Sequence record: PV231354.1
Reading direction: 5' to 3' (one strand)
Length of the DNA stretch: 64,000 bases
Below the pieces are notes generated by a model that was not told the DNA's origin, searched no databases, and was given only the letters and a program-made list of their open reading frames with translations. This document shows positions 1-64,000 of this stretch, piece by piece. How positions within the stretch are numbered: the first letter of the stretch is position 1; each line of letters opens with the position of its first letter. The position numbers were made by a program, and so were the translations under genes.

Positions 1-2
1 GC

Positions 3-308
3 GAACCGACCGACGACGAGACCGCCAAGGTCGTGAAGAAGTACATCGCCGGCCTGGAGACCTCGATCGAGGCCGCCCGGAGCGAGGAGGAGCGCTCGCG
101 CTTCATCGTCGAGAAGCGGCGCCTGGAGGGCTTCCTGCCGCAGATGCTCGACGGCGGTCACCTGACCGACGCCATCCACGTGACCCTGGCCAAGCTGGGC
201 GTCGATCGCGACGTCAAGAGCACCAAGGCGGTGGTCGCCGATCTGCAAGAGACCTACCCCGGTCAGATTGACCCGGCGGCCGTCTCGCGCTACCTTCGCA
301 ACGTCTGA
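3..308 (+). CDS. GatB/YqeY domain protein (5' partial)
   Basis: Frame is open from the window start (EPTDDETAKVVKKYIAG...LEGFLPQML...VVADLQETYPGQIDPAAVS), matching the YqeY C-terminal pattern. Confidence 0.75.
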   Translation, partial: EPTDDETAKVVKKYIAGLETSIEAARSEEERSRFIVEKRRLEGFLPQMLDGGHLTDAIHVTLAKLGVDRDVKSTKAVVADLQETYPGQIDPAAVSRYLRNV

Positions 309-335
309 TCCCAGACGAAATCCCAACCAGAACTC

Positions 336-365
336 AAAAGGCCCCGGAGCGATCCGGGGCCTTTT
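336..365. terminator. Bidirectional rho-independent terminator
   Basis: AAAAGGCCCCGGA-GCGA-TCCGGGGCCTTTT between convergent genes. Confidence 0.9.
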
Positions 366-377
366 CTTCGTCCAGGT

Positions 378-698
378 CTACCGGCGCTGCGCCGGCGGAT
401 CGCCATAGATGACGGGGTAGTGGGCGCGCACGTCAGGCGGCGTGAAGTCGCCCCCGTCCTTGACGCACTCGCGCGCCCGCATGACGGTGTGGTCGTAGAG
501 GGTCAGAAGCTCCTCGCGCGTCAGCGCCATCAGGGCGTTGGTGAACCAGACGCGCTGGGAGCCGTGGACCTCGGTCGGCTCGTAAGGCAGCGGCGCGGTC
601 AAGAACACCTGATGCGCGCGGTTCTCACGCCAGTTGGCGATCTTGAGCGCCCGCTGGAGGAGGCCCATGGGGTTGACGTCTTCGTTAGGCGGCTTCAT
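378..698 (-). CDS. hypothetical protein
   Basis: Start moved to MKPPNED, which overlaps the ligase stop. Confidence 0.7.
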   Translation of the reverse strand: MKPPNEDVNPMGLLQRALKIANWRENRAHQVFLTAPLPYEPTEVHGSQRVWFTNALMALTREELLTLYDHTVMRARECVKDGGDFTPPDVRAHYPVIYGDPPAQRR

Positions 699-1758
699 CG
701 TCGGTGTCCTCTTGCTTGGCCAGCCAGTCGGCGTAGAGCGCCTCCAGGACCTTGACGCGGGCGCCGTCCATGTCGGACGGATCACGCAGGCCCTCGAACA
801 CCCCGTGGCGCGGCAGGTCGTAGTCGCCGGCCAGGGCGTAGCTCATCTTGACGAACTGACCCACCGGCGGGTTGACGAAGTAGTCGGCCTTGGTCTTGTC
901 GTTGAGGCCCGAGGCGATCCGCGCCACCTTGCCCGGCCATTCGGGGAAGATCACCAGCAGCTTGCCGGCGCGGCCCTTGGCGGCCTTGTTCGCCTTGTGG
1001 GTCGAGCGCTTGGTGTAGCCGCGCTCGTCGAGCGTCGCCTCGTTGTTGTTGGCGAACTCCTCCTCGACGCCGATGCAGACGCCCTCCAGGTCGGCCTTGT
1101 CCTTGGCCTTGACGTTGTAGCCCTCCAGGACCGTCGAGCGGCCGGGCTTGTAGGGGCCGTCGATCGCGCAGAAGATCAGGCCCTCGTCCTCGTTCTCCAG
1201 CGCCTCCAGGTACATGGCCAGCGCCTCCTCGGCGTTGCGAAGCAGGCGCTGCTCCAGGACCACTACCCACGACGGCAGGGACAGTTCCAGGGCCTTGAGC
1301 GCGGCGAGGCGCTCGGCCTTGCCGCCCGGCGCCAGGAAGTGCTCGAAGACATAGTAGCGGATGTCGGGCTCGCCCTCATGGGTCATCACCGCCGAGGTCG
1401 AGCCCCGGAAGTTCAGCTTGCCATCGGTCAGGATGCCGATCTCGCCGTCCAGGCCGTGCGGCAGCGTCGACAGCAGCTTGCGCACGTGCAGGTTCGGGAT
1501 GTACTTCAGCGACCGGGTGATGCCGTGGCCGATCGTGTCGCGCTCGTTGGTCACCCAGCCGGCCTCGGTGTGGGTGATCGCCGCCTCGATCCTGTCGGGA
1601 TGCACCGGCGAGACGCTGGCCCGGACCCCGTCCTTTTTGAAGGACCCGTAGCAGGGGAACGTGATCCGCGTGGCGAACTCGCTGGGCTTGACCGAGTCGG
1701 TGTCGGCTAGGGCGATACGGAAGCGCTTGTAAAGCTTGGGCTTCTTGATCTTGCTCAT
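685..1758 (-). CDS. lig: Minimal ATP-dependent DNA ligase
   Basis: Motif I FPCYGSFKKDGVR (KxDGxR), LDGEI, YYVFE, EGLIF, motif V KAK, C-terminal OB fold ending PRHGVFEGLR; GAGGGG RBS before MSKIKK. Confidence 0.93.
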   Translation of the reverse strand: MSKIKKPKLYKRFRIALADTDSVKPSEFATRITFPCYGSFKKDGVRASVSPVHPDRIEAAITHTEAGWVTNERDTIGHGITRSLKYIPNLHVRKLLSTLPHGLDGEIGILTDGKLNFRGSTSAVMTHEGEPDIRYYVFEHFLAPGGKAERLAALKALELSLPSWVVVLEQRLLRNAEEALAMYLEALENEDEGLIFCAIDGPYKPGRSTVLEGYNVKAKDKADLEGVCIGVEEEFANNNEATLDERGYTKRSTHKANKAAKGRAGKLLVIFPEWPGKVARIASGLNDKTKADYFVNPPVGQFVKMSYALAGDYDLPRHGVFEGLRDPSDMDGARVKVLEALYADWLAKQEDTDDEAA

Positions 1759-2216
1759 CTCAATTTCCCCTCGATCAACTTGAGGCCGGGCTGGTCCCGG
1801 TCCATCTGGTAGACGGTGTAGCGATCGCCGTCGAACTCGACGCTGTAGACCCGGATGCCGGCGTTGAGGCACTGCATCCACATGTCGCGCGTGCCCGGCC
1901 CGCCGGGAAACGCCACGCAGACGTCGGGCTGGCTGGTCTCACGCATGCGGGTGTTGCGCCGCTTGGGCGCATCGTCGCCCTCGCCGTCGAGCGCCGGGTC
2001 GACCTTGTAGACCTCGGTGGCGAACCCCCACTTCGCGGCCCAGGCGCGGCAGAGCCGGTCATAGCCCACCGCGTCGCCGTCGACCCAGATCATGTCGCGC
2101 GGCCAGCGCAGCGCCGAGACCAGGGCGGACAGCACAAGGGTGGGCGCGATCTCGACGACGCCGACCCGGCCGCCGCAGACCACCGCGACGAAAGGACGTT
2201 CAGCTTCAGGCGTCAT
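1755..2216 (-). CDS. SLOG/YspA-like (DUF2493-type) protein
   Basis: VVCGGR, GDAVGYD, RRNTRM, VAFPGGPGTRDM motifs. Confidence 0.8.
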   Translation of the reverse strand: MTPEAERPFVAVVCGGRVGVVEIAPTLVLSALVSALRWPRDMIWVDGDAVGYDRLCRAWAAKWGFATEVYKVDPALDGEGDDAPKRRNTRMRETSQPDVCVAFPGGPGTRDMWMQCLNAGIRVYSVEFDGDRYTVYQMDRDQPGLKLIEGKLR

Positions 2217-4119
2217 CGAAGATGTCCGGGTTGAGGATTTCGGGTTCCATGTCGATGAACGAGCCGTCGAGCTTACCCGAGCGCACGCCCGGCGTCGGTG
2301 CCTCATAGCGCGGGTTGAGCAGGTCCATCTCCAGGCGGTGGCGCTGGTATTCGTTATGCGAGTTGTACCTGTACTTGTTGTGGTACATCTTGGACGCGTG
2401 TTCCATGGTCTCCTCGGGCGGCGCGTAGCTGCGCCCCCGCCTGCCGCCGCCGTAGTCGTAGTGCGGGCTGCGGAAGTTGCCGCCGAACTCGCGGTCCGAC
2501 AACGCCGCCTGCTGCTGCAACCGGTCGCGGAACTTGCCGTAGCGCGCCGTCACGGCCGCGTGGTAGAGGCCCACGTCCGCCAGGAGCTTGATCAAGGGCT
2601 TGAACGACTTCTGCCCGTCGGAGAACTCCGTCACCGCGTCGACGAAGGCCTGGGCCGCCTTGACGGCCCTGGGCGAGCCGCCCAGCCAGGACAGAATTTG
2701 ACCGCCCTCGACGTCGTAGCAGGAGCCGTTGATCGCCCAGCCGCGCTCGGCCTCGTCCCAGGTCCACTGCGCGTTGTGCATCAGGGCCAGGACACCGAAC
2801 GGATCGTAGCGATCCTTGCCGTCGCGCAGGACCCCAAAGCCGAACTTGGTCTTGGCCATCAGCCCCGTCCATTCGGCCATGATGCCGGCATCCACCGACA
2901 TCTGCTGGAGCAGCTTCTGGAGGTAGCGCACGTTCGCCGGCACGTCGGTGCTGGTGCTGTCGCGCACGATCGTGCCTTGGAACGTCGTCCACGCCTCCAG
3001 GGTGCAGAACCGCTGGTGCAGCGGCTGGCGATCGTATTCCTGGCGCACGTTGTCAAGCTGCGCGAACTCGTCGAACGCGCCATAGCCGCCGTAACGGTCC
3101 CGGCGCCGATAGTACATGTCGCCGCCGACCTTCATGATCGGCATGTCGGCGTGGGCTTCGAAGATGTTGCCCAGGTCGTAGTAGCCGTCGTAGTCCCTGG
3201 TCTTTTCCAGTTCAGCGTCGGGGATCGCCCACAGGCCCGTCCACTCGCCGTCCGGACCCCAGAGGAAGAGGTTGGCCATCGGCCCCATCTCCTCCACCGT
3301 CGGGGTCCGCTCGGGCAGATAGGGCGCGAAGTGGTGGGCGTTCTTGTGGATGAACTCACGCACGTGGACTTCGTAGCGGTCGCTCGCGCGCCCGTGACGG
3401 CCATACATATCGTGATGGATCGAAGACATCTTGGTGTCCATGTACTTGAGGGGCGAGGCGGCCAGCCAGCGCATCATGTCTTTTTGATAGGGGCGCAGCG
3501 ACAGGGCTTGATGGTCACGCATGATCTCGGCGGCGGTCTTGCCCTGCGCCTTGTGGCTGGTGACGGGGAAGCCGTAGAGCTTGTCGACCATCTCCTTGAG
3601 CCGCGACTTGCCCGCCTGACGCGGGGCGACGTGTACCGTGCGGCAGAGGTTGTCGAACTTGGCGTCCAAGGGAGCAGGCCAGGGGGACGGCCAGGGCGCG
3701 TCGAACGCGGTGACGTCCTGCAACATGGCCGCCTCGTCGATGAGCCACGTGTTGTTCAGGGTGTCGTGCCCGAAGAACCGGTGAATCGTGCTGCCGGTCT
3801 TGCTGGCCGGGTCGATGCCGTAATGGACCTTGAACGGCCCCAGGGTGGCGTCCTCGATCTTGCGCTGCATCTCCTTGAGCCGCTCTTCGATCGACGGTAG
3901 GTCCGAGGCCTGCTCCAGGACCTTGATCTCCAGCGGGAACACGCTGTCCTTCCAATCGGGCTTGGCCTGGGTCGTCTTGGCGACCTTCAGCGTGTCCGCC
4001 AGCTTCTGGATCGACTTGGCCGCCTTGCCGGTCGGCGCCGGCACGAAGAAGCTGGAGGGCGCGGGCGGCTCCTTGAACAGGCTGAAGACGTCGGCCGGCG
4101 GGGCGCTGACCTGCTTCAT
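2206..4119 (-). CDS. Large hypothetical protein carrying isolated terminase/helicase-like motifs
   Basis: Long ORF in operon orientation; start moved to MKQVS, just after the DUF1643 stop; motifs listed under findings. Confidence 0.75.
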   Translation of the reverse strand: MKQVSAPPADVFSLFKEPPAPSSFFVPAPTGKAAKSIQKLADTLKVAKTTQAKPDWKDSVFPLEIKVLEQASDLPSIEERLKEMQRKIEDATLGPFKVHYGIDPASKTGSTIHRFFGHDTLNNTWLIDEAAMLQDVTAFDAPWPSPWPAPLDAKFDNLCRTVHVAPRQAGKSRLKEMVDKLYGFPVTSHKAQGKTAAEIMRDHQALSLRPYQKDMMRWLAASPLKYMDTKMSSIHHDMYGRHGRASDRYEVHVREFIHKNAHHFAPYLPERTPTVEEMGPMANLFLWGPDGEWTGLWAIPDAELEKTRDYDGYYDLGNIFEAHADMPIMKVGGDMYYRRRDRYGGYGAFDEFAQLDNVRQEYDRQPLHQRFCTLEAWTTFQGTIVRDSTSTDVPANVRYLQKLLQQMSVDAGIMAEWTGLMAKTKFGFGVLRDGKDRYDPFGVLALMHNAQWTWDEAERGWAINGSCYDVEGGQILSWLGGSPRAVKAAQAFVDAVTEFSDGQKSFKPLIKLLADVGLYHAAVTARYGKFRDRLQQQAALSDREFGGNFRSPHYDYGGGRRGRSYAPPEETMEHASKMYHNKYRYNSHNEYQRHRLEMDLLNPRYEAPTPGVRSGKLDGSFIDMEPEILNPDIFDDA

Positions 4120-4129
4120 CAGCGCCGCG

Positions 4130-4762
4130 CTAGGCGCCCCTAAGAGGCTCGAAAGGCTGCTCGCTGGGGATGTAGAGGGGGTGGCGAGGATGCCCGCCTT
4201 TGGACTTGCCGAGGCACTTGACTTCGACCCCGGTGATTTCGGCTTGCTGGACCGCGCCATAGTCTTGATCCTTGAACTCCCCATGGACACCCCAGCCGGC
4301 GATGACGTCGGCCTTGGCGGTGACAGCGTACTCGAAAGCGTGTTGCAGGAAACGGGCGTTGAGTGGCCCGATCGGGTCGGGCGCGGCCTTCATGATCGCG
4401 GGCGACTTTGACCGGAAGGCGAAGAGGTTGACCACGATGATCCCGCCGTAGTCGTCGCGGCGCGCAAAGCCCATGCAGCGCCGGATGGTGTTGTCGTCGA
4501 CTTGCGCGGTGGCGGTAGACGGATTGAGCATCATGAAGATCAGCAGCGGCTTGCTCGGGTCCCAGACCCGCATCAGCATGTAGCGGAAGGTCTCGCAGTC
4601 CGAGAGGATCGCGGCCTTGATCACGCCGTCCTCGATCACCACGTCGCCATAGACGCCGGTGATCTCCGGATCGTCGATCGACAGTTCGGCGGTCCCGTCC
4701 TCCAGGACCCGCAGGAAGTCGCCCCAGGAGGGCGCGCTCAGTTGTGCGGTGATCGTCGTCAT
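4130..4762 (-). CDS. DUF1643 family protein
   Basis: FRYMLMRVWD, MLNPSTA, DDNTIRRC, VVNLFAFR, AGWG, GHPRHPLY. Confidence 0.88.
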   Translation of the reverse strand: MTTITAQLSAPSWGDFLRVLEDGTAELSIDDPEITGVYGDVVIEDGVIKAAILSDCETFRYMLMRVWDPSKPLLIFMMLNPSTATAQVDDNTIRRCMGFARRDDYGGIIVVNLFAFRSKSPAIMKAAPDPIGPLNARFLQHAFEYAVTAKADVIAGWGVHGEFKDQDYGAVQQAEITGVEVKCLGKSKGGHPRHPLYIPSEQPFEPLRGA

Positions 4763-4768
4763 TCCTGA

Positions 4769-4798
4769 CATTTGCCCCGAGACGGCCGGCTTTGTCAA
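4769..4798 (-). promoter_or_regulatory. Possible sigma70-type promoter
   Basis: TTGACA at 4798-4793 just downstream of a terminator; -10 element is poor. Confidence 0.35.
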
Positions 4799-4810
4799 CG
4801 CTTGGAATCA

Positions 4811-4838
4811 AAAGGGCCGCCCCGCAGGACGGCCCTTT
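4811..4838 (-). terminator. Rho-independent terminator
   Basis: AAAGGGCCG-10 nt-CGGCCCTTT hairpin followed by a T run on the - strand. Confidence 0.8.
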
Positions 4839-4844
4839 CTCGAC

Positions 4845-5040
4845 CTTACCAGACTTCGCCGAGTATGCACGTCCGCCTGGACGTCGACCGCCTCGGAGTC
4901 TGGTCTTGTAGCGCCTCTAACGCTTGCCCCTCCGCACCCCGATCAAGGAAACCAGAAATCGGGTCGGATGGTCTAATGGGCGGCAGGTGATCGCTGGCGG
5001 TCTCTTCCGTGTAGGGCCTCCTACCACTTGCGGCTCTGTT
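4845..5040 (-). ncRNA. Candidate structured non-coding RNA
   Basis: ~200-nt gap in an otherwise gene-packed region; five stems, G-U pairs favouring the - strand, and long-range alternative pairings. Confidence 0.55.
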
Positions 5041-5319
5041 CTAGGATCGCGGCGCTACGTCGTCAACCTCAAGCAGGGCCTTTTGAGCCAGGGCGCGGTT
5101 GTACTCCAGGAGCTTGCGAAGAGCCTTGCGGTCTCCTTCAGCCATGGCGTAGAGCCGCACCACGTCGTCGAAGTCGAACTCGTTGACGAGGTCGCGTAGG
5201 TCCTGGTCCATCCTGTCGATGGTCCGAAACAGGCGCTCGCGGTACTGGCGGCGCTCACGCTGGCGGCGGCGGGCGACGAGGGTGCCGATCCGCTGCCGCA
5301 CGCGACGATGGCGCAGCAT
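5041..5319 (-). CDS. hypothetical protein with Arg-rich N-terminus
   Basis: Coupled to the upstream gene (TGATG); N-terminus RHRRVRQR...RRRQRERRQYRER. Confidence 0.7.
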   Translation of the reverse strand: MLRHRRVRQRIGTLVARRRQRERRQYRERLFRTIDRMDQDLRDLVNEFDFDDVVRLYAMAEGDRKALRKLLEYNRALAQKALLEVDDVAPRS

Positions 5320-5831
5320 CAGAGCGGCTTAGGCGCGTGCCAGTCCTCGCGGTCGTCGGCATAGAGCACCGACGCCAGCGGCCCGGTCCCGATGTCGCAC
5401 TTGGCGGCGATCCCCACCGCCTGGGCGGCCGTGGCGCCCATGTGAAGCGCTCCCAGGGCCGACCACGTACCCGAGCCGAAGGCGTAGAAGGGCGCGCGCA
5501 TCACATAGGCCGGCGCGCCGCTCTCGAACCGCAGGCAGGAGCCATCGGGGAGGATGACGTAACCGTTGGTCTCCTTGTCGGGCTTCTCGGGGCGGCCCAT
5601 GTCGCAGTACGGCCCCTTGCCGCCATCCGCCAGCCACTCATCGAACTTCTCGGACTTGACCCAGTCGAGGAAGATTTGGACGTAGGACGACTCGCCCGCC
5701 GCACCGAAGAGCAGCGTGCCGCCCGGCCCGGTGCGCTTGCCGATCTTGGGAACGTCCCCGCAGGGGGTCCACAGGTCCAGCACCCGCGCATCGGCGGCCA
5801 GGGCGCCGTCTCGATAGACGATACACGTCAT
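5319..5831 (-). CDS. HslV/proteasome-beta-like Ntn hydrolase
   Basis: N-terminal M-T-C-I, ALAADAR, K, LFGAAG, AFGSG, AVGIAAKCDIGT; GGAG RBS. Confidence 0.78.
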   Translation of the reverse strand: MTCIVYRDGALAADARVLDLWTPCGDVPKIGKRTGPGGTLLFGAAGESSYVQIFLDWVKSEKFDEWLADGGKGPYCDMGRPEKPDKETNGYVILPDGSCLRFESGAPAYVMRAPFYAFGSGTWSALGALHMGATAAQAVGIAAKCDIGTGPLASVLYADDREDWHAPKPL

Positions 5832-5862
5832 ACGTCCAAACTCCTACTGATGTCTTCTAGGT

Positions 5863-6552
5863 TTAGCGCGGTGCGCGCGGCAGGCGGGCGGCGGCCGGGT
5901 TCTTCAGCGAGCCGGTGGTCGGCCCGGCTTGGCGAGCGCCGGCCTTGGGGTTGAAGCCCTCGGGCAGGAGCGGCGTGCGGGACTTGCCCGAAGCGGCGGC
6001 GCGCTCCTTGACGAGGTCGTCACCCCCTTCGCTCTGGACCTTGGCGTCGGAGACCAGCTTGTCGCGGCGCTTGGAGGGCGCGACGTTGTTGGACTGGACG
6101 GTGCCGTCCGAGCCGGCCGCGATCTGGCGCGTCGTCAGGTCGACGACCGCGTTGACCAGCGCCGACAGCATCGCCTTTTCGGCGCTGACCGAGGCTGCGG
6201 TCGAGGCGCCCGTGAACCCGGTCTCCTCACCCTTCGCCTTGCCGCTGACGCGCACGGTGATCTGCTTGGTCTTCTTGTTCTTCAGGAAGCCCGAGACCTC
6301 TTCGCGCGTCGAGACGTCGACCCGCGCGCCCGGCGCGATGTGCTCCAGCAGCGCCAGGGCGGCGTGATAGCTGCTGGTGAAATTGAGCGCGCCCTTGTAG
6401 CCGCTCGGGACGGCGATGGTCTTCTCGATCGTTTGATCGATGACCGTCGTGGCCAGATAGGTGGGCTCAGGATCGCGCAGGTAGGTGTCGACCTGCTCCT
6501 TCACGGCCCGCAGGCGGTTGATGTCGATTGAAAGGGCGCGGGTGGCGACCAT
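5863..6552 (-). CDS. hypothetical protein
   Basis: Start moved to MVATRAL (GGAG RBS). Confidence 0.7.
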   Translation of the reverse strand: MVATRALSIDINRLRAVKEQVDTYLRDPEPTYLATTVIDQTIEKTIAVPSGYKGALNFTSSYHAALALLEHIAPGARVDVSTREEVSGFLKNKKTKQITVRVSGKAKGEETGFTGASTAASVSAEKAMLSALVNAVVDLTTRQIAAGSDGTVQSNNVAPSKRRDKLVSDAKVQSEGGDDLVKERAAASGKSRTPLLPEGFNPKAGARQAGPTTGSLKNPAAARLPRAPR

Positions 6553-6562
6553 GGGACTGCTC

Positions 6563-7114
6563 CTATTCCTGTTCATCGATCGCCTGGGCGACCTGGGTGC
6601 TGCTGTAGCGGTAGTTGTTCCAGTGGTCGCTCGTGGCGTAGCGACCCTTGCGCTTGAGGCTGACCTCGACTTCCGGCGAGACCAAGCCCATCTTCTCTCC
6701 GGCCGCGATGAGGTCGAAGAACTTCTGCTGCCAGGGCGGCGGCATCTCCTGGAGGGACATGCGCGGCAGGGTGAACCACGCCATCCGCCCCAGGCCGAAG
6801 AAGCGATCGACCGGTGCGTAGGGCATGGGCATGTCCCCGGCATAATGGACGACCCGCCCGTCGCTCTCCTTGACCGAGTGCGTGTACGCGGCAATCCTGG
6901 CGCGCTCGTAGGCCTCGTCTTCCGCCTGCCGGATAAGCAGGGCGCGGATGTCCTCGGGACAGCCCTGGAAGAACGCCTCATCCTTGGGGGTGAGGCAGTC
7001 GGCCAGGGCCGCCTTGAGCGCGCTGCGCATCTCATCGAGCGCCTGGGCCGCGTCCTCGTCCCGATCGGGATGGAAGTCGTCGGCGATCTCAGCGATGCGG
7101 TCACGCAGGTTCAT
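6563..7114 (-). CDS. hypothetical protein
   Basis: Start moved to MNLRDR, coupled to the upstream stop. Confidence 0.7.
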   Translation of the reverse strand: MNLRDRIAEIADDFHPDRDEDAAQALDEMRSALKAALADCLTPKDEAFFQGCPEDIRALLIRQAEDEAYERARIAAYTHSVKESDGRVVHYAGDMPMPYAPVDRFFGLGRMAWFTLPRMSLQEMPPPWQQKFFDLIAAGEKMGLVSPEVEVSLKRKGRYATSDHWNNYRYSSTQVAQAIDEQE

Positions 7115-7572
7115 TGGCAGACCTTCACGGGGTCGACGGCCGCGACCGGCGACATGTAGGTGTCGGGGTCCCAGGCGCCGGGGACGTTGCCGCCCTCGAT
7201 GTACTGGTAGTCCGGCGACGGCGGCCTCATCGAGCCGCCGTTGCTGGCGACCTTGCCCGGATTGGGATAGGCCGATAGCCACAGGCGCCCGTCGGTGCCG
7301 CGCAGGACAAATTGCCCGCTCTGGCGGCAGACCTTGGCGATCTGCATCCGCCATGCGTAGTTGAGCTTGCGCTTCTTGGCGGCCTCGTCGCGCAGCCACT
7401 GCTCATGGCCCATCCGCGCCCACCGAGCCCTCTTGGCGACGAGGGCCTTGTGCTCGGGCGACCAGCGCAGGTTCTGCTCCTCGTCGAACGACACCGACAC
7501 CGTCACCAGCAAGAGGAGGACCAGGACACCAAGCACCGGGAGCCAGAAGAGCGGATCACGCAGGCGAGACAT
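7111..7572 (-). CDS. Membrane-anchored hypothetical protein
   Basis: N-terminal hydrophobic helix; coupled start/stop. Confidence 0.7.
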   Translation of the reverse strand: MSRLRDPLFWLPVLGVLVLLLLVTVSVSFDEEQNLRWSPEHKALVAKRARWARMGHEQWLRDEAAKKRKLNYAWRMQIAKVCRQSGQFVLRGTDGRLWLSAYPNPGKVASNGGSMRPPSPDYQYIEGGNVPGAWDPDTYMSPVAAVDPVKVCQ

Positions 7573-9029
7573 CAGGCGGGCTCGTCGACGAAGGCGTAGT
7601 CGCCGGTGTCGTAGCCGGCCGCCACGCGCTCGCGGACTTGATCCAGGGTCGTCGGCTCCAGCACCTTGCCGGTGTTGAAGACCTCGTCGAGCAGGTCGTG
7701 CTCAACCACGTCGCCTTCGTGGACCGTGATGGTCTCGAAGCCGCCATGCTCGTTGGTCACGAGCGCCAGCTTGCCCTTCTTGGACACCTTGCCCGGATCG
7801 GTGATCGGGTCCTTGAAGATGTCGACCCACTCGCCGTTGATCTCCTGGGCCGACGACTTCATCGCCCACTTGTTGGTGTCGCGGTCGAGGTCGCCCGTCG
7901 CCAGACCACCGCCGGCCGCCGTCATGATGCTGTCGGGCGCGATGCCCAGGTCCCGGCCCAGGTAGAACGGGTCCATGTGGGTGTGCTCGTTCATGCCGTC
8001 GCCCTGGAGGACCTTGACGTTCATGTTGATGACGTCCAGGCCCTTGCTGTTGCGCTGGGTGCCGAACCCGTCCGCCAGGGTCTTGAGGACCGGCGGGATC
8101 ACCTCGCCCAGGCGCCCGCTGTCGGGGCGGCAGACGATGGTCAGGTTCTTGTTGGCGATCAGGTCCTTGTACTTCACGAGCTTCTTGGCGAACTCGAAGA
8201 TGTTCCAGGTGTCGCCGACCAGCGAGACGATCGAGCCCACCGGCGCGCGCGTCAGGCAGTGCAGGATGTACTCGTCGTCGTTGTCGCGCCCGAACGAGCA
8301 CGAGATCGAGTGCTCGGTGGCCAGCACCGAATAGGCCGACATCTCGCTGAAGTAGTTGATGTTCGCCGCGCGCACGCCGGGCACGTTGTCCGAGCCCTGG
8401 AAGTGGAAGAGGTGAGCGATGCCGGCCAGGACCGAGTGGTCATAGCCCATGGTGCCGCGCGAGGAGAAGTCCAGGAAGGCGAACGGCGACATCGGGGTAT
8501 CGCTGGTCAGTTCCCAGAAAATCTTGATCGACTGGGCGATCTTGTTGACGCGGGCGGCGATCGTCGAGGCCGTCCAGACGTCGCGCAGGATCATGGTCTC
8601 GAAGTACGAGGTCAGCCATGGCAGGCGCGGGTCGAGGTTCTCGACGCTGATCAGCGCGTTCTTGACCGGGATCATCATGCCCTCGGGCACGGCCTTGATC
8701 CGCAGCGGCAGGTAGCCGCCGTATTCGTTCAGGATGATCTCCCAGCCGTCGCGGTTGAACGGCAGGCCGTGGGCCGGCACGAACGCGGCCATCTCTTCGA
8801 TGTCGGCGCGGGTGATCGGCTTGCAGAGCTTCTGGAAGAGCAGGCGCTGGAACGCGGCCAGCATCACCTTGGGGTAACGCCCGCCCCGGCTCTCGATGTA
8901 GCTGTAGACGGTGGTGCAGCCGTCGCGATAGAGCACCCAGTGACCGAGCTTATAGCTGTCGGTGTCGGCGATCAGGTTGTAGGTTTCGACGGGGGCGACC
9001 CCGTCCCAGTTGGCGATGTCGAAGGCCAT
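7572..9029 (-). CDS. nadV: Nicotinamide phosphoribosyltransferase (NAMPT)
   Basis: DTDSYKLGH, DFSSRG, FQGSDN, ATEHS, VGDTWN, RPDSG, QGDG, GGG, KVSKKGK; start moved to MAFDIA. Confidence 0.93.
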   Translation of the reverse strand: MAFDIANWDGVAPVETYNLIADTDSYKLGHWVLYRDGCTTVYSYIESRGGRYPKVMLAAFQRLLFQKLCKPITRADIEEMAAFVPAHGLPFNRDGWEIILNEYGGYLPLRIKAVPEGMMIPVKNALISVENLDPRLPWLTSYFETMILRDVWTASTIAARVNKIAQSIKIFWELTSDTPMSPFAFLDFSSRGTMGYDHSVLAGIAHLFHFQGSDNVPGVRAANINYFSEMSAYSVLATEHSISCSFGRDNDDEYILHCLTRAPVGSIVSLVGDTWNIFEFAKKLVKYKDLIANKNLTIVCRPDSGRLGEVIPPVLKTLADGFGTQRNSKGLDVINMNVKVLQGDGMNEHTHMDPFYLGRDLGIAPDSIMTAAGGGLATGDLDRDTNKWAMKSSAQEINGEWVDIFKDPITDPGKVSKKGKLALVTNEHGGFETITVHEGDVVEHDLLDEVFNTGKVLEPTTLDQVRERVAAGYDTGDYAFVDEPA

Positions 9030-9039
9030 GAGGTCCCCC

Positions 9040-10284
9040 TTAAGCGTTGAGGCTGAGCATGCGGTCCACGATGAAGGCGTGGTCCTCGAAGGTGTTGGAC
9101 GGGTCGATCTCGGAGACCGGGTCCCAGTTCGCCGCCGCCGCGTCGTCGTGACCCTTGACCACCGGCAGGCCCAGGCCCAGCGCCGGCGGCGGGATGACGA
9201 AGTGGAAGGCGTTGGAGATGATGTGGGCGCGCCGCGAGCGGTGCGGGTCATCGAAGAGTTGCGGCTCGCCCACCAGGAAGCGGCGCAGTTCCGCCATCGC
9301 CGCCAGGACGTAAGGCGGCGGGGCCGGCGCGCGCAGCTTCAGCCGCTCGGCCTGCTTGCAGGCGGCGAGCCAGTGGACGAAGCCATACTCGCGCTCCGAG
9401 GGGTGGATGAACAGCGCCGTCTCTTCGATGATCTCGCGCAGGCAGTTGTCCAGCAGGGTGGCGCCGGCGTTGACGAAGCCGCCGGGCAGGGCCTTCATGC
9501 CAAAACCCTCGGCGCCGCCGCGCTCGATCCGCAGGACGTGGCCGGCGCACTCGACCACGCCGTCGACGGCCAGGAACGGACCCGGCCCCCAGCGTTCGCG
9601 GTAGGCGTCCTCGGCCTTCTTCTGGTCGAGCAGGTAGGCATAGACCTTCTTGTCGCGGAAGCGCTCCAGAAAATCGATGGTCGACGGGTAGAGGAGGTCC
9701 GTCCAGGCATAGCCCCGGTCGCTCCAGGAGGTGTCGCGGAAGTTGACCCCGCCGGCGAAATAGGCTTGGCGCAGGGCCGTGGCGTTGACGCCATTGTCCT
9801 CGACGGGGCTGTAGGGCCATTGCGGGAACCACGTCAGGTACTCGCTAGTCGCGTCGCGGACGTTGCCAATCAGGGTGACGCGCGGGCGCAGGACCTTGGT
9901 GGCGTTCTTGACGTGCTGCTGGACCTGGGCGATCCACTCGTTCTTGCCGTAGGGGCCGGTGTCGTTCAGCGCGATCACCTGGGTCTGTTCCAGGCGCTTC
10001 AGGACGTGCCGATCGGCCGCCTCGGGTTCAAGATAGCCCGGCGTGAACTGGCCTTCCAGTTCCTCCAGGGCGAAGTCCTTGATCCCGCCCAGGATCATCT
10101 CCTTGCGCTCCTCGAACGAGAAGGGATTGCGGGTGTCGCGGGCGAGGTTGGCCGAGCCGATGAACCAGAGGACCTTGCGGGCCTTCTTGCGCGCGGCCTG
10201 ATACAGGCGGAAGTGGCCGAGCTTGGTCGGCATTTGCGCCCGCGTGATCAGCACCGCGATGTCGTACTCGAAATCCACCATCAC
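9040..10284 (-). CDS. Bifunctional NMN adenylyltransferase / Nudix hydrolase (NadM-Nudix type)
   Basis: RAQMPTKLGH (HxGH-like), IGSAN, RNPFSFEERKEMI, NATALR; Nudix box LPGGFV...LREIIEET; adjacent to NAMPT. Confidence 0.9.
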   Translation of the reverse strand: MMVDFEYDIAVLITRAQMPTKLGHFRLYQAARKKARKVLWFIGSANLARDTRNPFSFEERKEMILGGIKDFALEELEGQFTPGYLEPEAADRHVLKRLEQTQVIALNDTGPYGKNEWIAQVQQHVKNATKVLRPRVTLIGNVRDATSEYLTWFPQWPYSPVEDNGVNATALRQAYFAGGVNFRDTSWSDRGYAWTDLLYPSTIDFLERFRDKKVYAYLLDQKKAEDAYRERWGPGPFLAVDGVVECAGHVLRIERGGAEGFGMKALPGGFVNAGATLLDNCLREIIEETALFIHPSEREYGFVHWLAACKQAERLKLRAPAPPPYVLAAMAELRRFLVGEPQLFDDPHRSRRAHIISNAFHFVIPPPALGLGLPVVKGHDDAAAANWDPVSEIDPSNTFEDHAFIVDRMLSLNA

Positions 10285-10706
10285 CTCCTAAAGGCCGGGC
10301 GGATGCGCCGGGCCGGCTTGTTCTCGGTCAATTCCCGCCCGCTGAAGGACGGGAAGGAAAGCTCGCTGATGCCGTTCTGCCGTATGGCGAACTGGCGCTT
10401 CTTGGTGTCGATCCCGTCCAGGTGCGTGCTGCGCCGCCGCTCGATCAGTTCGAGGTCGACGACGTCGCCAAACACCTTGCCGTGGAAAATCTGCCGCCGC
10501 GCCCAGGTGATGGCCGATCCCAGGTGCTCGAACGCCCTGGTCTTCTCGGCCTCCTGGAGGCTGGCGCCGTCGTGGAAGGACGGGTCCACCCACGACAGCT
10601 TGATTTCCCGCGCCGGGAGCGTCTTCACCAGGACGTTGATGGCCTCGTGCCCGTAGCGCTGGGCGAAGTCGCCCACGTCGTAGCTTTCGATGTCCAGCAC
10701 CATCAT
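10281..10706 (-). CDS. hypothetical protein
   Basis: Start moved to MMVLDIES because the track start overlaps the -10 element. Confidence 0.65.
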   Translation of the reverse strand: MMVLDIESYDVGDFAQRYGHEAINVLVKTLPAREIKLSWVDPSFHDGASLQEAEKTRAFEHLGSAITWARRQIFHGKVFGDVVDLELIERRRSTHLDGIDTKKRQFAIRQNGISELSFPSFSGRELTENKPARRIRPAFRR

Positions 10707-10732
10707 GGTGATCGGCTTGGTCGTTAGGGACG

Positions 10733-10762
10733 ACACTATCGATTTCCCTCCGGCTTTGTCAA
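10733..10762 (-). promoter_or_regulatory. sigma70-type promoter
   Basis: TTGACA-N18-TAGTGT. Confidence 0.5.
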
Positions 10763-10766
10763 CGCT

Positions 10767-11243
10767 TTAACGCAGGAGCTTCAGCGACGAGGGGGCGTGG
10801 TATTTGAACGCCGCCTCGGTGATCGGCCCGATCCCCACGAAGGTCACGGTCGGCTTCTCGAAGACGGTGCGCCCGGCGTCGACGACCAGGGTCGCGCCGG
10901 CATACTCCCGGAAGCGCTCGTAGAGGGCTTCCAGTTCTTCGTTGGTGCCGGTGTGGAGCGCGATCTTCGCCGCCGACTGCGAGTAGCGGTACTGGCGCGC
11001 GGTCTTGGGGAAGCGCTCCATGGCGTCCCACCACGCATGCAGGTAGGCGTGGCCAGCCTGGGCGGAGAGCTTGCCGATGTTGAGGGACTTGTCCTCGGGC
11101 TTGCGGCTGCGCTTGGCCACGGTCATCGCGTCGAGCGCTTCCTGGCTGACGATGGCGTAGAGGCGCAGTTCAGCCTTGGACTTGCCGGCGAAGCACGCCA
11201 TCACGAGGTCCCAGGCGTGCAACCAGCTTTCGAAGAATTTCAT
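10767..11243 (-). CDS. pth2: Peptidyl-tRNA hydrolase, Pth2 family
   Basis: GKLSAQAGHA, KIAL, VVDAGRT, TFVGIGP. Confidence 0.88.
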   Translation of the reverse strand: MKFFESWLHAWDLVMACFAGKSKAELRLYAIVSQEALDAMTVAKRSRKPEDKSLNIGKLSAQAGHAYLHAWWDAMERFPKTARQYRYSQSAAKIALHTGTNEELEALYERFREYAGATLVVDAGRTVFEKPTVTFVGIGPITEAAFKYHAPSSLKLLR

Positions 11244-11683
11244 GCCCGCAAGGCCCTTTCGTAGTGGTCCTCCAGCGCGATGGCCGCGTCGAAGGCGATG
11301 TCGATGAGGTCCTCGTTGATGATGACCTCGCAGGATCGGTGGAGGCTGATCAACGCCAGGGGCTCGTAGGCCTTGTTGAGCGTCGACAGCGTCTTGATGT
11401 TCAGGGCCAGTCGATCGAGCAGCTTGACGCCGTAGACCTCAGGTCCGAACGGGTGCTTCTGCGCGTAGAGCCGCTTCTTGACCTTCGGAAAGGTCTCCCA
11501 GTCCTTGACGTGCAGGTCGGACATCAGGTCGGCGGTCTGCTCGATCAGGGTCACATAGCGCATCAGCTTGCGGAGCCGGACCTGGATGTCGTCGGACTTG
11601 GCCGTCGGCGGAGGATCGCGACAATCCTCCGCCTCATGGGCCGCCAGCATCCGCGCTCGAAAGAGGACGTCGGCGATCGGCAC
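11240..11683 (-). CDS. hypothetical protein
   Basis: Coupled ORF in operon. Confidence 0.65.
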   Translation of the reverse strand: MPIADVLFRARMLAAHEAEDCRDPPPTAKSDDIQVRLRKLMRYVTLIEQTADLMSDLHVKDWETFPKVKKRLYAQKHPFGPEVYGVKLLDRLALNIKTLSTLNKAYEPLALISLHRSCEVIINEDLIDIAFDAAIALEDHYERALRA

Positions 11684-11686
11684 CGA

Positions 11687-12124
11687 TTAGGCCTCGGGCG
11701 TCGGGGCTTCGGCTTCCGGCTCGGCGGCGGCGGTGGTCTTGGCCTTGCCTTTGCTGCCCGACGACGGCGAGGCCTGCGCTTCGTCAGCCGCCGGCGCGGC
11801 GGCCGGGGTCTCGACCAGAACCGGCTCGGCGTCGGCCGGCACGTCGACCGCAGCGTAGTCGGCCTCGAACGCGGCCGGCTTCAGGATCAGCAGTTCGTAG
11901 TCGTCGCCGCGCGGGATGCGCACGATGAAGTCGTCCTGGGTCGCCGAGGCGATCTGGCCGTTGATCGGGACCAGCAGCTTGCCGACGGCATCCTTGCCGA
12001 CAGCCATGGTGCCCATGGCGGTGTAGGCGGTGTGCTGCGTCAGCCACTCGGGCAGGTCTTCCAGGCGCTGGAAGGTGTATTGGACCGCATCCACGGTCAC
12101 GGGCAGACGAGTGTACTTGCTCAA
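11687..12124 (-). CDS. Conserved-type phage hypothetical protein
   Basis: KYTRLPVTVDAVQY N-terminus, Ala/Pro/Glu-rich tail; AGGAG RBS. Confidence 0.75.
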   Translation of the reverse strand: MSKYTRLPVTVDAVQYTFQRLEDLPEWLTQHTAYTAMGTMAVGKDAVGKLLVPINGQIASATQDDFIVRIPRGDDYELLILKPAAFEADYAAVDVPADAEPVLVETPAAAPAADEAQASPSSGSKGKAKTTAAAEPEAEAPTPEA

Positions 12125-12133
12125 GGATAGCTC

Positions 12134-12718
12134 CTACTGGGGCTGGGCCGGCGCCGGGATGGCGAAGGCAAGGGAGTCTTCGACCAGGGCCAAGAGGTCG
12201 GTGACCAGCTTGGGATTGAGGTCGTCTTGGGTCAGGGCGGCGGCGACGGCGTTGATCCGCGACCACGTGAAGTCCTCGGTCAGGCCGAGATTGTGGAGGC
12301 GCAGCAGGGTCTCGCCGTGGATCGCCACGACGCCGGAAAGCTCGCGCAGGGTGCGCAGGGTCAGAGGCCGCTCGGAGAGCATCTTGATCGCGCTGCCCGA
12401 GGGCGCCAGGAGCAGGCGCATCCAGTCGCCGGCGGGATCGTCGGCCCGGCGCAGGTCCGGATGGTCCAGGGTCGCGCCCCAGATCACCGCGTGGGCTTTC
12501 GCTGCCAGCGACTGGCGGCGCTTGGCGATGGCCTCGGCTTCCTTGGCTTCGCGCTGGGCCGCCAGGAAGGTGGCGATGATCACCGAGGGGAAGATCGCCA
12601 CCAGGAAGAAGGCGAGGCGGTCGGTCCAGACCGCGTGCGGCGTGACCACGTTCATGCCCGTGCCGATCAGCACCGTCGGGTAGATCAGCCCGCCGTGGCG
12701 GTGGATGAAGCGGATCAT
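12134..12718 (-). CDS. Membrane protein, hypothetical
   Basis: Two N-terminal hydrophobic segments; first gene after a promoter. Confidence 0.75.
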   Translation of the reverse strand: MIRFIHRHGGLIYPTVLIGTGMNVVTPHAVWTDRLAFFLVAIFPSVIIATFLAAQREAKEAEAIAKRRQSLAAKAHAVIWGATLDHPDLRRADDPAGDWMRLLLAPSGSAIKMLSERPLTLRTLRELSGVVAIHGETLLRLHNLGLTEDFTWSRINAVAAALTQDDLNPKLVTDLLALVEDSLAFAIPAPAQPQ

Positions 12719-12734
12719 GAAAAGGGCCTCCGGC

Positions 12735-12793
12735 GTTGTCGTCGAAGGCCCTTCTAGCGAGTCGGTGTCAGGCTGTCAACACTTGTCAGCCAG
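12735..12793 (-). promoter_or_regulatory. Early promoter with upstream element and leader
   Basis: CTGGC-N6-GTG-TTGACA-N17-TAGAAG then CGACGACAAC and GGAGG. Confidence 0.85.
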
Positions 12794-13394
12794 CGTCTTC
12801 CACCAGCCGCGCGATCCGCTCGAAGCCCAGTTCCAGGCGGCCCCAGAAGGCACCGGGCACGTGCGGCTTGACGACCTCGGTGAAGCGGGCGCGCTCCTTC
12901 AGGTACATCTTGGCCATGCCCAGATGCGGTGCGTTCGTCGCCGGGTCCTTGATCGAGGCCTCGACGTTGGCGATCCGATCGGCCAGCTTCAGGATGCAGG
13001 CCTCGGGGTGCTCGCCCAGCTTGCGGTAGATGTCCTCGTTGCGGGCCTTGCGGTTGGGGCCGATGCCCGACACCGCCCAGACCAGCGCCGCGACGCGCTC
13101 GCCGAACTTGTCCTCAACCATCTGCCGGCGGGCCTCGGGCGTCATGTCGAGGTGGGTGTCCTCGATCACGTCGTGCAGTTTGGCCGCCGCCGTCCAGGTG
13201 AAGCCCGCATAGCCGTAGTCGTCCAGGATGCGCTCGACCTTCTGGAGGTGGTAGAGGTAGGGCTGGCCGGCGTACTGCTGCTCGCCGTGCGCGGCGATGG
13301 CGAACTTCGTCGGGTCCTCCTGCTGGTAGGTGCCGGGGGCGTCCTCCATCAGGCTGGCCAGTTGATCGGGATCGGACAGGGGCGTGTCGGTCAT
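12786..13394 (-). CDS. RelA/SpoT-type HD hydrolase (small alarmone hydrolase-like)
   Basis: AHGEQQYAGQPYLYHL, AKLHDVIEDT, FGERVAALV, KLADRIAN. Confidence 0.85.
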   Translation of the reverse strand: MTDTPLSDPDQLASLMEDAPGTYQQEDPTKFAIAAHGEQQYAGQPYLYHLQKVERILDDYGYAGFTWTAAAKLHDVIEDTHLDMTPEARRQMVEDKFGERVAALVWAVSGIGPNRKARNEDIYRKLGEHPEACILKLADRIANVEASIKDPATNAPHLGMAKMYLKERARFTEVVKPHVPGAFWGRLELGFERIARLVEDAG

Positions 13395-13798
13395 GACGTT
13401 TTCTCGGGGATCAGGGTGAAGACCTCCACCCCCTCGTCGATGCGCATGTGGTGCGTCGGCGGGTGGGCGGGGTTGTAGCGGATGTAGCCGGCGAGGCCGC
13501 CGTCGATCATCGCGCCGCCGCGCTCCTGGTAGTCGTGGCGGAAGCGCGAGACCAGGAACGAGCCGTCGGCGAGCTTGATGGCCGAGAACACCGCCTCGCG
13601 GATCGAGGCCGCCGAGGTGATGTAGATGCCGTCCTTGAGCGGGTGGATGAAGAGGCCAAAGTAGTTGTCGTGGCCCTGCGAGCGATCCGGCGTCTCGGTG
13701 TAGAAGACGTAGAACGGCCCCTCCCGGTCCGGGAGGTCGTAGTAGCCCACGTACTTGGCGTTGTAGTGCTCTTCGGCGGCTTTGACGTTGATGCCCAT
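13391..13798 (-). CDS. hypothetical protein
   Basis: Coupled ORF. Confidence 0.7.
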   Translation of the reverse strand: MGINVKAAEEHYNAKYVGYYDLPDREGPFYVFYTETPDRSQGHDNYFGLFIHPLKDGIYITSAASIREAVFSAIKLADGSFLVSRFRHDYQERGGAMIDGGLAGYIRYNPAHPPTHHMRIDEGVEVFTLIPEKTS

Positions 13799-14298
13799 CA
13801 GGCGACCCTCAGAAATTCACCCCAGGCTGGGGCGGCGTATTTCAGGTAGGCCTCGTGCGCGGCCTCCGGCGTAGTATAGCGCCCCAGGAAGCGATAGACA
13901 CCATGAATGGTGATCTGGGCCTGGAACGGCTTGCTCTTGCACCGGCACTTGGTCACGCCCTTGGGCAGGGCGCCGATCGGGCGGCGGTTGACGAGGTTCT
14001 GAGACCGAGTCGCCTTCCGGAGGTTCTTGATCCGGTTGTTGCGGCGGTTGCAGTCCTCGTGGTCGACGTCATGGTCGGGGACGACCCCGTGGTGGAGCGC
14101 CCAGGCCAGCTTGTGGGCGGCGATCTGGATGCGGCGGCCCTCGAAAGGAACCTTGATCACCCGGTAGCCGTCCTGGTTGACCGTGCCCAGGCGCTTGCGG
14201 GTCTTGGAGCCCCGCAGGTAGATGGCGCCAGACGAAGCCTCGTAGCGGTAGCGCGCCTTGAGGTACTCGACCGGGATGACGTACTCTGCCCCCGACAT
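13798..14298 (-). CDS. HNH homing endonuclease with AP2-like domain
   Basis: AHKLAW, VDHEDCNRRNNRIKNLR; C-terminal KGV...FQAQI...LGRY...AHEAY. Confidence 0.88.
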   Translation of the reverse strand: MSGAEYVIPVEYLKARYRYEASSGAIYLRGSKTRKRLGTVNQDGYRVIKVPFEGRRIQIAAHKLAWALHHGVVPDHDVDHEDCNRRNNRIKNLRKATRSQNLVNRRPIGALPKGVTKCRCKSKPFQAQITIHGVYRFLGRYTTPEAAHEAYLKYAAPAWGEFLRVA

Positions 14299-14302
14299 GG
14301 GA

Positions 14303-14542
14303 TCAATCCTTCTTAGCGTGCCGCTTGAAGAGGAGATAGAAGAGGTAGGCGACCAGCACGCCGAGCCAGCAGAACCACAGGATCACCGCCTGCCCCAGGG
14401 TCATAAAGAAGAACCCGATCTTCCAGTCGTCGTTGAAACGGTTCTCCCGGTTCTCCCAGACCTTGGGGTAGTCGATGGCGTAGCGGTAGCCGATCCGGGC
14501 CAGCGCGATCAGGCCGCCCAGGATGAAATAGATGTCCTGCAT
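14303..14542 (-). CDS. Small membrane protein
   Basis: Two hydrophobic segments. Confidence 0.7.
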   Translation of the reverse strand: MQDIYFILGGLIALARIGYRYAIDYPKVWENRENRFNDDWKIGFFFMTLGQAVILWFCWLGVLVAYLFYLLFKRHAKKD

Positions 14543-14549
14543 GGCGGAC

Positions 14550-14825
14550 TTACTTCGTGGAGGCGTTGTCGACGGCGTCGACGGCCTTCTCCGCCAGGGC
14601 GCCCAGCTTCTTGCGGACGAAGAAGAACACGCCGGCCCAGAAGCCCAGGAACAGCGCCAGCGGCCAGATCAGGCCGATGATGATCCCGGCGATGCCGAAG
14701 AAGAAGCAGTAGACGCCGATGCCTTCGTAGTTGGTGATCCCCAGCTTGCGGAACACCGCCGGGAAGACGGTCGCGGCGGCGGCCCAGACGCCGGCGCAGA
14801 TGAAGAGCGCGGTGAGGAAATACAT
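14550..14825 (-). CDS. Small membrane protein
   Basis: Hydrophobic, coupled ORF. Confidence 0.7.
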   Translation of the reverse strand: MYFLTALFICAGVWAAAATVFPAVFRKLGITNYEGIGVYCFFFGIAGIIIGLIWPLALFLGFWAGVFFFVRKKLGALAEKAVDAVDNASTK

Positions 14826-15127
14826 CAGGTCGGTTCCTTTTCGAGCCCGTGGTCGGGGTCGTACTTGACGAGGATGCCGTCTTCGTTCCGGTGCTCCATC
14901 AGAGGCAGGCCGGAGACGAACTGCGGCACGAAGAGGTCGCGGCGCGGCTGCTGGAGCCAGATGAGGCCGGTCTCGGCCACCTGCGCGCGCTCGGCCGGCG
15001 AAAGCTCCCAGCAGGAGATCACGCCCTCAGGGCCGGTGTAGGTGTGCAGCGGGATGACCGAGTCCTCGTTGCCCGGCGCCGGGTTCCAGACCTTGTTGGA
15101 GCCGGCGAAGTTACGCGGCGTGGCCAT
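14825..15127 (-). CDS. Phage hypothetical protein
   Basis: ISCWELSPAERAQV motif; coupled ORF. Confidence 0.7.
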   Translation of the reverse strand: MATPRNFAGSNKVWNPAPGNEDSVIPLHTYTGPEGVISCWELSPAERAQVAETGLIWLQQPRRDLFVPQFVSGLPLMEHRNEDGILVKYDPDHGLEKEPT

Positions 15128-15359
15128 GCTTGGACCCCTTGTTGACGAAGAACCAGATCGCCAGCGCGATCAGGAAGCCGGGTACGGCCAGAGGCCATGC
15201 GAAGGTGACGCCCAGGAAGACGAAGACGCCCAGGAAGACCGCACCGACCGCGTCGGAGAGCTTGAGCACCCCGTCCTTGGTCTCGTGCTTGATCGCCCAG
15301 AAGAGCGCGCCCAGGCCGGCGATCACGCCGACGATGAGAGAGAAGAGGATGTACTTCAA
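15111..15359 (-). CDS. Small membrane protein
   Basis: Hydrophobic, coupled ORF. Confidence 0.7.
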   Translation of the reverse strand: MKYILFSLIVGVIAGLGALFWAIKHETKDGVLKLSDAVGAVFLGVFVFLGVTFAWPLAVPGFLIALAIWFFVNKGSKHGHAA

Positions 15360-15739
15360 AGCAAGCCCGCCGCCTGCTTGGCGGCCTCCTTGGCGCGGAC
15401 CTTGTCATGCGACAGGCTCTTCACGCGGTTGATCTCGTCGGCCTCGCAGCCGTCGGCGCTGATGCCGAGGTTCTCGCAGAGGGTGTAGAGCGACAGGAGC
15501 AACCCGCCGACCTCCTCCTTGACCTCGCCGACCGGACGCCCGTAGGTCCAGTGGGCCTGCCGGATCACGTCCTCCAAGGTCAGGCCCTGGGTCTGGACGA
15601 GTTCCATGCACTCCTCCAGCGTCCGGAAGGCCTGGATGCGGCGGTTGAAGACGCGGCCCGTCAGGACCTCCTCAACCCACTTCCAGCACCATGTCTGGCG
15701 CTTGGCCCGGTGCTCGTGGCAGGCGTCCACCTCGGTCAC
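15356..15739 (-). CDS. MazG-like nucleotide pyrophosphohydrolase
   Basis: RTLEECMELVQ...VKEEVGGLLLSL acidic helical pattern; GTG start overlaps the upstream TGA. Confidence 0.6.
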   Translation of the reverse strand: MTEVDACHEHRAKRQTWCWKWVEEVLTGRVFNRRIQAFRTLEECMELVQTQGLTLEDVIRQAHWTYGRPVGEVKEEVGGLLLSLYTLCENLGISADGCEADEINRVKSLSHDKVRAKEAAKQAAGLL

Positions 15740-15885
15740 GACTTGGTCCACTTGAACAGGCTCCAGAACGATTGGCGGGTATCGCGTGACCAGCGCCAGG
15801 GGCGGATCACCAGGATCGAGGCGATGACGGCGACGATCGCGTAGATCGTCGCCGCCCGCCCCAGGACGTCCAGGAAGGCCGTCAC
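15736..15885 (-). CDS. 49-aa membrane peptide (not in ORF track)
   Basis: MTAFLDVLGRAATIYAIVAVIASILVIRPWRW...; fills the gap between rtcB and the MazG-like gene. Confidence 0.6.
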   Translation of the reverse strand: MTAFLDVLGRAATIYAIVAVIASILVIRPWRWSRDTRQSFWSLFKWTKS

Positions 15886-15888
15886 CGA

Positions 15889-17121
15889 CTAGCCCTTCAC
15901 GCAGAGGACTTGCTTCAGGGTGTGGACGATGTCCACGAGGTCCTTCTGCGCCTCCATGACCGCGTCGATGTCCTTGTAGGCCATCGGGATTTCGTCGATC
16001 ACGCCGATGTCCTTGCGGCACTCGACGCCTTCGGTCGCCTTGATCTGGTCTTCCAGCGTGAAGGCGGCCTTGGCGGCGGTGCGCGACATGGTCCGCCCCG
16101 CGCCGTGCGAGCACGAGCAGAACGAGTCGGCGTTGCCCTTGCCGCGCACGATGTAGGACTTGGCCCCCATCGAGCCGGGGATGATGCCAAACTGGTCCTT
16201 CTGAGCCGACACCGCGCCCTTGCGGGTCACGAAGACCCACTCGTCGAAGTGGAACTCCTTCTGGACATAGTTGTGGTGGCAGTTCACCGCTTCCTTGTCC
16301 GTCTTGAAGGGCGGCAGGCCCGAGGCGCGCATGGCGTCCAGGACCCGGATCATCATCATCTCGCGGTTGATCCGCGCGAAGTCCTGACCCCAGGCGACGG
16401 CTTCCACGTAGTCGTAGAATTCCGGCTCGCCTTCCGACAGCCACGCGAGGTCCTTGTCGAGCGGCTTCTGGCCGTCCCGACGCAGCATCATCTCCTTGGC
16501 CTTCTCGATGAAGATACGGCCGATGGTGTTGCCGACGCCGCGCGAGCCCGAGTGGAGCATCACCCAGACGCGCTGGTCCTCGTCGAGGCAGACCTCGATG
16601 AAGTGGTTGCCGCCGCCCAGCGTGCCCAGTTGGACGACGCTGTTGGCGTTCTTGAGGGTCTTGTACTTGTCGCAGAGCTTCTCGAACCGGGCTTCCAGGC
16701 CCGAGTCGACCCACTTGCGCATGATCGAGTTCGGGATGCCGCTACGCCCGTTCCAGCCGCCCGACGGACCCGGCCCGCCGTGCGGGACGGCGTGCTCGAT
16801 CAGCGAGCGCAGCTTGGCGAGGCTGTCGGGCAGGTCCGAGGCCTTCAGCGAGGTACGCACGGCCATCATGCCGCAGCCGATGTCCACGCCCACGGCCGCC
16901 GGGATGATGGCGCCCTTGGTCGGGATCACCGATCCCACGGTCGAGCCGATGCCCATGTGGACGTCCGGCATCAGGGCCACGTGCGAGTGGATGAACGGCA
17001 GGGCGGCGAGGTTGTGCGCCTGCACCTGGGCGGGCTGCTCGAAGGTCACACCCCGGACCCAGGCCTTGATCACCCCGCCGTTCCAGCCGGTGATCTCTTC
17101 GTATTGGGTCTCGGCGGTCAT
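15889..17121 (-). CDS. rtcB: RNA-splicing/repair ligase RtcB
   Basis: LMPDVH, VGVDIGCG, GTLGGGNHFIE, HSGSRG, CHHNY, RKGA, PGSMG, SHGAGR, DEIPMAYKDI. Confidence 0.96.
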   Translation of the reverse strand: MTAETQYEEITGWNGGVIKAWVRGVTFEQPAQVQAHNLAALPFIHSHVALMPDVHMGIGSTVGSVIPTKGAIIPAAVGVDIGCGMMAVRTSLKASDLPDSLAKLRSLIEHAVPHGGPGPSGGWNGRSGIPNSIMRKWVDSGLEARFEKLCDKYKTLKNANSVVQLGTLGGGNHFIEVCLDEDQRVWVMLHSGSRGVGNTIGRIFIEKAKEMMLRRDGQKPLDKDLAWLSEGEPEFYDYVEAVAWGQDFARINREMMMIRVLDAMRASGLPPFKTDKEAVNCHHNYVQKEFHFDEWVFVTRKGAVSAQKDQFGIIPGSMGAKSYIVRGKGNADSFCSCSHGAGRTMSRTAAKAAFTLEDQIKATEGVECRKDIGVIDEIPMAYKDIDAVMEAQKDLVDIVHTLKQVLCVKG

Positions 17122-17136
17122 GTGCTCCTCGCTGCC

Positions 17137-17186
17137 GTTGTCGTGATTTACGACTTTTGACCACGCCCTTCGTCGTCTGTCAACAC
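17137..17186 (-). promoter_or_regulatory. Possible promoter for rtcB
   Basis: GTGTTGACA inside the upstream gene, weak -10, CGACAAC leader then GAGGAG. Confidence 0.45.
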
Positions 17187-17468
17187 ACCTTCGATCGCCT
17201 CGATCTGGATTTGCAGCGTCGTCCTGGCGTTGCTCTGCGCCGGGAGTTGCTCGCTGACGCGCTTCATGTCCCCGAGGGCGTAGAGCAGGGTCTCATAGAA
17301 CTCGGTCTCGCCACCGCCGTTGGTGAGCCGCTCCTGCATGTGCGTGATCCTCGCCTGGAGGACGCGGGCGCGGTCGTCGTTGGGCAACAGCATGCCCTCG
17401 GCCAGAGCGACCGCCTCGACGGTGTCTTGCAGCATGCGGCGGTAGGTGTTCTCGCGCGGGGTACTCAT
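17148..17468 (-). CDS. hypothetical protein
   Basis: Coupled ORF. Confidence 0.7.
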   Translation of the reverse strand: MSTPRENTYRRMLQDTVEAVALAEGMLLPNDDRARVLQARITHMQERLTNGGGETEFYETLLYALGDMKRVSEQLPAQSNARTTLQIQIEAIEGVLTDDEGRGQKS

Positions 17469-17569
17469 AGGATCACTCTCAGCAGTTGGATGAGGGCCGC
17501 CCAGAGCGCCAGATCGGCGAGGACGGCGAGGAAGAGTTCATAGTTCAGACGGGTGCCCTTGTGGGTCAT
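17465..17569 (-). CDS. 34-aa membrane peptide (not in ORF track)
   Basis: GGAGG RBS; MTHKGTRLNYELFLAVLADLALWAALIQLLRVIL; ATGA overlap with the next gene. Confidence 0.6.
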   Translation of the reverse strand: MTHKGTRLNYELFLAVLADLALWAALIQLLRVIL

Positions 17570-17587
17570 CGTTGCCTCCCTGAAACG

Positions 17588-17620
17588 AAAAACGCCGGCG
17601 AGTAGGTCCCGCCGGCGTTT
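17588..17620 (-). terminator. Rho-independent terminator
   Basis: AAACGCCGGCG-9 nt-CGCCGGCGTTT plus T run on the - strand. Confidence 0.85.
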
Positions 17621-17649
17621 CCGTAGTCCAAATCTAGGCCGTCAGGCCG

Positions 17650-18480
17650 TTAGTTCACCTTGACGAAGGGCACCGCCCCGCCGGTCGTGGTCGGCAGGCG
17701 GCCGTCCCACTTCTCGATCGCCTTCAGTTCGACGATCTGCGGGCTGGCCGCGATCGACGCCGCCAGCAAGCGGTTCGATTCGGCTTGACCACGGGCTTGC
17801 TCGATCGCGGCGTTGGCTTCAGCCTTGGCGACCTCGACGCGGGCGGTGGCCGCCACGGTGTCGGCGTCAGCCTTGGTCTTGGCTTGGATCGAGTCGAGGA
17901 TCACCTGCGGGTAGCGGATGTTGCCGATCCAGTCGAGTTGGCTGATCGTCACGCCCTCCTTGGCCCACTTGTGCTGGACCGTGGCGAGGGCCTTCTGGAT
18001 CACCTGCTGGCGACCGCCCTTGTAGAGGTACTCGACCGACACCAGTTCGGTTTCGCGGGCGATGGCCGAGCGCACGTCGTTGCGGATCGGGCCTTCGAAC
18101 AGTTGGTCGAACGACAGCCGGTACTTCTTGTAGAGCGCCGGCGCCGCCGCCGAGTCGACGCGCATGACGAGTTGGACGTCGGCGGTCATCGGCAGGGCGT
18201 TGTTGTCCGAGAACGTGACTTCTTCGTTCTCGCCGCCGCGCTCATCACGTTCGCGGGTGTAGGTGTAGGTGCGTTGGATCGCCGGGTAGTCGACGATCTT
18301 CTCGCCGAAGCTGTTGAAGTGCATGCCCGAGGACAGCGGAGCGGGATCGACACCCGAGCCGCCGACGGTGCGAATCTTCACGCCGATATTGCCGGGCTCG
18401 ACGGTGTGCCAGCCGCAGGCCGACATGGTCGCCGCCATGCCCATCAGGGCCACGGCAGTCAAAAGAGACTTGATCTTCAA
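17650..18480 (-). CDS. SPFH/band-7 (prohibitin-like) lipoprotein
   Basis: Lipobox-like MSAC; VEPGNIGVKI, ADV, coiled coil AEANAAIEQARGQAESN, IEKWDGRLP. Confidence 0.88.
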   Translation of the reverse strand: MKIKSLLTAVALMGMAATMSACGWHTVEPGNIGVKIRTVGGSGVDPAPLSSGMHFNSFGEKIVDYPAIQRTYTYTRERDERGGENEEVTFSDNNALPMTADVQLVMRVDSAAAPALYKKYRLSFDQLFEGPIRNDVRSAIARETELVSVEYLYKGGRQQVIQKALATVQHKWAKEGVTISQLDWIGNIRYPQVILDSIQAKTKADADTVAATARVEVAKAEANAAIEQARGQAESNRLLAASIAASPQIVELKAIEKWDGRLPTTTGGAVPFVKVN

Positions 18481-18484
18481 GGGG

Positions 18485-18820
18485 TTACTCCTCGTCTTGT
18501 TTCGGGGATTTGTGGAACGCTTTTGCGATGTCGCCCAAGAGCTTGATCGCGAACATGAGGACGGTCGGCATGCCGATCACCAGGATCAGGAAGGCCACGA
18601 TGGTCGAGCCGAAGAAGTGGGCCTCGGTGAGGGTCCAGGCGAAGCCCATGTAGACCAGGACGCCGGCGATGATCACCAGGGTCGGGTAGAGGGTCAGCCG
18701 GTAGAAGAGACCGGGCAGGCGCTTGTCCCGCAGCGCCGCGCTGGGGCCGCCCAGGGCCGAGACCAGGAAGGCGACCATCAGGACGAAGTAGAGAGGGAAG
18801 AGAGGAAGGAAGAGCCTCAC
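18485..18820 (-). CDS. Membrane protein
   Basis: Three hydrophobic segments; GTG start overlaps the upstream TGA. Confidence 0.7.
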   Translation of the reverse strand: MRLFLPLFPLYFVLMVAFLVSALGGPSAALRDKRLPGLFYRLTLYPTLVIIAGVLVYMGFAWTLTEAHFFGSTIVAFLILVIGMPTVLMFAIKLLGDIAKAFHKSPKQDEE

Positions 18821-19509
18821 GAGGTGGGACCTTTCAGAATGGCGTCGATCCGCGCGAGGAGGTCCCCACAATCGACGCCGCCAGCTTTGAAAGCCAAGGA
18901 GACCTCCGACAGCAGGTCGGTCTTCTTGACGGTCGCGATGGCGACCTGTTCCTCGATCGCCTCGACGATCGCGGTGACGAGCACCTCTTGGCGGACCCGC
19001 CAGCAGCCGTCGGCGCCCGAGTAGAACCACGTGCCGATGATGTTGTCGGAGCGGCTGTTGTCGGCGATCTTGCGCGCGGCGTGATAGGGGCCTTCGTCGC
19101 GGCCGATGTGCGCGCCCGCCGACAGGATGTCGATGATGTCCCGGCGGATGCCGTGCCACATGTCGGGCAGGATGCCCGAGGCCTTGTAGGCGTCGGCGTT
19201 GTCCAAGACGATCAGGAGGCGGCGCACGCGCTCGTCGGTGATCGGGCGGCTTTCGGTGATGCGCCGCTCGGCCCACTCCACCCGCGCCAGGGGAACCACC
19301 GCGCTCGGCGCGCCGGCCCGCAGAAGGCGCTTGGCGACGTCGTTCTCGTAGGACTCGTACTCGCGGCAGCGACCCTCCAGGCGGCGGATCGTCGCCCGCA
19401 GATCGACGGCTTCCTTGGCGTAGTCGTCCAGGGCCTCGTTAGCCTCGGCGAGCTTGCGCTCCAGGTCGGCGATCTTCAGCGCGCCATCGGCGTCCTCAAG
19501 AGGGTGCAT
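18817..19509 (-). CDS. Coiled-coil hypothetical protein
   Basis: Start moved to MHPLED. Confidence 0.7.
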   Translation of the reverse strand: MHPLEDADGALKIADLERKLAEANEALDDYAKEAVDLRATIRRLEGRCREYESYENDVAKRLLRAGAPSAVVPLARVEWAERRITESRPITDERVRRLLIVLDNADAYKASGILPDMWHGIRRDIIDILSAGAHIGRDEGPYHAARKIADNSRSDNIIGTWFYSGADGCWRVRQEVLVTAIVEAIEEQVAIATVKKTDLLSEVSLAFKAGGVDCGDLLARIDAILKGPTS

Positions 19510-19793
19510 CAGCCCGCGAGCCCCCGCTGCTTCAAGGCGACGATCTGCTCGATCTCCTTGAGGATGTGCTCCGACAGGCGGTCGGTGCGCTCCTTGATGC
19601 CGGCCGGGACGCCGATCTTGCACTGGCCGATCTCGTGCAGGCGGTCGGAGACGGCCTTCAGATCGATCAGGGTGTCGCGGATCAGCACGTCGGCGAGGCT
19701 CAGGGCCTCGGACTGAAGCGCGGCGATACGCTGGGCGGTGGTGATCTCGGTGGTCGCCGGCACGACGGCGAGCTTGGTCTGGGAAGCGGTCAA
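19509..19793 (-). CDS. hypothetical protein
   Basis: TTG start after AAGGAG; first gene after a promoter. Confidence 0.72.
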   Translation of the reverse strand: MTASQTKLAVVPATTEITTAQRIAALQSEALSLADVLIRDTLIDLKAVSDRLHEIGQCKIGVPAGIKERTDRLSEHILKEIEQIVALKQRGLAG

Positions 19794-19806
19794 ATCGGGT
19801 CTCCTT

Positions 19807-19855
19807 GTTGTCGTCGGGCGTGACTTCTAGCCGGCGTCCGTGGGGCTGTCAACAC
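19807..19855 (-). promoter_or_regulatory. Early promoter with leader
   Basis: GTG-TTGACA-N17-TAGAAG, CGACGACAAC. Confidence 0.8.
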
Positions 19856-20384
19856 TTTCGCTCACGGGCGCGGCGCCATAATGCGCGACCAGTACCAGCC
19901 GCGCGCCGCAGGCCACGAGCGAGCCCTGGGCGTTGTAGATCAGCCGCCCGGCTTCCTGGCCGTTGGCGTCGAGTATGGCGGCGGCGTGGGCGTAGGTCGG
20001 CTTGCCGCCCTTGCCCTTCTGGATGCGGATCGGCGGGGCGTTGGTCTGGTGTTTGGTGTTGCGGTCGATGACCTGCCGGTTGACGTTGAGCACGATCATG
20101 CCGCGCTCGATCTTCGGCAGCGGCGCGGGCTCCTCGGGCGGCAGCGGCATCCAGCCGATGACGTCGTCGATGGTGTAGGCGTCGCGCCCGGCCATCTTCC
20201 AGCAGATGTACGGGTCGTCATCCTCGTCGATCTGCCAGTCGACCAGTTGTGCCGTGTACATGCGGCCGTGCTGGGTCTTCACCAGCACCCAGTCGGACGC
20301 CTTCGCACCCCAGGGGTCCTCTTGCTTGATCTCGGGCGGATCGGCATGAGGATGGCGCCACAGGGGCCAGGACGGGTTGTTCAT
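19827..20384 (-). CDS. hypothetical protein
   Basis: Start moved to MNNPSW (AGGAGG RBS). Confidence 0.7.
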   Translation of the reverse strand: MNNPSWPLWRHPHADPPEIKQEDPWGAKASDWVLVKTQHGRMYTAQLVDWQIDEDDDPYICWKMAGRDAYTIDDVIGWMPLPPEEPAPLPKIERGMIVLNVNRQVIDRNTKHQTNAPPIRIQKGKGGKPTYAHAAAILDANGQEAGRLIYNAQGSLVACGARLVLVAHYGAAPVSESVDSPTDAG

Positions 20385-20392
20385 GGGTCCTC

Positions 20393-21292
20393 CTACCAGC
20401 CGAACTTGGTGGCGCAGACCGGGCCGATGCCGGCGTCGATCGAGGCGTGATTGGTCAGTTCCCGGCCGCAGCACGAGCAGGAGCCGGTGCGCTGTCCATA
20501 GGCGATGGCGGCGGCGTGCGGATCGGCCGCCAGGGCGAGGATTTCGGCTTCCTGCTCGGCGGTGCAGTCGCGCACCTTGAGGAACTTGCCGTTCATCACC
20601 TTGCCCATGTACACGCCCTCGACGGTGCGCACGTAGATGGCGCCGGCGTTGGTGCTGTCCATGGCGGCGGGCTTGAACTTGTAGCCGGCCAGCCGCAGGG
20701 TGATGTTCTTCAGGCCCGAGCCCTTGGCGTGGAAGAAGGCTTCCTCCAGCTTGGCGAGCGAGATGGCGGGCGCGGCGGCTTCGCGGGCGACCCGCTCGGC
20801 TTCGCGTTGGATCGCGCGCTTCTTGTCCTCGGCCGCCAGCCGCTGGACGGTGGCAAGCTGCTTCTCCGACAGGTGACCGTATTGCTCGACGGCCTGGAGC
20901 ATCTTGTGGGCGAAGTCAAAGCGCGGGGCGGTCTTGACCATCCACGTCATCTCCTCGGCGTGCGCCAGCTTCCAGGCGGCGCGCTGGGCTTGGAGATCAG
21001 CCACGGCCTGGGCCTTCTTCTTGTCGGCGTTGGCGCGGCGGCGGGCGCGTTCCTCGGGCGAGGTCTTGCGCACGAACTTGCCCTTGCCCTTGCAGACGAA
21101 GCACTGGCGGCCGTACTGCGACATGCCGCGATACGTGCCCGTGCCCCGGCACTTGGGGCAGAGTTCGATCCACTCGGCCGGCGGCGGGGTCTCGTCGACG
21201 AAATCGACGCCCGCTTCCATGGGCTCACCCGGCTGGGTTTCCCGGACCACCGGCTCGGTGATCAGTTCATCCATATCAGCGAAAAGGTCCAC
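20393..21292 (-). CDS. Zn-finger phage protein (DUF6011-like C-terminus)
   Basis: CPKCRGTG...CFVCKGKG; C-terminal CSCCGRELT...GIGPVC. Confidence 0.8.
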   Translation of the reverse strand: MDLFADMDELITEPVVRETQPGEPMEAGVDFVDETPPPAEWIELCPKCRGTGTYRGMSQYGRQCFVCKGKGKFVRKTSPEERARRRANADKKKAQAVADLQAQRAAWKLAHAEEMTWMVKTAPRFDFAHKMLQAVEQYGHLSEKQLATVQRLAAEDKKRAIQREAERVAREAAAPAISLAKLEEAFFHAKGSGLKNITLRLAGYKFKPAAMDSTNAGAIYVRTVEGVYMGKVMNGKFLKVRDCTAEQEAEILALAADPHAAAIAYGQRTGSCSCCGRELTNHASIDAGIGPVCATKFGW

Positions 21293-21299
21293 GGCGGGT

Positions 21300-21365
21300 C
21301 TCCATCAGCAGGTGATGGAGCCCTTCTAGGCCTCTCGACCTAGCCTGTCAACACTCTCGCGCCAA
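21300..21365 (-). promoter_or_regulatory. Early promoter with 8-bp palindrome over start site/RBS
   Basis: TTGGC-N6-GTG-TTGACA-N17-TAGAAG; CTCCATCA-N5-TGATGGAG. Confidence 0.8.
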
Positions 21366-21376
21366 CAAAATGTCGG

Positions 21377-21700
21377 CTAGTCGGTTTCGAGGACAGGGGC
21401 CTCTTCGAGGATCAGGGTGTACATGTCGCGCGGATCGCCGCAGGGGATGATGTCGACGATCACGCAGGTCCGGATGCGCTCGCTCTGGGTCAGGTAGATG
21501 ACGAAGTCGCCCAGGCGCGGCCCTTGGCAGTGGACCATCACGCTGATGCGCTCGATCACCAGGGGCTTGCGAAACCACCCCCGCTTGACCAAGCGCGGCT
21601 TGGCGACGCTGAACGTGCTGGAGTGCATGGCGTGACCCCAGCCCTGTTTGCCGGGGCGGAAGTCGAAGGTCCGGGGACCGTTGTTAAGGCGCAGGAGCAT
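21377..21700 (-). CDS. hypothetical protein
   Basis: ORF in operon orientation. Confidence 0.6.
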   Translation of the reverse strand: MLLRLNNGPRTFDFRPGKQGWGHAMHSSTFSVAKPRLVKRGWFRKPLVIERISVMVHCQGPRLGDFVIYLTQSERIRTCVIVDIIPCGDPRDMYTLILEEAPVLETD

Positions 21701-21914
21701 GGCGATCCTTTTCGGCTAGGACGCGGCGCTCCAGGCGGCCGTGCCCGATGAAGGCGATGATGTCTTTGCCCCGGACGCGCTTGGGCATGTAGCCGCCAAA
21801 ACGCCGCTGGAGCGGGATGCGCCGGTACTTGGGATCGAACAGCCCGACCCAGCGGCGCGCCCTGGGGTTCTCGCGTGGCAGGATCACCGACAGGACATAG
21901 GGTGAGAAGTTCAT
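21684..21914 (-). CDS. hypothetical protein
   Basis: Coupled ORF. Confidence 0.6.
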   Translation of the reverse strand: MNFSPYVLSVILPRENPRARRWVGLFDPKYRRIPLQRRFGGYMPKRVRGKDIIAFIGHGRLERRVLAEKDRHAPAP

Positions 21915-22153
21915 GTCGTGATCGTCGAGAGGACGTAGGTCGCCTCGGCCCGGCCGTAGTCGTCGGGGCCGATCAGCATCAGTTGCGACGGCTGGTCGAG
22001 GTCGACGTCACGCCAGACCACCTTGCCCTTGCGGCCGGTGACCGACGGATCGTGCGGCAGGTCGGCGAGCAGCCGCAGGGTGGTGGTGGCGATCTGGTGG
22101 GCCTCATAGGAGCCCGGTTCGATGTGATCGGCGAGGGTGAGCTTGACGAGCAA
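21911..22153 (-). CDS. hypothetical protein
   Basis: AAGGAG RBS, TTG start. Confidence 0.65.
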   Translation of the reverse strand: MLVKLTLADHIEPGSYEAHQIATTTLRLLADLPHDPSVTGRKGKVVWRDVDLDQPSQLMLIGPDDYGRAEATYVLSTITT

Positions 22154-22166
22154 TCTTGGCTCCTTT

Positions 22167-22679
22167 CTATCCGTGAAGAGAGGTCTTCAGGTGGGCGCGG
22201 CCCTGGTGGTACATCCGCATCGCGCGCTTCTCGGTCTTGCAGGGACCAAACCAGAGCAGGTCCCCCGGCCGCCGGGCGGCGATCCCATACTGCCGCATGG
22301 GCTCTTCCACGTAGTCGACGCCAGCCAAGATGCTGATCACCTCGTAGGGGCTTTCGCCCGCTTCGATTTGTGCGTCGTCCACGCCAACGTAAAACGAGAC
22401 ATCCTTGCCGAACATCCCGCCGGTGACCCTGGCATGTCGCCAGGACGTCCAGAACCAGCCGCGCCGCAACTCCAGGCCGCGAACGATACCCAGGTCGGCT
22501 TCTTGCGGCTCACCGTCGGGCCAGGACCCGAGCACCGACGCCTGGAAAGCCGAGTCAGGATGGGACTCCGCCTTGACGAGGCCGGTGGCGATCCGCTTGG
22601 CGTCGTCCTCGTCGACCGCCGTGACCTCGATCTCGGTGACGAGGGCCTGGGTGACCTTGATCAGGAAGGTCTCAGCCAC
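22167..22679 (-). CDS. hypothetical protein
   Basis: GTG start at VAETF. Confidence 0.65.
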   Translation of the reverse strand: MAETFLIKVTQALVTEIEVTAVDEDDAKRIATGLVKAESHPDSAFQASVLGSWPDGEPQEADLGIVRGLELRRGWFWTSWRHARVTGGMFGKDVSFYVGVDDAQIEAGESPYEVISILAGVDYVEEPMRQYGIAARRPGDLLWFGPCKTEKRAMRMYHQGRAHLKTSLHG

Positions 22680-23358
22680 GCAGGCGCGCCTCATGGAACG
22701 CGTTCGCGCCCACCGCCGCCGCCAGTTCCGACTTGATCTGGTCGACGTCGGCCTTCAATTCCTTGAAGTAGGGCGTGTCGGCGAGGAGGTCCTGTATCTT
22801 CCACAGGCCCGCATAGGCCCGCTGGACGTAGCCGGTCGGATCATCCTCGACCACGCGCACGATGTCGTGGAACTTGACCGGGACGTAGGCGTCGAAGTCG
22901 CAGAGGTAGGCGACATCGTGGGCCTCGATGATCCGCACGCCGCCCGAGGCGAGGTTCTTGACGACCTGGGGGACGTGCTCGCAGTGGCTGACCGTGCGGA
23001 TCGAGCCGCGCGGGGCCTTGGGCGGATTGTGCGTCACCAGGACGACCTTGTCGCCCGGCTGGAACTCCCAGCGGACCTCGGGATCGTTCAGGTGATCGTC
23101 GATCATCTTGCGGATCGTCGCCAGCGAGCGATGGCTGTAGCAGTCGCCGTGGAGGCAGTAGTGGATGATCTTCCACTCCTTCTCGCTCGGCGAGGGGATT
23201 TCCTTGCCCTCGCCGTCGCGGCCATGGAAGTAGGCCGCCGACTCCAGGCGATGGATGGCCTCGATGTCGCGGTCGTCGTCGGTCTCGATCGTGTCGAGCA
23301 GGTTGATCACCTTCATCAGGCTGTAGGTGATCGGACGGGTGTAGGGGCGCTTGATCAC
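22672..23358 (-). CDS. hypothetical protein (paralogue of 23355..24251)
   Basis: GTG start overlaps the upstream TGA; FHGRDGEGK motif. Confidence 0.7.
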   Translation of the reverse strand: MIKRPYTRPITYSLMKVINLLDTIETDDDRDIEAIHRLESAAYFHGRDGEGKEIPSPSEKEWKIIHYCLHGDCYSHRSLATIRKMIDDHLNDPEVRWEFQPGDKVVLVTHNPPKAPRGSIRTVSHCEHVPQVVKNLASGGVRIIEAHDVAYLCDFDAYVPVKFHDIVRVVEDDPTGYVQRAYAGLWKIQDLLADTPYFKELKADVDQIKSELAAAVGANAFHEARLRG

Positions 23359-24251
23359 AGGTGCTTCTCCAGGCCCAGGTCGTCGATCACCGCCTGGGCG
23401 ATGGCTTCGAGGTTGAAGTGGCCGTCGAGGATCGCATCGCGCATGTCGTCGGCGTCGACCCAGTTGGAGGCGCCCTGGTAGGCGGTGCTCTCGGCGGCCT
23501 CGATCGCGCGCTTGAGGGCATCGGCCAGGATCACCGCCGGGGTGCGCTTGACCTTGGCCTTCTTGACCTTCCAATGGAGGTCCTGGATGCGCACGACGCG
23601 GCGCGCGCCGTCGTCGATGTCCTTGAAGGCGCCGGCCTCGACCAGCCGCTCGACGGTGGCGTCCGTGAAGTGGGCGTTGGCCTCGTTCACCGGGAACGTG
23701 GTCCAGCAGTCGGTGCCCAGTTGGGTCAGGGTGCCCGACGACGTGGCGCGCGCGGCGTGGATGGCGTGGTACTCGTCGGCGAGCATGAACTGCTCGTAGC
23801 CGGGGCCGCTCAGGGTGCCGACGTCGTTGAGCACCGCGACATAGCAGTTCTCGCCGTTCCAGGACTGCGACGTGTAGCACTTCTGGAGCGTGTAGGTCTT
23901 GCCGACCGTGAAGCTCTCGCTGCCGCCCACATAGACGGCCTGGGCGTTCTGGGGGAACGGCCAGCGGTAGTGCTCGTTGTCGGGATCGAAGGCTTCCAGG
24001 GCCTTGGTGATGTCCTCGCGCTTGACCTCGTCGGCCGTGAAGCGCTTGTACTTGCCCTCGGCGTCGCGGCCGTGGAACAGGTCCTGGATTTCGCGCACGA
24101 TGTCGTACTCGAACGGCCAGATCGAGCCGCCCCGATAGTCGCTGACCAGCTTGTCGAACATCGCCACCGAGCCGCCGGCCGCTTCGAGCGCCAGCAGGTC
24201 ACGGATGATGTCGGCCGGCTCGCGGGCATAGGCGTGGGGTTGACGGACCAT
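23355..24251 (-). CDS. hypothetical protein (paralogue of 22672..23358)
   Basis: FHGRDAEGK motif; coupled ORF. Confidence 0.72.
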   Translation of the reverse strand: MVRQPHAYAREPADIIRDLLALEAAGGSVAMFDKLVSDYRGGSIWPFEYDIVREIQDLFHGRDAEGKYKRFTADEVKREDITKALEAFDPDNEHYRWPFPQNAQAVYVGGSESFTVGKTYTLQKCYTSQSWNGENCYVAVLNDVGTLSGPGYEQFMLADEYHAIHAARATSSGTLTQLGTDCWTTFPVNEANAHFTDATVERLVEAGAFKDIDDGARRVVRIQDLHWKVKKAKVKRTPAVILADALKRAIEAAESTAYQGASNWVDADDMRDAILDGHFNLEAIAQAVIDDLGLEKHL

Positions 24252-24616
24252 CAGGCCGACACCTTCGCCAGTTGCTTTTCCAGTTCGGCGCGCAGTTCGG
24301 CGTCGGTCAGGCCCAGGCGCTCCTTCATGAACGCCACGGCGTCAGCCGGGTTGTCGAAGGAGCGGGTGTCCGCATCGGTGCTGTCGCGCAGGCCACGCAC
24401 CTCGGTCACGCCCCAGAAAGTCCCCCAGGCGCTCGCGACGACGGCCGCCAGCGCTACGAAGAACGCGCCGCCAAACTGGTGCGCGTCAGCGCGCTCGATC
24501 AGTTCGGCGCCGGCGAAGGACACGGCGATGAGCGCCACCGCAGCCAGATGCAGCATGGCGCTCTTGCGCGTGTAGGTCGGGGTCACCTTGAGGGTGAACT
24601 TGTCGCTGGTCTCCAA
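24251..24616 (-). CDS. Membrane protein
   Basis: Two hydrophobic segments; first gene after a promoter. Confidence 0.7.
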   Translation of the reverse strand: METSDKFTLKVTPTYTRKSAMLHLAAVALIAVSFAGAELIERADAHQFGGAFFVALAAVVASAWGTFWGVTEVRGLRDSTDADTRSFDNPADAVAFMKERLGLTDAELRAELEKQLAKVSA

Positions 24617-24633
24617 GAGAGGTCTCCTCTGTC

Positions 24634-24691
24634 GTTGTCGTCGAGGGGCTTATAGGCGGAGGTCAGCGACCTGTCAACACTCTCACGCCAA
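24634..24691 (-). promoter_or_regulatory. Early promoter with upstream element and leader
   Basis: TTGGC-N6-GTG-TTGACA-N17-TATAAG, CGACGACAAC. Confidence 0.85.
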
Positions 24692-26095
24692 CTTTACGCC
24701 GACCGAGGCTGCGACCTTGGCGAGGGTCTCGCGCTGGGCCTTGATGCGCTTGTCGAAGGCGTCGAGCGACGCCATCATGTCGCTCTCCAGCTTGTCCAGC
24801 GCCGCCCACTGCTCGACGACCGCCTTGGCGGCCTTGTCCTGGGCCTCGTTGCGTTCCGGGCCGTAGACCCGCTCGCGCAGTTCGGCGATCCAGGCGCGCG
24901 GCAGGCCCAGTTCCTTGGAGACCTTCTCGTCGGTCATGTCGCCGCCATAGCACTGGCGGTTGGTGTCGTAGTGAGTGTCCAGGGCTTCGAGGATGCGGCG
25001 GTTCTCGGCCGGCGTCGCCGCGCGCGGCGGCTCGGCGGACTGGGGCAGGGTCTTGGCGGCGGCTGGGGGCATGGCGATCTCCGGAATAGGGGTTTCGATA
25101 TGGGTTTCGATGGTGGTCGGATTGTTCTTCTTGGCCAACCGCGTCTTGGCGGCGGCCTTCTGGCGCTCGGAGCGTTCTTCCTGGGTCATGGCGGCCCAGT
25201 AGGCGCGCGGCCCGCGCCCCTTCTTTTCACGCTGCTCGGCGATCTTGGCTTCCTTCTTGGCCTTGCGCGTGGCGTGGCCCTTCTTGGAGAGTTCCGACCG
25301 CTGCTCGGGCGTCAGGGATTCGTGGTGGGCACGCAGATGCGCCCCATCGAAGAGCTTGCGCCGATCGACCTTGGCGTCGACGCCTTGTTCCTTGCTCACG
25401 GTGGCGTAGGCCTCCTCGAAAATGGGATTGAGGAACTTGTCGGACGCGTAGTGGACGATCTCCTCGGGCAGCACGTCATCCTGGGTGCTCAGTTCCTGGA
25501 TCACCCTGCGGATCGACGCCAGGAGAGGGGCCGTGGGCGCCTCAAGTCCGCACTCGCGGAAGAACTTGCCAGCGTAATTCGTGAGAACGGCCTTGATCCG
25601 CTGCTCGCGCGGGTAGCCGCCCGTCGTCTTGCGGATGGCGCCCCGGACGATCCTGTCGGCCGTGTCGGGGTCGATCTCCGCCACGGTGGCCAGCATCTTG
25701 CCCACGGCCTCGTCTTCGAGGACGAAGTCCCCCGCCTCGCGCGGGTCGATCATCTCGATCGGCTTGATCGCGTTGGACACGACCTGGATCGCCGTGTCGA
25801 TGGCGATGTCGTCGCGGTCGGCGACCGGGGCGGAGTCCTGCTTGGCGCGGCCGTGGCAGGACGGGCAGGTGTCCTTGTTGCGGTTGGCGCCGACGGCCCA
25901 GCCCCGCTTACGGAATATCTTCGAGGCCAGTTCCGCCGGGATGTGCGGGCTGCGCGTCGTCACCGGGACGGCGTCATCGCGGTCGCACTTGCGGCAGACG
26001 GCCACGACGTGGTTCTGGCGCTTGTTAGGGTCGGTGGCCAGGGGCCGCATCTCGACCCGGAACGACTCGCGCGTGGCAAGTTTGGTCGTGCTCAT
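24683..26095 (-). CDS. Zn-ribbon-containing hypothetical protein
   Basis: CRKC...CPSC, basic helical middle region, C-terminal coiled coil; start MSTTK. Confidence 0.72.
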   Translation of the reverse strand: MSTTKLATRESFRVEMRPLATDPNKRQNHVVAVCRKCDRDDAVPVTTRSPHIPAELASKIFRKRGWAVGANRNKDTCPSCHGRAKQDSAPVADRDDIAIDTAIQVVSNAIKPIEMIDPREAGDFVLEDEAVGKMLATVAEIDPDTADRIVRGAIRKTTGGYPREQRIKAVLTNYAGKFFRECGLEAPTAPLLASIRRVIQELSTQDDVLPEEIVHYASDKFLNPIFEEAYATVSKEQGVDAKVDRRKLFDGAHLRAHHESLTPEQRSELSKKGHATRKAKKEAKIAEQREKKGRGPRAYWAAMTQEERSERQKAAAKTRLAKKNNPTTIETHIETPIPEIAMPPAAAKTLPQSAEPPRAATPAENRRILEALDTHYDTNRQCYGGDMTDEKVSKELGLPRAWIAELRERVYGPERNEAQDKAAKAVVEQWAALDKLESDMMASLDAFDKRIKAQRETLAKVAASVGVKLA

Positions 26096-26424
26096 TTCTT
26101 GCCCCTCGGACGATTGTTCTCGAACCACGCGTGCCACTCGGCCTTGGTCATCCAGGGCTGGGTGCGGTGGGCGTTGTAGAGGGCAAGGCCCTCCTCGGTG
26201 ACGGTGTAGAACTTCGAGCCGCGCTCCATGTGTGGCATGCGCTGCTCGGACTTGGCGAGACCACGCTTTTCGAGCTTGGCCAGGGTCGCCGAATGGTGCG
26301 AGCCGTTCGAGCCGCCGACATCCATGGTGCGGTGTCGGCGGATCGGCTCATCGCGGAAGGACGGGATCAGGCACCCCAGGACCTCCCAGTCGCGGTCGGT
26401 CAGTGGGGACAGGCGTCGGGTCAT
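26092..26424 (-). CDS. Small winged-helix-like protein
   Basis: LTDRDWEVL...TLAKLEKRGLA...YTVTEEG. Confidence 0.6.
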   Translation of the reverse strand: MTRRLSPLTDRDWEVLGCLIPSFRDEPIRRHRTMDVGGSNGSHHSATLAKLEKRGLAKSEQRMPHMERGSKFYTVTEEGLALYNAHRTQPWMTKAEWHAWFENNRPRGKK

Positions 26425-26437
26425 CGCGGTCTCCAGA

Positions 26438-26495
26438 TTGTCGTCGTCTCGACATCTAGGAGGCTTTTCCGAGTCTGTCAACACAATCACGCCAG
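26438..26495 (-). promoter_or_regulatory. Early promoter with upstream element
   Basis: CTGGC-N6-GTG-TTGACA-N17-TAGATG, CGACGACAA. Confidence 0.82.
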
Positions 26496-26708
26496 CGATT
26501 GGGGATTGACCAGAGCGATGATTCCGATGGTCGTGCAGAAGACGCCGCCGCCCATCGCGGCGCTTTTCAGCCCGGCGCGCGCGAAGGTGAAAAAGGCCTG
26601 CTCCTCGCCCTGCGTGCGGGCGATGATCTGGGGCAGGATGTCGTCGGCCAGCCACATGCCTAGGGCGCTGGCCAGCAGGACGATGATCACAAGTCCCGTG
26701 AGGTTCAT
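26487..26708 (-). CDS. Small membrane protein
   Basis: Two hydrophobic helices. Confidence 0.68.
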   Translation of the reverse strand: MNLTGLVIIVLLASALGMWLADDILPQIIARTQGEEQAFFTFARAGLKSAAMGGGVFCTTIGIIALVNPQSLA

Positions 26709-27049
26709 CGGTCTTCTCCGTGTTCAGCCTCGGCGAGGCGCTGGATGTAGGCGCGCATGCCCGCGCTGGACGCATAGCGCCACGTCCAAGGGACCTGCTC
26801 GGGCCGGGCGCCGTTGAAGCGGCAGAGCCAGAGGAAGGCCTCCTCGGTGTGCGGGTAGTTCTCAGCGTCGGCCGAAAAGCCGGTCATGCGAAAGCATGCC
26901 GCGACCTGGGCCGGCGTCAGGTTCGGATCGCGCACGGCCTTGAGCTTGACCTTCACCTCCTCGGGAGGCGGTGGTGGTGGCGGCTCGACCTCGTAGCCGG
27001 CCTTGCGCAGGAGCTTGATCGCGGCGGCGATCTCAGGCGTCGGCTTCAT
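26705..27049 (-). CDS. hypothetical protein
   Basis: Start moved to MKPTPE (ATGA overlap). Confidence 0.65.
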   Translation of the reverse strand: MKPTPEIAAAIKLLRKAGYEVEPPPPPPPEEVKVKLKAVRDPNLTPAQVAACFRMTGFSADAENYPHTEEAFLWLCRFNGARPEQVPWTWRYASSAGMRAYIQRLAEAEHGEDR

Positions 27050-27291
27050 GGGCGCGGCTTCCATTCCCCGCACGAGACGTTCATGTGGACCTGGGGGAAT
27101 TCCGCCCAGCCGATGTGATCTGGCTCGCGGTCGCCGTGGAAGCTGCCGCCCGTCCGAGCACCATGGTAGCGCGACGGTTTGACCTTGATCGACGGCGGAT
27201 AGCGGCGGCATTGACCGTGGCGCTCGACCTCGCGGGTGTCCTTGAAGAACCGGCAGTTGGCGCAGCGCTCCTCGTCCTCGTCCTGGTTCAT
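27046..27291 (-). CDS. Small Cys-rich (metal-binding) protein
   Basis: CANCRFF...GQCRRYPP...CGEW. Confidence 0.7.
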   Translation of the reverse strand: MNQDEDEERCANCRFFKDTREVERHGQCRRYPPSIKVKPSRYHGARTGGSFHGDREPDHIGWAEFPQVHMNVSCGEWKPRP

Positions 27292-27815
27292 AGGATGTAG
27301 GCTCCGCCGTCGGCGCTCTCGCAGCGCTGATCGTGGAAGGCGTCCATGCCTACGCGGTAGACCTCGCAGATCGTGGGCCGCGTATGCGGCTCGTCCCAGG
27401 GCCGAATCAGGCCGTTCAGCGCCAGTTCGAAACCCTGGACCTGACCGTAGCGGGTGAAGACCGCGCCGAACGGCACGTGCAGCGGATGCACGAGGATCAT
27501 CTTGACCAGATCGAAGGTCTTGACGTCCTCGGGCATGTAGCCGTCCTGGCAGAGCACCGCCAGTTCGCAGGCCACGCGCGTGCGCCGGCCGTAGACGTTG
27601 TCGATCTCCTCGCCGGTCAGGAACCGGTCGTCGAAGATCGGGGTCGTCCGGTCGGTCTTCTCCAGGAAGGCCAGTTGCTTCTCCGCCCACTGCCCCGCGC
27701 TCATGTAGGGCTGGTGAAGGCAGGTGGCGACGATGCCGTACTTGACGCTCTTGTCGTAGAGCGTGTAGCGGCGGCCGGCGTGATCGCGCTCGATCCAGAT
27801 GGCGGGGCGCTTCAT
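27288..27815 (-). CDS. hypothetical protein
   Basis: Start moved to MKRPAI (ATGA overlap). Confidence 0.68.
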   Translation of the reverse strand: MKRPAIWIERDHAGRRYTLYDKSVKYGIVATCLHQPYMSAGQWAEKQLAFLEKTDRTTPIFDDRFLTGEEIDNVYGRRTRVACELAVLCQDGYMPEDVKTFDLVKMILVHPLHVPFGAVFTRYGQVQGFELALNGLIRPWDEPHTRPTICEVYRVGMDAFHDQRCESADGGAYIL

Positions 27816-28120
27816 CGGCGGACCACCGGCATGGTCTGGATCGAGAAATCGACGTGCTTGTGGTTGCAATGCCCCGCGCCCGGTTGGATCGCCTCCAGGG
27901 CGTCCTCGGTCCCGCGCTCCCAGGCGTCGCGCGCGGCGTAGACTTCCGAGGGCTTGGCCGAGGGGTCCACGCTGGGCATCTGGTAGCGGCGGGAGATCAC
28001 GCTGTTCAGCTTGGTGACGACGTCCTCGGCGTGCGCCAAGTCGGCGAACGCGGTGAGGTTGGTGACGCCGCCGGCGTCGTAGTCGCGGTCATCCATGACC
28101 AGAATGTAGACGGTGTCCAC
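27812..28120 (-). CDS. hypothetical protein
   Basis: First gene after a promoter; GGAGG RBS. Confidence 0.72.
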   Translation of the reverse strand: MDTVYILVMDDRDYDAGGVTNLTAFADLAHAEDVVTKLNSVISRRYQMPSVDPSAKPSEVYAARDAWERGTEDALEAIQPGAGHCNHKHVDFSIQTMPVVRR

Positions 28121-28133
28121 GTGGGCCTCCTTC

Positions 28134-28178
28134 GTTGTCGTCGGAGGCCTTCCTAGACTGGCGCGAGTGTGTTGTCAA
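28134..28178 (-). promoter_or_regulatory. Early promoter with inverted element in spacer
   Basis: TTGACA-ACACACTCGCGCCAGTC-TAGGAA, CGACGACAAC. Confidence 0.82.
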
Positions 28179-28398
28179 CAGCCCGAGGGCGACGGAACTT
28201 CTCCATCAGCGCGGTGCGCTCGGCCGGCGTCATCTTGCGCTCCCAGCAGGCGTACTCGTCCTCGAACCGCGTATGCTCGGCCCGGATGATCACGCCGTCG
28301 GGCGTGAGCCCCGACGAGTAGGGCGCCTTCATGCAGTGCCCCAGCGACTGCCCCACCCAGGGGTGCCAGAGCCGGCAGGTTCCGCACGACCGGGTCAC
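28153..28398 (-). CDS. Small Cys-rich protein
   Basis: CGTCRLW...GHC...C. Confidence 0.65.
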   Translation of the reverse strand: MTRSCGTCRLWHPWVGQSLGHCMKAPYSSGLTPDGVIIRAEHTRFEDEYACWERKMTPAERTALMEKFRRPRAVDNTLAPV

Positions 28399-28637
28399 GC
28401 CGCCGCGACCGCCGCCATGATCACCAGGATGACCAGCCCAACCGTCACCACCGCGACCGCTGGGCAGAGGATCAGCGACAGGAAGAAGGTCAGGGTCGGG
28501 TGGTCGAGGAAGAAGTAGTCGAGATAGGCCGGCGGATGCGGCTGGTCGTAGAGATAGCCGGCCGTGAAGCCGAGGATCACCACGCCGCAGGCATAGGCGG
28601 CGATGTACCAGAGGGCGTATTTGACCTTGTCAGGCAT
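28395..28637 (-). CDS. Small membrane protein
   Basis: Two hydrophobic helices. Confidence 0.68.
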   Translation of the reverse strand: MPDKVKYALWYIAAYACGVVILGFTAGYLYDQPHPPAYLDYFFLDHPTLTFFLSLILCPAVAVVTVGLVILVIMAAVAAA

Positions 28638-28822
28638 CAGAGGAACTTCTCACCGTTGTGGCAGGCGATGCCCACCCGCGCGACGATCGCCGCGAAGTAG
28701 ATCACCAGGAGGAAGGTCTGGGACTCGATGGCGAAGCCCAGAACCCGCATGACATGCAGGGCCGAGATCGGCACGACGAGGACGGAGACGATGATCATCA
28801 GCAGCGAGATCAGCATTTTCAT
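28637..28822 (-). CDS. Small membrane protein
   Basis: Start moved to MKMLISLL. Confidence 0.65.
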   Translation of the reverse strand: MKMLISLLMIIVSVLVVPISALHVMRVLGFAIESQTFLLVIYFAAIVARVGIACHNGEKFL

Positions 28823-29145
28823 CGATCGGACCTTTGACTTTCCAGGTAGTTGATGCGTCCGCGCAGCGACGAGATCGTGCTCTTCAGGTCCTCGATCTCC
28901 CTGGCGTGGCGCTTGTCGGCGTCTTCGGTCTCGCGCTTGTGGCGGTCGCGCGTCTGACGCAACTCGGTGTCCAGCGGATTGGGGATCACGTCGTGACCCA
29001 TCGCCTGACCGTAGTTCTCGGCCGAGGTCTCGATCCCCTGGGCGATGCCGACGCGCTGTTCCTCGGTGAGCCCGTCCCAGACGTCCCAAAGGCCCTCGCC
29101 GTCGAAGGCTAGGTCCAGGCTGTCGCGCCAGTAGCTATTCGACAT
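28819..29145 (-). CDS. hypothetical protein
   Basis: Coupled ORF, C-terminal coiled coil. Confidence 0.7.
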   Translation of the reverse strand: MSNSYWRDSLDLAFDGEGLWDVWDGLTEEQRVGIAQGIETSAENYGQAMGHDVIPNPLDTELRQTRDRHKRETEDADKRHAREIEDLKSTISSLRGRINYLESQRSDR

Positions 29146-29500
29146 CGACGTCCAGGTCCCGCTTGAGCGCCGTCGCGCAGTCGCTGCCGTGGAAGATCAG
29201 ATCGCCAGAGCGCACCAGCATGGCGACGGTGGCGTCGCTGATGCGCACGCCCCGGTGCCCGATCGGGAACCAGTCACCGTCGTGATCCTTGAGCAGGCCG
29301 TGGTCGCGCACCGCCCAGGACAGCGCCTGCGCCGCGCGCTGGGCGGCGGCCGTGGCGCTCTCGGCCATCTGGTGCAGGTCCTCGGGCGAGAAGCAATTCA
29401 GCAGCTTCTCGCGCATGCCCTCGCGATCCTCGGCCGGCGGCTTGATGAAGAACTCCAGCAGCAGGTCGACGTGGTGCTCAGGCGAGTTGGTCTTCGTCAT
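29135..29500 (-). CDS. hypothetical protein
   Basis: Coupled to the ACP stop. Confidence 0.68.
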   Translation of the reverse strand: MTKTNSPEHHVDLLLEFFIKPPAEDREGMREKLLNCFSPEDLHQMAESATAAAQRAAQALSWAVRDHGLLKDHDGDWFPIGHRGVRISDATVAMLVRSGDLIFHGSDCATALKRDLDVDVE

Positions 29501-29775
29501 CAGGCCCTCTGCTTGGTCACGGCGGCGTACACGACGTCGATCATCATACCCAGGGTCGTGTCCTGGTCGGGGAAGTCCTCGGGAAGTTCGATGAAGAACT
29601 CCTCCTCCAGCGACATCGCCAGATCGACAAAGTCGAGGCTGTCGAACCGCAGGTCCGGACCGAGACGCAGGTCCTTGTGGTAGTCGTCCAGAACGATGGG
29701 CGTCTCGCTCATCATGTGCGCGAATTCGTACACCGCGATCTGGACTTCACTCCACGTGACTTTTGTATCGGCCAA
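29500..29775 (-). CDS. acpP: Acyl carrier protein
   Basis: DLRFDSLDFVDLAMSLEEEFFIELPE phosphopantetheine-site motif; acidic, 91 aa. Confidence 0.87.
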   Translation of the reverse strand: MADTKVTWSEVQIAVYEFAHMMSETPIVLDDYHKDLRLGPDLRFDSLDFVDLAMSLEEEFFIELPEDFPDQDTTLGMMIDVVYAAVTKQRA

Positions 29776-29803
29776 GGACTTCCCCTTCTGCTGCTGCCCG
29801 GCG

Positions 29804-29846
29804 CTTCTAGCGAAGCTTCACCAGGACGTCAACACTCTAACGCCAG
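29804..29846 (-). promoter_or_regulatory. Early promoter for ACP gene
   Basis: CTGGC-N6-GTG-TTGACG-N17-TAGAAG. Confidence 0.78.
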
Positions 29847-30502
29847 ACCCAACTCAAGCTGAGCACGATGTCGTGGTCCTCGTAGGCGGCGCTGCGTCCG
29901 GTGATCAGCTTGATCCCCCGCAGCGGCCCCAGCCGCCAAAGCTGGACCTCCTTACGCTCATGGCGCCCCGGCACGTGCTCCAGCAGTTCGCGGCGCTTGA
30001 TCGCGATGTGCTTTTGCTCGCGGTGGACGACCAGGGCGATCTTGCACGTCGGGCTCTTGCCAAACCAGCGGCGCCAGTAGCCGGGCGTGTCGAGGTTGTC
30101 GAACAAGCGCGCCACGCGCTTGCTGACCGGGCGCAGCCCCGCGACCTGCCGGCGCACGTTGAGCGGCGGGAAGGTGCAGGGCGGCCAGACGTCGAGCAGG
30201 CTCTGGCGCAGGCGGCGAAACTCCCAGGCCAACATGGCGTTGTCCTTGGAGTTGTTGCACGCCACGCACGCCGCCGCGACATTGCTGTCGTGGTTCGAGC
30301 CGCCCTCGGCCTTGGCCTCCAGGTGTTCGATCGTGACCTCGTCCGGCTCCAGGTTGCCGGCCTTCTGACCGACGCGCCGGCGATATTTCATCTGCCCCGT
30401 GCAGTAGGTGCAGAGGCCGCCCGACTCCAGGAAGAGCCGTTGCCGGCGGTTTGGGGCCGCCGGCGGGAGGGGATCATAGACGATGACGTCAGAGGACGAC
30501 AT
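29837..30502 (-). CDS. HNH endonuclease (CxxC...EH...N...CxxCN type)
   Basis: CTYC, TIEHLEAKAEGGSNHDSNVAAACVACNNSK. Confidence 0.88.
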   Translation of the reverse strand: MSSSDVIVYDPLPPAAPNRRQRLFLESGGLCTYCTGQMKYRRRVGQKAGNLEPDEVTIEHLEAKAEGGSNHDSNVAAACVACNNSKDNAMLAWEFRRLRQSLLDVWPPCTFPPLNVRRQVAGLRPVSKRVARLFDNLDTPGYWRRWFGKSPTCKIALVVHREQKHIAIKRRELLEHVPGRHERKEVQLWRLGPLRGIKLITGRSAAYEDHDIVLSLSWVWR

Positions 30503-30929
30503 AGCCGTCCTCGCCGTTCTCGAACGCGAGATCAGCGAAGCGCAGGTTCTCCAGGGCGACGTTGAACGCCTCCTCCGACCCGCCGACCTTGGCCCAGATC
30601 GCCCGGCGAGCGATCACGGTGGTGAAGAGGTTGGGCGAGCGGCCCTGGCGGACCTCGTCGGCCGCCAGATCGACGAGAACGCGGTAGGCCGCGCCCGTCA
30701 CGGTTTGGCGGCTGCGCACGTCCACGAGACCCAGGCCCCGCAGGGTGTCCAGGTAGGCGCTCAGGTCCTTGACCGTGACGCCGGCCGTCAGGGCGAAGGT
30801 CGTCGGGTTGGTGTCGAGCACCTTCAGCGACTCGGCGCGGCGCAGGACCACCTCCTCGCGGGCCTCGATCGCCAGTTGCTCGTCCGACTTCTTCTCGGCT
30901 TGCTTGATCTTGCGCAGGGGGTTCAGCAT
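30489..30929 (-). CDS. Winged-helix-like hypothetical protein
   Basis: ALTAGVTVKDLSAYLDTLRGLGLVDV; start MLNPLR. Confidence 0.6.
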   Translation of the reverse strand: MLNPLRKIKQAEKKSDEQLAIEAREEVVLRRAESLKVLDTNPTTFALTAGVTVKDLSAYLDTLRGLGLVDVRSRQTVTGAAYRVLVDLAADEVRQGRSPNLFTTVIARRAIWAKVGGSEEAFNVALENLRFADLAFENGEDGYVVL

Positions 30930-30937
30930 GGGGTCTC

Positions 30938-31330
30938 CTAGTAGAGGACGCTCCAAGACGTCTGGGTCTTGGCGTAGGCGGATGGGGTGATGTAGCCGCG
31001 ATCCTTGAGATCGTCGATCAGGGCGAGGGTCGTCGGCAGGAACGCTTCTTCGCTCAGGGGCTCTTGGCCCGGCTCGCAGTGGTTGCGCGCCCACCAGTAG
31101 AGGCGGTGGTTGAGCCGCAGCGTCGTGCGCTCGAACGCCCGGCGCGGGTTGATCTCGTTGGCCAGGATGTGCATGAGCCAGCCCGCCAGGGTATAGCGCG
31201 AGGAATTGCCGACCGGGTCGCGATAGAAGCCCGCCTGCTTGAGCGCCTCGAACTCGGCCTGGAACTCCGGCAGGAACCGCACGAGGCGGCCGAACGGCTC
31301 ATGGAAGACGACGATCTGCCGATCATTCAT
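30938..31330 (-). CDS. hypothetical protein
   Basis: Coupled ORF. Confidence 0.68.
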   Translation of the reverse strand: MNDRQIVVFHEPFGRLVRFLPEFQAEFEALKQAGFYRDPVGNSSRYTLAGWLMHILANEINPRRAFERTTLRLNHRLYWWARNHCEPGQEPLSEEAFLPTTLALIDDLKDRGYITPSAYAKTQTSWSVLY

Positions 31331-31688
31331 CGGCCTGATACCCCAGGTGCGGGCGCAGGTTGGCGAGATCGTCCTCCTCCAGGCGGATGGACGTGAGCTT
31401 CGAGCACCGGGCGTTCTCGGCCATCTTGGTGTAGCGGCTGGCGAGGTTCCAGTAGGTCCTCGCGTGATCCCACCAACGATAGTTGTTATCGAGGACCTTC
31501 TCGGCTTCCTCGCGGGTCACCGGCCGGCGCTGGAAGAGCCACCACGGCGCGACGCTGGTGGTCTCGACCTTCATGATCTTGGCGATTGTCTCCTCGCGGA
31601 TGGCGTCGCCCTGGGCCTCGAAATCCTCGGCGCCCTTGGTGGCGGCCTCGATCAGGACGAGGCGGTCGACTTCGGCGCTCATGCTCAC
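31323..31688 (-). CDS. hypothetical protein
   Basis: Coupled ORF. Confidence 0.68.
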   Translation of the reverse strand: MSMSAEVDRLVLIEAATKGAEDFEAQGDAIREETIAKIMKVETTSVAPWWLFQRRPVTREEAEKVLDNNYRWWDHARTYWNLASRYTKMAENARCSKLTSIRLEEDDLANLRPHLGYQADE

Positions 31689-31954
31689 TTCAGCTTCTCC
31701 CCGACATAGACCTCCAGGAAACGCGTTTGCGTTTCGGGGTCCTGGAACATCCAGATGGCGTACTTGGTGCGCGGGAACGGCTGGCGGAAGAACTCCACCC
31801 CGCCCAGCGTCTGCTTGGCGATCGGGGGCGTCGGCGCCGCCAGCGGCGTCTTGACCACAAACGGGTAGCGTTCGAGGTGCTTAATCACCGCCATGGAGCA
31901 GTCGCGCTCGCGCGTCGTCTTCTCGGGCAGGTCGCGGGTCCAGGTCGTAGTCAA
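31685..31954 (-). CDS. hypothetical protein
   Basis: Coupled ORF. Confidence 0.62.
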   Translation of the reverse strand: MTTTWTRDLPEKTTRERDCSMAVIKHLERYPFVVKTPLAAPTPPIAKQTLGGVEFFRQPFPRTKYAIWMFQDPETQTRFLEVYVGEKLK

Positions 31955-32106
31955 AGGGCCTTCTCCGAGGCACGGGCGATGATCGCCACCAAGAGGATGG
32001 AAAAGAGGGCGGCCGTGATCATCGGCGGCTGGCGGTTGTAGCCGTCGACGAAGCCTTGGATCACGCCGACCAGCATGGCGGCGCCGTAAGCGGACCAGAA
32101 TTTCAA
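31951..32106 (-). CDS. 51-aa membrane peptide
   Basis: TTG start at LKFWSAY overlaps the upstream TGA; two hydrophobic segments. Confidence 0.6.
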   Translation of the reverse strand: MKFWSAYGAAMLVGVIQGFVDGYNRQPPMITAALFSILLVAIIARASEKAL

Positions 32107-32675
32107 GCCGTGATCTCCTCGAAGCGGCCGTCCATGAACTCGGCCTCGCGCCGGCCCCAGACCTGCCCGCCGCCGTCGATGTAGGTCAGCAGGGTCTCGT
32201 CGTCCTGGATCGGGGTCTCGCACTGGATGCGAATGGTCCCCACCACGGCATAATCGGAGCCCCGCTTCTTGTGGCGGAACCGGCGCATGCCGCGCGGCAG
32301 TTCGGCCAGGAAGGCTTTCAGGGCGTCGGCCATCTTGGCGACGCCGTGCGGGAAGTGCGAGCCCGGTCCTCGGACCCATTGATAGACCGTCGCCAGGGCA
32401 AAGCGCCCGGCGGCGATCTCGCCCGTGGGGTCCTTGCGCAGGACGTCCGGCGCGTGCTCTTGCAGGTAGTTGGTGCTGACGATCGCCTGCATCCGAGCCT
32501 CCTCGACATTGGTCGGGGGCTTCAGATACCCAGCCGGCGTCGAGGTCTCCAGACGCTTGATCGTCTCGTCGATCAGCTTGGCGCTGTCCTGGTGGAAGGA
32601 CTTCAGCCCGCCGCCGTAGATGGAAGCGCTGCTGCGGTGCCAGTCGCGTAGGAGGATGAGAGGGTCTTGATCCAT
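32103..32675 (-). CDS. hypothetical protein with DUF1653-like C-terminal domain
   Basis: FRHKKRGSDYAVV...YIDGGGQVWGRREAEFMDGRF. Confidence 0.7.
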   Translation of the reverse strand: MDQDPLILLRDWHRSSASIYGGGLKSFHQDSAKLIDETIKRLETSTPAGYLKPPTNVEEARMQAIVSTNYLQEHAPDVLRKDPTGEIAAGRFALATVYQWVRGPGSHFPHGVAKMADALKAFLAELPRGMRRFRHKKRGSDYAVVGTIRIQCETPIQDDETLLTYIDGGGQVWGRREAEFMDGRFEEITA

Positions 32676-32686
32676 CGGAGCCTTTC

Positions 32687-32734
32687 GTGTCGTCGGCCGT
32701 GACTTTAGAGGGTCACGGCCGAGCCTGTCAACAC
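32687..32734 (-). promoter_or_regulatory. Promoter with 10-bp inverted repeat around -10
   Basis: GTG-TTGACA-N18-TAAAGT; CGGCCGTGAC-N8-GTCACGGCCG. Confidence 0.72.
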
Positions 32735-32735
32735 A

Positions 32736-33260
32736 TCAAGTCAGGGCTTCGAGCCCGCGATGATAAAAGAGCCGGCGGCCGTTGAAGAACAGACGGACCC
32801 GGAACTTGTCGCCCAGCTTGCCGATGTCGAGCGAGAAGCCCAGCAGGCCCAGACTGACATAGGCGTGGTTCTCGCGTCGGCCGTGCAACATCGGCACGTC
32901 GTTCATGCCGCCGATCGCCAGCCGGATCAGCCAGCGCCAGCCCAGGTCGAAGCGCTTGAAGCCCTGCCAAGAGATCGAGCGCCAGATGAAGCCGCCGCCC
33001 AGGAAGGACGCCTCGGCGTCGAGGTTCCAGCCGCCGGCCAGGGGATCGCCCCGGCGACGGTATTGCAGCCGGCCCAGAGGCGACTTGAAGTCGAACTGCG
33101 GCAGGCGCGCCAGCAGGGCGAACCAGAGCCGGGCGCCGATGAAGAGGAACGGATGGATCAGGCAGGCGTAGAGCAGCACCACCAGGAAGACCCCGGCGTG
33201 ATAGGCGTTGATCCAGACGGCGCCGAGGAAGGCGCCCAGCTTGGGCGTGTCGTGGGTCAA
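32736..33260 (-). CDS. Membrane-associated hypothetical protein
   Basis: N-terminal hydrophobic segment; aromatic/Gly-rich. Confidence 0.65.
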   Translation of the reverse strand: MTHDTPKLGAFLGAVWINAYHAGVFLVVLLYACLIHPFLFIGARLWFALLARLPQFDFKSPLGRLQYRRRGDPLAGGWNLDAEASFLGGGFIWRSISWQGFKRFDLGWRWLIRLAIGGMNDVPMLHGRRENHAYVSLGLLGFSLDIGKLGDKFRVRLFFNGRRLFYHRGLEALT

Positions 33261-33901
33261 GTGCGGTTCCCCTCGGCGAAATCACCGGCGCGGCCGATGA
33301 TCGGATAGAACGTGTACATCTCGCCCGGCCGGTCCCTGGCCTCCCGGCTGATCACCGGCAGGTCCGGGGCGTAGCGGGCAAACCACGCGGCCTTGCGCTT
33401 GGCCCAGGCTTGCGGGTCCTCGTCGTGGTCCCAGCCAAACACCCCGCGCCCGTTCTCCCTGCCCTTGCGGATCGAGGAGAGCATCTGGTTCATGCCGATA
33501 TAGCGGCAGTAGGCCTCCGGCGCCGCGCCGTGCTGCGTCGGGCATCCGTTGTTGTGGTGGTCGACGAAGGCCAGATCGTTCTTGGACAGGTCCTGCTCGA
33601 TCCAGCCACGACCGTCCTTGACGAACGGATCGACCAGCTTGGTGATCTCGCGATAGACGTCGATCCCGACGAAGGCCGCATAGCCATCCGACAGGCTCAG
33701 TTCGGGATTGACCCCGTCCCGGAGGGTGATCATGTAGGCGCAGCCCTCGGCAATGGTCTTGCCTTCGAGGAGTGCGGCATAGCGCATGCAGATGCCGCCC
33801 CAGGCCTTGGCGGACAGGACGTCCCAGGCGGTGCGCTGCATCCGATCGCGGCGGTAGTAGGCCTGGGCGGCTTCGCGCAGGTGATCAGAGAACGTGGTCA
33901 T
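33257..33901 (-). CDS. hypothetical protein
   Basis: GGAGG RBS. Confidence 0.72.
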   Translation of the reverse strand: MTTFSDHLREAAQAYYRRDRMQRTAWDVLSAKAWGGICMRYAALLEGKTIAEGCAYMITLRDGVNPELSLSDGYAAFVGIDVYREITKLVDPFVKDGRGWIEQDLSKNDLAFVDHHNNGCPTQHGAAPEAYCRYIGMNQMLSSIRKGRENGRGVFGWDHDEDPQAWAKRKAAWFARYAPDLPVISREARDRPGEMYTFYPIIGRAGDFAEGNRT

Positions 33902-33910
33902 GAGCCCTCC

Positions 33911-34534
33911 CTAGTTTCGAAGGAACAGAAGGATGTCGCGGGCCTTGTCTTCCTTGGCGAAGCGGCCCTTGATCGTCTTGGCGGCGGCGGCCTGCTTGAG
34001 CAGCTTGGCCGCCTGCATGAGTTTGTCGGCCTCCTCCAGGAGCCTGGACGACTGCCCCGTGTCCCCGATCAGCGCTTGCTCGTCGATGGCCTCGCCCGTG
34101 CGAATGTCGATGATCCGGAACTTCGTGGGGAAGCCCGTGGAATCGACCGGATCGGCGTGAACAAGATAGTTCAGCGTCGCCTTGGCGGTCGCCAAGTCCA
34201 CGAACCCGGAATGATCGGTCCAGGCCTTGCCTTTCCGGTTGTAGCCCTCGCCGCCATAGCTTTCGACGGCGTAGATCGGGAGCGGACCACCGTCCTCGGT
34301 GGCCTGCTGGCCCGCCATGTGCGCAGGATGGACCACGAGCCCGGTGCGGATGTCGACGACCCGCCAGGACCCTTCCAGGTCCTTGCCGACGTAGTGGTCG
34401 ACGTCCAGGGCCGCGTCCGTCAGGTCATCGAAAGTCGAGTGAAGCTTCCACGTCCGGGCCGCGTCGGGAAGGGTCTCGCGGCCACGCGGCAGGGGATAGA
34501 ACCCCTGGAGCCAGAACGGATCGTGCGACGGCAT
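33911..34534 (-). CDS. hypothetical protein with internal duplication
   Basis: Two W-x-x-HS-x-F-x-DL...R-x-x-DIRTG units. Confidence 0.72.
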   Translation of the reverse strand: MPSHDPFWLQGFYPLPRGRETLPDAARTWKLHSTFDDLTDAALDVDHYVGKDLEGSWRVVDIRTGLVVHPAHMAGQQATEDGGPLPIYAVESYGGEGYNRKGKAWTDHSGFVDLATAKATLNYLVHADPVDSTGFPTKFRIIDIRTGEAIDEQALIGDTGQSSRLLEEADKLMQAAKLLKQAAAAKTIKGRFAKEDKARDILLFLRN

Positions 34535-34824
34535 CAGCGGCCCTTCGCCGGGCGCTTGAAGCGGCCGTTCTCGTCGTAGCTGTCGACGCTGGCGCCGGGC
34601 GTGTCCCAGCCGAACATCGAGCCGAACTCCATGGCCGAGGCCTGGGCGGGCGTGACGCCCATGCGCTTGTTCAGGCTGGCGACGATCTCCGCGCCCTGGG
34701 GGCCGTAGTTGGGATTGTAGTAGCCGGTCTCGCCACGCTTGACGATCACGGTCTCGCCCGTGGTCGACAGGACCACATAGGCGGTCTCGGGCAGGGCGGC
34801 GAGGTTGGTTTCGAGCAGGGACAT
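34534..34824 (-). CDS. hypothetical protein
   Basis: First gene after a promoter; GGAGG RBS. Confidence 0.75.
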   Translation of the reverse strand: MSLLETNLAALPETAYVVLSTTGETVIVKRGETGYYNPNYGPQGAEIVASLNKRMGVTPAQASAMEFGSMFGWDTPGASVDSYDENGRFKRPAKGR

Positions 34825-34837
34825 CGGGGCCTCCTTG

Positions 34838-34896
34838 GTTGTCGTCGACGCTCCCTATAGACCCGGCCTGTCAGCCTGTCAACACTCGACAGCCAA
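34838..34896 (-). promoter_or_regulatory. Early promoter with upstream element and leader
   Basis: TTGGC-N6-GTG-TTGACA-N17-TATAGG, CGACGACAAC. Confidence 0.85.
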
Positions 34897-35196
34897 GTAA
34901 CGATTCCGCTGGGGCTCGTAGGGCAGATCGTTGGCGACCGCCATCAGCCAGCCGGCGTGACAGCGCTTGGGCGCGCAGTGACAGACGAGGTGGAAGCCCT
35001 TGAGGTTGGCCTTCACCCAGGCGATGAACTGCGCATCGTCCCGCCTGTGGGCGATGTACCGGTCGATCACCTGATCGCGAGTTCCGTCGACGCCGATCCG
35101 GAACTCGTTGCCCGCCGGCGTCCCCCGGCCGACGTACTTGGACATCGGCGGGAGGTGGCCTGGGAAATCGCTTCGGCTCAGGACTTGGAGGATCAC
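34879..35196 (-). CDS. DUF4326 family protein
   Basis: YVGRGTPAGNEF, GTRDQVIDRY, LKGFHLVCHCAPKRCHA. Confidence 0.85.
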   Translation of the reverse strand: MILQVLSRSDFPGHLPPMSKYVGRGTPAGNEFRIGVDGTRDQVIDRYIAHRRDDAQFIAWVKANLKGFHLVCHCAPKRCHAGWLMAVANDLPYEPQRNRYLAVEC

Positions 35197-35828
35197 GCCG
35201 CCTTGCTCTCCACGTATTCGGCCAGCCGCGCGATCGTGTCCTGGGCCGAGGTGTGGTAGATCGCAAAGCCCCCGGCGTCGATCCAGGCGTTGCAGTTGGC
35301 CGTGCGGTCGTCGATCAGGATTTGGTGGTCCGAGTGCTTGCGGTGCATGAACAACTGCTTGCGCGAGGAGGTCGTGCAGATGAAGCGCTCGTCGGCGATG
35401 CGCTGGCGACGATGGACATAGCCGTCGCGCTCGTTCATCCCCACCGGAACCTTGAAGACCTCTGCAAGCAGCGTCTCCTCGATCCACCGCCGCTTGGCGT
35501 AGGCCGCGCCCTGGAAGAACGGCGCCGTCAGATAGTCGTCCTCGCTCGCACCGAACTTCGGCGACGCGGTCAGGATGATCGGATCGGCCTCGGCGACGGC
35601 CTTGTAGAGATCGACGGCGCCCGGCATGAACGGCAGGGTCTCGAAGAAGGTCGTGCCCTTGATGACGTCGTACATGCCTTGCTTCCACAGGTTCGCCTCG
35701 TCGTCCATGGCGTGGCTCGACTGGTTGAACAGCGGATCGGGCTTGAAGCCCAGGCGGCGGATGCCTTCGTCGAAATCGGCGAGCACCCCGTCCATGTCGA
35801 GGTAGATGGCGTAGTTCTTCAGGTCCAT
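35193..35828 (-). CDS. HAD-family 5'(3')-deoxyribonucleotidase-like protein
   Basis: YLDMDGVLADF, FFETLP, ILTASP, KRRW, LIDDR...GG. Confidence 0.85.
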   Translation of the reverse strand: MDLKNYAIYLDMDGVLADFDEGIRRLGFKPDPLFNQSSHAMDDEANLWKQGMYDVIKGTTFFETLPFMPGAVDLYKAVAEADPIILTASPKFGASEDDYLTAPFFQGAAYAKRRWIEETLLAEVFKVPVGMNERDGYVHRRQRIADERFICTTSSRKQLFMHRKHSDHQILIDDRTANCNAWIDAGGFAIYHTSAQDTIARLAEYVESKAA

Positions 35829-35830
35829 GA

Positions 35831-36196
35831 TCAGTTGCACTCCCGCAGTTCGCCCAGGCCGCCGACCTGGACGTCGCACTCGGCCAGGGCCTGCTCGCGC
35901 CGCTCGCACATGCCGATCAGGTCTTCGATGCAGTCGACCAGCATGCCCACCCCGTCATAGAGGTCGATCTCCTGGTCCTCGGTCAAGGTCCCGCCCACCT
36001 CGGCGATGTTGCCGATGGCGCGGAACTTGGCCAGCTTGCCGCCCGGCTCCAGCAGCGCCTTGAACGCGGCGAGGTTGGGGCTGGGCACCTGGGCGCCGGC
36101 CGTGACGAAGCCCGACAGCCGCGAGGCCACCCGCGCCATAGCCTCGTCGCGCAGGTCCCCGACCGGGCCTTTGAGGGTCATGTTGACGACTTCCAT
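35831..36196 (-). CDS. hypothetical protein
   Basis: ORF in operon. Confidence 0.65.
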   Translation of the reverse strand: MEVVNMTLKGPVGDLRDEAMARVASRLSGFVTAGAQVPSPNLAAFKALLEPGGKLAKFRAIGNIAEVGGTLTEDQEIDLYDGVGMLVDCIEDLIGMCERREQALAECDVQVGGLGELRECN

Positions 36197-36198
36197 GT

Positions 36199-36396
36199 CT
36201 ACTCCGGAAATTGGGCGTGCAGGCTCATGGCGATGCGCGCCAGTTCATAGGCGGTCTTGGTTTCCAACTCGGCGGTCGGCGTGCGCGCGATCTTGAGTTG
36301 GTCGCTCATCATGTGGATGGCGTGGATGATGTCGCTCTTGCGCCGCTTCTCGTAGTAGCGGTGCGAGACGGTGGCGCGGACCTCGACAATCGCCAC
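36199..36396 (-). CDS. hypothetical protein
   Basis: ORF in operon. Confidence 0.6.
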   Translation of the reverse strand: MAIVEVRATVSHRYYEKRRKSDIIHAIHMMSDQLKIARTPTAELETKTAYELARIAMSLHAQFPE

Positions 36397-36783
36397 CTAG
36401 TCCCCCAGGCCCTGCATGGCGTTGTCGCGGCTGTCCTCGGCGTCGGGCCGCACCGCCAGTTCCGCCAAGAGGTCGACGTCGAGGTGGCGGTTGTAGATCG
36501 CCGCGCCCCGGTACTTGAAGAGTTCGCTGGCCTCATGCAGCAGCGCCCGCTCCACCGCCGCCCAGGCCGTCTGCACGATCTCGGTGTCGGTGGCGTAGTA
36601 GGAGAGCTTCCACTTGCGACCCTTCCAGGCCTCGGGCTCGCCCGTGACGGTGTTGACGCCGTCCTTGCACGAGACCTGGAGCCAGACTTCCGCATGGCTC
36701 GTGTTCAGCAGGAACTCAAAGCCCGGATAGCTGATCTTGTCGACGACGTCGCGGATCGACTGCGGGGTGCGCATGTTCGCCAT
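36397..36783 (-). CDS. Phage hypothetical protein
   Basis: WKGRKWKLS...HEASELFKY motif. Confidence 0.72.
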   Translation of the reverse strand: MANMRTPQSIRDVVDKISYPGFEFLLNTSHAEVWLQVSCKDGVNTVTGEPEAWKGRKWKLSYYATDTEIVQTAWAAVERALLHEASELFKYRGAAIYNRHLDVDLLAELAVRPDAEDSRDNAMQGLGD

Positions 36784-37247
36784 CAGGGCCTCGACTTGAT
36801 CAGTCGGCGCGGCTTGCGCCGGGGCGACTTGAAGGACATCAGCGGATAGCCACTACCCGCGTACACGGGTTCCGGCGGCGGGTCGGGCAGGTCTTTTGGG
36901 CGCTCCAGCGTGAAGCCGTCCAGGTCGAGGTCGTAGATCGACAGGCGCTCGCTGTAGCCGTAGCGGTTGTTGGCGAAGGTGATCCCGACATCGCCCATCG
37001 ACGAGACCATGATCACCCGACAGGCCTTGCCGCCCTTGCGGCCGTAGAGGGCCGGCATGAAGCCCGCCTCCTCGATCGCCAGGGTCTCGGTGGCGTTGCC
37101 GGCGTTGAGCGCCAGGAAGCCCCGGACGATGGCCGGCAGCTTGTAGTCGCAGATCGCCCGGCCGTTGCTGACCTCGTAGGGCATGCCGATCTTGCCTTCG
37201 ATCACCGCGCCCAGGATTTCGGCGTCCGACATCGTCTCAGCGGTCAT
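36783..37247 (-). CDS. hypothetical protein
   Basis: Start moved to MTAETM. Confidence 0.65.
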   Translation of the reverse strand: MTAETMSDAEILGAVIEGKIGMPYEVSNGRAICDYKLPAIVRGFLALNAGNATETLAIEEAGFMPALYGRKGGKACRVIMVSSMGDVGITFANNRYGYSERLSIYDLDLDGFTLERPKDLPDPPPEPVYAGSGYPLMSFKSPRRKPRRLIKSRP

Positions 37248-37494
37248 AGGTGATCCTGTAGGGCAGGCCGCCGACGCAAATCTTGCCCCGGAGCCCGCTG
37301 GCGGTGGTGAAGGAAAAGCCCTGGCGGCCTTTGGTCCCGGCGCAGCCGAACCAGCGGCGATGGAAGCTGACGATCTGAGAGCCGGTGTCGCGCTCGACAA
37401 GCCGCCGGGCGTGGTTGCCTTCCCAGCCGAGCGCCATCATCCCGATCGTCAGGAAGAAAACGCCCAGCGCGAACGTAGCCCAGACGGACCTCAC
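37237..37494 (-). CDS. Small exported/membrane protein
   Basis: N-terminal hydrophobic helix, two Cys. Confidence 0.65.
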   Translation of the reverse strand: MRSVWATFALGVFFLTIGMMALGWEGNHARRLVERDTGSQIVSFHRRWFGCAGTKGRQGFSFTTASGLRGKICVGGLPYRITYDR

Positions 37495-37871
37495 GCGGCG
37501 ACGAACCCGGCGATCACGTCGGCGACGACGCGGCGCTTCTCGACCGGCATGCTGGCCAGGGCCAGGATCGTGCCGGCGCCGATCTGGGCGACGGCGCTTT
37601 CCAGGTCGGCGCGACCGTCGGTCATGAAGGTCGGATCATCGACCGGCGGATAGAAGCTCTCGATCGGCTGCTTGAGGAAGCGGGCCGCGTCGTAGAGCTT
37701 GGAGGACGAGATGCGGTTGTCGCCGCGCTCGTACTTCTGGACCTGCTGGAACGTGATGCCCAGGGCGTTGGCCAGATCGCCTTGCGAATAGCCGGCGGCC
37801 TTGCGGGTGTTGCGCAGCTTCTGACCGACGTACTTGTCGACCGGGTGCGGGGTCTTGTCTTCGTCAGCCAT
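37491..37871 (-). CDS. XRE-family HTH transcriptional regulator
   Basis: HPVDKYVGQKLR...SQGDLANALGITFQQVQKYERGDNRISSSKL. Confidence 0.92.
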   Translation of the reverse strand: MADEDKTPHPVDKYVGQKLRNTRKAAGYSQGDLANALGITFQQVQKYERGDNRISSSKLYDAARFLKQPIESFYPPVDDPTFMTDGRADLESAVAQIGAGTILALASMPVEKRRVVADVIAGFVAA

Positions 37872-38847
37872 TGGCGGCTTCCTCCTTCTTTTGCTGGCGG
37901 GCCTTGCGGCGGTGCGTGTAGGCCGCGCGCAGGGCCTGGGTGGTGTCGTCGTGCGCGCCCAGGTCAATCCCATCGGGCGCGACGACGCTGTTCTTCAGGC
38001 CGAACCGGTAGCCCTCGGCCTCCAGTTCGTAGAGCGCCTGCTCTTCGTGCATCTGGGCGAGGTGGCGGTAGTATTCCGCCAGGGCCAGTTCGTAGTCGCC
38101 CAGGAAGAGCCGCGCATTGCGCTCGGTCCCGGCGACCTCGGCGCGGAAGGTGAGCAGGAACCGACCAGGACCGACATGCGTCAGCTTGTAGCCGGTCTCG
38201 GCCAGGACCTCCTCGACGGTCTTGACGACCTCGTAGATGTGGAAGGTCCACACCGACTCGATGTGGGTGTCGTGGTAGAGGTACTCGTGCTCGGGCTTCT
38301 GCTCGCCGATGTAGGGACCCCACTTGTGGTAGCGCCAGCCGCCGCGATCGGGCTGGTGCTCGCGGCGCACCTCGACCATCGAGATGAAGTAGTTGGTGTC
38401 GGGGTCGTCGATCAAATCCGGGATCAGCGCCAGCAGTTGCTCGGGGCCGTCACAGACGCCGTAGCTGTCGATAGGCTCGGCGATGCGCTTGTAGCCCTCG
38501 GCCACCGGCGGCAGGTCCTCGTTCTCCAGGTCGCCGACGACCTCGATCTTGTACTTGTCGTGCAGGAGCTTGATGCGCGCCTCGCGGCGCTCACCATCGG
38601 CCTTGATCCAGGCGCGGAACGCATCGGTGCGCTCCTCCTCGGTCTGGCCGGCCTTGTACTCAGGCCCCCAGCGGCCCCACTTGTCCTCGATCTTCTCGAC
38701 GATCTCGTACTCGGGGTTCCAGGAGCCGAGGGCGAAGACGCCCTGGGCCAGCCGCTTGGGAAAGCCCGAGCGCTTGGTGCTCTCGGCGATCATGCGGGCG
38801 ATGGGATCGACGGCCGAGGCCGGGCGCGGGGTGATGTCGTAGAGCAT
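37864..38847 (-). CDS. hypothetical protein
   Basis: Coupled ORF; GWRYHKWGPYIG motif. Confidence 0.75.
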   Translation of the reverse strand: MLYDITPRPASAVDPIARMIAESTKRSGFPKRLAQGVFALGSWNPEYEIVEKIEDKWGRWGPEYKAGQTEEERTDAFRAWIKADGERREARIKLLHDKYKIEVVGDLENEDLPPVAEGYKRIAEPIDSYGVCDGPEQLLALIPDLIDDPDTNYFISMVEVRREHQPDRGGWRYHKWGPYIGEQKPEHEYLYHDTHIESVWTFHIYEVVKTVEEVLAETGYKLTHVGPGRFLLTFRAEVAGTERNARLFLGDYELALAEYYRHLAQMHEEQALYELEAEGYRFGLKNSVVAPDGIDLGAHDDTTQALRAAYTHRRKARQQKKEEAANG

Positions 38848-39146
38848 CAGGCGGTGCCCTGGGCGATTTCGTAGACGATCTTGGAGATGCCGCCCAGGTC
38901 CACGGTGAAGCGGTCCTCCGAGCCGTCGAAGATGTACTTCCCGACGCAGCCGATCGGCAGCATCTTGCCGTTGTCCAGGTAGATGGCGTGCGGGGTGGCC
39001 TCGACCACGCCCCGGATCGCGCCCTGCTCCTCGGTTGGCGCCATGTCGACGAAGGTATCCTTCGCGCCCTTGATGCGGACCACCGCCACGCGCAGACGCG
39101 CGCCGGGCTGGTTGAGCTTGGTGATCAGGTCTTGAACGGTCTGCAC
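38847..39146 (-). CDS. hypothetical protein
   Basis: First gene after a promoter; GAGGAG RBS. Confidence 0.72.
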   Translation of the reverse strand: MQTVQDLITKLNQPGARLRVAVVRIKGAKDTFVDMAPTEEQGAIRGVVEATPHAIYLDNGKMLPIGCVGKYIFDGSEDRFTVDLGGISKIVYEIAQGTA

Positions 39147-39158
39147 GGGAACTCCTCT

Positions 39159-39218
39159 ATGTCGTCGTCTCGACCCTTCTAGGTGGAGGTTCCCGTTCTG
39201 TCAACACACAACCGCCAA
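39159..39218 (-). promoter_or_regulatory. Early promoter with upstream element
   Basis: TTGGC-N6-GTG-TTGACA-N17-TAGAAG, CGACGACA. Confidence 0.83.
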
Positions 39219-39224
39219 CGAGGC

Positions 39225-39257
39225 AAAAAGAAACCGCCGACCCGAAGGCCGGCGGTT
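39225..39257 (-). terminator. Rho-independent terminator
   Basis: AACCGCCG-GCC-TTCG-GGT-CGGCGGTT (C-UUCG-G loop) then TCTTTTT. Confidence 0.88.
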
Positions 39258-39277
39258 GGGAGGTGTGGGCTCGGGAA

Positions 39278-41137
39278 CTAGACGTCGAGGATGAAGAAGC
39301 GCTCGCTGGACGGGCCGTCGACCTCGACGATGAAGCCCGCCTCCAGCAGCGCCTCGATCGCCTTGCCGGTGTGGTAGAGCGACAGGTCGGACGCTTCGCT
39401 GATCCGGGCCAGCGAGAAGCCGACGTTCTGACCAACCTTGAGGTCTTGCAGCGACAGTTCGTTCAGGGTGGTGATCACCGCCCCGGCCGGGGCCAGTTCA
39501 TACGCGCCTTCGAAGTCGCGATCCTCCGACAGACGCACGAGGCCTTCCTGCTCGATATTGTCGAGCAGCGAGGCCAGGAACTCGGGATCGACGAAGCCGA
39601 CGTGGCTGCGGATTTCGCTCAGGTAGGCCGGGCCGTCGACGTCGACGGCGTTGAGGACCGCCAGCAGGGCGATGCCCGGCATGACCGCCACGACTTGCTC
39701 GGCCTTCTCCTCCTCGGAGATGTCGATCGGCACGCCCCCGCCGTTCGACAGAGGCACGATGGCTTCGTCCGGATGCAGGAGGATGAAGTCCTTGATCGCC
39801 CGCAGCGCCGCCAGGAAATGGTCCTTGGGGATTTCGTCGAGCTTGAAGGTGATGCGATCGTCGATGCCCATGGGATAGAGCGCCCGCAGATTGGCGACGA
39901 TGTCCTCGGGCCACGCGGCGAGCACCGTGTCCCAGAGAACCTTGGGCATCTGGAAGGCCCCGAAAGACAGGAACTGGTCGGGGGTGGCGGCTTCGACCGC
40001 AGCGATGGACTCGTCGATGCTGGCGGGCGTGTAGCCGCCCACGACGCCGTTTTGCGTCGCGTGGAGCACCTCGGCGGCTTCCTCGGCGCTCAGCCCCGTG
40101 ATGACCTTTTCCACGCCCTCCTCGGGCTCCTGGAGCGGCTCCAGGGTCTTGAGGCGATCGCTCAGGCCCTGGATCGACTCGTAGGCGTCGGTCGTGTCGA
40201 CGGCGAGCTTCAGGGTCAGGCGCTCGGGGCGGGCGCTGAACTCCTCGCCCGTGATGGTGTAGACGCCCTCGCGCTCCAGGATTTCCAGGTTCAGGAAGCG
40301 CCCCGTGTCGTTGAGGGCGCGGAAGCGCGCGTAGAGCATGTCCTGCTCAGTCAGATCGGTGAAGATGCCCTTGTCGAGCGCGAACAGCAGTTCGCTGCTG
40401 GAGAGGGTCTGCTCGCCCATGCCGGAGACCTCCTCGGGCTGGTCCTTCGTGAACCTCAGGCCCGGCCCGGTGGTCTCGGTTTCTTGAGGGATGATGGGGT
40501 CTTCGATCACGGGGGCTTTCTCCTTGAAAACGATGGAGGTCAGTTCGCTCAGCGAGACCGACCAGTTGGTGTCGACCTGGGCGGCGTAGCGGCCCGACAT
40601 GGGGTTCCAGGCGACCTTGCCGATCTCGCCGCTGACCATCTTGTCCTCCCAGGCCGAGCGGAACATCACGTCGGCGCCGCCGAAGTAGTCCGTCAGGTGG
40701 CCCGCGAAGGTCTCGATGTCCTCGCGGGACGCCGGGCGCACCTCGCGCAGCGGGTAGGAATGGTGGACGCCGGGGCGCGCGTCTTCGATCTCGACGAAGA
40801 TCGGCCCGTGGTCGGTGTGGAAGCGCTCGGTGTAGCCGATCATCTCGCCTTGCGGGGTCATGACCATCACCGGCAGGGCCGAGAACTTGTGGTTCAGGCG
40901 GTCCACGTAGTCGCTGGGATAGGCGGTGGTGGTGTAGATGAGGTTGTCGCCCCGGCGCACGCCGCTGTAGTCGACGACGCAGAGCGGCGTGGCCACCGCA
41001 CCGCTCGGGAAGCGCGGCCGATCAACGAACACTTGCCCGTCCGCCACCGGCGGGGAGACGCCGTGAACGTAGGGGACCACCTCGCTGTAGGTGGCGATCC
41101 AGGCGGGCTTGACCCGGTCAAGGAAGGTTTCGGTCAA
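39278..41137 (-). CDS. Large acidic hypothetical protein with two C-terminal winged-helix-like segments
   Basis: 619 aa; LLDNIEQEGLV and IEALLEAGFI segments. Confidence 0.75.
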   Translation of the reverse strand: MTETFLDRVKPAWIATYSEVVPYVHGVSPPVADGQVFVDRPRFPSGAVATPLCVVDYSGVRRGDNLIYTTTAYPSDYVDRLNHKFSALPVMVMTPQGEMIGYTERFHTDHGPIFVEIEDARPGVHHSYPLREVRPASREDIETFAGHLTDYFGGADVMFRSAWEDKMVSGEIGKVAWNPMSGRYAAQVDTNWSVSLSELTSIVFKEKAPVIEDPIIPQETETTGPGLRFTKDQPEEVSGMGEQTLSSSELLFALDKGIFTDLTEQDMLYARFRALNDTGRFLNLEILEREGVYTITGEEFSARPERLTLKLAVDTTDAYESIQGLSDRLKTLEPLQEPEEGVEKVITGLSAEEAAEVLHATQNGVVGGYTPASIDESIAAVEAATPDQFLSFGAFQMPKVLWDTVLAAWPEDIVANLRALYPMGIDDRITFKLDEIPKDHFLAALRAIKDFILLHPDEAIVPLSNGGGVPIDISEEEKAEQVVAVMPGIALLAVLNAVDVDGPAYLSEIRSHVGFVDPEFLASLLDNIEQEGLVRLSEDRDFEGAYELAPAGAVITTLNELSLQDLKVGQNVGFSLARISEASDLSLYHTGKAIEALLEAGFIVEVDGPSSERFFILDV

Positions 41138-41146
41138 GGCGGTCCC

Positions 41147-41611
41147 CTATTCGTTTGGAATGACGGACGCCGGGGCGTCCAGGTCGAAATTCTCGCCCTC
41201 ATCGGTGAGGGCGAAGGTGGCGTAGCCGTCAGGGCTCTTGACCATGGTCAGCAGCTTGATCAGGCCGTGCTTCTCCAGCGCCTGGGCGGCGGGATAGTCG
41301 GCGTGCTTGTAGAAGACGTTGAGTTGCCCGCCTCGGCCCAGGATGCGCACGCTGCGCAGCAGCATGGCCTCCTGTTCGCTCAGCCCCAGCGCGCCCTTGA
41401 TCCGCACGCGGGCGAGATGGACGTCGATCACGTGCGTCTGGCCCTGGTGCTCGAACTCGATGATCGCCAGCGGGCCGAACGATCCGTTGGTCACCGCCAG
41501 GACGACGCCCTCGAACTCGGTCGTTTTCCGCGCCGTGATGGGCACATAGTAGTCGAAGAAGACCGTCTTGCCCTTCATCACGTGGTGGGCCTGGGGCGCG
41601 ACCGTGCTCAT
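41147..41611 (-). CDS. hypothetical protein (beta-rich N-terminus plus winged-helix-like C-terminus)
   Basis: AAQALEKHGLIKL...FALTDEG. Confidence 0.68.
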   Translation of the reverse strand: MSTVAPQAHHVMKGKTVFFDYYVPITARKTTEFEGVVLAVTNGSFGPLAIIEFEHQGQTHVIDVHLARVRIKGALGLSEQEAMLLRSVRILGRGGQLNVFYKHADYPAAQALEKHGLIKLLTMVKSPDGYATFALTDEGENFDLDAPASVIPNE

Positions 41612-41859
41612 GCCGTGGGGTCCTTCTTGCGGGCGGTGTAGTGGAACTCGTCGTGCATGCGCCCGTCCAGGGTGACCTCGTAGCCGGGACCCAGTTCAGC
41701 CAGGATGCGCGCCTCGATCTCGGAGAAGTCGATGTTGGCCATTGCGCGCTCGGCCGCCGCCGCCTGCTCCAGGAAGCTGCTCCTGATCTTGGCGCCGGCC
41801 TCGGTGCGGATCGGGATGTTCTGGATGGGCGGCTCGGACTTGGACAGACGCTCGCTCAT
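41608..41859 (-). CDS. 83-aa mini DNA polymerase A palm-motif protein
   Basis: RLSKSEPPIQNIPIRTEAGAKIRSSF, IDFSEIEARILA, MHDEF; coupled on both sides (ATGA overlaps). Confidence 0.75.
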   Translation of the reverse strand: MSERLSKSEPPIQNIPIRTEAGAKIRSSFLEQAAAAERAMANIDFSEIEARILAELGPGYEVTLDGRMHDEFHYTARKKDPTA

Positions 41860-42407
41860 CAGGCCCTCTTGATCTTGCCGACGTGCGAGGGGCGCGTGGC
41901 GGCCTTGTAGACGAACGGGCGATAGGCCACGCGGTGGTGCTCGATGCAGTAGACGCCCTGCTCGGTGCGGCACCCGCAATGGCCGAAGTTCTGGTCGGTC
42001 GGATCGCCGTAGGGCCAGCGGCACATGCCGCGCGTCAGCTTCAGCGTCGGGACCACGGTCTCGGGGCGCACCGGGATCGGCGCCTGACCCTCGGGGACCA
42101 GTTCGATCTTCGGCTTCGACGGCTTCTCGGCCTTGGGCTTGGTGACCTTCTTGGGCTTGGCGACCTTGACCTTCTTGATCTGGATGCCGTAGCCGCGCGT
42201 CTTCTTGCGGCGCTCCTGGAGCGGCAGGACCTTCTCGCCCAGTTCGCCCTTCTGGCGCAGGCGATCGCCCATGCCGCAGACGGCGCTCTTGCTGCGCGGC
42301 TCGCTCAGCATTTCCCCGATCTGCTTGGTCCCGACAGGCTCTGCCCAGAGCTTCTTCAGCAGGGCGATGTCCTCGGCCAGCCAATCCGACTTACGCTTCT
42401 TCACCAC
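41859..42407 (-). CDS. gcrA: GcrA-family cell-cycle regulator homologue
   Basis: WLAEDIALLKKLW...SKSAVCGMGDRL; C-terminal CRWPYGDP...CG...YCIEH...AY. Confidence 0.88.
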   Translation of the reverse strand: MVKKRKSDWLAEDIALLKKLWAEPVGTKQIGEMLSEPRSKSAVCGMGDRLRQKGELGEKVLPLQERRKKTRGYGIQIKKVKVAKPKKVTKPKAEKPSKPKIELVPEGQAPIPVRPETVVPTLKLTRGMCRWPYGDPTDQNFGHCGCRTEQGVYCIEHHRVAYRPFVYKAATRPSHVGKIKRA

Positions 42408-42415
42408 CTTGTACG

Positions 42416-42601
42416 CTACTCCTGTTCTGCTTTGGCGGGACGCCGGCTTCTGGACTGACGCGGGACGAACACCAGGGCGACGGTCGAGCCGCCGGTGTAC
42501 TTGGTGCGGCGGCTATAGAGCCAACCGCCCTCGATTTCCAGGCGCTCGGTCACCTGACCATCGCCCTCGTCGATCTTTTCCCATTTCGTCTTCTTGGCCA
42601 T
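42416..42601 (-). CDS. Small hypothetical protein
   Basis: GAGGAG RBS; TERLEIEGGWLY. Confidence 0.72.
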   Translation of the reverse strand: MAKKTKWEKIDEGDGQVTERLEIEGGWLYSRRTKYTGGSTVALVFVPRQSRSRRPAKAEQE

Positions 42602-42603
42602 GA

Positions 42604-42653
42604 CGCTCCTCGATTTTCGCCGGCACCCTAGAGGAGCGCCGATGTGTTGACAA
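42604..42653 (-). promoter_or_regulatory. Leftward promoter of divergent pair
   Basis: TTGTCA-N17-TAGGGT with an 8-bp inverted repeat covering the RBS. Confidence 0.68.
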
Positions 42654-42666
42654 GCGCCAAATGGCT

Positions 42667-42724
42667 CTGGCTGGCGAGTGTTGACAAGGCGGCGGTGGTC
42701 CCTTAGAAGGGCGGCGACGACAAC
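42667..42724 (+). promoter_or_regulatory. Rightward promoter of divergent pair
   Basis: CTGGC-N6-GTG-TTGACA-N17-TAGAAG, CGACGACAAC. Confidence 0.85.
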
Positions 42725-42738
42725 GAAAGGAGGCGCCG

Positions 42739-43038
42739 ATGCGCTACGTTCTGGAGTACATGGACTGCGACGACCAGATCGTCCAGGTCGACTTCGAAGC
42801 CCCCACCCGCGCCTCGGCGATCGCCAAGGCCAAGCGCCTCTTCGTGAAGGCGGTCGAGGCCAGCGGCCGGTCGATCTTCACCGGCTACATGTTCGAGGAC
42901 CACTCGATCACCATGAAGGTGAAGCTGGTCCCGTTCGGCACCCTGAGCCGCTACCTGGGCCTGGGCAAGGTCACCGCCGCTAACATCTCGTTCGACGACC
43001 GCGACGCCAAGATCGCCCGCCAGGACATGGCCGCATGA
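42739..43038 (+). CDS. hypothetical protein
   Basis: GGAGG RBS; first gene after a promoter. Confidence 0.75.
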   Translation: MRYVLEYMDCDDQIVQVDFEAPTRASAIAKAKRLFVKAVEASGRSIFTGYMFEDHSITMKVKLVPFGTLSRYLGLGKVTAANISFDDRDAKIARQDMAA

Positions 43039-43247
43039 TCCGGGTCGAGGACGTTCAGCCCGGCTTCATCTATCGCGGCGGCAAGAGCGGCGCACTGCGT
43101 CAAGTGGTCAGCTACGGCGCCAACGAGAGCTTCGTCTGCTGGGCCAACCCGCACGATCGCCTGCCCTATGGCGGCTTCCTCAACACCACCTGCACCAGCC
43201 GGGCGTCCTTCGCTCGCTGGGCCGACAAGATCGAGGAAGAGGTTTGA
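43035..43247 (+). CDS. hypothetical protein
   Basis: ATGA overlap. Confidence 0.7.
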   Translation: MIRVEDVQPGFIYRGGKSGALRQVVSYGANESFVCWANPHDRLPYGGFLNTTCTSRASFARWADKIEEEV

Positions 43248-43531
43248 TCACCACCTTCCTGCGCTGCACCCATCGCGACGAGGCCGGCCGCCGGTACTTC
43301 GAGTTCCGCGAGCCCGACCTCGTCCAGCGCCTCTATGTCCGCAAGCCGCAGACCGAATGGGAAGAAGGCTTCCCGATCATCCTGGAGGACTTCTACAACG
43401 GCTCCTCTGGCGGCAAGACCCTGTACCGCGCCGGCAAGACCCAGGGCCTGGGGATCAGCGCGTTCTTCCGCGCCTTCCCCGAGGTCTTCACCCTGATCGT
43501 CCTGCCTCAGGAGGTGCTCGATGCCGCGTAA
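43244..43531 (+). CDS. hypothetical protein
   Basis: TTGA overlap. Confidence 0.68.
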   Translation: MITTFLRCTHRDEAGRRYFEFREPDLVQRLYVRKPQTEWEEGFPIILEDFYNGSSGGKTLYRAGKTQGLGISAFFRAFPEVFTLIVLPQEVLDAA

Positions 43532-43784
43532 GAAACGCCCCGACCTGCCCGTCACCGTCGCCGACCTCAAGGCGTACCTGGACAAGTTCCCGGACGACAT
43601 GAAGGTCGGCATCCGCAGCGGCGGTGGTCGCTTCACCGGCTTCACCGAGGTCGAGGTGTACAACCTCACCACCTATGGCTCGGCGAGCGATCGCCTGACC
43701 ATGGAGACCTCGCGTGGGGCCACCATCTTCAAAGGCTACAAGGGTAAGATTTCCGCGCCCTTCGACGCCCTCATTTTCGACTAG
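43521..43784 (+). CDS. hypothetical protein
   Basis: GGAGG RBS; VTVADLKAYLDKFPDDMKV. Confidence 0.72.
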   Translation: MPRKKRPDLPVTVADLKAYLDKFPDDMKVGIRSGGGRFTGFTEVEVYNLTTYGSASDRLTMETSRGATIFKGYKGKISAPFDALIFD

Positions 43785-43792
43785 GAGGGACC

Positions 43793-44047
43793 ATGAGCAA
43801 CCGCGTTTGGATCGAACTGGAAAAGCCCAAGACGGCCGAAGAAGGCAAGGCGCGCGCCGCGCTGCTCTGCAAGATGCTCGCCCGCCTGGGCGTCGAGTAC
43901 GGCCGCTATCCCGCCGTCTTCTGGAGCGAGCGCGACGGCAACTACGCCTTCACCCTCGACGGCGCCGGCAGCTACGCCGTCTGCGAGGGCGCCGAGCCCG
44001 GCCACTGGTACAACCTGGACTCCATCATCGAGGCGTTCGAGGCGTGA
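43793..44047 (+). CDS. hypothetical protein
   Basis: GGAGG RBS. Confidence 0.72.
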   Translation: MSNRVWIELEKPKTAEEGKARAALLCKMLARLGVEYGRYPAVFWSERDGNYAFTLDGAGSYAVCEGAEPGHWYNLDSIIEAFEA

Positions 44048-44442
44048 CCCAGGACACCTTCCCGCCGATCCGCCCCCGCGACGCCAGGGACGAGGAAGTC
44101 CATGGCTTCGTCGTCCGCTACGGCTGGTTCTGGAACGTGACCCTGCTCAACGGCACGATCCTGGCCTTCGATCCTGACGACGTCGACCCGTGCCGCTACG
44201 GCGTCACCGACAAGGACGCCTTCCGCAACCTCGCCGGCCCGGTCGAGACCATCGTCTCCTACGAGTGCGTCCAGGGCTGGCACGCCAAGGCCAAGCACCT
44301 GTCGGGCTGGACCGAGAAGCACGACGACCGGCTCGAAGCCCTGCGCACGGCCTACCGGCGCCTGGAGGAGCAGCGCGAACGCAACAGCCGGGCGCTCGAA
44401 GAGCACGGCGGCATCTTCCAGTTCCTGGAGAAGCAGGACTGA
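44044..44442 (+). CDS. hypothetical protein
   Basis: GTGA overlap. Confidence 0.68.
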   Translation: MTQDTFPPIRPRDARDEEVHGFVVRYGWFWNVTLLNGTILAFDPDDVDPCRYGVTDKDAFRNLAGPVETIVSYECVQGWHAKAKHLSGWTEKHDDRLEALRTAYRRLEEQRERNSRALEEHGGIFQFLEKQD

Positions 44443-44443
44443 C

Positions 44444-44632
44444 GTGACCAACGAGGAGATCACCTTCGCGGGCCTGATCAAGGCCATGGAGGACGCCCGC
44501 CGTGAAGCCCGCGCGGTGGGCGATCTCCTCAAGGCCGCCGAGATCGACGGCTGGTTCAAGGAGCACGCCCGGATCATCCGGGTGATCCGCGACAAGGCCG
44601 AGGCCGAAGAATTCGACAATCCGTTGGCGTGA
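44444..44632 (+). CDS. hypothetical protein
   Basis: ORF in operon. Confidence 0.65.
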   Translation: MTNEEITFAGLIKAMEDARREARAVGDLLKAAEIDGWFKEHARIIRVIRDKAEAEEFDNPLA

Positions 44633-44682
44633 GAGTGTTGACAGTCTCGCCGCGCCCGGCTACAAGCCTCCTCGACGACAAC
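44624..44682 (+). promoter_or_regulatory. Early promoter with upstream element and leader
   Basis: TTGGC-N6-GTG-TTGACA-N17-TACAAG, CGACGACAAC. Confidence 0.85.
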
Positions 44683-44696
44683 GCAAGGAGCCTGTC

Positions 44697-45860
44697 TTGA
44701 CCGATTTCCCGATCATCCGCGCCGCCATTGAAGGCCGCCGCGCCGCTGGTTTCGACACCGTCCTGGCCAACGCCGACGCCTTCGCTGCCGAGGGCGTGCT
44801 GATCAAGGCCGAGTTCGAGGACATCAAGGGCGTCTTCAGCCGCTGCCTCTCCGACGCCTGGGAAGTCGTGCGCAAGCGCCACTTCTTCATCGACCACGCC
44901 CTGCGCTCCAAGGAAGTCGAGGACCTCTTCTGGAGCTTCTCGATCCCCTATCCGCACGTCATGCCGGGCTTCCTGAAGAAGACCCTGGCGGCCAAGAACA
45001 TCCCGGCCAACGTCCGCGAAGACCTCGTGGCCCTGTTCAACGAGGGCATCGCCCTCAACGACAAGCTGGTGGCACTCAAGCCTCTGATCGGCAAGCGCGC
45101 GCCCAAGAAGACCAAGGTCGAGATCGAGCGCGAGGGCAAGGAACGCACCTGCCAAATCTGCGGTCGCGGCATCCTGGCCGAGGGCGGCATCATCGCCCAC
45201 CACGGCTACACCCGCCCCTACGAGGGCTGGCAGACCGCCTCCTGCTCTGGCGCCCGCGAGGTTCCGTTCGAACTGAGCCGCGACGAACTGGGCAAAGAGA
45301 TCGCCGCCCTGAAGGCGTGGCGCGTGCGCAAGGTGAACGAGCGCGCGGCGATCGAAGCCGAGACCGTCAAGCTGATCCTGAAGTATCAGGTCTCCGAGCA
45401 GGACCCGCGCAAGGCGCAGGGCTTCAAGCTGACCGTCGATCGCCAGATCGAAGTCACCCGCGACACCTTCGAGGCCCTGAAGGTCTCCACGCCCGAGGCC
45501 TTCTCGGGCAAGTACAACCCCCGCAAGGAGGGCAAGTACACCTACGAGGCCCTGACCTTCGACGGCCTGAAAGAGCAGGCCCTGGGCATGGTCGACATCG
45601 AGATCGGCCGCCTGGACAACGACATCCTGCGCCAGCAGGCCCGCTATGACGCCTGGAGCCAGAAGGCGATCTTCGCCAAGGGCCGCTATTGGTTCATCGG
45701 TGATGAGGTCCAGACCGCCGACGGCGCGGTGGGCAGCATCAAGGGCTTCTACCAGCACTATCCGCCGCAGCCGGGCGACGTCGCGGGCGGCGTGCGTCTC
45801 GGGGCCGAGACCAGCGGTTTCGTCTCCTGGAACGTCGAGAGCCTGGAGCCGGTGGCCTGA
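44697..45860 (+). CDS. hypothetical protein with CxxC/HGY/C metal motif
   Basis: TCQICGR...AHHGY...SCSG. Confidence 0.78.
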   Translation: MTDFPIIRAAIEGRRAAGFDTVLANADAFAAEGVLIKAEFEDIKGVFSRCLSDAWEVVRKRHFFIDHALRSKEVEDLFWSFSIPYPHVMPGFLKKTLAAKNIPANVREDLVALFNEGIALNDKLVALKPLIGKRAPKKTKVEIEREGKERTCQICGRGILAEGGIIAHHGYTRPYEGWQTASCSGAREVPFELSRDELGKEIAALKAWRVRKVNERAAIEAETVKLILKYQVSEQDPRKAQGFKLTVDRQIEVTRDTFEALKVSTPEAFSGKYNPRKEGKYTYEALTFDGLKEQALGMVDIEIGRLDNDILRQQARYDAWSQKAIFAKGRYWFIGDEVQTADGAVGSIKGFYQHYPPQPGDVAGGVRLGAETSGFVSWNVESLEPVA

Positions 45861-46261
45861 TGCGCTTCGTCTCCCCAAACCAACCCTACTGCCGCTGCTG
45901 CGGCAAGCCGATCAAGAAGTTCACGCTCCGGCACTCGTTTGGCAAGAGCGAGTACAAGGACCATGGCTGGTCGATCTCGCGCACCGAGAAACCGATGTCC
46001 AAGGAGGAACTCCAGCGCGCGGTCAACGGCCGGATCATCTCGTTCACCTGGGACCACGAGACGACCTACGACGCCAACTACGAGCCGATCCGCACGAAGA
46101 CCTTCATCGGCGAGGCCAACGTCTGGGACGGCGAGACCTACGAGGCGCAGTTCTTCTGCACCATGCGGTGCGCCGCCGCGTTCGGGGAAATGGCCGCCCG
46201 TGAATATCCGGGCCTCCACACCCAGACCTACGCTGACGCCATGAAAAAGAGGGAGGGCTAA
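45860..46261 (+). CDS. Zn-binding hypothetical protein
   Basis: CRCCGK...FCTMRC. Confidence 0.72.
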   Translation: MRFVSPNQPYCRCCGKPIKKFTLRHSFGKSEYKDHGWSISRTEKPMSKEELQRAVNGRIISFTWDHETTYDANYEPIRTKTFIGEANVWDGETYEAQFFCTMRCAAAFGEMAAREYPGLHTQTYADAMKKREG

Positions 46262-46983
46262 TGTCCGACGAGATCAGGAAGACCCACGAAGCCTTCGGCG
46301 TGATCGGCTACAGCCACACCCAGGGCGACACCGATCTGGTCGGCGTCGACTACGCCCAGGGGCACTACGTGTCCCTGACGATCAAGACGGCGATCGCCTA
46401 CGAGGGCGAGACGCACGATCGCTTCCACGGCGACAAGTACATCTGCAAGGTGTCGATGAGCGAGGTCCAGTGGGCCTCCTTCATCGCCAACCCCAACCGG
46501 GGTGACGGCGTGCCCTGCACCTTGCAGTTCTACCGTGACCCGCTGACCGGCGAGCCCAAGCAGCCGAGATACCTGCGCGAGCGCCTGACCCGCATCGACC
46601 GCACCCGCGAGGCCGTCACCGCCCGCGCCAAGGGCCTGTCGACCAAGGTCAAGGAAGCCCAGGCCGAACTCCAGCGGCTGATGGACGGCGGCCCGATCAA
46701 GAAGGGCGATCTGAAGGCGCTCAAGGACCTGCTCTACTTCGCCAACCAGGACATGGACATGAACCTGGGCTACTTCGTCGAGCGGGTCGAGGAGACCATC
46801 GACAAGGCGGTGGTCGACGCCAAGGCCCAGGTCGACGCCCACGTCGACTTCGTGGTCCGGGAACTGGGCGTGCGCGCCCTGGGCTCGCGGCTGCAAGCGG
46901 CGATCGACGCGGGCCATGAGCCGGGCGCGGTCGGTCAAGCCCTGCTCGACGCGATAGCCCCACCCCAGGAGCCGCCGACGTGA
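46261..46983 (+). CDS. Phage hypothetical protein
   Basis: HEAFGVI...MSEVQWASF...GDGVPCTL. Confidence 0.75.
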   Translation: MSDEIRKTHEAFGVIGYSHTQGDTDLVGVDYAQGHYVSLTIKTAIAYEGETHDRFHGDKYICKVSMSEVQWASFIANPNRGDGVPCTLQFYRDPLTGEPKQPRYLRERLTRIDRTREAVTARAKGLSTKVKEAQAELQRLMDGGPIKKGDLKALKDLLYFANQDMDMNLGYFVERVEETIDKAVVDAKAQVDAHVDFVVRELGVRALGSRLQAAIDAGHEPGAVGQALLDAIAPPQEPPT

Positions 46984-47222
46984 GGACGCCCCGCTTCCTG
47001 AACCGCTGGCGCGACCGCGACCTCGCCGAGGAGAAGGCCTTCCAGACCAAGGGTCTGGCCTTCGCCCACGCCGCGCGCATCGCCAGCCGCCTGGGCGAGA
47101 TCGTTCGTGTCGAGCATCAGGAACCCATCAGCCAAGCCTCCCCGAACTGGGCGGTGGTCGAGAAGTGGAGCTTCCACCCCGACGGCCGCATGACCCGTGA
47201 CCTCAAGAAGGAAGTCCTATGA
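46980..47222 (+). CDS. hypothetical protein
   Basis: GTGA overlap. Confidence 0.65.
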   Translation: MRTPRFLNRWRDRDLAEEKAFQTKGLAFAHAARIASRLGEIVRVEHQEPISQASPNWAVVEKWSFHPDGRMTRDLKKEVL

Positions 47223-47713
47223 CCCGCAGCACCACCGAGATCATCGCCCGCATCAAGTCCCTGGAGAACGACACGTCGGACTTCTTCGGCTTCCAGACGG
47301 GCGATCTCGTCTGCTATCTCCCCTTCGCCGACGCCAAGCCCTGGCTGAACGAGAACGCGACGGCCGAGGCCTGGACGCCCAGCGTCAACACGCCCGAGGC
47401 GATCAAGTCGACCATCCACGACTACATGTCGTTCGCCTGGGACAAGGCCAACAACTGCCGGGGCCTGTCGGCCGGCCGCTCACTAGACCACATGAAGGCT
47501 TGGCTCTGGCTCTACGGCGCCGACGAAGCCTGGATCGAGGCCCTGCGCCTGGACAACTACACCATGTACGGCAAGCCCCAGCTTCGCGCGATCTGCGAGC
47601 ACTTCGGCTGGGACTGGACCCAGTGGGATGACGGCTGCTGGACCAACAACGAGGGCGCGGCCGGCTACAGCCCGGACGAGGTCGAGCGCGTCGGCGTCCT
47701 GGCTGACGCCTAG
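47219..47713 (+). CDS. hypothetical protein
   Basis: ATGA overlap. Confidence 0.72.
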   Translation: MTRSTTEIIARIKSLENDTSDFFGFQTGDLVCYLPFADAKPWLNENATAEAWTPSVNTPEAIKSTIHDYMSFAWDKANNCRGLSAGRSLDHMKAWLWLYGADEAWIEALRLDNYTMYGKPQLRAICEHFGWDWTQWDDGCWTNNEGAAGYSPDEVERVGVLADA

Positions 47714-47783
47714 TTGGCGTTAGAGTGTTGACAGTCATTGGGGCCTCCTCTATATCCACCCTCGACGACAACGAGGAGGCCCC
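47714..47783 (+). promoter_or_regulatory. Early promoter with upstream element, leader and 11-bp inverted repeat
   Basis: TTGGC-N6-GTG-TTGACA-N17-TATATC; GGGGCCTCCTC...GAGGAGGCCCC. Confidence 0.87.
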
Positions 47784-47784
47784 G

Positions 47785-49533
47785 ATGACGACCGAGACCA
47801 TGACCCTGAGCTTCCGTATCGAAGGCGCCGCCCTGGTGGAGCGCGCCCGCGACCGGGTCATCGAAGGCGCCTGGGAGCATGGCCTGCGCATCCTCGTCGA
47901 GGGTCTGCACGGCATGACCTACGAGATCGCCATCGACATCCTGATGGGCAAGTACACCCTGGGCGGCTGGTCCTCGGACCCCGAGGGCGTCTACCTCACC
48001 GAGCAAGACCCCGAGGACGAGACCTTCAAGCGCTACAAGGAGACGTTCGACTTCCAGTTCGCCGGCGTCTTCAAGGACGAGACGGGCCGCATCATGCGCC
48101 CCTACGCCATCGTCGACAGCTACGGCAAGAAGGACTTCGACTCCAAGTACCGCTACGACCACGCCCGCGCGCGCGGCTCGGACGAGTTCCTGTCGCGCCC
48201 GGTGCGCTACCACGACATCCTGGGCAAGGACCCGATCGACTGGGCCTATCGCGCCCTGCATTACGCCAACCTGCCGCAGCAAGACATCGTCAAGCGGGTC
48301 AAGAACCCCGGCGAATACCACGGCACGATCCAGGAGATGGCCGCGCTATTCGAGGTCATCCACGACTACCCCAAGCTCCTGCTGCCCTACGTCACCAACA
48401 GCGCCCAGGAGGCCGTCGACAAAGCGGTCGCCTCCGGCCGCCGGATGGAGAAGCGCGGCTATGTCCACGAGTACGGCCCCAATGATCCGTTCGCTGAGTT
48501 CCACGCCGTGACGACCACGGCGATCGACAACTTGCCGCCCCAGTGGGTGATCGAGAACCAAGCCTATGAGCCCCCGGCGCCGGTCAAGGCCCTGGAGGAC
48601 TTCAAGCAGGGCGTCGCGAGCGCCCCTGATGAGGTCTCGGCGATGAACCGGATGATCGTCAAGGAGGTCAACGCCGGCACGAGCATGTCGACCGCCATCG
48701 CCCTGGCCCGCGCCAAGATGGCGCTGATGGGTGGCATGGCCGAGGACCCTGAAGAGCGCATGTCGGCGATTAACGCCCACTTGGCGGCGGAGGCCGAGCG
48801 CGCCGAAGGCAAGTCCAACGAGACCTACCGCAAGGCGATCCAGGAGCAGGCCGCCGGCGACTACTTCGATCTCGTGTACACGGGTAAGGGTGGCGAGGAG
48901 GTGACCCTGAAGGTCCCGACCGCGCCGTTCGAGAAGTGGTGCCTGTGGCGCACCGCCGGCGCTCACCTCGCCAAGCCGTGGAAGCGCGTCACCTATTCGG
49001 GTCTGAAGTGCTTCGGCGACGACCCCTATCACACCGACTGGGTCATCGGCGCGGGCCTGGAGCCCGAGGATTGGCCGACCCGCAGCGACGACCCGCTGCA
49101 CAAGGCCGCCTGGGACAAGCGCTTCGAGGTCGCCCAGAGCAAGATGGGCGGCAATCTGGTGGTCCTGCTGGGCACGGGCTTCGTGACCGGCAAGATCAAG
49201 CACCTCAAGCCGGGCGAGACCCTGGAGCGGGGGCAGATCGGCGTGATCCGCAACGCTGGCCCCGACTACGTCCAGGCCGCCGTCAGCGCGATCGACAACA
49301 ACGCCGCCCTGATCACCGAGAACGGCGGCAACGTCGCCCACCTCGTCACCGAGTTCCGGGACAAGCCGCTGCGTCTGGTGCGCATCGCCGACGCCCGCAA
49401 GATTTTCAAGGACGGCATGGAGGTCGACCTCGACCTGGATAAGGCATGGCGCCGTATCTACGAAGGCTCGCGCGGTCCCGCGCCGGGTGACCTCTACCTG
49501 CCGCCGGAATGGGAGATTCAAGATGACGCATGA
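47785..49533 (+). CDS. Large protein with C-terminal PEP-utiliser phospho-His swivel domain
   Basis: ALITENGGNVAHLVTEFRD...ARKIFKDGMEVDLD; start moved to MTTETM. Confidence 0.72.
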   Translation: MTTETMTLSFRIEGAALVERARDRVIEGAWEHGLRILVEGLHGMTYEIAIDILMGKYTLGGWSSDPEGVYLTEQDPEDETFKRYKETFDFQFAGVFKDETGRIMRPYAIVDSYGKKDFDSKYRYDHARARGSDEFLSRPVRYHDILGKDPIDWAYRALHYANLPQQDIVKRVKNPGEYHGTIQEMAALFEVIHDYPKLLLPYVTNSAQEAVDKAVASGRRMEKRGYVHEYGPNDPFAEFHAVTTTAIDNLPPQWVIENQAYEPPAPVKALEDFKQGVASAPDEVSAMNRMIVKEVNAGTSMSTAIALARAKMALMGGMAEDPEERMSAINAHLAAEAERAEGKSNETYRKAIQEQAAGDYFDLVYTGKGGEEVTLKVPTAPFEKWCLWRTAGAHLAKPWKRVTYSGLKCFGDDPYHTDWVIGAGLEPEDWPTRSDDPLHKAAWDKRFEVAQSKMGGNLVVLLGTGFVTGKIKHLKPGETLERGQIGVIRNAGPDYVQAAVSAIDNNAALITENGGNVAHLVTEFRDKPLRLVRIADARKIFKDGMEVDLDLDKAWRRIYEGSRGPAPGDLYLPPEWEIQDDA

Positions 49534-49819
49534 ACTGATTATGGTCCAGGTGGGTGGGCAAGCCCATTCGCACTTCTCGATCGAGACGCGCGAGGCCGAG
49601 GTGCCGGGCGGAAAGCTCTACATCACCACGGCGCATGCCGGCGAGAACTGCGAGGCCATATCGGTCGCCCAGACCTTCGTGCCGACGCCGCCGCCGTCTA
49701 AGGTCGTGACCATCCCCGACGAGGTGCTGCGCGACCTGATGAGCCGCAAGGACGTCGCCAGCGGGCGCTCGCTGCTCAAGAAGTGGCTGTTCGCCCACGG
49801 CCTGGAGCTTGAGGCCTGA
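49523..49819 (+). CDS. hypothetical protein
   Basis: Start MTHELI. Confidence 0.65.
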   Translation: MTHELIMVQVGGQAHSHFSIETREAEVPGGKLYITTAHAGENCEAISVAQTFVPTPPPSKVVTIPDEVLRDLMSRKDVASGRSLLKKWLFAHGLELEA

Positions 49820-49998
49820 TGCCGCTCTTCAGCTTCAAGGCTACGGTCACCTACCACGACGACGTCGTGATCGACGCCGAGGACGAGGACCACGCCCGCG
49901 AACTGGTGGCTGAGTCTGGCTTCACCGGAAGCCACATCGTCAGCCACGACGCCGACCTTGACCCCGAGATCAAGCTCCACCTGGACGAGGAGGACTGA
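49819..49998 (+). CDS. 59-aa acidic protein (not in ORF track)
   Basis: MPLFSFKATVTYHDDVVIDAEDEDHARELV...; TGATG coupling. Confidence 0.68.
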   Translation: MPLFSFKATVTYHDDVVIDAEDEDHARELVAESGFTGSHIVSHDADLDPEIKLHLDEED

Positions 49999-49999
49999 C

Positions 50000-50506
50000 A
50001 TGGCCGATTTCAGTGAGGCCCGGCGTGCGGTCGCGACCGAGGAACTGATCACGCGCCTGAAGGCCCTCAAGGACCTGGAGGACGCCCGCGACATCCCGGA
50101 CGAGGAGACCAAGTCGGCGCTGGCGGCGGCGATCCTGCGCCTTGGTGAGTACGAGGATGAGGTCCAAAGCAACAAGGCCACGATCGCGCGCCTTATGGGA
50201 GCCATCCATGCCTGGAGGACGATGGTCACCCAGGACCAGGGCGCGCCCGACTTCAAGCGCGCCGCCGCCCATCTGCACGTCTTCTCCACCTTCTACGACC
50301 GCATGTGGGCGATCGTTCGCACCTTCGAGAAGGCCGTGGATGAGACGGGCCTGCTGAACAAGACTGGTCCTGATCCGATCCGCCGGCTGATCTGGAAGTA
50401 CATCCGCCACGATCTGGCCGGCGAACTGGGCTCGTCCATGCTCTGGTCGCACCGCAACGCCGTCGCCGCCCTCAAGGGCCTGGAAGATGCGGAGCCGAAG
50501 GTTTGA
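50000..50506 (+). CDS. hypothetical protein
   Basis: GAGGAGG RBS. Confidence 0.72.
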   Translation: MADFSEARRAVATEELITRLKALKDLEDARDIPDEETKSALAAAILRLGEYEDEVQSNKATIARLMGAIHAWRTMVTQDQGAPDFKRAAAHLHVFSTFYDRMWAIVRTFEKAVDETGLLNKTGPDPIRRLIWKYIRHDLAGELGSSMLWSHRNAVAALKGLEDAEPKV

Positions 50507-50715
50507 GCCGCCGCTACACCGGCCCGCGCTTCTGGGTCTCCGAGGACGGCCACGTCCACCAAATCCAGGACGGCGTCACCAACGTCGTCGCCACCCTCTC
50601 CCCGGACGAGATGAAACGGCTGCGCAAGTGCGGTTGGAACATCGGCTCGTCCACCCGCCGCTACGCCTACAACCCCGCCTCAATTCTCCGCAACGCCCTG
50701 GGAGCCGCCCGATGA
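50503..50715 (+). CDS. hypothetical protein
   Basis: TTGA overlap. Confidence 0.62.
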   Translation: MSRRYTGPRFWVSEDGHVHQIQDGVTNVVATLSPDEMKRLRKCGWNIGSSTRRYAYNPASILRNALGAAR

Positions 50716-51284
50716 TCGACCCGAAAGCCACGCTCGCCCAGCAGACCGAGTCGTTCCTCGGCGACGGCCGGGCGCTCGCCGAGGTCTGCCAGCGGGAGGG
50801 CACCTATAATCTCGCCGACCAGACCCTGGCCTACATCGCTGACGCCGAGGCAATCATCGAGGCCCAGCGCGCGCGGATCGTCCAGTTTCAGGAAGAGAAG
50901 CTGCGCAACTGGGGGACCAACAACGCCTACCTGCGCGTGATCCAGGAGTTCATCGCCGGCCGCGCAAACCCGCATCTCAAAGCGCTGCAAGACCTCGGCG
51001 GCATGACGATCGTCCAGGGACGGCAACTCCAGCAGACCATCGACAAGTTCAACGCTACGCTGCGTGCCGAGGGCATCTCCGGGAAAGAGTTGACCGGCAA
51101 AGGCAAGCGGCTGATGGACCTTGTCGAGTTCTTCGTCTTCCATGAACTTCATCGCGTGGCGTGGTACATCGAGAAGTTCGTCGGCCGCGACATCCATTTA
51201 GCCGTCGCCGGCCTGACGCCGGCCGACATCAAGGACCTTCCCAACCCCGACCCGCCAGCGCAGGCCCAGGAGATGCCCTCGTGA
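50712..51284 (+). CDS. hypothetical protein
   Basis: ATGA overlap. Confidence 0.7.
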   Translation: MIDPKATLAQQTESFLGDGRALAEVCQREGTYNLADQTLAYIADAEAIIEAQRARIVQFQEEKLRNWGTNNAYLRVIQEFIAGRANPHLKALQDLGGMTIVQGRQLQQTIDKFNATLRAEGISGKELTGKGKRLMDLVEFFVFHELHRVAWYIEKFVGRDIHLAVAGLTPADIKDLPNPDPPAQAQEMPS

Positions 51285-51508
51285 TCGACTACGTCTACCG
51301 CAAAGACCCGCGCGGCAGCGACTACGGCGCCCAGCGGATGGACCTGAGTGAAGCCCTGGCGGTGGTCGCGGCCGAGAAGCAGGACTTCCTCATTCGCTTG
51401 GTCGAGGTCCTGCACGAGAACAACCTCCTGCGCGACGCCGACGTGCTGGAGTTGCTCGGCAAGGGCTGGGGCCTGGAGGCCTACGACGTCCTGTACGTAG
51501 ACGATTGA
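51281..51508 (+). CDS. hypothetical protein
   Basis: GTGA overlap. Confidence 0.65.
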   Translation: MIDYVYRKDPRGSDYGAQRMDLSEALAVVAAEKQDFLIRLVEVLHENNLLRDADVLELLGKGWGLEAYDVLYVDD

Positions 51509-51549
51509 CAACACTCTCGCGCCAGCATAGAAGCCTTCTCGACGACAAC
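51505..51549 (+). promoter_or_regulatory. Early promoter with inverted element in spacer
   Basis: TTGACA-ACACTCTCGCGCCAGCA-TAGAAG, CGACGACAAC. Confidence 0.85.
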
Positions 51550-51562
51550 GAAGGAGGCTTCC

Positions 51563-51934
51563 GTGAAGCTCGCGACCCAAGACCGGACCGATCCCCGCCT
51601 GAACGCCGACTACCGCCTGATCAAGGCGGTCTTCTACTACGGCGGCCCGGCCGAGTACCCGATCCACCTGGACGAACGCTGGAGTGCGGTGACGCCGGCC
51701 CAGGTCGAGGACCAGATTTCGGTCCTCTGCCGCGACCTCGCCAAATGCGCGGGCAACACCCTGGCGCCGGCGACCTTCTACGAGCGCGCCAAGCTGAGCT
51801 TCGCCGAGGTGCCGCCGGTGTCCGACGAGTTCTGGGGCCTGATCTCCGAGACCACCAAGCAGAACATCCTCGCCCTGAAGGATCGCTTCACCGTCCACGG
51901 CAGCGGCTTCATGCTCTCGTGGGCCAAGGTCTGA
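51563..51934 (+). CDS. hypothetical protein
   Basis: GGAGG RBS. Confidence 0.72.
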   Translation: MKLATQDRTDPRLNADYRLIKAVFYYGGPAEYPIHLDERWSAVTPAQVEDQISVLCRDLAKCAGNTLAPATFYERAKLSFAEVPPVSDEFWGLISETTKQNILALKDRFTVHGSGFMLSWAKV

Positions 51935-52272
51935 TGTGCCATCTGGCTCACACCCAGGGATGCCGCGAGTGCCCGTTCAAGCGCACCGCCGCGCCCGGCT
52001 GGCTCGGCGCCGACACCCCCGAGGGCTTCCTGCGCGCGACCATGTCGGGTAGCGTCCAGATGCCCTGCCACATGACCGTCGACTACGACGCCGACGACTG
52101 GCGCGAGCAGGCGGCCGACGCGCCGTTCTGCGCCGGCGCGCTGATCTTCCTCAAGAACATCTGCAACCTGCCGCATGATCCGAAGATCGTCGCGGCCCGC
52201 GCGCAGGTCGAACCCAACCGCGAGGACTACTTCGCCCGTCCGGACGAGTTCCTGGCCCATCACGGAGGCTGA
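51934..52272 (+). CDS. Cys/His-rich hypothetical protein
   Basis: CRECPF...PCH...CAGA. Confidence 0.72.
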   Translation: MCHLAHTQGCRECPFKRTAAPGWLGADTPEGFLRATMSGSVQMPCHMTVDYDADDWREQAADAPFCAGALIFLKNICNLPHDPKIVAARAQVEPNREDYFARPDEFLAHHGG

Positions 52273-52273
52273 C

Positions 52274-52552
52274 ATGACCAAGCCCGCCCAGTACCGCGTC
52301 CGCGCCTTCACGCGCCGCCTGCCGCCCCAGCGTGGCTATCTCGACCACGACATCGTCCACATGCAGGTCCTGGAACTCAAGCGGTGGTTCGGCTGGCAGA
52401 CCATCGACGAGGAGGTCGTGCCCGACCACGTCAAGATCAGCAGCGGCGCCCTGGGCGACACCGGCGGCTGGGTCTCGAAGTTCACCAAGCTGGGGACCTT
52501 CGGCCGCGACGGCGTCTTCACCCTGCACCCGCACGTGGAGGCCAAGCTCTGA
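52274..52552 (+). CDS. hypothetical protein
   Basis: GGAGG RBS. Confidence 0.7.
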   Translation: MTKPAQYRVRAFTRRLPPQRGYLDHDIVHMQVLELKRWFGWQTIDEEVVPDHVKISSGALGDTGGWVSKFTKLGTFGRDGVFTLHPHVEAKL

Positions 52553-52974
52553 TGCGCCTGTTCCTGATCATCTTGGCGACGATCCTGTGGCTGGGCGACA
52601 CCGCCCGCGCCCAGTCCTTCCGCCTGTCCCAGCCGCTCAACTACGGCAGCGATCTCCACTACACCGAGACGCGCGACGCCTCGGCCTCACGTGATCCGCT
52701 CAAGCGGGTGATCGCCGACCTGTCGCGCTCGCCGACGGTGACGATCGAGCGGGCCTGGACCTATGCCGAACTCGCCGGCGCCCAGACCACCTGCGGCGAG
52801 ATCATCCTCAACGGCCGCCACCAGAAGTTCGTCCTCCAGCAGGGGCCGAAGACCGCCGTGATCGGCCCCGCCATGCCCACCGAGTTCTGGAGCCTGGATG
52901 TCCAGGACTACCAGTTCCGCAACGCCGGGTGCCTGCGCGACCGCGCCGCCCAGATCATCCCGCCGCGCTTCTGA
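52552..52974 (+). CDS. Secreted protein (Sec signal peptide)
   Basis: MRLFLIILATILWLGDTARA|Q; two Cys. Confidence 0.7.
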   Translation: MRLFLIILATILWLGDTARAQSFRLSQPLNYGSDLHYTETRDASASRDPLKRVIADLSRSPTVTIERAWTYAELAGAQTTCGEIILNGRHQKFVLQQGPKTAVIGPAMPTEFWSLDVQDYQFRNAGCLRDRAAQIIPPRF

Positions 52975-52977
52975 TCC

Positions 52978-53036
52978 TTGGCCGTCTTGTGTTGACAAAG
53001 GCAGGTTCGCCGGCCTAGAACGTCATCGACGACAAC
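52978..53036 (+). promoter_or_regulatory. Early promoter with upstream element and leader
   Basis: TTGGC-N6-GTG-TTGACA-N18-TAGAAC, CGACGACAAC. Confidence 0.83.
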
Positions 53037-53048
53037 AAAGGAGGCCCC

Positions 53049-53405
53049 ATGCCGCTGTATGATTTCCCGACCGGCCCGACCACGATGGAAGACATCGAAG
53101 CGTTCGTCGCCGGCGCCCAGGCGGTGGTCAACGCCCAGATGGCGAAGACCTTCCCGAACGTGAGCCCGCCGGTCCTGACGATCGAGCCGGTGCGCGCCAA
53201 CAGCCAGTTCGCCAAGATCGTGGCAAGCGACCGCGCCCAGCGCTCGGTCTGGGCGTTCGTTCGCCTGGAGAACGGCCTGATCTACAAGCCTTCCTCCTGG
53301 AAGGTCCCGGCCAAGCACGCGCGCGGCACCATCCACTCCGCTGGCCACGGCGCCGAGTACGTCGACTGGACCGGCCCGCGCTACATCAAGGACATGCGCC
53401 CGTGA
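53049..53405 (+). CDS. Phage hypothetical protein
   Basis: SVWAFV...GLIYKPSSWKVPAKHARG. Confidence 0.75.
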   Translation: MPLYDFPTGPTTMEDIEAFVAGAQAVVNAQMAKTFPNVSPPVLTIEPVRANSQFAKIVASDRAQRSVWAFVRLENGLIYKPSSWKVPAKHARGTIHSAGHGAEYVDWTGPRYIKDMRP

Positions 53406-53671
53406 GCATCTTCACCGTGATCTTGTCGCAGTACGATGAGCAGCGCGTCTACATCGTCGAAGCCGGCAACAACATCAACGCCCTGGCGCACGCCAAGCGC
53501 GTGGCGGAGTCGCACGACGAGAAGGGCTCGACCTGGAACCTCAACGTGATGTTTGTCGGCGCGTCCGACATCGCCATGAAGAGCCAGGGGCTGAAGGTCA
53601 TCGACCTGCGGGTCGACGAGACCGTCGCACCCATACGCCTGCCCACGGCCGAACGCGTCGGGGGCTGCTGA
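53402..53671 (+). CDS. hypothetical protein
   Basis: GTGA overlap. Confidence 0.65.
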   Translation: MSIFTVILSQYDEQRVYIVEAGNNINALAHAKRVAESHDEKGSTWNLNVMFVGASDIAMKSQGLKVIDLRVDETVAPIRLPTAERVGGC

Positions 53672-54213
53672 TGCCGGACCTGATCGACGCCCGCGCCATC
53701 AACGTCGACCCCTTCGCGATCGTCACCGATCGCCTGGAGGGCTCGATCACCCTGGTGCGGCTGGCCGAGGCCGGCCGCTACCGCCACGGCGGCGCGCTCC
53801 TCTACTTCCGGGGTCGCCAGATCGACACGGGTCTGAAGGGCGTCTCCTACGTCTACGATGACGAGACCAACGCCAGCCACCTCGAATACTGGGGCGGCTA
53901 CGAGGATCGCATCCTCGCCCGCTTCGCCTCCAAGGACGACGCCATGAAGGCCCTGCACGATGGGCTGGCGGCGCGCGCCGAGGTCGACATCCTGGTCAAG
54001 CAGGCCCAGGCCATGCTCCAGGCCCTGACCGACCTGCGCGACCGGCGGTTCAAGGAGACCGTCCAGGCCCAGGAACGCGACGGCGTCCAGCGCGATGGTT
54101 GCGAGGTCTGCAACGGCTCGCGCGGTGGTGTGCCCGGCAACGAGAACGTCGTCGACGGCAAGGTGGTCTGCGACTACTGCCACGTCGACATCATGGACGC
54201 GAGGAAGGGCTGA
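53671..54213 (+). CDS. hypothetical protein with C-terminal CxxC...CxxC
   Basis: CEVC...GGVPGNEN...CDYC. Confidence 0.72.
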   Translation: MPDLIDARAINVDPFAIVTDRLEGSITLVRLAEAGRYRHGGALLYFRGRQIDTGLKGVSYVYDDETNASHLEYWGGYEDRILARFASKDDAMKALHDGLAARAEVDILVKQAQAMLQALTDLRDRRFKETVQAQERDGVQRDGCEVCNGSRGGVPGNENVVDGKVVCDYCHVDIMDARKG

Positions 54214-54434
54214 TGGGCTCCTACACCTACTGCCCCAACCGCACGTGCGGCGCCGGCCTCGGGCCGCCCTCGATCCGTGAGGTCGTGGAGAACGAGCGCA
54301 AGTGCCCGCACTGCGGCGGCGACGTGCCGGTCTACGACTCCCTGGCCGACGTGCTGGAGCGCATGGAGGGCAAGATCGAGGAACTCCAGGAGGAGGTCCG
54401 CGTGCTGCGCGAAGGAGACGACCTTGGGTCTTAG
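54213..54434 (+). CDS. Small Zn-ribbon/coiled-coil protein
   Basis: CPNRTC...CPHC. Confidence 0.68.
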   Translation: MGSYTYCPNRTCGAGLGPPSIREVVENERKCPHCGGDVPVYDSLADVLERMEGKIEELQEEVRVLREGDDLGS

Positions 54435-54780
54435 AAAAATCCCGCCCGCCCATTCGTGGTTCTCGGCGATGGCCTTCCGGACGGCGTTCAAGAAGCCGGG
54501 CCACGAAGAGCGTCTCAAGCGCCTTCAGGCGGTCCAGGCCGCCCGGCTCTCGGGCTCGGAACTGCGCGACCCGCTGATGAAGAAGCTGGTGCGCGAGGGC
54601 CTCGTGCGCCTGCACCGGCCGGCCAACGCCGAGTTCTACAGGCAGTCCAAGGGCGGCTTCATGAAGCGCACCCAGGCCTTCCTTACGCCCGCTGGCGAAG
54701 CCTATCTGGCGGACCCGGCGCATCATCCCGTTCCGAAGTCGGAGCGCACCGAGAAAGCCAAAGGGGTTCGCGGCAAATGA
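54424..54780 (+). CDS. Winged-helix-like hypothetical protein
   Basis: MKKLVREGLV...FLTPAGEAYL; start uncertain. Confidence 0.6.
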   Translation: MGLRKIPPAHSWFSAMAFRTAFKKPGHEERLKRLQAVQAARLSGSELRDPLMKKLVREGLVRLHRPANAEFYRQSKGGFMKRTQAFLTPAGEAYLADPAHHPVPKSERTEKAKGVRGK

Positions 54781-55226
54781 TCAACTGGAAGGACCCCTTC
54801 GGCTTCGAAGCCCGCCGCCTCGCGCGTGAAGCGCTCTGGGCAGAGCAGGCCAAGGAGACGCGGGCGCGCAACCTCAAGCGCGCCCAGGAGACCGGCACGC
54901 ACTGCATCAAACAAGTCGCCGCCGATCGGTTCTTCGTGCTGTTGCGCGACACGAACGGGCGGTATCGGACGATCCAGCGGGACGGCAAGGTCGCGTCGCA
55001 ATACCCCTGCAACGCCCACGTCATCCGCACCCTGGAGCAGGCCAAGGACTTCGGGCGCATCGCCGAGCGCAACTTCCGCGAGGAGGTGGCCGAGGAGGTC
55101 GAGCGCCTGACCAGCCACGAGAACTTCTACCACCCGACCGAGTACGAGCCCGTGCCGGCCAAGGAGGCGCGCGCCGAGGACATCGTCTTCGTCGAGGCGG
55201 TCTCCACGTGCTGGAGCCGCCGCTGA
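54777..55226 (+). CDS. hypothetical protein
   Basis: ATGA overlap. Confidence 0.7.
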   Translation: MINWKDPFGFEARRLAREALWAEQAKETRARNLKRAQETGTHCIKQVAADRFFVLLRDTNGRYRTIQRDGKVASQYPCNAHVIRTLEQAKDFGRIAERNFREEVAEEVERLTSHENFYHPTEYEPVPAKEARAEDIVFVEAVSTCWSRR

Positions 55227-55423
55227 TGGAGACCCGCGCAGACGCCGTCCAGGCCGTCGCCAAGGCCCTCTACGAGCGTCAGTGGGCGCGCGGCGGACAA
55301 GTCGTCCCGCCGCCCTGGGAGACCTTGCCGCCTCGGTTCAAAACGCCGTTCCTGGAGACGGCCGAGCTTTGCGTCGACATCATCATCGAACACGTCAGGA
55401 ACACCAGCCATGAACCGTCGTAA
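55226..55423 (+). CDS. hypothetical protein
   Basis: TGATG coupling. Confidence 0.62.
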   Translation: METRADAVQAVAKALYERQWARGGQVVPPPWETLPPRFKTPFLETAELCVDIIIEHVRNTSHEPS

Positions 55424-56051
55424 TCTCCTGCTGGGCGCCGGCGCGGCCGTCATCGCCGCCGGGGTCGCCCAGGCCCAACCGGTCCACGTGTCGGAGGTCA
55501 AGCCGACGGCCTATTCGTGGTACTCCAGCTACGAGACGGGCATCCGCCAGCGCGACACCCACGACACCCGCTACACGATCCGCTGGGAGCAGGGCGCGAT
55601 GCAGCACCCGCATGCCGCGCTCGTCAGGAAGTGGGTCCGCGAGACCATCGACAGCGGCTACCTCTACTGCTTCGGCGACATCCACTGGATGGATCGCAAG
55701 GTCCGCCTGGAAGACGTCCACATCGTCATCCGGCCGGGCAAGAAGGTCTGGAACCACGTCACCGGCTACACCGACGAGGAGGGCCTCCAGATCGAGGTCA
55801 ACGAGGCTGGTGCGGTCTTCGCGCCGTTCGGCCTCGCCTCGACCCATGGCCTGACCTACGTCCGCGAGTCGATGCGCGACACCTACTATGTCCGCAAGCC
55901 GTACCTGCGCTACGACGAGGAGCGCGAGCTTCGCTTCGCCCTGGGCGACGACCCGCAAGGCTACCGCGCGCCGAACTCCAAGGTCGGCTTTGACGACCGG
56001 ATGTGGACCGAGGTCCTGAAGGACCTGGAAGCCAAGAAGGCCCAGGCCTGA
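55410..56051 (+). CDS. Protein with twin-arginine (Tat)-like signal peptide
   Basis: MNRRNLLLGAGAAVIAAGVAQA|Q. Confidence 0.7.
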   Translation: MNRRNLLLGAGAAVIAAGVAQAQPVHVSEVKPTAYSWYSSYETGIRQRDTHDTRYTIRWEQGAMQHPHAALVRKWVRETIDSGYLYCFGDIHWMDRKVRLEDVHIVIRPGKKVWNHVTGYTDEEGLQIEVNEAGAVFAPFGLASTHGLTYVRESMRDTYYVRKPYLRYDEERELRFALGDDPQGYRAPNSKVGFDDRMWTEVLKDLEAKKAQA

Positions 56052-56548
56052 TGATCCGCTCCCGCAACGAGCCGCCCGAGGTCACCGCCGGCAAGATGCA
56101 GGAGCGGTGGGCCGCCCAGAGAGCGAGCATCCATGGGATGCTCTGCCTACCACACACCCTGAACGCCAACTGGCAGCAGGTCAGCGCGATGATCTGGGCG
56201 CACTGCGACGGGCGGGTGGTCGGCGAGTGGCAGGACCGCCCGGTGCCGGGTTGGACAGCCGAGCATATCCAGGCGCCGTTCGACATCTGCATGGTTCAGG
56301 ACCCGAACGCCAAGACCCTCCAGGACGCCGATCTGGCGCTGCGGATGATCACCACCCTCCTGCCCGACGCGGCCCTTGAGATCAAGAAGTGCAAGGGGCG
56401 GGACGGCGAGTGGGAGACGCTGATTGACACCCGTTGCGCCCAGGTCGCCAAGCATCGGGGGATGATCTGGGGCTTTGGTCCTGGCATCGCCCTGGCGACG
56501 TGGCGCGCCTACTTCAGCTACCTTCAGAAGGAGCCCACCTATGACTGA
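56051..56548 (+). CDS. hypothetical protein
   Basis: TGATG coupling. Confidence 0.68.
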   Translation: MIRSRNEPPEVTAGKMQERWAAQRASIHGMLCLPHTLNANWQQVSAMIWAHCDGRVVGEWQDRPVPGWTAEHIQAPFDICMVQDPNAKTLQDADLALRMITTLLPDAALEIKKCKGRDGEWETLIDTRCAQVAKHRGMIWGFGPGIALATWRAYFSYLQKEPTYD

Positions 56549-56762
56549 CATCTTCGACGAGGTCGAGCGCCGGCTGAACCGCAAGCGTCCGACCTTCTGG
56601 CTTCACCGGATCGCGATCGTGATCATCGTCGTCATCGGCCTGCTGGTCGTCGCCGGCGCCGCCATCCAGGTCTTCAATCCGACCCTGGCGACCCAGTGGC
56701 AAGCTCGTCAGGACGCGGCCTACGACCGCGCCTACGAGGAAGCCCGGCGGCGGGGCGAGTAA
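56541..56762 (+). CDS. Small membrane protein
   Basis: Single transmembrane helix; AAGGAG RBS. Confidence 0.7.
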   Translation: MTDIFDEVERRLNRKRPTFWLHRIAIVIIVVIGLLVVAGAAIQVFNPTLATQWQARQDAAYDRAYEEARRRGE

Positions 56763-57244
56763 TGGCCGGCCCGCAGTACAACTGGGAGCCGGCTTCGACC
56801 GCCGACGGCGTCAAGCTGACCGAGCACGTGATCCGGGGCGAGATCGTCCCGATCTGCGTCGGCGCGTCGCTGCACGCGATCGAGATGCACGCCATCATGG
56901 GCGAGCGGCTCTACCGGGCCTTTGGGACCATGTCCGGCGACGCCGACTGGACCCAGGCCGAGATCGGGACGCCCCAGACCCATCCGCTCGACGGGCAGGA
57001 CCTCAACGCGCTGGATTACCACACCAGGGTCCGCGAGGAGTACCGCCGCGACATCGCCACGGCCGGCGGCCGGCACCTGATGATCTGCCGCAAGACCGAC
57101 GATCTCCAGGAACTGCTCGCCCTGATCCCGATGGACCTGCGACGGCGTCACGAGATGGCCAACCTGATCACCCTGGTGGCGCGGATGCTGCTCATCGAGA
57201 ACACGCCGCGCACGCTCTCCGACTCCAAACTGAAGCGCTTCTGA
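56762..57244 (+). CDS. hypothetical protein
   Basis: TAATG coupling. Confidence 0.7.
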   Translation: MAGPQYNWEPASTADGVKLTEHVIRGEIVPICVGASLHAIEMHAIMGERLYRAFGTMSGDADWTQAEIGTPQTHPLDGQDLNALDYHTRVREEYRRDIATAGGRHLMICRKTDDLQELLALIPMDLRRRHEMANLITLVARMLLIENTPRTLSDSKLKRF

Positions 57245-57245
57245 C

Positions 57246-57785
57246 ATGATCTCCAACCGCCTCGACTTCACCAGCAACGATCTCTGGCCGCCCAAGGTCG
57301 ACTACGAGATGAAGAAGCTGCGCTACGACACCGCGCTCGACGCGCTGGAGATCGTCCATCCCAAGAACCGCCTGGGCAACCGGGTCGACGTCTCCCACAT
57401 CTGCTCCTACCTGATGAACGGCCGCGTCAAGGGCGTGCTCGACCACATCGCCAGCACCGGCGTCGAGGACCCGCGCGAGCAGACCTTCAAAATCCTGCGC
57501 ATCCTGGAGAGCCAGGAGTTCGTCACCAATGACGGTGGCGATTGGTCGCTGACCGCCACGGGCGCGATCTGGCATCTGGTCGCTGACAACCACCCTTCCG
57601 GCTGGGCCGAACTGGGCGCCCTGCTCCAGGACATCCGCCTGCAATGGTGGTCGCGCGCCGCGATCACCAAGGCCATCCAGGAAACCCGCTATTTTTCGCT
57701 GCGTCCGGGGCATGATGTGCTGAGCGTCGCCTTTGATCTCACGGCGCTTCAACAGCCGCTCGACGGGTGGAACGGATGGCGCTGA
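57246..57785 (+). CDS. hypothetical protein (winged-helix-like segment)
   Basis: KILRILESQEFV...WSLTATG. Confidence 0.68.
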   Translation: MISNRLDFTSNDLWPPKVDYEMKKLRYDTALDALEIVHPKNRLGNRVDVSHICSYLMNGRVKGVLDHIASTGVEDPREQTFKILRILESQEFVTNDGGDWSLTATGAIWHLVADNHPSGWAELGALLQDIRLQWWSRAAITKAIQETRYFSLRPGHDVLSVAFDLTALQQPLDGWNGWR

Positions 57786-58315
57786 GCGAGGAGGCCTGGG
57801 ACAGCCTGATCCTCGACCTGCGCAACGCTGTCGAGGCCGAGGATCGCGAGGCCTGGGACGAGGCGATCCAGGCCCTGGAGAACGCCTTCGACGAGCATGT
57901 CGACGGCCCGCTGGAGACCCACCCCAACACCCTGGCCTGGAAGAAGAGCGCCGACGAACGCAAGCGCTTCCTGGCGGGCTGGTCGTACTGGGGTAGCGGC
58001 GCCCGCGATGTGCCGGCCGAGTACAAGGGCGACATGATCTTCAATCGGGGCCGCAGCGCCGCCGCCACCGCCCAGGACATGAGCGGCCTGCACCGGACCC
58101 TGGCGTCCTGCAAGCATCCGCAGTCCTACCGGATCGAAGGCGGCGACAATCTCCACCTGCCGCGCTACCCGGCGGTCTATGGCTCCTACGAGGTCCACAT
58201 CTGCCGCCTCTGTCGCGGGTGGAAGACGATCGGCCACGGCGAGCGCCAATGGCACGAGGGGCCGTATTTCGACGCCTACGAGAAGGCGATGCGTGAGGAA
58301 GAGGAGCGCTGCTGA
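57776..58315 (+). CDS. hypothetical protein
   Basis: Coupled ORF; C...H...CxxC. Confidence 0.68.
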   Translation: MALSEEAWDSLILDLRNAVEAEDREAWDEAIQALENAFDEHVDGPLETHPNTLAWKKSADERKRFLAGWSYWGSGARDVPAEYKGDMIFNRGRSAAATAQDMSGLHRTLASCKHPQSYRIEGGDNLHLPRYPAVYGSYEVHICRLCRGWKTIGHGERQWHEGPYFDAYEKAMREEEERC

Positions 58316-59007
58316 TGCTCTACGTGTTCGGGGACATCCACGGCCGCATGGACCTGCTGGAGAAAGCGCGCCACGTCATCCGTGTACGCGGCGACGCCAC
58401 CCGCCTGATCTTCCTGGGCGACTATGTCGATCGCGGTCCGCAGAGCCGCGAGGTGGTCGAGGCCGTGATGGAGCTTCACCGCCAGGGCGAGATCGCCCTC
58501 AAAGGCAACCACGAGCAGATGATGGTCGATAGCTGGCGGATCGCCAACTACGGCGCGCTCTCCAAGATGTGGGTCAGCAATGGCGGCAAGCAGACCCTGA
58601 AGTCCTACGGCGCCGGCGACAACGCCTGGAACGCCCAGTGGGACATGATCCCCCAGGAGCATATCGACTGGATGGACGGCCTGCCGACCATGCACGTCGC
58701 GCCCGGCCGGGTCTTCGTGCATGCCGGGCTGATGCCGGGCATCCCGCTTGATCAGCAGGACGAGGAGTGGACCCTGTGGATCAGAGACCGCTTCCTGCTG
58801 GGCAAGCCGGGCGACTTCACCCACCACGTGATCCACGGCCACACCCACACCGTGCCGGTCTTCAAGGAGGAGCCGTCCGAGCCGGAGCTTCTGCCCCACC
58901 GGACCAACCTCGACACCGGCGCGTTCTTCACCGGCGTCCTGGGCGTGGGCGTTTTCGATCCGAACGAGACCGCCGGCCCGGTCGAGGTGCTCAAGATCAC
59001 GGTGTGA
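58315..59007 (+). CDS. Calcineurin-like Ser/Thr protein phosphatase (lambda NinI/PPP type)
   Basis: GDIHG, GDYVDRG, GNHE, HAG, HGHT, DTG. Confidence 0.93.
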   Translation: MLYVFGDIHGRMDLLEKARHVIRVRGDATRLIFLGDYVDRGPQSREVVEAVMELHRQGEIALKGNHEQMMVDSWRIANYGALSKMWVSNGGKQTLKSYGAGDNAWNAQWDMIPQEHIDWMDGLPTMHVAPGRVFVHAGLMPGIPLDQQDEEWTLWIRDRFLLGKPGDFTHHVIHGHTHTVPVFKEEPSEPELLPHRTNLDTGAFFTGVLGVGVFDPNETAGPVEVLKITV

Positions 59008-59009
59008 CG

Positions 59010-59624
59010 ATGTCGTTTCTGGACCGCATGCGCGAGTACATCACGGCCGACCTGAAGATCGTGGAGCACCTCACCCGCCGGTTCAGCCGGAAGCCGGAGG
59101 AGCCCGTGACCGGGATCGCGCCCCAGCCGATGACGCCGAACTGGGGCAACGTTCTTCCGCAATTGCCTCAGGCCGGCGTCGGCGGTGGTGGTGGGGCATC
59201 GCACTTCTACTACCCCGGCGTCGGCGGTGGTGGCGGCTATGTGAGTGGCGGCTCCGGCGGTGGGGCCAGCGGCACATCGGGGCAGGTCCTGGCCTACGAC
59301 GGCCAGAACGCGGCCTGGAGGCCCGCCCCAGTCCCCACGAAGGTGAAGGCCAACAAGCCGGCGGGGAGCTTCAAGGACCTCAACGCGACCGAGGAGGCGG
59401 TGGTCCACAATGTTGCCCAGTACGAGGGGACAGAACTCGTGCGCGAGAAGGACGGGATGTTCTCCTATTGTCGCAACGGCGTGGCCCTGGCCCAGGACCG
59501 CGTCCGCTCCCGCACGGTCAACGTGTTGATCAAAAAGAAGTTTCTGGACGTGATCGAGTTCGGGGAGCGCGGCGAGGCCCTGGTCTGCGGGCTCGACTCC
59601 AACATCATGGTCCACGGCCGCTAG
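59010..59624 (+). CDS. hypothetical protein with Gly-rich linker
   Basis: Start MSFLDR; (A/P)GVGGGG repeated twice. Confidence 0.68.
   Translation: MSFLDRMREYITADLKIVEHLTRRFSRKPEEPVTGIAPQPMTPNWGNVLPQLPQAGVGGGGGASHFYYPGVGGGGGYVSGGSGGGASGTSGQVLAYDGQNAAWRPAPVPTKVKANKPAGSFKDLNATEEAVVHNVAQYEGTELVREKDGMFSYCRNGVALAQDRVRSRTVNVLIKKKFLDVIEFGERGEALVCGLDSNIMVHGR
59173..59233 (+). repeat. 19-nt direct repeat (2 copies)
   Basis: CCGGCGTCGGCGGTGGTGG at 59173 and 59215. Confidence 0.7.
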
Positions 59625-59631
59625 AAAGTGT

Positions 59632-59684
59632 TTGACAACACTCTCACGCCAACATAGAACCCTCCTCGACGACAACGAGGAGGG
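59632..59684 (+). promoter_or_regulatory. Early promoter with inverted element in spacer and 9-bp anti-SD repeat
   Basis: TTGACA-ACACTCTCACGCCAACA-TAGAAC; CCCTCCTCG-ACGACAA-CGAGGAGGG. Confidence 0.87.
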
Positions 59685-59688
59685 CCGC

Positions 59689-60108
59689 ATGGCTTACGTA
59701 ATTCCCGACCTGAGCACCTTCACCTTCACCGACCCGTCGGTGGAAAGCTTCGCCAGGGCCATGGTCTCGGCGATCGAGGCCAACCAAGCGATCATCGACG
59801 AGTTCGCCAAGAGCCTGATCGAGAGCCCGGTGCGCGCGCTGGAGCGCAGCCTGTCGGTCAAGCTGGCCGCCGTCCGTCAGAACGCGGCGAAGGAAGCCCT
59901 CGAACAGACCCTGGACACGCTCCTGCACGGGACCGACAAGACCTGGGCGGTGATCAAGCTGGAACTCCAGCAAGCGCTCCTGCATCTCGTGGTCTACCAC
60001 GCGTCGCGGTCGACGCGCTCGACCAACGCCGAGGCCAACGACATGGAGCGCTTCGACCTGCAAGCCAAGGCCGAGTTGCTCGACCGCGTCATGAAGGGCC
60101 GCTTCTAA
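59689..60108 (+). CDS. hypothetical protein
   Basis: Start moved to MAYVIP. Confidence 0.72.
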   Translation: MAYVIPDLSTFTFTDPSVESFARAMVSAIEANQAIIDEFAKSLIESPVRALERSLSVKLAAVRQNAAKEALEQTLDTLLHGTDKTWAVIKLELQQALLHLVVYHASRSTRSTNAEANDMERFDLQAKAELLDRVMKGRF

Positions 60109-60350
60109 TGCGCGGCGTCGAGGTCAACGAGAGCTATCAGACCGAGCAGCGCTCGTTTGATGGCCAACTCGCCGGCAAGTACGGCGCTGCCTCGGGCGGC
60201 CCGGACCTGACCCGTGAACAGTGGCAGGCGATGCAGCGGGCCGACCGCAAGCGCTTCGCCGGCTTCATCATGGGCGCCTTCGTGTTCATCTTCTGCCTGA
60301 CCTGGGTGATCAACGATCTGACCCACTTCGGCGCGGCCCTGCCCTTCTAA
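60108..60350 (+). CDS. Small membrane protein
   Basis: C-terminal transmembrane helix. Confidence 0.68.
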   Translation: MRGVEVNESYQTEQRSFDGQLAGKYGAASGGPDLTREQWQAMQRADRKRFAGFIMGAFVFIFCLTWVINDLTHFGAALPF

Positions 60351-60360
60351 GCGAGGACCC

Positions 60361-60666
60361 ATGACCCAGGCGCTGACCTTCGAAACCACGTCGTCCCGGC
60401 TCGCCGTCGAGGTCAGCAGGGACGACTTCCTGGCCCTGACCGTCGCCGAGGAAATCCTGGCCAAGGGCAACTACCTGTCGCCCCATCTCAGCGCCCGGCT
60501 GGAGAACATCAACGGCGTCTGGGAGGTCGAGTACAACGGCCACTTCGGGGCCTACATCCACCTGACCCTGGACACCGAGGACGACACGCCCGAGGTGCGC
60601 CAGCAGATCGCCGACATCATCACCGACCAACTGGCCAAGGCCAGGGTCTGGAAGCGGGAGCGCTAG
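60361..60666 (+). CDS. hypothetical protein
   Basis: GAGG RBS. Confidence 0.7.
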   Translation: MTQALTFETTSSRLAVEVSRDDFLALTVAEEILAKGNYLSPHLSARLENINGVWEVEYNGHFGAYIHLTLDTEDDTPEVRQQIADIITDQLAKARVWKRER

Positions 60667-60667
60667 G

Positions 60668-61051
60668 ATGCAGAGCCACGATCAGCGCCTCGCCGAGGCC
60701 CTCGCCATCACCACCCAGCGCCCGGCCTGGATCGAGAAGAAGGGTGATCGCTACCACGTCATCACCAAGGGCGTGCTGTTCCCCAACACGCGCAATGCCA
60801 TCCACAAGACCTGGAGCCGCCGCGCCGGCGCCCTGGCCTGCATCCAGCAGGACGGCTACACCCTCCTCGACGGCGACTGCCCGCTGCCGGAGGTGACCCA
60901 GGCCCAGCGCGACGCCTACCAGTTCCAGGGCGCCGAGCGGCGCGAGGCCGTCGAGATGCTGAGCCGCGAACTGGGCATCCACCAGGACGAAATCCGCCGC
61001 GCGTTGCGCAACCTCGAAGGCAAGGGCCTCATCCAGTTCGGCGGGCGCTGA
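60668..61051 (+). CDS. hypothetical protein with C-terminal winged HTH
   Basis: LSRELGIHQDEIRRALRNLEGKGLI. Confidence 0.7.
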   Translation: MQSHDQRLAEALAITTQRPAWIEKKGDRYHVITKGVLFPNTRNAIHKTWSRRAGALACIQQDGYTLLDGDCPLPEVTQAQRDAYQFQGAERREAVEMLSRELGIHQDEIRRALRNLEGKGLIQFGGR

Positions 61052-61058
61052 TAGCAGC

Positions 61059-61117
61059 TTGGCGTTTGTGTGTTGACAGGCCCAGTCCGGTTCTGTAGAC
61101 CTCTGCTCGACGACAAC
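61059..61117 (+). promoter_or_regulatory. Early promoter with upstream element and leader
   Basis: TTGGC-N6-GTG-TTGACA-N17-TAGACC, CGACGACAAC. Confidence 0.85.
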
Positions 61118-61129
61118 GAGGAGGCCCCC

Positions 61130-61336
61130 ATGCCGCATCTGAGCAAACAGTCCTACAGCTTCGACTACACCAGCGACGCCCTGGCGGCGGCCGGCGAGTT
61201 CGAGGCCCTGACGACCGAGTTCTATCGCTACGAGACGCGCTACCTCTACGACGCGGCGCGCGCGATCGTCGGCGTCGAGGTCCGCGTCATGGACGAGGAC
61301 GGCTTCTTCGTTGGCTACGTGGCGGGCGAGGCCTAA
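61130..61336 (+). CDS. hypothetical protein
   Basis: Start moved to MPHLSK (GAGGAGG RBS). Confidence 0.7.
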   Translation: MPHLSKQSYSFDYTSDALAAAGEFEALTTEFYRYETRYLYDAARAIVGVEVRVMDEDGFFVGYVAGEA

Positions 61337-61339
61337 GCC

Positions 61340-61735
61340 ATGATCAGCCACAACATCGATCCGCGCATCGGCGTCCTCAACTCGGGCGTCTACTATGCCT
61401 ACGTCAACGGCTATCACCAGCCCGAGACGCGCGGCACGCTCGAAGAGGTCGAGATCGCCCTGGGCGTTCGCAAGCCCAAGCCCGCGCCGGCTCCCCTGGT
61501 GGAAGTCCAGGGCCGGGGCGGTCGCGTCTCGGTGCAGTTCGGCACCATCAACGGCAAGCCCCTGACCCTGACGATCAGCGAGGCCGACAGCGTCTGCGCC
61601 GACGTCGAGTGCGGGCGCCACGGCTGCTCGCTGTCGCTGCTGGACGACTTCGGCACCATCGGCGAGGACGGCCCCAAGGTGTCCCAGAAGACCATCGACA
61701 AGATGATCGACTGGGCGCTGACGAAGGGCTGGTGA
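61340..61735 (+). CDS. hypothetical protein
   Basis: ORF in operon. Confidence 0.7.
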   Translation: MISHNIDPRIGVLNSGVYYAYVNGYHQPETRGTLEEVEIALGVRKPKPAPAPLVEVQGRGGRVSVQFGTINGKPLTLTISEADSVCADVECGRHGCSLSLLDDFGTIGEDGPKVSQKTIDKMIDWALTKGW

Positions 61736-61944
61736 TGAGCAGCACGCGCATCGCCGCCGAGGTCCTGGAGGCCATGAAGAGCACCAACGACCCGGCCCTC
61801 CAGGAGCGCCGCGTCGGCGCGGTCCTGGCCGAATATGCTGGCGATCCCGACACCTTCGATCTCGAAGGGCTGAGCCCGACGTCTCGGCGGATCGTCCACG
61901 AAACCACGCTGCACTGGCGGGCGCACCTGCGCCTCCGTGCATGA
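61735..61944 (+). CDS. hypothetical protein
   Basis: TGATG coupling. Confidence 0.62.
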   Translation: MSSTRIAAEVLEAMKSTNDPALQERRVGAVLAEYAGDPDTFDLEGLSPTSRRIVHETTLHWRAHLRLRA

Positions 61945-61970
61945 AATTTTAATCTGGAGAGGGCCTTAAG

Positions 61971-64000
61971 TTGCTGAATTTCCAACCGTTTAAGACGGCC
62001 GTCGCGGCGCAGTTCGCCAAGATGTCCAAGGGCCAACTCTACCGCGTCGAGGTCGACAAGGACCTCCTGTGGCAGACCTACCTCGCCGCCTTCCCGCCGG
62101 GCACGGACCCGATGTTCCGCGCGCGCACCGAGCACAACTGCTCGTGCTGCCGCGCCTTCGTGCGCCAGGGCGGCGACGTCGTGGCCATCGTCGACAACAA
62201 GATCGTCACCCTGTGGGACATCACCGTTCCGGGCGAGCCGGCCTACCAGCAGGTCGCCAACAGCCTCGCGGGCCTGATCCGCTCGCGGCCGATCGCCGAC
62301 GTCTTCCTGCACGACCAGAAGTCGATCGGCACCGACCGCAGCGTCGAGTCGCTGCTGGGCGGCGATGACGTGGTCTGGAACCACTTCTACTGCGACGTGC
62401 CCCAGCAGTTCGTCAAGAAGCGCACCGACATCCCCACGGCGCTGCACGGCCCGCGCATGGCGGCCGAGACGCTGCTGCGCGCGGTGACCGACATCAGCCG
62501 CGAGGCGGTCGAGACCGTGCTCGAACTGGTCGCCCAGAAGTCGGTCTACCGAATCGAGGAGCACAAGGCGACCGTCGAGGCCTTCCGGGCGATGCAGAAC
62601 AGCTTCGCCGGCAAGACGGGCCTGGACGCGACGCTGCACGCCTGGACCACGGCCACCAAGGGCGAGGTCTGGGGCTCGGTGATCGGCATCAAGAACACCG
62701 TGATCGGCTCGCTGCTGCTCGACCTGTCGGGCGACATGGAGATCGAGGACGCGGTCAAGAAGTACGAGACCAAGGTCGCGCCGCAGAACTACAAGCGCAC
62801 CTCGACGATCGCCACCAAGCGCCAGATCGAGGCCGCCAAGAAGACGCTGGAGGACCTGGGTCTGACCTCGGCCCTGGAGCGCCGCTATGCCGTCCTGACG
62901 GACGTGTCGATCAACGACGTCCTGTTCGCCGATCGCTCGGCCAAGGCGGCGCTGAGCGCGGACGTGTTCTCGGAGATGGCGGCCGAGGTGGGCGAGAAGA
63001 CCAAGTCGTTCGACAAGGTCGAGGAGGTCCCGATCGACCGCTTCCTGAGCGACATCCTGCCCAAGGTCACGTCGATCGAGGCCCTGGTCGAGAACCGTCT
63101 GGCGGGCAACTTCGTCAGCCTGATCGCGCCCAAGAACCCGACGGCCGGCAACCTCTTCAAGTGGGGCAACAACTTCTCCTGGTCCTATGCCGGCGAGGTC
63201 GCGGACTCCATCAAGCAGCGCGTCAAGGCCGCTGGCGGTAACGTCTCGGGCGACCTCTGCTGCCGCCTGGGCTGGTTCAACCACGACGACCTCGACTTCC
63301 ACATGTACGAGCCGGGCGGTGGTCACATCTTCTTCCGCGAGAAGGTCTCCGAGCGCACGCGTGGTCAACTCGACGTCGACATGAACGCCGGGCGCGGCAC
63401 CACGCGCTCGCCGGTCGAGAACATCTTCTATGGCGACCGCAAGCGGATGAAGGAGGGCGTCTACGAACTGAAGGTCCACCAGTTCGATAACCGCGACGCC
63501 TCGCGCGATCCGGGCTTCGAGGTCGAGATCGACTACCTGGGCGCGGTGACCAAGTTCGCCTACGCCAAGGCCCTGCGCTACCAGGAATACGTCACGGTCG
63601 CCAAGTTCGAGTACAGCCACGCCGGCGGGATCAAAATCCTGTCGTCGCTGCCGTCGTCCTCGGCGAGCAAGGACGTCTGGGGCGTGAAGACCGAGACCTT
63701 CCGCAAGGTCAACGTCGTCATGCTGTCGCCCAACTTCTGGGACGGCGAGCCGGGCGTCGGCAACAAGCACTTCTTCTTCATGCTGGAGGGCGGCATCAAC
63801 GAGGACGGCGCGCGCGGCTTCTACAACGAGTTCCTCAAGGACTCGCTGAGCCCGCACCGCCGCGTCTTCGAGATGCTGGGCTCCAAGCTGAAGCCCGCGC
63901 CGGCCGCCGAGCAACTCTCGGGCCTGGGCTTCTCGTCGTCCAAGCCTGACACCCTGACCGTCAAGGTCTCGGGCGCCTTCACCCGCGTTCTGAAAATCAA
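61971..64000 (+). CDS. Large conserved-type phage protein with YfaP/DUF2135-like domain (3' partial, not in ORF track)
   Basis: GGAGAGG RBS, TTG start, frame open to the window end (~676 codons): MLNFQPFK...HNCSCC...WFNHDDLDFH...GQLDVDMN...PVENIF...GNKHFFF. Confidence 0.8.
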   Translation, partial: MLNFQPFKTAVAAQFAKMSKGQLYRVEVDKDLLWQTYLAAFPPGTDPMFRARTEHNCSCCRAFVRQGGDVVAIVDNKIVTLWDITVPGEPAYQQVANSLAGLIRSRPIADVFLHDQKSIGTDRSVESLLGGDDVVWNHFYCDVPQQFVKKRTDIPTALHGPRMAAETLLRAVTDISREAVETVLELVAQKSVYRIEEHKATVEAFRAMQNSFAGKTGLDATLHAWTTATKGEVWGSVIGIKNTVIGSLLLDLSGDMEIEDAVKKYETKVAPQNYKRTSTIATKRQIEAAKKTLEDLGLTSALERRYAVLTDVSINDVLFADRSAKAALSADVFSEMAAEVGEKTKSFDKVEEVPIDRFLSDILPKVTSIEALVENRLAGNFVSLIAPKNPTAGNLFKWGNNFSWSYAGEVADSIKQRVKAAGGNVSGDLCCRLGWFNHDDLDFHMYEPGGGHIFFREKVSERTRGQLDVDMNAGRGTTRSPVENIFYGDRKRMKEGVYELKVHQFDNRDASRDPGFEVEIDYLGAVTKFAYAKALRYQEYVTVAKFEYSHAGGIKILSSLPSSSASKDVWGVKTETFRKVNVVMLSPNFWDGEPGVGNKHFFFMLEGGINEDGARGFYNEFLKDSLSPHRRVFEMLGSKLKPAPAAEQLSGLGFSSSKPDTLTVKVSGAFTRVLKI

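Follow-up and report, generated by a model that had tools for sequence, protein, structure and literature searches.

Most RNAs so far found to combine a complex fold with dozens of invariant bases have proved to be ribozymes, riboswitches or cores of ribonucleoproteins. ROOL, GOLLD and raiA-type motifs, like the RNA family described here, were found by comparative genomics in phages and metagenomes and combine strong covariation and many invariant bases with the lack of a conserved protein partner and of a fixed downstream gene; proximity to tRNA genes is a further likeness, seen in one lineage of the present family. The present RNA is, however, much smaller, has another architecture and showed no match to their Rfam models. 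With HDV-like ribozymes and glmS it shares two crossing long-range helices, in which the 5'-terminal strand pairs with an internal segment and a second strand with the 3' end, as well as a compact core and a position between genes in phage transcripts. In contrast to both, it has an extra closing arm (P3) around the pseudoknot partner, and compared with HDV-like ribozymes it is far more conserved in sequence; neither a P1.1 helix nor a catalytic C was found. The RNA-only antitermination elements put and EAR are likewise phage-borne, co-directional folded RNAs that precede an intrinsic terminator, and no dedicated protein is encoded close by. EAR contains a pseudoknot; put, unlike the present RNA, consists of two simple stem-loops and is known only from HK022-like phages. 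The UG27 reverse transcriptase-associated RNAs are phage-encoded and have a unit length of about 150 nt, each unit combining a basal stem with a pseudoknot. The units occur in tandem arrays beside a reverse transcriptase, accompanied by two accessory genes, are found mostly in gut phages and show little conservation of primary sequence (bioRxiv 10.64898/2026.09.22.753630). The present element differs from these arrays in being single-copy and in having about 40 invariant bases.

The sequence analysed (the window; 64,000 nt of record PV231354.1) derives from Caulobacter phage CcrRogue. A gap flanked by a 92-aa gene and a DUF1643 gene probably encodes a non-coding RNA of some 220 nt, the ends of which are predicted from sequence. 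The RNA would be transcribed from the minus strand, with a -35 element at 5066-5061, a -10 element at 5043-5038, a start near 5031 and an end at 4838-4810. The Caulobacter housekeeping promoter consensus is TTGACGS, which the -35 element fits. The 17-nt spacer that follows it has a different sequence in each of the four Caulobacter phage lineages, and the TAG of the -10 element also terminates the reading frame of the upstream 92-aa gene. A simple E. coli-type scan of the window did not call this promoter. The GC-rich hairpin and U tract directly downstream correspond to the terminator of the initial annotation: the stem is paired in all ten Caulobacter phage sequences and followed by UUUUGAUU, the CcrSwift annotation places a rho-independent terminator at the same site, and the hairpin resembles terminator parts of Rfam sRNA models (E up to 10). 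A simple terminator scan made no call here because an extension of the stem consumes the U tract. Upstream of the other family members, a strict scan detected sigma-70 promoters in 3 of 93 relatives, compared with 1.7 expected; this is no excess over shuffled sequence, and a general sigma-70 promoter is not supported. The element is therefore probably co-transcribed with the upstream gene in most relatives, where a free RNA would need processing. The features of the CcrRogue RNA are listed in Table 1.

Table 1. Features of the predicted RNA gene and its surroundings in CcrRogue, in the order of minus-strand transcription.
Feature	Position	Strand	Remarks
Predicted -35, TTGACG	5061..5066	-	invariant in 4/4 Caulobacter phage lineages
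Predicted -10, TAGAAC	5038..5043	-	TAAGCT or TAAGGT in other lineages, 17-nt spacing kept
Predicted primary transcript, ~220 nt	4808..5031	-	from predicted promoter to terminator U tract; ends predicted
5' hairpin, GUAGG-AGGC-CCUAC	5011..5024	-	lineage-specific, outside family core
PK-A 5' strand, GACCGCC	4996..5002	-	partner 4886-4892
Conserved box, CCUGCCGCCC	4978..4987	-	family consensus CCUGCANCCG; near-invariant in 87 sequences
S1 5' strand, UGC and CCC	4985-4983 and 4980-4978	-	inside box 4978..4987
P1 5' strand, (UA)GACC	4970..4975	-	partner 4840-4845
Inserted hairpin P1a in J1/2	4932..4967	-	Caulobacter phages only; loop with CUCC/UCCU-type motif
S1 3' strand, GGGGCA	4925..4930	-	from RNAalifold and pair counts
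P2 hairpin, AGCG/CGCU	4910..4924	-	with U-A pair and conserved GG bulge
Junction ACAAG	4905..4909	-	invariant
P3a 5' strand, ACCAGACU	4904-4897	-	partner 4848-4855
P3b 5' strand, CCGA	4896-4893	-	partner 4859-4862
PK-A 3' strand, GGCGGUC	4886..4892	-	begins immediately 3' of P3b
Hairpin ACGUCC-AGGC-GGACGU in loop L3	4869..4884	-	variable region
P3b 3' strand, UCGG	4862-4859	-	
P3 bulge, CGA	4856..4858	-	separates 3' strands of P3b and P3a
P3a 3' strand, AGUCUGGU	4855-4848	-	
Junction AA	4847-4846	-	
P1 3' strand, GGUCGA	4845-4840	-	
Intrinsic terminator	4810..4838	-	12-bp GC-rich stem, UGCG loop, UUUU(GAUU) tail
Possible second promoter, TTGACA-N17-GCAAAT	4770..4798	-	outside the RNA; conserved ends around variable spacer

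Searches for related sequences revealed an RNA family to which the CcrRogue element belongs. A covariance model (R1), built from 20 uncultured viral sequences with no Caulobacter phage among them, matched the window at 4829-4977 on the minus strand over the full model length (48.1 bits, E = 6e-11), and this was the single match in the entire 64 kb; the relatives likewise showed one R1 match per locus. A first search anchor yielded 87 clusters at 95% identity and a second, independent anchor 30 more loci, giving about 110 distinct relatives on viral and metagenome contigs from soil and freshwater, with element sizes of about 145-220 nt. The core blocks of the family are the CCUGCANCCG box, GGCAAG, ACAAG, the GUUC/YGAAR bulge region and the junction AA, and about 40 bases, clustered around the junctions, are invariant. 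The family-type segment of CcrRogue (4840-5002, minus strand) is a diverged member with an inserted hairpin; it contains every core block, with an A to C exchange at box position 6 and the C-type variant of the bulge.

Among 50,697 cultured phages, blastn searches with four family members as queries found the family confined to phiCbK-like phages; matches in a mycobacteriophage integrase and in Arthrobacter and Klebsiella phages were short, lay inside genes and were regarded as chance. A search of 185,579 bacterial genomes with the core pattern revealed no family member: the 24 matches were coding sequence, mostly for a GKRLRRYK peptide, and none had the flanks of the motif. The family counts over 100 distinct members; it is widespread in soil and freshwater phages, absent from Rfam 15 and uncatalogued. 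A search of the available literature gave no account of it, and full-text matches to the core sequence were unrelated primers only. About 8,500 unnamed viral RNA candidates have been predicted (Fremin et al. 2023), and these may include the present family. Through the phiCbK-like phages, its only cultured carriers found, the function of the family is directly testable, since Caulobacter crescentus is among the best-developed bacterial genetic models.

All stems listed in the initial annotation exist as minus-strand RNA. The hairpins 5011-5015/5020-5024 (GUAGG/CCUAC) and 4869-4874/4879-4884 (ACGUCC/GGACGU) both carry an AGGC loop, 4932-4943/4958-4967 forms an imperfect long hairpin, 4848-4855/4897-4904 comprises 8 bp and 4859-4863/4892-4896 4-5 bp. 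In the stem 4910-4915/4919-4924, four Watson-Crick pairs are joined by U.G pairs, the latter possible only in minus-strand RNA. From these and the comparative data, the fold consists of three supported stems, namely a closing helix P1, a short P2 hairpin with a GG bulge and a long arm in which a bulge separates P3a and P3b, and of a pseudoknot PK-A, covarying throughout the family, which joins the 5' tail to the start of the P3 loop and is stacked on P3b.

The folding energy of the element only modestly beats chance, with z-scores of -2.3 for the minus and -2.2 for the plus strand, and we judge the element to be real from comparative evidence rather than from folding energy. Among ten Caulobacter phage sequences from four lineages, all 430 pair cells hold and eight pairs show compensatory changes; six covarying pairs lie in the P3 arm. 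Across the family 97.5% of the cells are paired, a percentage that is inflated because alignments A4 and A6 were fitted to the model. Double changes were observed in 17 of the 23 pairs in the first-anchor set and in 20 of 23 in the second-anchor set, so that the covariation and homologue check proposed with the initial annotation, now covering about 110 relatives, speaks for the structure. The covariation score was 0.515, compared with 0.157 for shuffled alignments and at most 0.078 for slid controls. The eleven column pairs with the highest mutual information are all predicted pairs, and RNAalifold recovered P2, P3a, P3b and S1 unaided from an unfitted alignment.

Individual helices differ in how they vary. 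All six P1 pairs covary across the family, with GACC/GGUC replaced by GAUC/GAUC in the phiCbK lineage, as do seven of eight pairs in P3a and three of four in P3b. The invariance of P2 among matches to the first pattern follows by construction from the search pattern; in loci recovered with the different anchor P2 covaries (AGUG/CACU, AGGA/UCCU). ACAAG was also within the first search pattern, yet 28 of the 30 second-anchor loci keep it. The variable parts are the 5' hairpin, the inserted hairpin P1a and the hairpin in L3. The first is found in CcrRogue and CcrBL10, is replaced by a different hairpin in phiCbK and has no obvious counterpart in BL57. P1a is not present in any short-form relative; its sequence differs among the four Caulobacter phage lineages with arms that are complementary in each by eye, and its pairs were left out of the formal count because this stretch aligns poorly. 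At the site of the L3 hairpin other members have other hairpins or none.

The perfect 7-bp long-range match of the initial annotation turned out to be a genuine pseudoknot. In CcrRogue, PK-A pairs GACCGCC (5002-4996) with GGCGGUC (4892-4886); BL57 shows the compensatory form GACCACC/GGUGGUC, and in about 70 relatives the pairing is kept with entirely different complementary sequences (66 distinct partner sequences). The median contiguous run was nine pairs with a sequence's own partner, compared with five when it was matched to the partner of another sequence. The second crossing helix, S1, between the CCUGCANCCG box and CG.GGCA, may form another H-type pseudoknot with P1, and this is partly supported: S1 is 96.5% paired, with one covarying pair formally counted, and CCC/GGG in the Caulobacter phages versus CCG/CGG in the family is, by eye, a second compensatory change. 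As a separate observation, PK-A could in principle pair between molecules, though nothing here indicates multimers.

The bulge between P3a and P3b resembles that of HIV-1 TAR, which also has three bases with a pyrimidine first. The first bulge base of the family tracks the purine of the pair two steps off (U with A in 61 sequences, C with G in 14, with three exceptions), and from this dependence the bulge pyrimidine appears to make a base triple with the nearby pair; in CcrRogue these would be C4858 and the C4898-G4854 pair. A U goes with A-U and a C with G-C, as for the isosteric U.A-U and C+.G-C triples of the TAR type; the likeness is one of a local motif, with the triple deduced from covariation, in RNAs that are otherwise unrelated.

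The pairings had been thought to be mutually exclusive. The conserved ones are, as far as the predicted topology goes, compatible with each other and would coexist as two interleaved H-type pseudoknots rather than as alternatives. CcrRogue could also form a further proposed alternative, the pairing of 4899-4904 with the 4951-4956 loop, but this is not conserved, since the partner is missing in the phiCbK lineage and the whole 4932-4967 hairpin is missing in all family members outside the Caulobacter phages.

The annotations of phiCbK (JX100813.1), CcrSwift, Magneto and Karma place a 67-aa hypothetical protein across the element, and phages of the phiCbK lineage indeed have an ATG, preceded by a good GGAGG Shine-Dalgarno sequence, that opens this frame. 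That the locus encodes a small protein is nevertheless hardly credible. The start codon is not found in CcrRogue, CcrBL10 and BL57, where a 1-nt indel and a stop break the frame, and the annotated ORF passes through the terminator hairpin. Element lengths are evenly spread modulo 3 with no frame kept across the family, and all three frames contain stop codons in half of the members; frame and start of the phiCbK gp263 family are thus not conserved among the relatives. Substitutions are compensatory in helices and do not fall at third codon positions, and the frequent G.U pairs in the family point to a minus-strand RNA. The annotation of phiCbK, CcrSwift, Magneto, Karma, Ccr10 and Ccr5 is corrected accordingly, since what is called a hypothetical protein there is very probably no protein gene.

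The view of the element as a structured, non-coding minus-strand phage RNA outside the tRNA, tmRNA and Rfam families held up. At gathering level the 4227 models of Rfam 15 had no match in the whole window or in 12 related loci, and in seven further related loci they detected tRNAs only. With E up to 10 the matches were restricted to the terminator hairpin or unrelated flanks and included no ribozyme model; taken together, the window and 20 related loci yielded no family at either level. In the window ARAGORN, with the permuted alphaproteobacterial form of tmRNA also considered, called only the tRNA-Ala at 25597-25670, and in 24 related loci it made no call at the element. Searching for UG27-like features revealed one match per locus rather than a tandem array beside a reverse transcriptase, and no reverse-transcriptase domain among the neighbouring proteins scanned in a subset of loci. 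Several local resemblances were also set aside: 9-mers in common with 16S rRNA around the 530 loop, 6-mers in common with the part of 23S rRNA that binds L11 and a likeness to the sarcin-ricin loop as chance, a kink-turn since tandem G.A pairs are absent, and a T-loop since position 58 has the wrong base. A relation to phi29 pRNA was rejected since the phage type differs and no model matches.

The genomic surroundings of the relatives are diverse. Proteins flanking 87 representatives fall into 111 unrelated groups, and the downstream gene differs in nearly every relative; no conserved partner gene adjoins the element and none is shared within about 7 kb. In the largest lineage a terminator comes after the element and the tRNA genes beyond it are convergent, which leaves no downstream gene to regulate. 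Some members are flanked by opposite-strand genes. About 20 clusters have a ribosome-binding site and start codon within 15-35 nt past the element, and about 14 of 78 have a terminator immediately after P1. Such a close downstream start or terminator is also compatible with a cis-acting leader or a processing element.

From the invariant bases around the junctions, a self-contained folded molecule seems most likely. We assign a probability of roughly 60% to the reading that the locus is a self-contained structured RNA gene, with a predicted promoter and an intrinsic terminator, that acts via its invariant folded core. Such an RNA would present a constant pocket or surface for a partner, which may be a protein, an RNA or a small molecule and would be conserved across very different hosts. 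It appears to be neither a switch nor a regulator of a neighbouring gene.

A more specific and less likely proposal is a new catalytic or ligand-binding class of RNA carried as a free-standing phage gene, either a self-cleaver of HDV-like topology or an aptamer lacking an expression platform. The invariant junction bases, the pseudoknots and the putative triple would then form the active site or pocket, and an aptamer could soak up a small molecule, for instance a nucleotide signal of host defence. That the family is a new class of self-cleaving ribozyme which processes polycistronic phage transcripts by cutting between genes is unlikely. The single copy, co-directional with its flanking genes and without a conserved neighbour, squeezed in after a stop codon and before the next ribosome-binding site or a terminator, is the typical context of self-cleaving ribozymes in phages, and the compact core, with two interleaved pseudoknots and some 40 invariant bases at the junctions, would suit catalysis, with a crossing order that appears to be that of P1 and P2 in HDV-like ribozymes. 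No Rfam ribozyme model matched even at E = 10, however; no P1.1 was identified and no HDV-type model matched, the bulge base analogous to the catalytic C of HDV is a U in 61 of 78 members, and a ribozyme would have no obvious use for the promoter and terminator of its own seen in the Caulobacter phages. It is also rather improbable that the element acts in cis as a processive antitermination RNA like HK022 put or Bacillus EAR, with a nascent fold that would modify the transcribing RNA polymerase to read through the terminator at 4838-4810 and later ones. The order in CcrRogue, with a predicted promoter, the element, a strong terminator and a long co-directional run of genes, fits the put/EAR layout, as do the other Caulobacter phages and the roughly 14 clusters with a terminator right after P1, and the lack of a nearby conserved phage protein across diverse hosts would suit a universal target such as RNA polymerase. 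The layout does not fit the largest lineage, where the convergent tRNA genes mean that read-through would produce antisense RNA, and the members lying between opposite-strand genes also speak against this reading; moreover, each locus has one copy, the fold does not resemble the two simple stem-loops that make up put, and no match to the EAR model of Rfam was obtained.

The initial annotation had suggested a conformational switch, attenuator or antiterminator, and this gained no support from the comparison: a conserved alternative pairing with the terminator was not seen and the downstream genes vary. That the element is a riboswitch or attenuator and controls the DUF1643 gene through a choice between alternative pairings is accordingly very doubtful. 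Many riboswitch classes have, like this family, a conserved aptamer-like core followed in different members by a terminator or a ribosome-binding site, and some alternative pairings can be drawn in CcrRogue. Against this, the genes downstream are unrelated rather than functionally coherent (111 groups, and one lineage without any), the conserved pairings coexist as pseudoknots, and the truly exclusive alternative between 4899-4904 and 4951-4956 is not conserved. Inspection by eye revealed no conserved alternative pairing, whether with an anti-terminator or an anti-Shine-Dalgarno sequence, in the members followed by terminators or ribosome-binding sites. A conserved promoter-like block also separates the terminator from the DUF1643 gene. 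Because it fits the Caulobacter -10 consensus poorly, this TTGACA-N17-GCAAAT block is a candidate for a second promoter only; the ATG of the DUF1643 gene (4762) lies 7 nt past it, and the block may thus possibly give rise to a leaderless DUF1643 mRNA.

The 2-kb stretch around the element had 100% identity with Caulobacter phage CcrRogue, a member of the genus Poindextervirus, and 77% with the phiCbK-like phages of the genus Shapirovirus. All genes near the element are carried by the minus strand, and the element occupies a 278-nt gap reaching from the gene of a 92-aa hypothetical protein to a DUF1643 gene. An HslV-family peptidase is kept in all phiCbK-like phages. Two very long ORFs of 602 and 694 aa overlap on opposite strands of the window, at 2092-3900(+) and 2206-4290(-); the minus-strand ORF shares its end coordinate with a shorter gene of the record (~638 codons), and the plus-strand ORF represents a shadow frame of the kind usual in GC-rich DNA.

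All stems listed in the initial annotation were found at their coordinates, with the minus strand as RNA, and the terminator it had placed directly downstream is a GC-rich hairpin with a U tract, annotated as a terminator at the same site in CcrSwift. Its 7-bp long-range match is real and changes from GACCGCC/GGCGGUC to GACCACC/GGUGGUC in BL57 in a compensatory manner. The pairings described there as mutually exclusive coexist instead, as pseudoknots; the sole truly exclusive alternative, 4899-4904 with 4951-4956, lacks conservation. The data give no sign of the suggested switch or of any control over the DUF1643 gene. The folding energy (z = -2.3 for the minus and -2.2 for the plus strand) is by itself weak evidence.

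Features of the structured RNA and its neighbouring genes in the window
Feature	Coordinates	Strand	Remark
HslV-like (proteasome-like) peptidase gene	5319-5831	minus	two genes upstream of the RNA
92-aa hypothetical gene	5041-5319	minus	
5' hairpin	5024-5011	minus	lineage-specific
PK-A 5' strand	5002-4996	minus	
Box	4987-4978	minus	
P1	4975-4970 paired with 4845-4840	minus	
Inserted hairpin	4967-4932	minus	Caulobacter phages only
S1 3' strand	4930-4925	minus	
P2	4924-4910	minus	
ACAAG	4909-4905	minus	
P3a	4904-4897 paired with 4855-4848	minus	
P3b	4896-4893 paired with 4862-4859	minus	
PK-A 3' strand	4892-4886	minus	
Loop hairpin	4884-4869	minus	
Bulge	4858-4856	minus	
Terminator	4838-4810	minus	
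DUF1643 gene	4130-4762	minus	

The element is conserved in four lineages of Caulobacter phages, CcrRogue, CcrBL10, the phiCbK group and BL57. Covariation among these relatives was present as compensatory changes in helices: ACCAGACU/AGUCUGGU is replaced by GUCGAACU/AGUUCGAC, CCGA/UCGG by CCAU/AUGG and GACC/GGUC by GAUC/GAUC. An alignment of the Caulobacter phages showed 430 of 430 cells paired, pseudoknots included, with two-sided changes in 8 pairs. The loop of the inserted hairpin (window 4944-4957; equivalents in loci L002, L004 and L005) is pyrimidine-rich and contains UCC in all four lineages, as CUCC or UUCC. It resembles an anti-Shine-Dalgarno seed and could give the RNA of this clade an additional role in base pairing.

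In phiCbK, CcrSwift, Magneto, Karma, Ccr10 and Ccr5, the element is annotated as a protein of 67-72 aa. The start codon of this ORF is missing in CcrRogue, CcrBL10 and BL57, and its frame is broken in CcrRogue. Because the annotated ORF reads across the terminator hairpin and a gp263-type reading frame has no counterpart in CcrRogue, CcrBL10 or BL57, the hypothetical-protein CDS in these six phiCbK-like genomes is probably a mis-annotated RNA gene. The phiCbK CDS, gp263, lies at 1152-1355 of locus L004, with the same site used in L003, L007, L008, L009 and L010. Across the family, element lengths are evenly spread modulo 3, stops interrupt all three sense frames in 37 of 76 members and the other members share no reading frame; frequent G.U pairs fix the RNA strand. 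Judged by sequence, the element is not coding.

Searches with the most conserved block, GGCAAGCG-N7-CGCTACAAG, revealed 43 IMG/VR contigs, and in 31 of these the similarity extends well beyond the pattern. With a lengthened pattern, 117 metagenome loci were detected in soil, rhizosphere and freshwater lakes; nearly all are true members, and the members together form 87 clusters (95% identity). A second, independent anchor, the conserved box with the P1-P2 junction J1/2, added 30 viral loci with a different P2. The core pattern gave only coding-sequence coincidences in 185,579 bacterial and archaeal genomes, and among 50,697 cultured phage records the element was found in phiCbK-like phages only. 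A covariance model built from 20 uncultured viral sequences, no Caulobacter phage included, found exactly one match in each of 87 sources; the window was matched at 4829-4977(-) with 48 bits (E = 6e-11).

In the 87-sequence alignment, 97.5% of the cells in nested helices are paired and 17 of 23 pairs show two-sided changes, with a covariation score of 0.515 versus 0.157 for shuffles and at most 0.078 with partners slid. As this alignment was fitted to the model, independent support was sought. The top eleven column pairs by mutual information were all predicted pairs, and RNAalifold on a plain MAFFT alignment predicted the P2 hairpin and both parts of the long arm, P3a and P3b, unaided. The invariance of P2 in the first set results only from its inclusion in the search pattern; in the second-anchor set P2 covaries (AGCG/CGCU, AGUG/CACU, AGGA/UCCU) and can hold long insertions above a conserved GG bulge, and double changes occur in 20 of 23 pairs.

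Pseudoknot PK-A pairs the 5' tail with the bases that open the P3 loop, immediately following P3b, in nearly every member and with 66 different pairing sequences. Its median contiguous run is 9 pairs with the own partner versus 5 with that of another sequence, and the mean duplex energies are -24.2 and -15.9 kcal/mol, respectively. A second helix, S1, in which the invariant box (UGC..CCG) pairs with CG.GGCA, is 96.5% paired and has one covarying pair (C-G 69 times, G-C 8 times); a second compensation, CCC/GGG, was seen by eye in the Caulobacter phages. Two interleaved H-type pseudoknots are predicted, one from S1 with P1 and the other from PK-A with P3. In the 3-base P3 bulge, the identity of the first base follows the purine of a pair close by (U with A in 61 cases, C with G in 14, 3 exceptions), from which we infer a U.A-U / C+.G-C base triple.

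The element always has the orientation of its upstream gene and usually starts a few bases from the stop codon of that gene. Neighbouring genes vary widely (DNA polymerase A, Pol III alpha, primase, thymidylate synthase, PD-(D/E)XK nuclease and, on the downstream side in other phages, the small terminase subunit); 111 unrelated groups were obtained from the flanking proteins, and no gene within ~7 kb is common to the loci. A terminator lies directly 3' of P1 in ~14 of 78 clusters, and a ribosome-binding site with a start codon follows 15-35 nt downstream in ~20. In the largest lineage, the terminator after the element opposes convergent tRNA genes. At L028, a locus with such genes (Pro, Tyr), the ~270 nt from terminator to tRNA genes (4700-4970) hold no credible ORF; a T-arm-like GGGTTCAACCCC found there received no call from ARAGORN or Rfam.

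A self-contained folded RNA is consistent with the data; its invariant junction core would meet a putative partner conserved among diverse hosts. This context and core would also suit a new self-cleaving ribozyme, which we regard as unlikely, and in some lineages a put/EAR-like antitermination RNA, an explanation that we consider slightly less likely again.

With regard to novelty of the folded RNA, the element has no match among the 4227 Rfam models. The window had no match at gathering level, and at E up to 10 the terminator hairpin was its sole match; 20 related loci matched no family, and ARAGORN called no tRNA or tmRNA in the gap. A full-text literature search for the core sequence found no paper on this RNA and keyword searches no description of it. 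The UG27 ncRNA arrays, described recently, are distinct from it in copy number, conservation and gene context. Given the lack of an Rfam match or description and these differences, we treat the element as a new RNA family of unspecified functional class, with phiCbK-like phages as the only cultured carriers. It may be among the thousands of unnamed candidates of Fremin et al. 2023.

Upstream of the element, the Caulobacter phages have conserved blocks, TTGACG and TAGAAC/TAAGCT/TAAGGT, at 17-nt spacing with a variable spacer. These fit the Caulobacter housekeeping promoter consensus and suggest that the element has its own promoter in these phages. In the putative promoter (window 5038-5066(-)), the -10 includes the TAG stop of the 92-aa gene (5043-5041); phiCbK has another upstream gene, gp262, whose stop codon falls within the -35 instead. 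A conserved TTGACA-N17-GCAAAT with variable spacer, 7 nt upstream of the DUF1643 ATG (window 4760-4798(-)), looks like a promoter for a leaderless DUF1643 mRNA, with a -10 that poorly fits the Caulobacter consensus. A strict scan with the E. coli-type consensus found no promoters in general across the family. TATGYAAAT recurs in one freshwater phage group (L195, L196, L201, L209, L214, L223, L037, L119, L207), 10-20 nt ahead of the PK-A 5' strand, and L203 has a canonical TTGCAA-N16-TGTATAAT in the same place; both may be promoters starting transcription at the element.

A few soil contigs with the element look cellular (MFS transporter, Usp, sulfatase, integrase, transposase). Decayed or truncated copies lacking the 3' half of P3 and P1 were found in L085/L090 (~5774-5870), L086:671-785, L088:427-546 and L141:584-745, on soil contigs with cellular-type genes (sulfatase, spermidine synthase), and related full-length copies are found close to an integrase (L079) or a transposase (L169).

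What the first reader, a model, noticed from the sequence alone, without database searches (positions are those of the whole stretch)
12722..59684. Anti-Shine-Dalgarno inverted repeats span the transcription start: RBS hidden in read-through mRNA, free in locally initiated mRNA
Seen: at many promoters a sequence complementary to the first gene's SD sits at or before the -10/+1 region. Pairs: 47740-47750/47773-47783 (11 bp perfect), 59660-59668/59676-59684 (9 bp), 42604-42611/42631-42638 (8 bp), 28124-28130/28143-28149 (7 bp), 12722-12728/12747-12753 (7 bp, adjoining the SD), 51530-51538/51553-51561 (9 bp with one G-U), and 39147-39155/39185-39194 (one bulge). The arms differ between promoters but keep complementarity. 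Established: T4 uses this logic for a few genes (e, soc, 49). Inference: here it is systematic, so the lead gene of each unit is translated only when its own promoter fires. Alternatively the repeats are DNA hairpins that modulate open-complex formation.
Basis: partly seen in the sequence, partly recalled or inferred. Interest (0 to 1): 0.7.

Follow-up and report, generated by a model that had tools for sequence, protein, structure and literature searches.

The report
Promoter-embedded hairpins hiding ribosome sites
In a Caulobacter jumbo phage, about a third to a half of a family of near-identical promoters carry a short sequence that would fold back on the first gene's ribosome-binding site only in RNA arriving from upstream. 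This is a predicted, still untested repeat of a trick known from a few phage T4 genes.

Summary
The window is the early/replication region of a CcrRogue/RBC63-like Caulobacter phage (phiCbK group). It holds 18 near-identical promoter cassettes: gTG-TTGACA-N17-TAGAAG-N6-8-CGACGACAAC-GGAGG-start.

All seven reported pairs are present as written. Two are longer than reported: 47785 has 16 positions including the AUG, and 12718 has 10 bp. An eighth pair (21292) was missed.

The set is far beyond chance:
- 8 of 18 lead genes, against 3 of 109 internal genes, have a perfect complement of 7 bp or more to the ribosome site within the preceding 42 nt.
- 0.56 per 18 is expected from shuffles.
- No downstream complement reaches 6 bp.

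The predicted cost of opening the ribosome site is about 18 kcal/mol in read-through RNA. It is about 6 kcal/mol in RNA started 7 nt after the -10. The 47785 helix keeps pairing across two phage genera through several double changes.

The feature is not systematic. Only six promoters are strong and two are moderate. 42601 has no upstream unit, and 39146 follows a real terminator. Another conserved hairpin (32675) spans the -10 without touching the SD. No TSS or translation data exist.

Best reading: T4 e/soc-type transcript-specific masking, a new instance, unproven.

The parts
47728..47788 (+). Cassette P47785. -35 at 47728-47733, -10 (TATATC) at 47751-47756, predicted +1 near 47763. The 5' arm is 47735-47750, inside the spacer. 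The 3' arm is 47773-47788 (SD plus AUG). Start codon at 47785.
   Evidence: MFE -34.9 kcal/mol, z -7.5; 16-position helix covarying in 7 phages
59632..59691 (+). Cassette P59689. -35 at 59632-59637, -10 (TAGAAC) at 59655-59660, predicted +1 near 59667. The 5' arm is 59660-59668 and the 3' arm is 59676-59684 (CGAGGAGGG). The loop is ACGACAA. Start codon at 59689.
   Evidence: z -4.2; 8 pairs invariant, terminal pair uninformative
51505..51565 (+). Cassette P51563. -35 at 51505-51510, -10 at 51528-51533, predicted +1 near 51540. The 5' arm is 51530-51538 and the 3' arm is 51553-51561 (9 bp, one G-U). GTG start at 51563.
   Evidence: z -2.5; the arm is replaced in CcrBL10 yet still pairs with GGAGGC
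12716..12779 (-). Cassette P12718. -35 at 12779-12774, -10 at 12756-12751, predicted +1 near 12744. The 5' arm is 12753-12744 and the 3' arm is 12731-12722 (10 bp, one G-U, covers GGAGG). ATG at 12718.
   Evidence: U-G versus C-G alternates among 6 phages; z -4.2
28118..28178 (-). Cassette P28120. -35 at 28178-28173, -10 at 28155-28150. The 5' arm is 28149-28143 and the 3' arm is 28130-28124. GTG at 28120. The upstream gene's stop codon ends 3 nt before the 5' arm.
   Evidence: z -3.4
21290..21351 (-). The 5' arm is 21320-21313 (CUCCAUCA) and the 3' arm is 21307-21300 (UGAUGGAG). GTG at 21292.
   Evidence: z -3.4
39144..39204 (-). Cassette P39146. The 5' arm is 39195-39185, in the spacer. The 3' arm is 39155-39146 (bulged, reaches the GTG). 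Masking is moderate, and the helix is lost or altered in CcrRogue, CcrBL10 and the phiCbK group.
   Evidence: 11.7 kcal/mol; z -3.2
42599..42653 (-). Cassette P42601, the first leftward promoter at the divergent point. -35 is TTGTCA at 42653-42648. The 5' arm is 42638-42631 and the 3' arm is 42611-42604. The structure is weak, and no upstream unit lies on the same strand.
   Evidence: 9.5 kcal/mol; z -1.5
32673..32731 (-). Cassette P32675. It has an 11-bp hairpin, 32722-32712 with 32703-32693, that flanks the -10 and ends at the predicted +1. It does not involve the SD.
   Evidence: (92.7% of cells paired, 3 pairs changed on both sides, slid controls 22-46%)
39232..39257 (-). Canonical intrinsic terminator (11-bp stem, 4-nt loop, U run) just upstream of cassette P39146. 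It is the only convincing terminator in the window.
   Evidence: background-level hits elsewhere
42681..42741 (+). Cassette P42739, the first rightward promoter. No anti-SD arm.
44638..44699 (+). Cassette P44697. Only 5 bp (CUCCU/AGGAG). The match is lost in the phiCbK group.
52992..53051 (+). Cassette P53049. No arm in this window. The CcrBL10 orthologue has a new 8-bp helix, CAUGCGGG/CCCGCAUG, that covers the AUG.
61073..61132 (+). Cassette P61130. No arm.
34822..34882 (-). Cassette P34824. No arm in this window. The BL57 orthologue has a 7-bp arm, and the Karma and phiCbK orthologues have a bulged one.
29773..29832 (-). Cassette P29775 (-35 is TTGACG, different leader). No arm.
26422..26481 (-). 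Cassette P26424. No arm of 7 bp or more.
24614..24677 (-). Cassette P24616. No upstream arm. The own leader contains a small SD-containing hairpin, AGAGG-AGA-CCUCU.
19791..19852 (-). Cassette P19793. No arm; this is the most open ribosome site of the set.

Best explanation
The window carries a family of host-type (sigma-73-like) promoter cassettes packed into 55-70-nt gaps between early genes, with no terminator in front of them except at one site. In six cassettes clearly (12718, 21292, 28120, 47785, 51563, 59689) and two weakly (39146, 42601), a stretch complementary to the lead gene's SD, and often its start codon, lies in the -35/-10 spacer or between the -10 and +1.

RNA made from an upstream promoter contains both arms. 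It folds into a 7-16-bp helix that buries the ribosome-binding site. RNA started at the cassette's own promoter begins inside or after the 5' arm. It carries only the short leader (G)ACGACAAC-SD and is open to ribosomes. The lead gene is therefore translated mainly from its own promoter's transcripts. This is the logic established for T4 genes e, soc, 49 and I-TevI.

Shown here: the repeats, their excess over chance, their upstream-only placement, the predicted energy switch, and conservation with some covariation.

Inferred: the promoter's activity and TSS, the existence and amount of read-through RNA, and any effect on translation.
For: - Cassette anatomy and regular spacing. The -35 TTGACA and -10 (GC)TAGAAG/C fit the Caulobacter sigma-73 consensus TTGaCg / GCtANAWC quoted in PMC13004042.
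- Enrichment: 8 of 18 lead genes against 3 of 109 internal genes, with 0.56 per 18 expected. Cognate versus non-cognate permutation gives p = 5e-5 to 4.5e-4. The same holds in CcrRogue, CcrBL10 and Karma.
- Read-through RNA from -58 to +6 is unusually structured: mean z -1.95 against -0.09 at internal starts. Tool folds give z from -2.5 to -7.5.
- Predicted own transcripts are slightly less structured than shuffles in 16 of 18 cases.
- Opening energy of -14..+3 is 18.3 kcal/mol in read-through RNA and 5.7 in local RNA. Six cassettes exceed the 99th percentile of internal genes.
- The complement is always upstream: no downstream match reaches 6 bp. The 5' arms end between -17 and +3 relative to the predicted TSS.
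- Conservation across two genera at four promoters.
- The 47785 helix keeps 13-16 of 16 positions paired in 7 phages. Positions 7, 8, 12, 14 and 16 show changes on both sides.
- Arms turn over while pairing is kept or regained: 51563 and 53049 in CcrBL10, 34824 in BL57.
- There are no terminator-like sites ahead of the cassettes except at 39257-39232.
- In phiCbK infection RNA libraries, assembled contigs of 23-44 kb run straight through three orthologous cassettes.
- The T4 precedent is described in PMC3014915.
Against: - Only a third to a half of the cassettes have the feature. Ten of 18 are at background.
- Upstream and local promoters share one consensus, so no temporal switch is apparent.
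- 42601 has no upstream unit on its strand. 39146 follows a terminator.
- At 28120 a ribosome terminating 3 nt upstream should melt the helix.
- Several orthologues have lost the pairing: 39146 in CcrRogue, CcrBL10 and the phiCbK group; 42601 in CcrBL10; 51563 is weakened in Karma.
- Covariation is thin outside 47785. The 59689 helix is invariant and its terminal pair is uninformative. 12718 shows only a G-U/G-C alternation.
- Part of the signal is built into the family consensus CCUCCUCG-ACGACAA-CGAGGAGG: 8-16% of non-cognate pairs reach 7 bp.
- The test restricted to sequence after the SD core is marginal (p = 0.03-0.10).
- The 32675 hairpin shows that selection can keep a promoter-spanning helix that does not touch the SD.
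- No TSS, ribosome or reporter data exist. The RNA contigs have no direction or local depth and could include DNA.
Confidence: 0.5

Rival explanations
1. The helices do form in read-through RNA, but their main job is something other than promoter-specific translation. Three versions are possible:
- They leave the lead gene untranslated so that Rho ends the read-through. This would insulate transcription units without terminators.
- They act as 3'-end or processing structures for the upstream message.
- At sites like 28120, they enforce translational coupling to the upstream gene.
For: - Canonical terminators are almost absent between units.
- The conserved, covarying 32675 hairpin lies 13 nt after the upstream stop codon and does not involve the SD.
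- At 28120 the upstream stop codon abuts the 5' arm.
- Upstream and downstream promoters are of the same class, so a temporal switch has no obvious use.
Against: - Hairpins lying wholly upstream of the SD are rare: three orthologue groups, against ten or more groups that pair with the ribosome site.
- None of the helices is followed by a U run.
- Stems of 7-16 bp are short for RNase III, by general knowledge.
- No data bear on Rho or on processing.
Confidence: 0.2
2. The inverted repeats act in DNA. Either they extrude as cruciforms or hairpins, or they are bound as palindromes. Either way they would tune open-complex formation at the promoter they straddle.
For: - Every repeat straddles the -10/+1 region.
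- The 32675 repeat flanks the -10 and has no link to the SD.
- 42601 has a repeat although no read-through RNA is expected there.
Against: - Loops are long (5-29 nt, mostly 12-22), which disfavours cruciform extrusion.
- Arm sequences differ from site to site, so one sequence-specific protein is unlikely.
- The 3' arm is almost always the SD and/or start codon, which has no meaning in DNA.
- Wobble positions are G-U on the mRNA-sense strand at 12718, 51563 and 47785. On the other strand these would be A-C mismatches.
- Spacer-located 5' arms stay double-stranded in an open complex, by general knowledge.
Confidence: 0.12
3. The repeats are a by-product. The cassettes are paralogous copies of one ancestral module. 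Its C-rich stretch between the -10 and +1 would be kept for promoter kinetics, as in stringent promoters. That stretch happens to complement the G-rich SD. The longer matches would then be chance or inheritance.
For: - A subset has the palindromic consensus CCUCCUCG-ACGACAA-CGAGGAGG.
- Non-cognate pairs reach 7 bp in 8-16% of cases.
- The test restricted to sequence after the SD core is only marginal.
- Half of the cassettes lack the feature, and several orthologues lost it.
Against: - Cognate pairs clearly exceed non-cognate ones.
- Three arms lie in the -35/-10 spacer, not the discriminator.
- Arms extend into idiosyncratic sequence up to and including the start codon.
- There are double-sided changes at 47785, and new arms at 53049 (CcrBL10) and 34824 (BL57).
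- Complements are strictly upstream-only.
Confidence: 0.08

Closest known systems
Phage T4 genes e (lysozyme), soc, 49 and I-TevI: ribosome site sequestered in long early transcripts, freed in transcripts from a late promoter lying in the 5' part of the helix (Uzan & Miller 2010, PMC3014915)
   Same: The SD and/or AUG is buried in a helix whose 5' strand is encoded at or upstream of a promoter placed immediately before the ribosome site. Transcripts from that promoter lack the 5' strand.
   Different: - In T4 the outer and inner promoters belong to different temporal classes (early/middle versus gp55 late), which gives timing. Here all promoters share one host-type consensus.
- Here the feature recurs at 6-8 cassettes of one repeated module, in a high-GC Caulobacter siphophage.
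- Nothing has been shown experimentally here.
Translational coupling through RBS-sequestering helices opened by an upstream ribosome (e.g. RNA phage MS2 coat/replicase; many operons). Recalled from general knowledge.
   Same: A helix occludes a downstream ribosome site in polycistronic RNA. At 28120 the upstream stop codon is 3 nt from the 5' arm, so coupling would be expected there.
   Different: At the other sites the stop codon is 21-82 nt from the arm, beyond the reach of a terminating ribosome. A promoter sits inside the structure.
Repeated start-associated motifs in other phages (e.g. SAS/ESAS of Cluster K mycobacteriophages). Recalled from memory, not tested.
   Same: A conserved short motif repeated just upstream of many gene starts in one phage group, sometimes with nearby inverted repeats.
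   Different: Here the repeated unit is a complete promoter plus leader. The inverted repeat pairs with the SD. No sequence relation was examined.
Caulobacter sigma-73 housekeeping promoters (TTGaCg / GCtANAWC; PMC13004042)
   Same: -35 TTGACA, 17-bp spacer, -10 (GC)TAGAAG/C.
   Different: These cassettes are much closer to one another than host promoters are. They have a fixed gTG before the -35 and a fixed CGACGACAAC at the predicted +1.

Membership tests
T4-type promoter-embedded RBS-masking helix (e, soc, 49, I-TevI) | In the longer transcript the SD and/or start codon lies in a stable helix | tested here: met
   Prediction only. Six cassettes have opening energies of 18-28 kcal/mol for -14..+3, above the 99th percentile of 109 internal genes. 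Folds give z from -2.5 to -7.5.
T4-type promoter-embedded RBS-masking helix (e, soc, 49, I-TevI) | A promoter is placed so that its transcripts lack the 5' strand of the helix | tested here: inconclusive
   Consensus hexamers place +1 at or after the end of every 5' arm (-17 to +3). No mapped 5' ends exist. Public RNA data gave only direction-less contigs.
T4-type promoter-embedded RBS-masking helix (e, soc, 49, I-TevI) | Longer transcripts from an upstream promoter really cross the site | tested here: inconclusive
   No terminator precedes 17 of the 18 cassettes. RNA-library contigs of 23-44 kb cross three orthologous cassettes in phiCbK, but DNA carry-over cannot be excluded. 42601 has no upstream unit.
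T4-type promoter-embedded RBS-masking helix (e, soc, 49, I-TevI) | Translation is low from the long transcript and high from the short one | not testable with these tools
   This needs reporters, toeprinting or ribosome profiling.
T4-type promoter-embedded RBS-masking helix (e, soc, 49, I-TevI) | Outer and inner promoters belong to different temporal classes (this gives the timing function in T4) | tested here: not met
   All 18 cassettes share one consensus. Per-gene timing from the phiCbK time course could not be read because the table was cut in storage.
Intrinsic (Rho-independent) terminator | GC-rich hairpin followed directly by a U run | tested here: not met
   None of the anti-SD helices is followed by a T run. 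The scan reports only 39257-39232 as a convincing terminator.
Operator or protein-binding palindrome | The same half-site sequence recurs at all sites, with short fixed spacing | tested here: not met
   Arms differ between sites and the spacing varies from 5 to 29 nt.
Known RNA families (Rfam 15) | A match at the gathering score | tested here: not met
   No match anywhere in the window.
Sigma-70/sigma-73 housekeeping promoter | -35 TTGACA-like, 16-18-bp spacer, -10 TANNNN fitting the host consensus | tested here: met
   Sixteen cassettes have an exact TTGACA, with a 17-bp spacer (18 bp in two) and TAGAAG/C-like -10. The host consensus is quoted in PMC13004042. The E. coli-type scan misses them because the last -10 base is not T. 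Activity was not tested.

The most novel reading that the evidence does not exclude
The phiCbK-like phages use a modular promoter cassette with a built-in translational insulator. In a genome almost free of terminators, each tandem host-type promoter hides its lead gene's ribosome site from RNA arriving from upstream. Lead-gene output then depends only on its own promoter. The untranslated read-through is perhaps handed to Rho. This would be a terminator-free way of separating transcription units, evolving by arm turnover in the promoter spacer and discriminator.
Probability: 0.15. Interest if true: 0.7.

Novelty: new member of a known kind. Interest (0 to 1): 0.5.

Why it matters
If confirmed, this would extend a mechanism known from a handful of T4 genes. 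It would become a recurrent design element of a whole promoter family in an unrelated, high-GC jumbo phage of a major model bacterium. It would also show that the variable parts of a promoter (spacer and discriminator) can double as a translational control strand.

It gives a concrete, cheap test set for Caulobacter phage gene expression. There are six strong sites, ten natural negative controls within the same cassette family, and natural variants in related phages.

It also flags the cassette itself. This cassette, with its conserved CGACGACAAC leader, was not described in the phiCbK genome paper (PMC3556154) or in the other papers searched.

Tried and rejected
- TSS or read evidence. The window is held only by wastewater metatranscriptome contigs. 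A Karma locus found the phiCbK infection RNA-seq runs, but they are kept only as assembled contigs. These run through the cassettes and break at repeated cassette copies, so they carry no 5'-end information.
- Per-gene temporal classes from McLaughlin et al. 2023. The phage sheets of S3 Table were cut off in storage.
- Distant metagenomic relatives (L008-L016). They have no uniform cassette, so they are unusable for statistics. One site had CCUCC/GGAGG after a -10.
- Mismatch-type test (G-U versus A-C) across 94 cassettes, to tell RNA from DNA. There were too few imperfect helices to be informative.
- Covariation at 59689. The helix is invariant, so the test says nothing.
- MAFFT misaligned the 3' arms of 47785 between genera. 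The pair count was redone in register by script.
- Simple SD 'fraction unpaired' did not separate lead genes from internal genes. Opening energy with a truncation control did.
- Functions of the masked lead genes. All are unknown in Pfam and PHROGs apart from a DUF6011 tail.
- Rfam: no match.
- Intrinsic-terminator reading of the helices: rejected, because there are no U runs.

Full report
WHAT THE WINDOW IS. The 64-kb window is 99.98% identical to Caulobacter phage RBC63, positions about 123.9-187.9 kb. It is closely related to CcrRogue (97%) and CcrBL10 (86%), and more distantly to the phiCbK, Karma, Magneto and Swift group (about 78%). GC content is 66%. Genes run leftward from 42601 to the start of the window and rightward from 42739 to its end. 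Most are small genes of unknown function, mixed with replication and nucleotide-metabolism genes.

THE PROMOTER CASSETTE. Almost every gap of 25 nt or more in front of a gene holds the same module: gTG-TTGACA, 17 nt (18 in two cases), TAGAAG or a close variant, 6-8 nt, CGACGACAAC, 1-6 nt, GGAGG, 5-8 nt, start codon.
- I count 18 such cassettes.
- The hexamers fit the Caulobacter sigma-73 consensus TTGaCg / GCtANAWC, as quoted in PMC13004042.
- An E. coli-type scan misses them because the sixth -10 base is G or C rather than T.
- With the usual 7-nt distance from the -10 (general knowledge), the predicted +1 falls on the first bases of CGACGACAAC. The predicted leader is therefore only about 22 nt.
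- In IMG/VR the exact cassette occurs 13-16 times per genome in CcrRogue, Karma and CcrBL10, and only as scattered single hits elsewhere.
- The phiCbK genome paper does not describe it (PMC3556154). I found no paper that does.

THE OBSERVATION. All seven pairs are in the sequence at the stated coordinates.
- Two are longer than reported. At 12718 the helix is 10 bp and covers GGAGG. At 47785 it has 16 paired positions and includes the AUG.
- An eighth, at 21292, was not listed.
- The 5' arms fall in two places. Three lie inside the -35/-10 spacer (47785, 39146, 42601). Five run from the last bases of the -10 to about +1 (12718, 28120, 51563, 59689, 21292).
- Relative to the predicted TSS the arms end between -17 and +3.

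IS IT MORE THAN CHANCE? Yes, as a set.
- A perfect complement of 7 bp or more between -60..-19 and -18..+3 is present at 8 of 18 promoter-led genes and at 3 of 109 internal genes (Fisher p = 4e-6). Dinucleotide shuffles of the upstream part give 0.56 per 18, and never more than 4.
- The cassettes share a consensus that is itself partly palindromic (CCUCCUCG-ACGACAA-CGAGGAGG). I therefore also paired each upstream part with the ribosome sites of the other 17 cassettes. Cognate pairs are longer and more stable (permutation p = 5e-5 to 4.5e-4).
- The same holds for cassettes collected from CcrRogue, CcrBL10 and Karma.
- Restricted to sequence after the SD core, the test is only marginal (p = 0.03-0.10). 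Much of the signal therefore involves the SD core itself.
- The complement is found only upstream. In the 42 nt downstream of the start codon no match reaches 6 bp.
- Hairpins that lie wholly upstream of the SD region are rare: three orthologue groups.

PREDICTED CONSEQUENCE.
- As read-through RNA, the stretch -58..+6 is much more structured at cassettes than at internal gene starts: mean z -1.95 against -0.09, p = 1e-4. Individual folds give z from -2.5 to -7.5, except 42601 at -1.5.
- For the eight arm-bearing cassettes, making -14..+3 single-stranded costs 18.3 kcal/mol in read-through RNA and 5.7 kcal/mol in RNA that starts at the predicted +1.
- For cassettes without arms the figures are 8.1 and 6.0. 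For internal genes truncated in the same way they are 8.8 and 8.0.
- Six cassettes exceed the 99th percentile of internal genes.
- The predicted own transcripts are, if anything, less structured than shuffles in 16 of 18 cases.

COMPARISON WITH RELATED PHAGES. Orthologous cassettes were aligned from CcrRogue, CcrBL10, Karma, phiCbK, Ccr10 and BL57.
- The masking is kept across both genera at 12718, 47785, 51563 and 59689, and within the Rogue genus at 21292 and 28120.
- At 47785 the helix keeps 13-16 of 16 positions paired in seven phages although both arms change. C-G becomes A-U at position 7. G-C becomes A-U or G-U at position 8. Positions 12, 14 and 16, opposite the start-codon region, also change on both sides. 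Sliding the partner drops pairing from 92% to 51-61%.
- At 12718 the only variable arm position alternates between U-G and C-G.
- At 59689 eight pairs never vary and the terminal pair is uninformative.
- Arms also turn over. CcrBL10 has a different 5' arm at 51563 that still pairs with GGAGGC, and a new 8-bp helix over the AUG at 53049. BL57 has a 7-bp arm at 34824 where this window has none.
- Pairing has decayed at 39146 (CcrRogue, CcrBL10, phiCbK group), at 42601 (CcrBL10), and partly at 51563 (Karma).

- Ten of 18 cassettes have nothing, so the feature is gene-specific and not systematic.
- 42601 is the first promoter of the leftward block, and no unit on the same strand lies upstream of it.
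- 39146 is preceded by the one convincing intrinsic terminator of the window, 39257-39232.
- At 28120 the upstream stop codon ends 3 nt before the 5' arm. A terminating ribosome should open the helix, which would be coupling rather than a block.
- All cassettes belong to one promoter class, so the early/late timing that gives the T4 examples their purpose is not evident.
- Cassette 32675 has an 11-bp hairpin that flanks the -10 and ends at +1 without touching the SD. It is 93% paired in five phages, with three pairs changed on both sides. Selection can therefore keep promoter-spanning helices for some other reason.

READ-THROUGH AND TSS EVIDENCE.
- Terminator-like sites are at or below shuffle expectation, and none precedes a cassette other than 39146. 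Upstream genes end 3-82 nt before the 5' arms.
- In RNA libraries of phiCbK-infected cells, assembled contigs of 23-44 kb cross three orthologous cassettes without a break. This is compatible with read-through. However, the contigs have no direction and no local depth, and they may contain DNA.
- No run with raw reads of an infected culture was available.
- The TSS positions are therefore predictions from the consensus.

VERDICT. The repeats are real, non-random and placed exactly where only RNA from upstream would contain both arms. The most economical explanation is the T4 e/soc/49/I-TevI mechanism (PMC3014915), recurring at six to eight cassettes of one promoter family. I give this 0.5.

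The main rivals are:
- The same RNA helices serving insulation, processing or coupling (0.2).
- A DNA-level role at the promoter (0.12). This is disfavoured by long and variable loops, site-specific arm sequences, the constant involvement of the SD/AUG, and G-U pairs on the sense strand.
- A by-product of a palindromic family consensus (0.08).

The kind of mechanism is known. Its recurrence in a host-type promoter cassette of Caulobacter jumbo phages appears undescribed. It is directly testable with 5'-end mapping, ribosome profiling and compensatory-mutation reporters.

Noticed in passing
14 of the 18 cassettes, e.g. window 47763-47772, 59667-59676, 51540-51549, 12744-12735 (-): The decamer CGACGACAAC is conserved right at the predicted transcription start, between the -10 and the SD. 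Its CG...CG ends close the loop ACGACAA in the palindromic subset of cassettes. Its own function is unknown; it could be an initial transcribed sequence, a factor site or a leader element. In IMG/VR the exact cassette is multi-copy only in phiCbK-like phages.
   Followed up: partly
window 28172-28156 (-), 51511-51527 (+), 59638-59654 (+): Three cassettes share an almost identical -35/-10 spacer, ACAC(U/A)CUCGCGCCAg..., which is also seen in Karma and CcrBL10 copies. A spacer conserved this well suggests a regulator site within a sub-family of the promoters.
   Followed up: no
window 32693-32722 (-): An 11-bp hairpin flanks the -10 of cassette P32675 and covaries across five phages (3 double changes). 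It does not involve the SD. It is kept even where the downstream gene differs between phages.
   Followed up: yes
window 39232-39257 (-): A canonical intrinsic terminator (11-bp stem, U run) lies between the long gene ending at 39278 and cassette P39146. It is the only convincing terminator in 64 kb.
   Followed up: partly
window 42602-42738: The divergent control region has two GTGTTGACAAG boxes (42647, 42681). Each reads as a -35-like hexamer on both strands (TTGACA / TTGTCA). One serves P42739 rightward and one serves P42601 leftward.
   Followed up: partly
window 4810, 5081, 10746, 12720, 24422, 29915, 36866, 36894, 39225-39226: The window differs from RBC63 almost only by one-base length changes in homopolymer runs. 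Three of them break reading frames annotated in RBC63 (5055-5319, 24406-24616, 29905-30502). This looks like sequencing or assembly noise rather than biology. One change (12720) alters the SD-to-ATG spacing of P12718 by one base.
   Followed up: partly
window 10735-10762 (-) and 4770-4798 (-): A second promoter-like type, AAGCG-TTGACA-AAGCCGG, has different downstream sequence. At 10762 the annotated GTG start overlaps the -10-like hexamer, so the start codon or the promoter call is doubtful.
   Followed up: no
window 24617-24637 (-): The leader of P24616 contains a small hairpin, AGAGG-AGA-CCUCU, that includes its own SD and would be present in the locally initiated RNA as well. It is unchanged in CcrRogue and CcrBL10.
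   Followed up: no
window 25597-25670 (+): ARAGORN calls a tRNA-Ala(UGC) inside, and antisense to, the 470-aa gene at 24683-26095. It is probably a false call.
   Followed up: no
L008:12444-12510 (+), IMGVR_UViG_3300046660_000488: In a distant metagenomic relative, one promoter-like site has CCUCC directly after the -10 and GGAGG before the ATG. This is the same geometry as in the window, but a single case.
   Followed up: no
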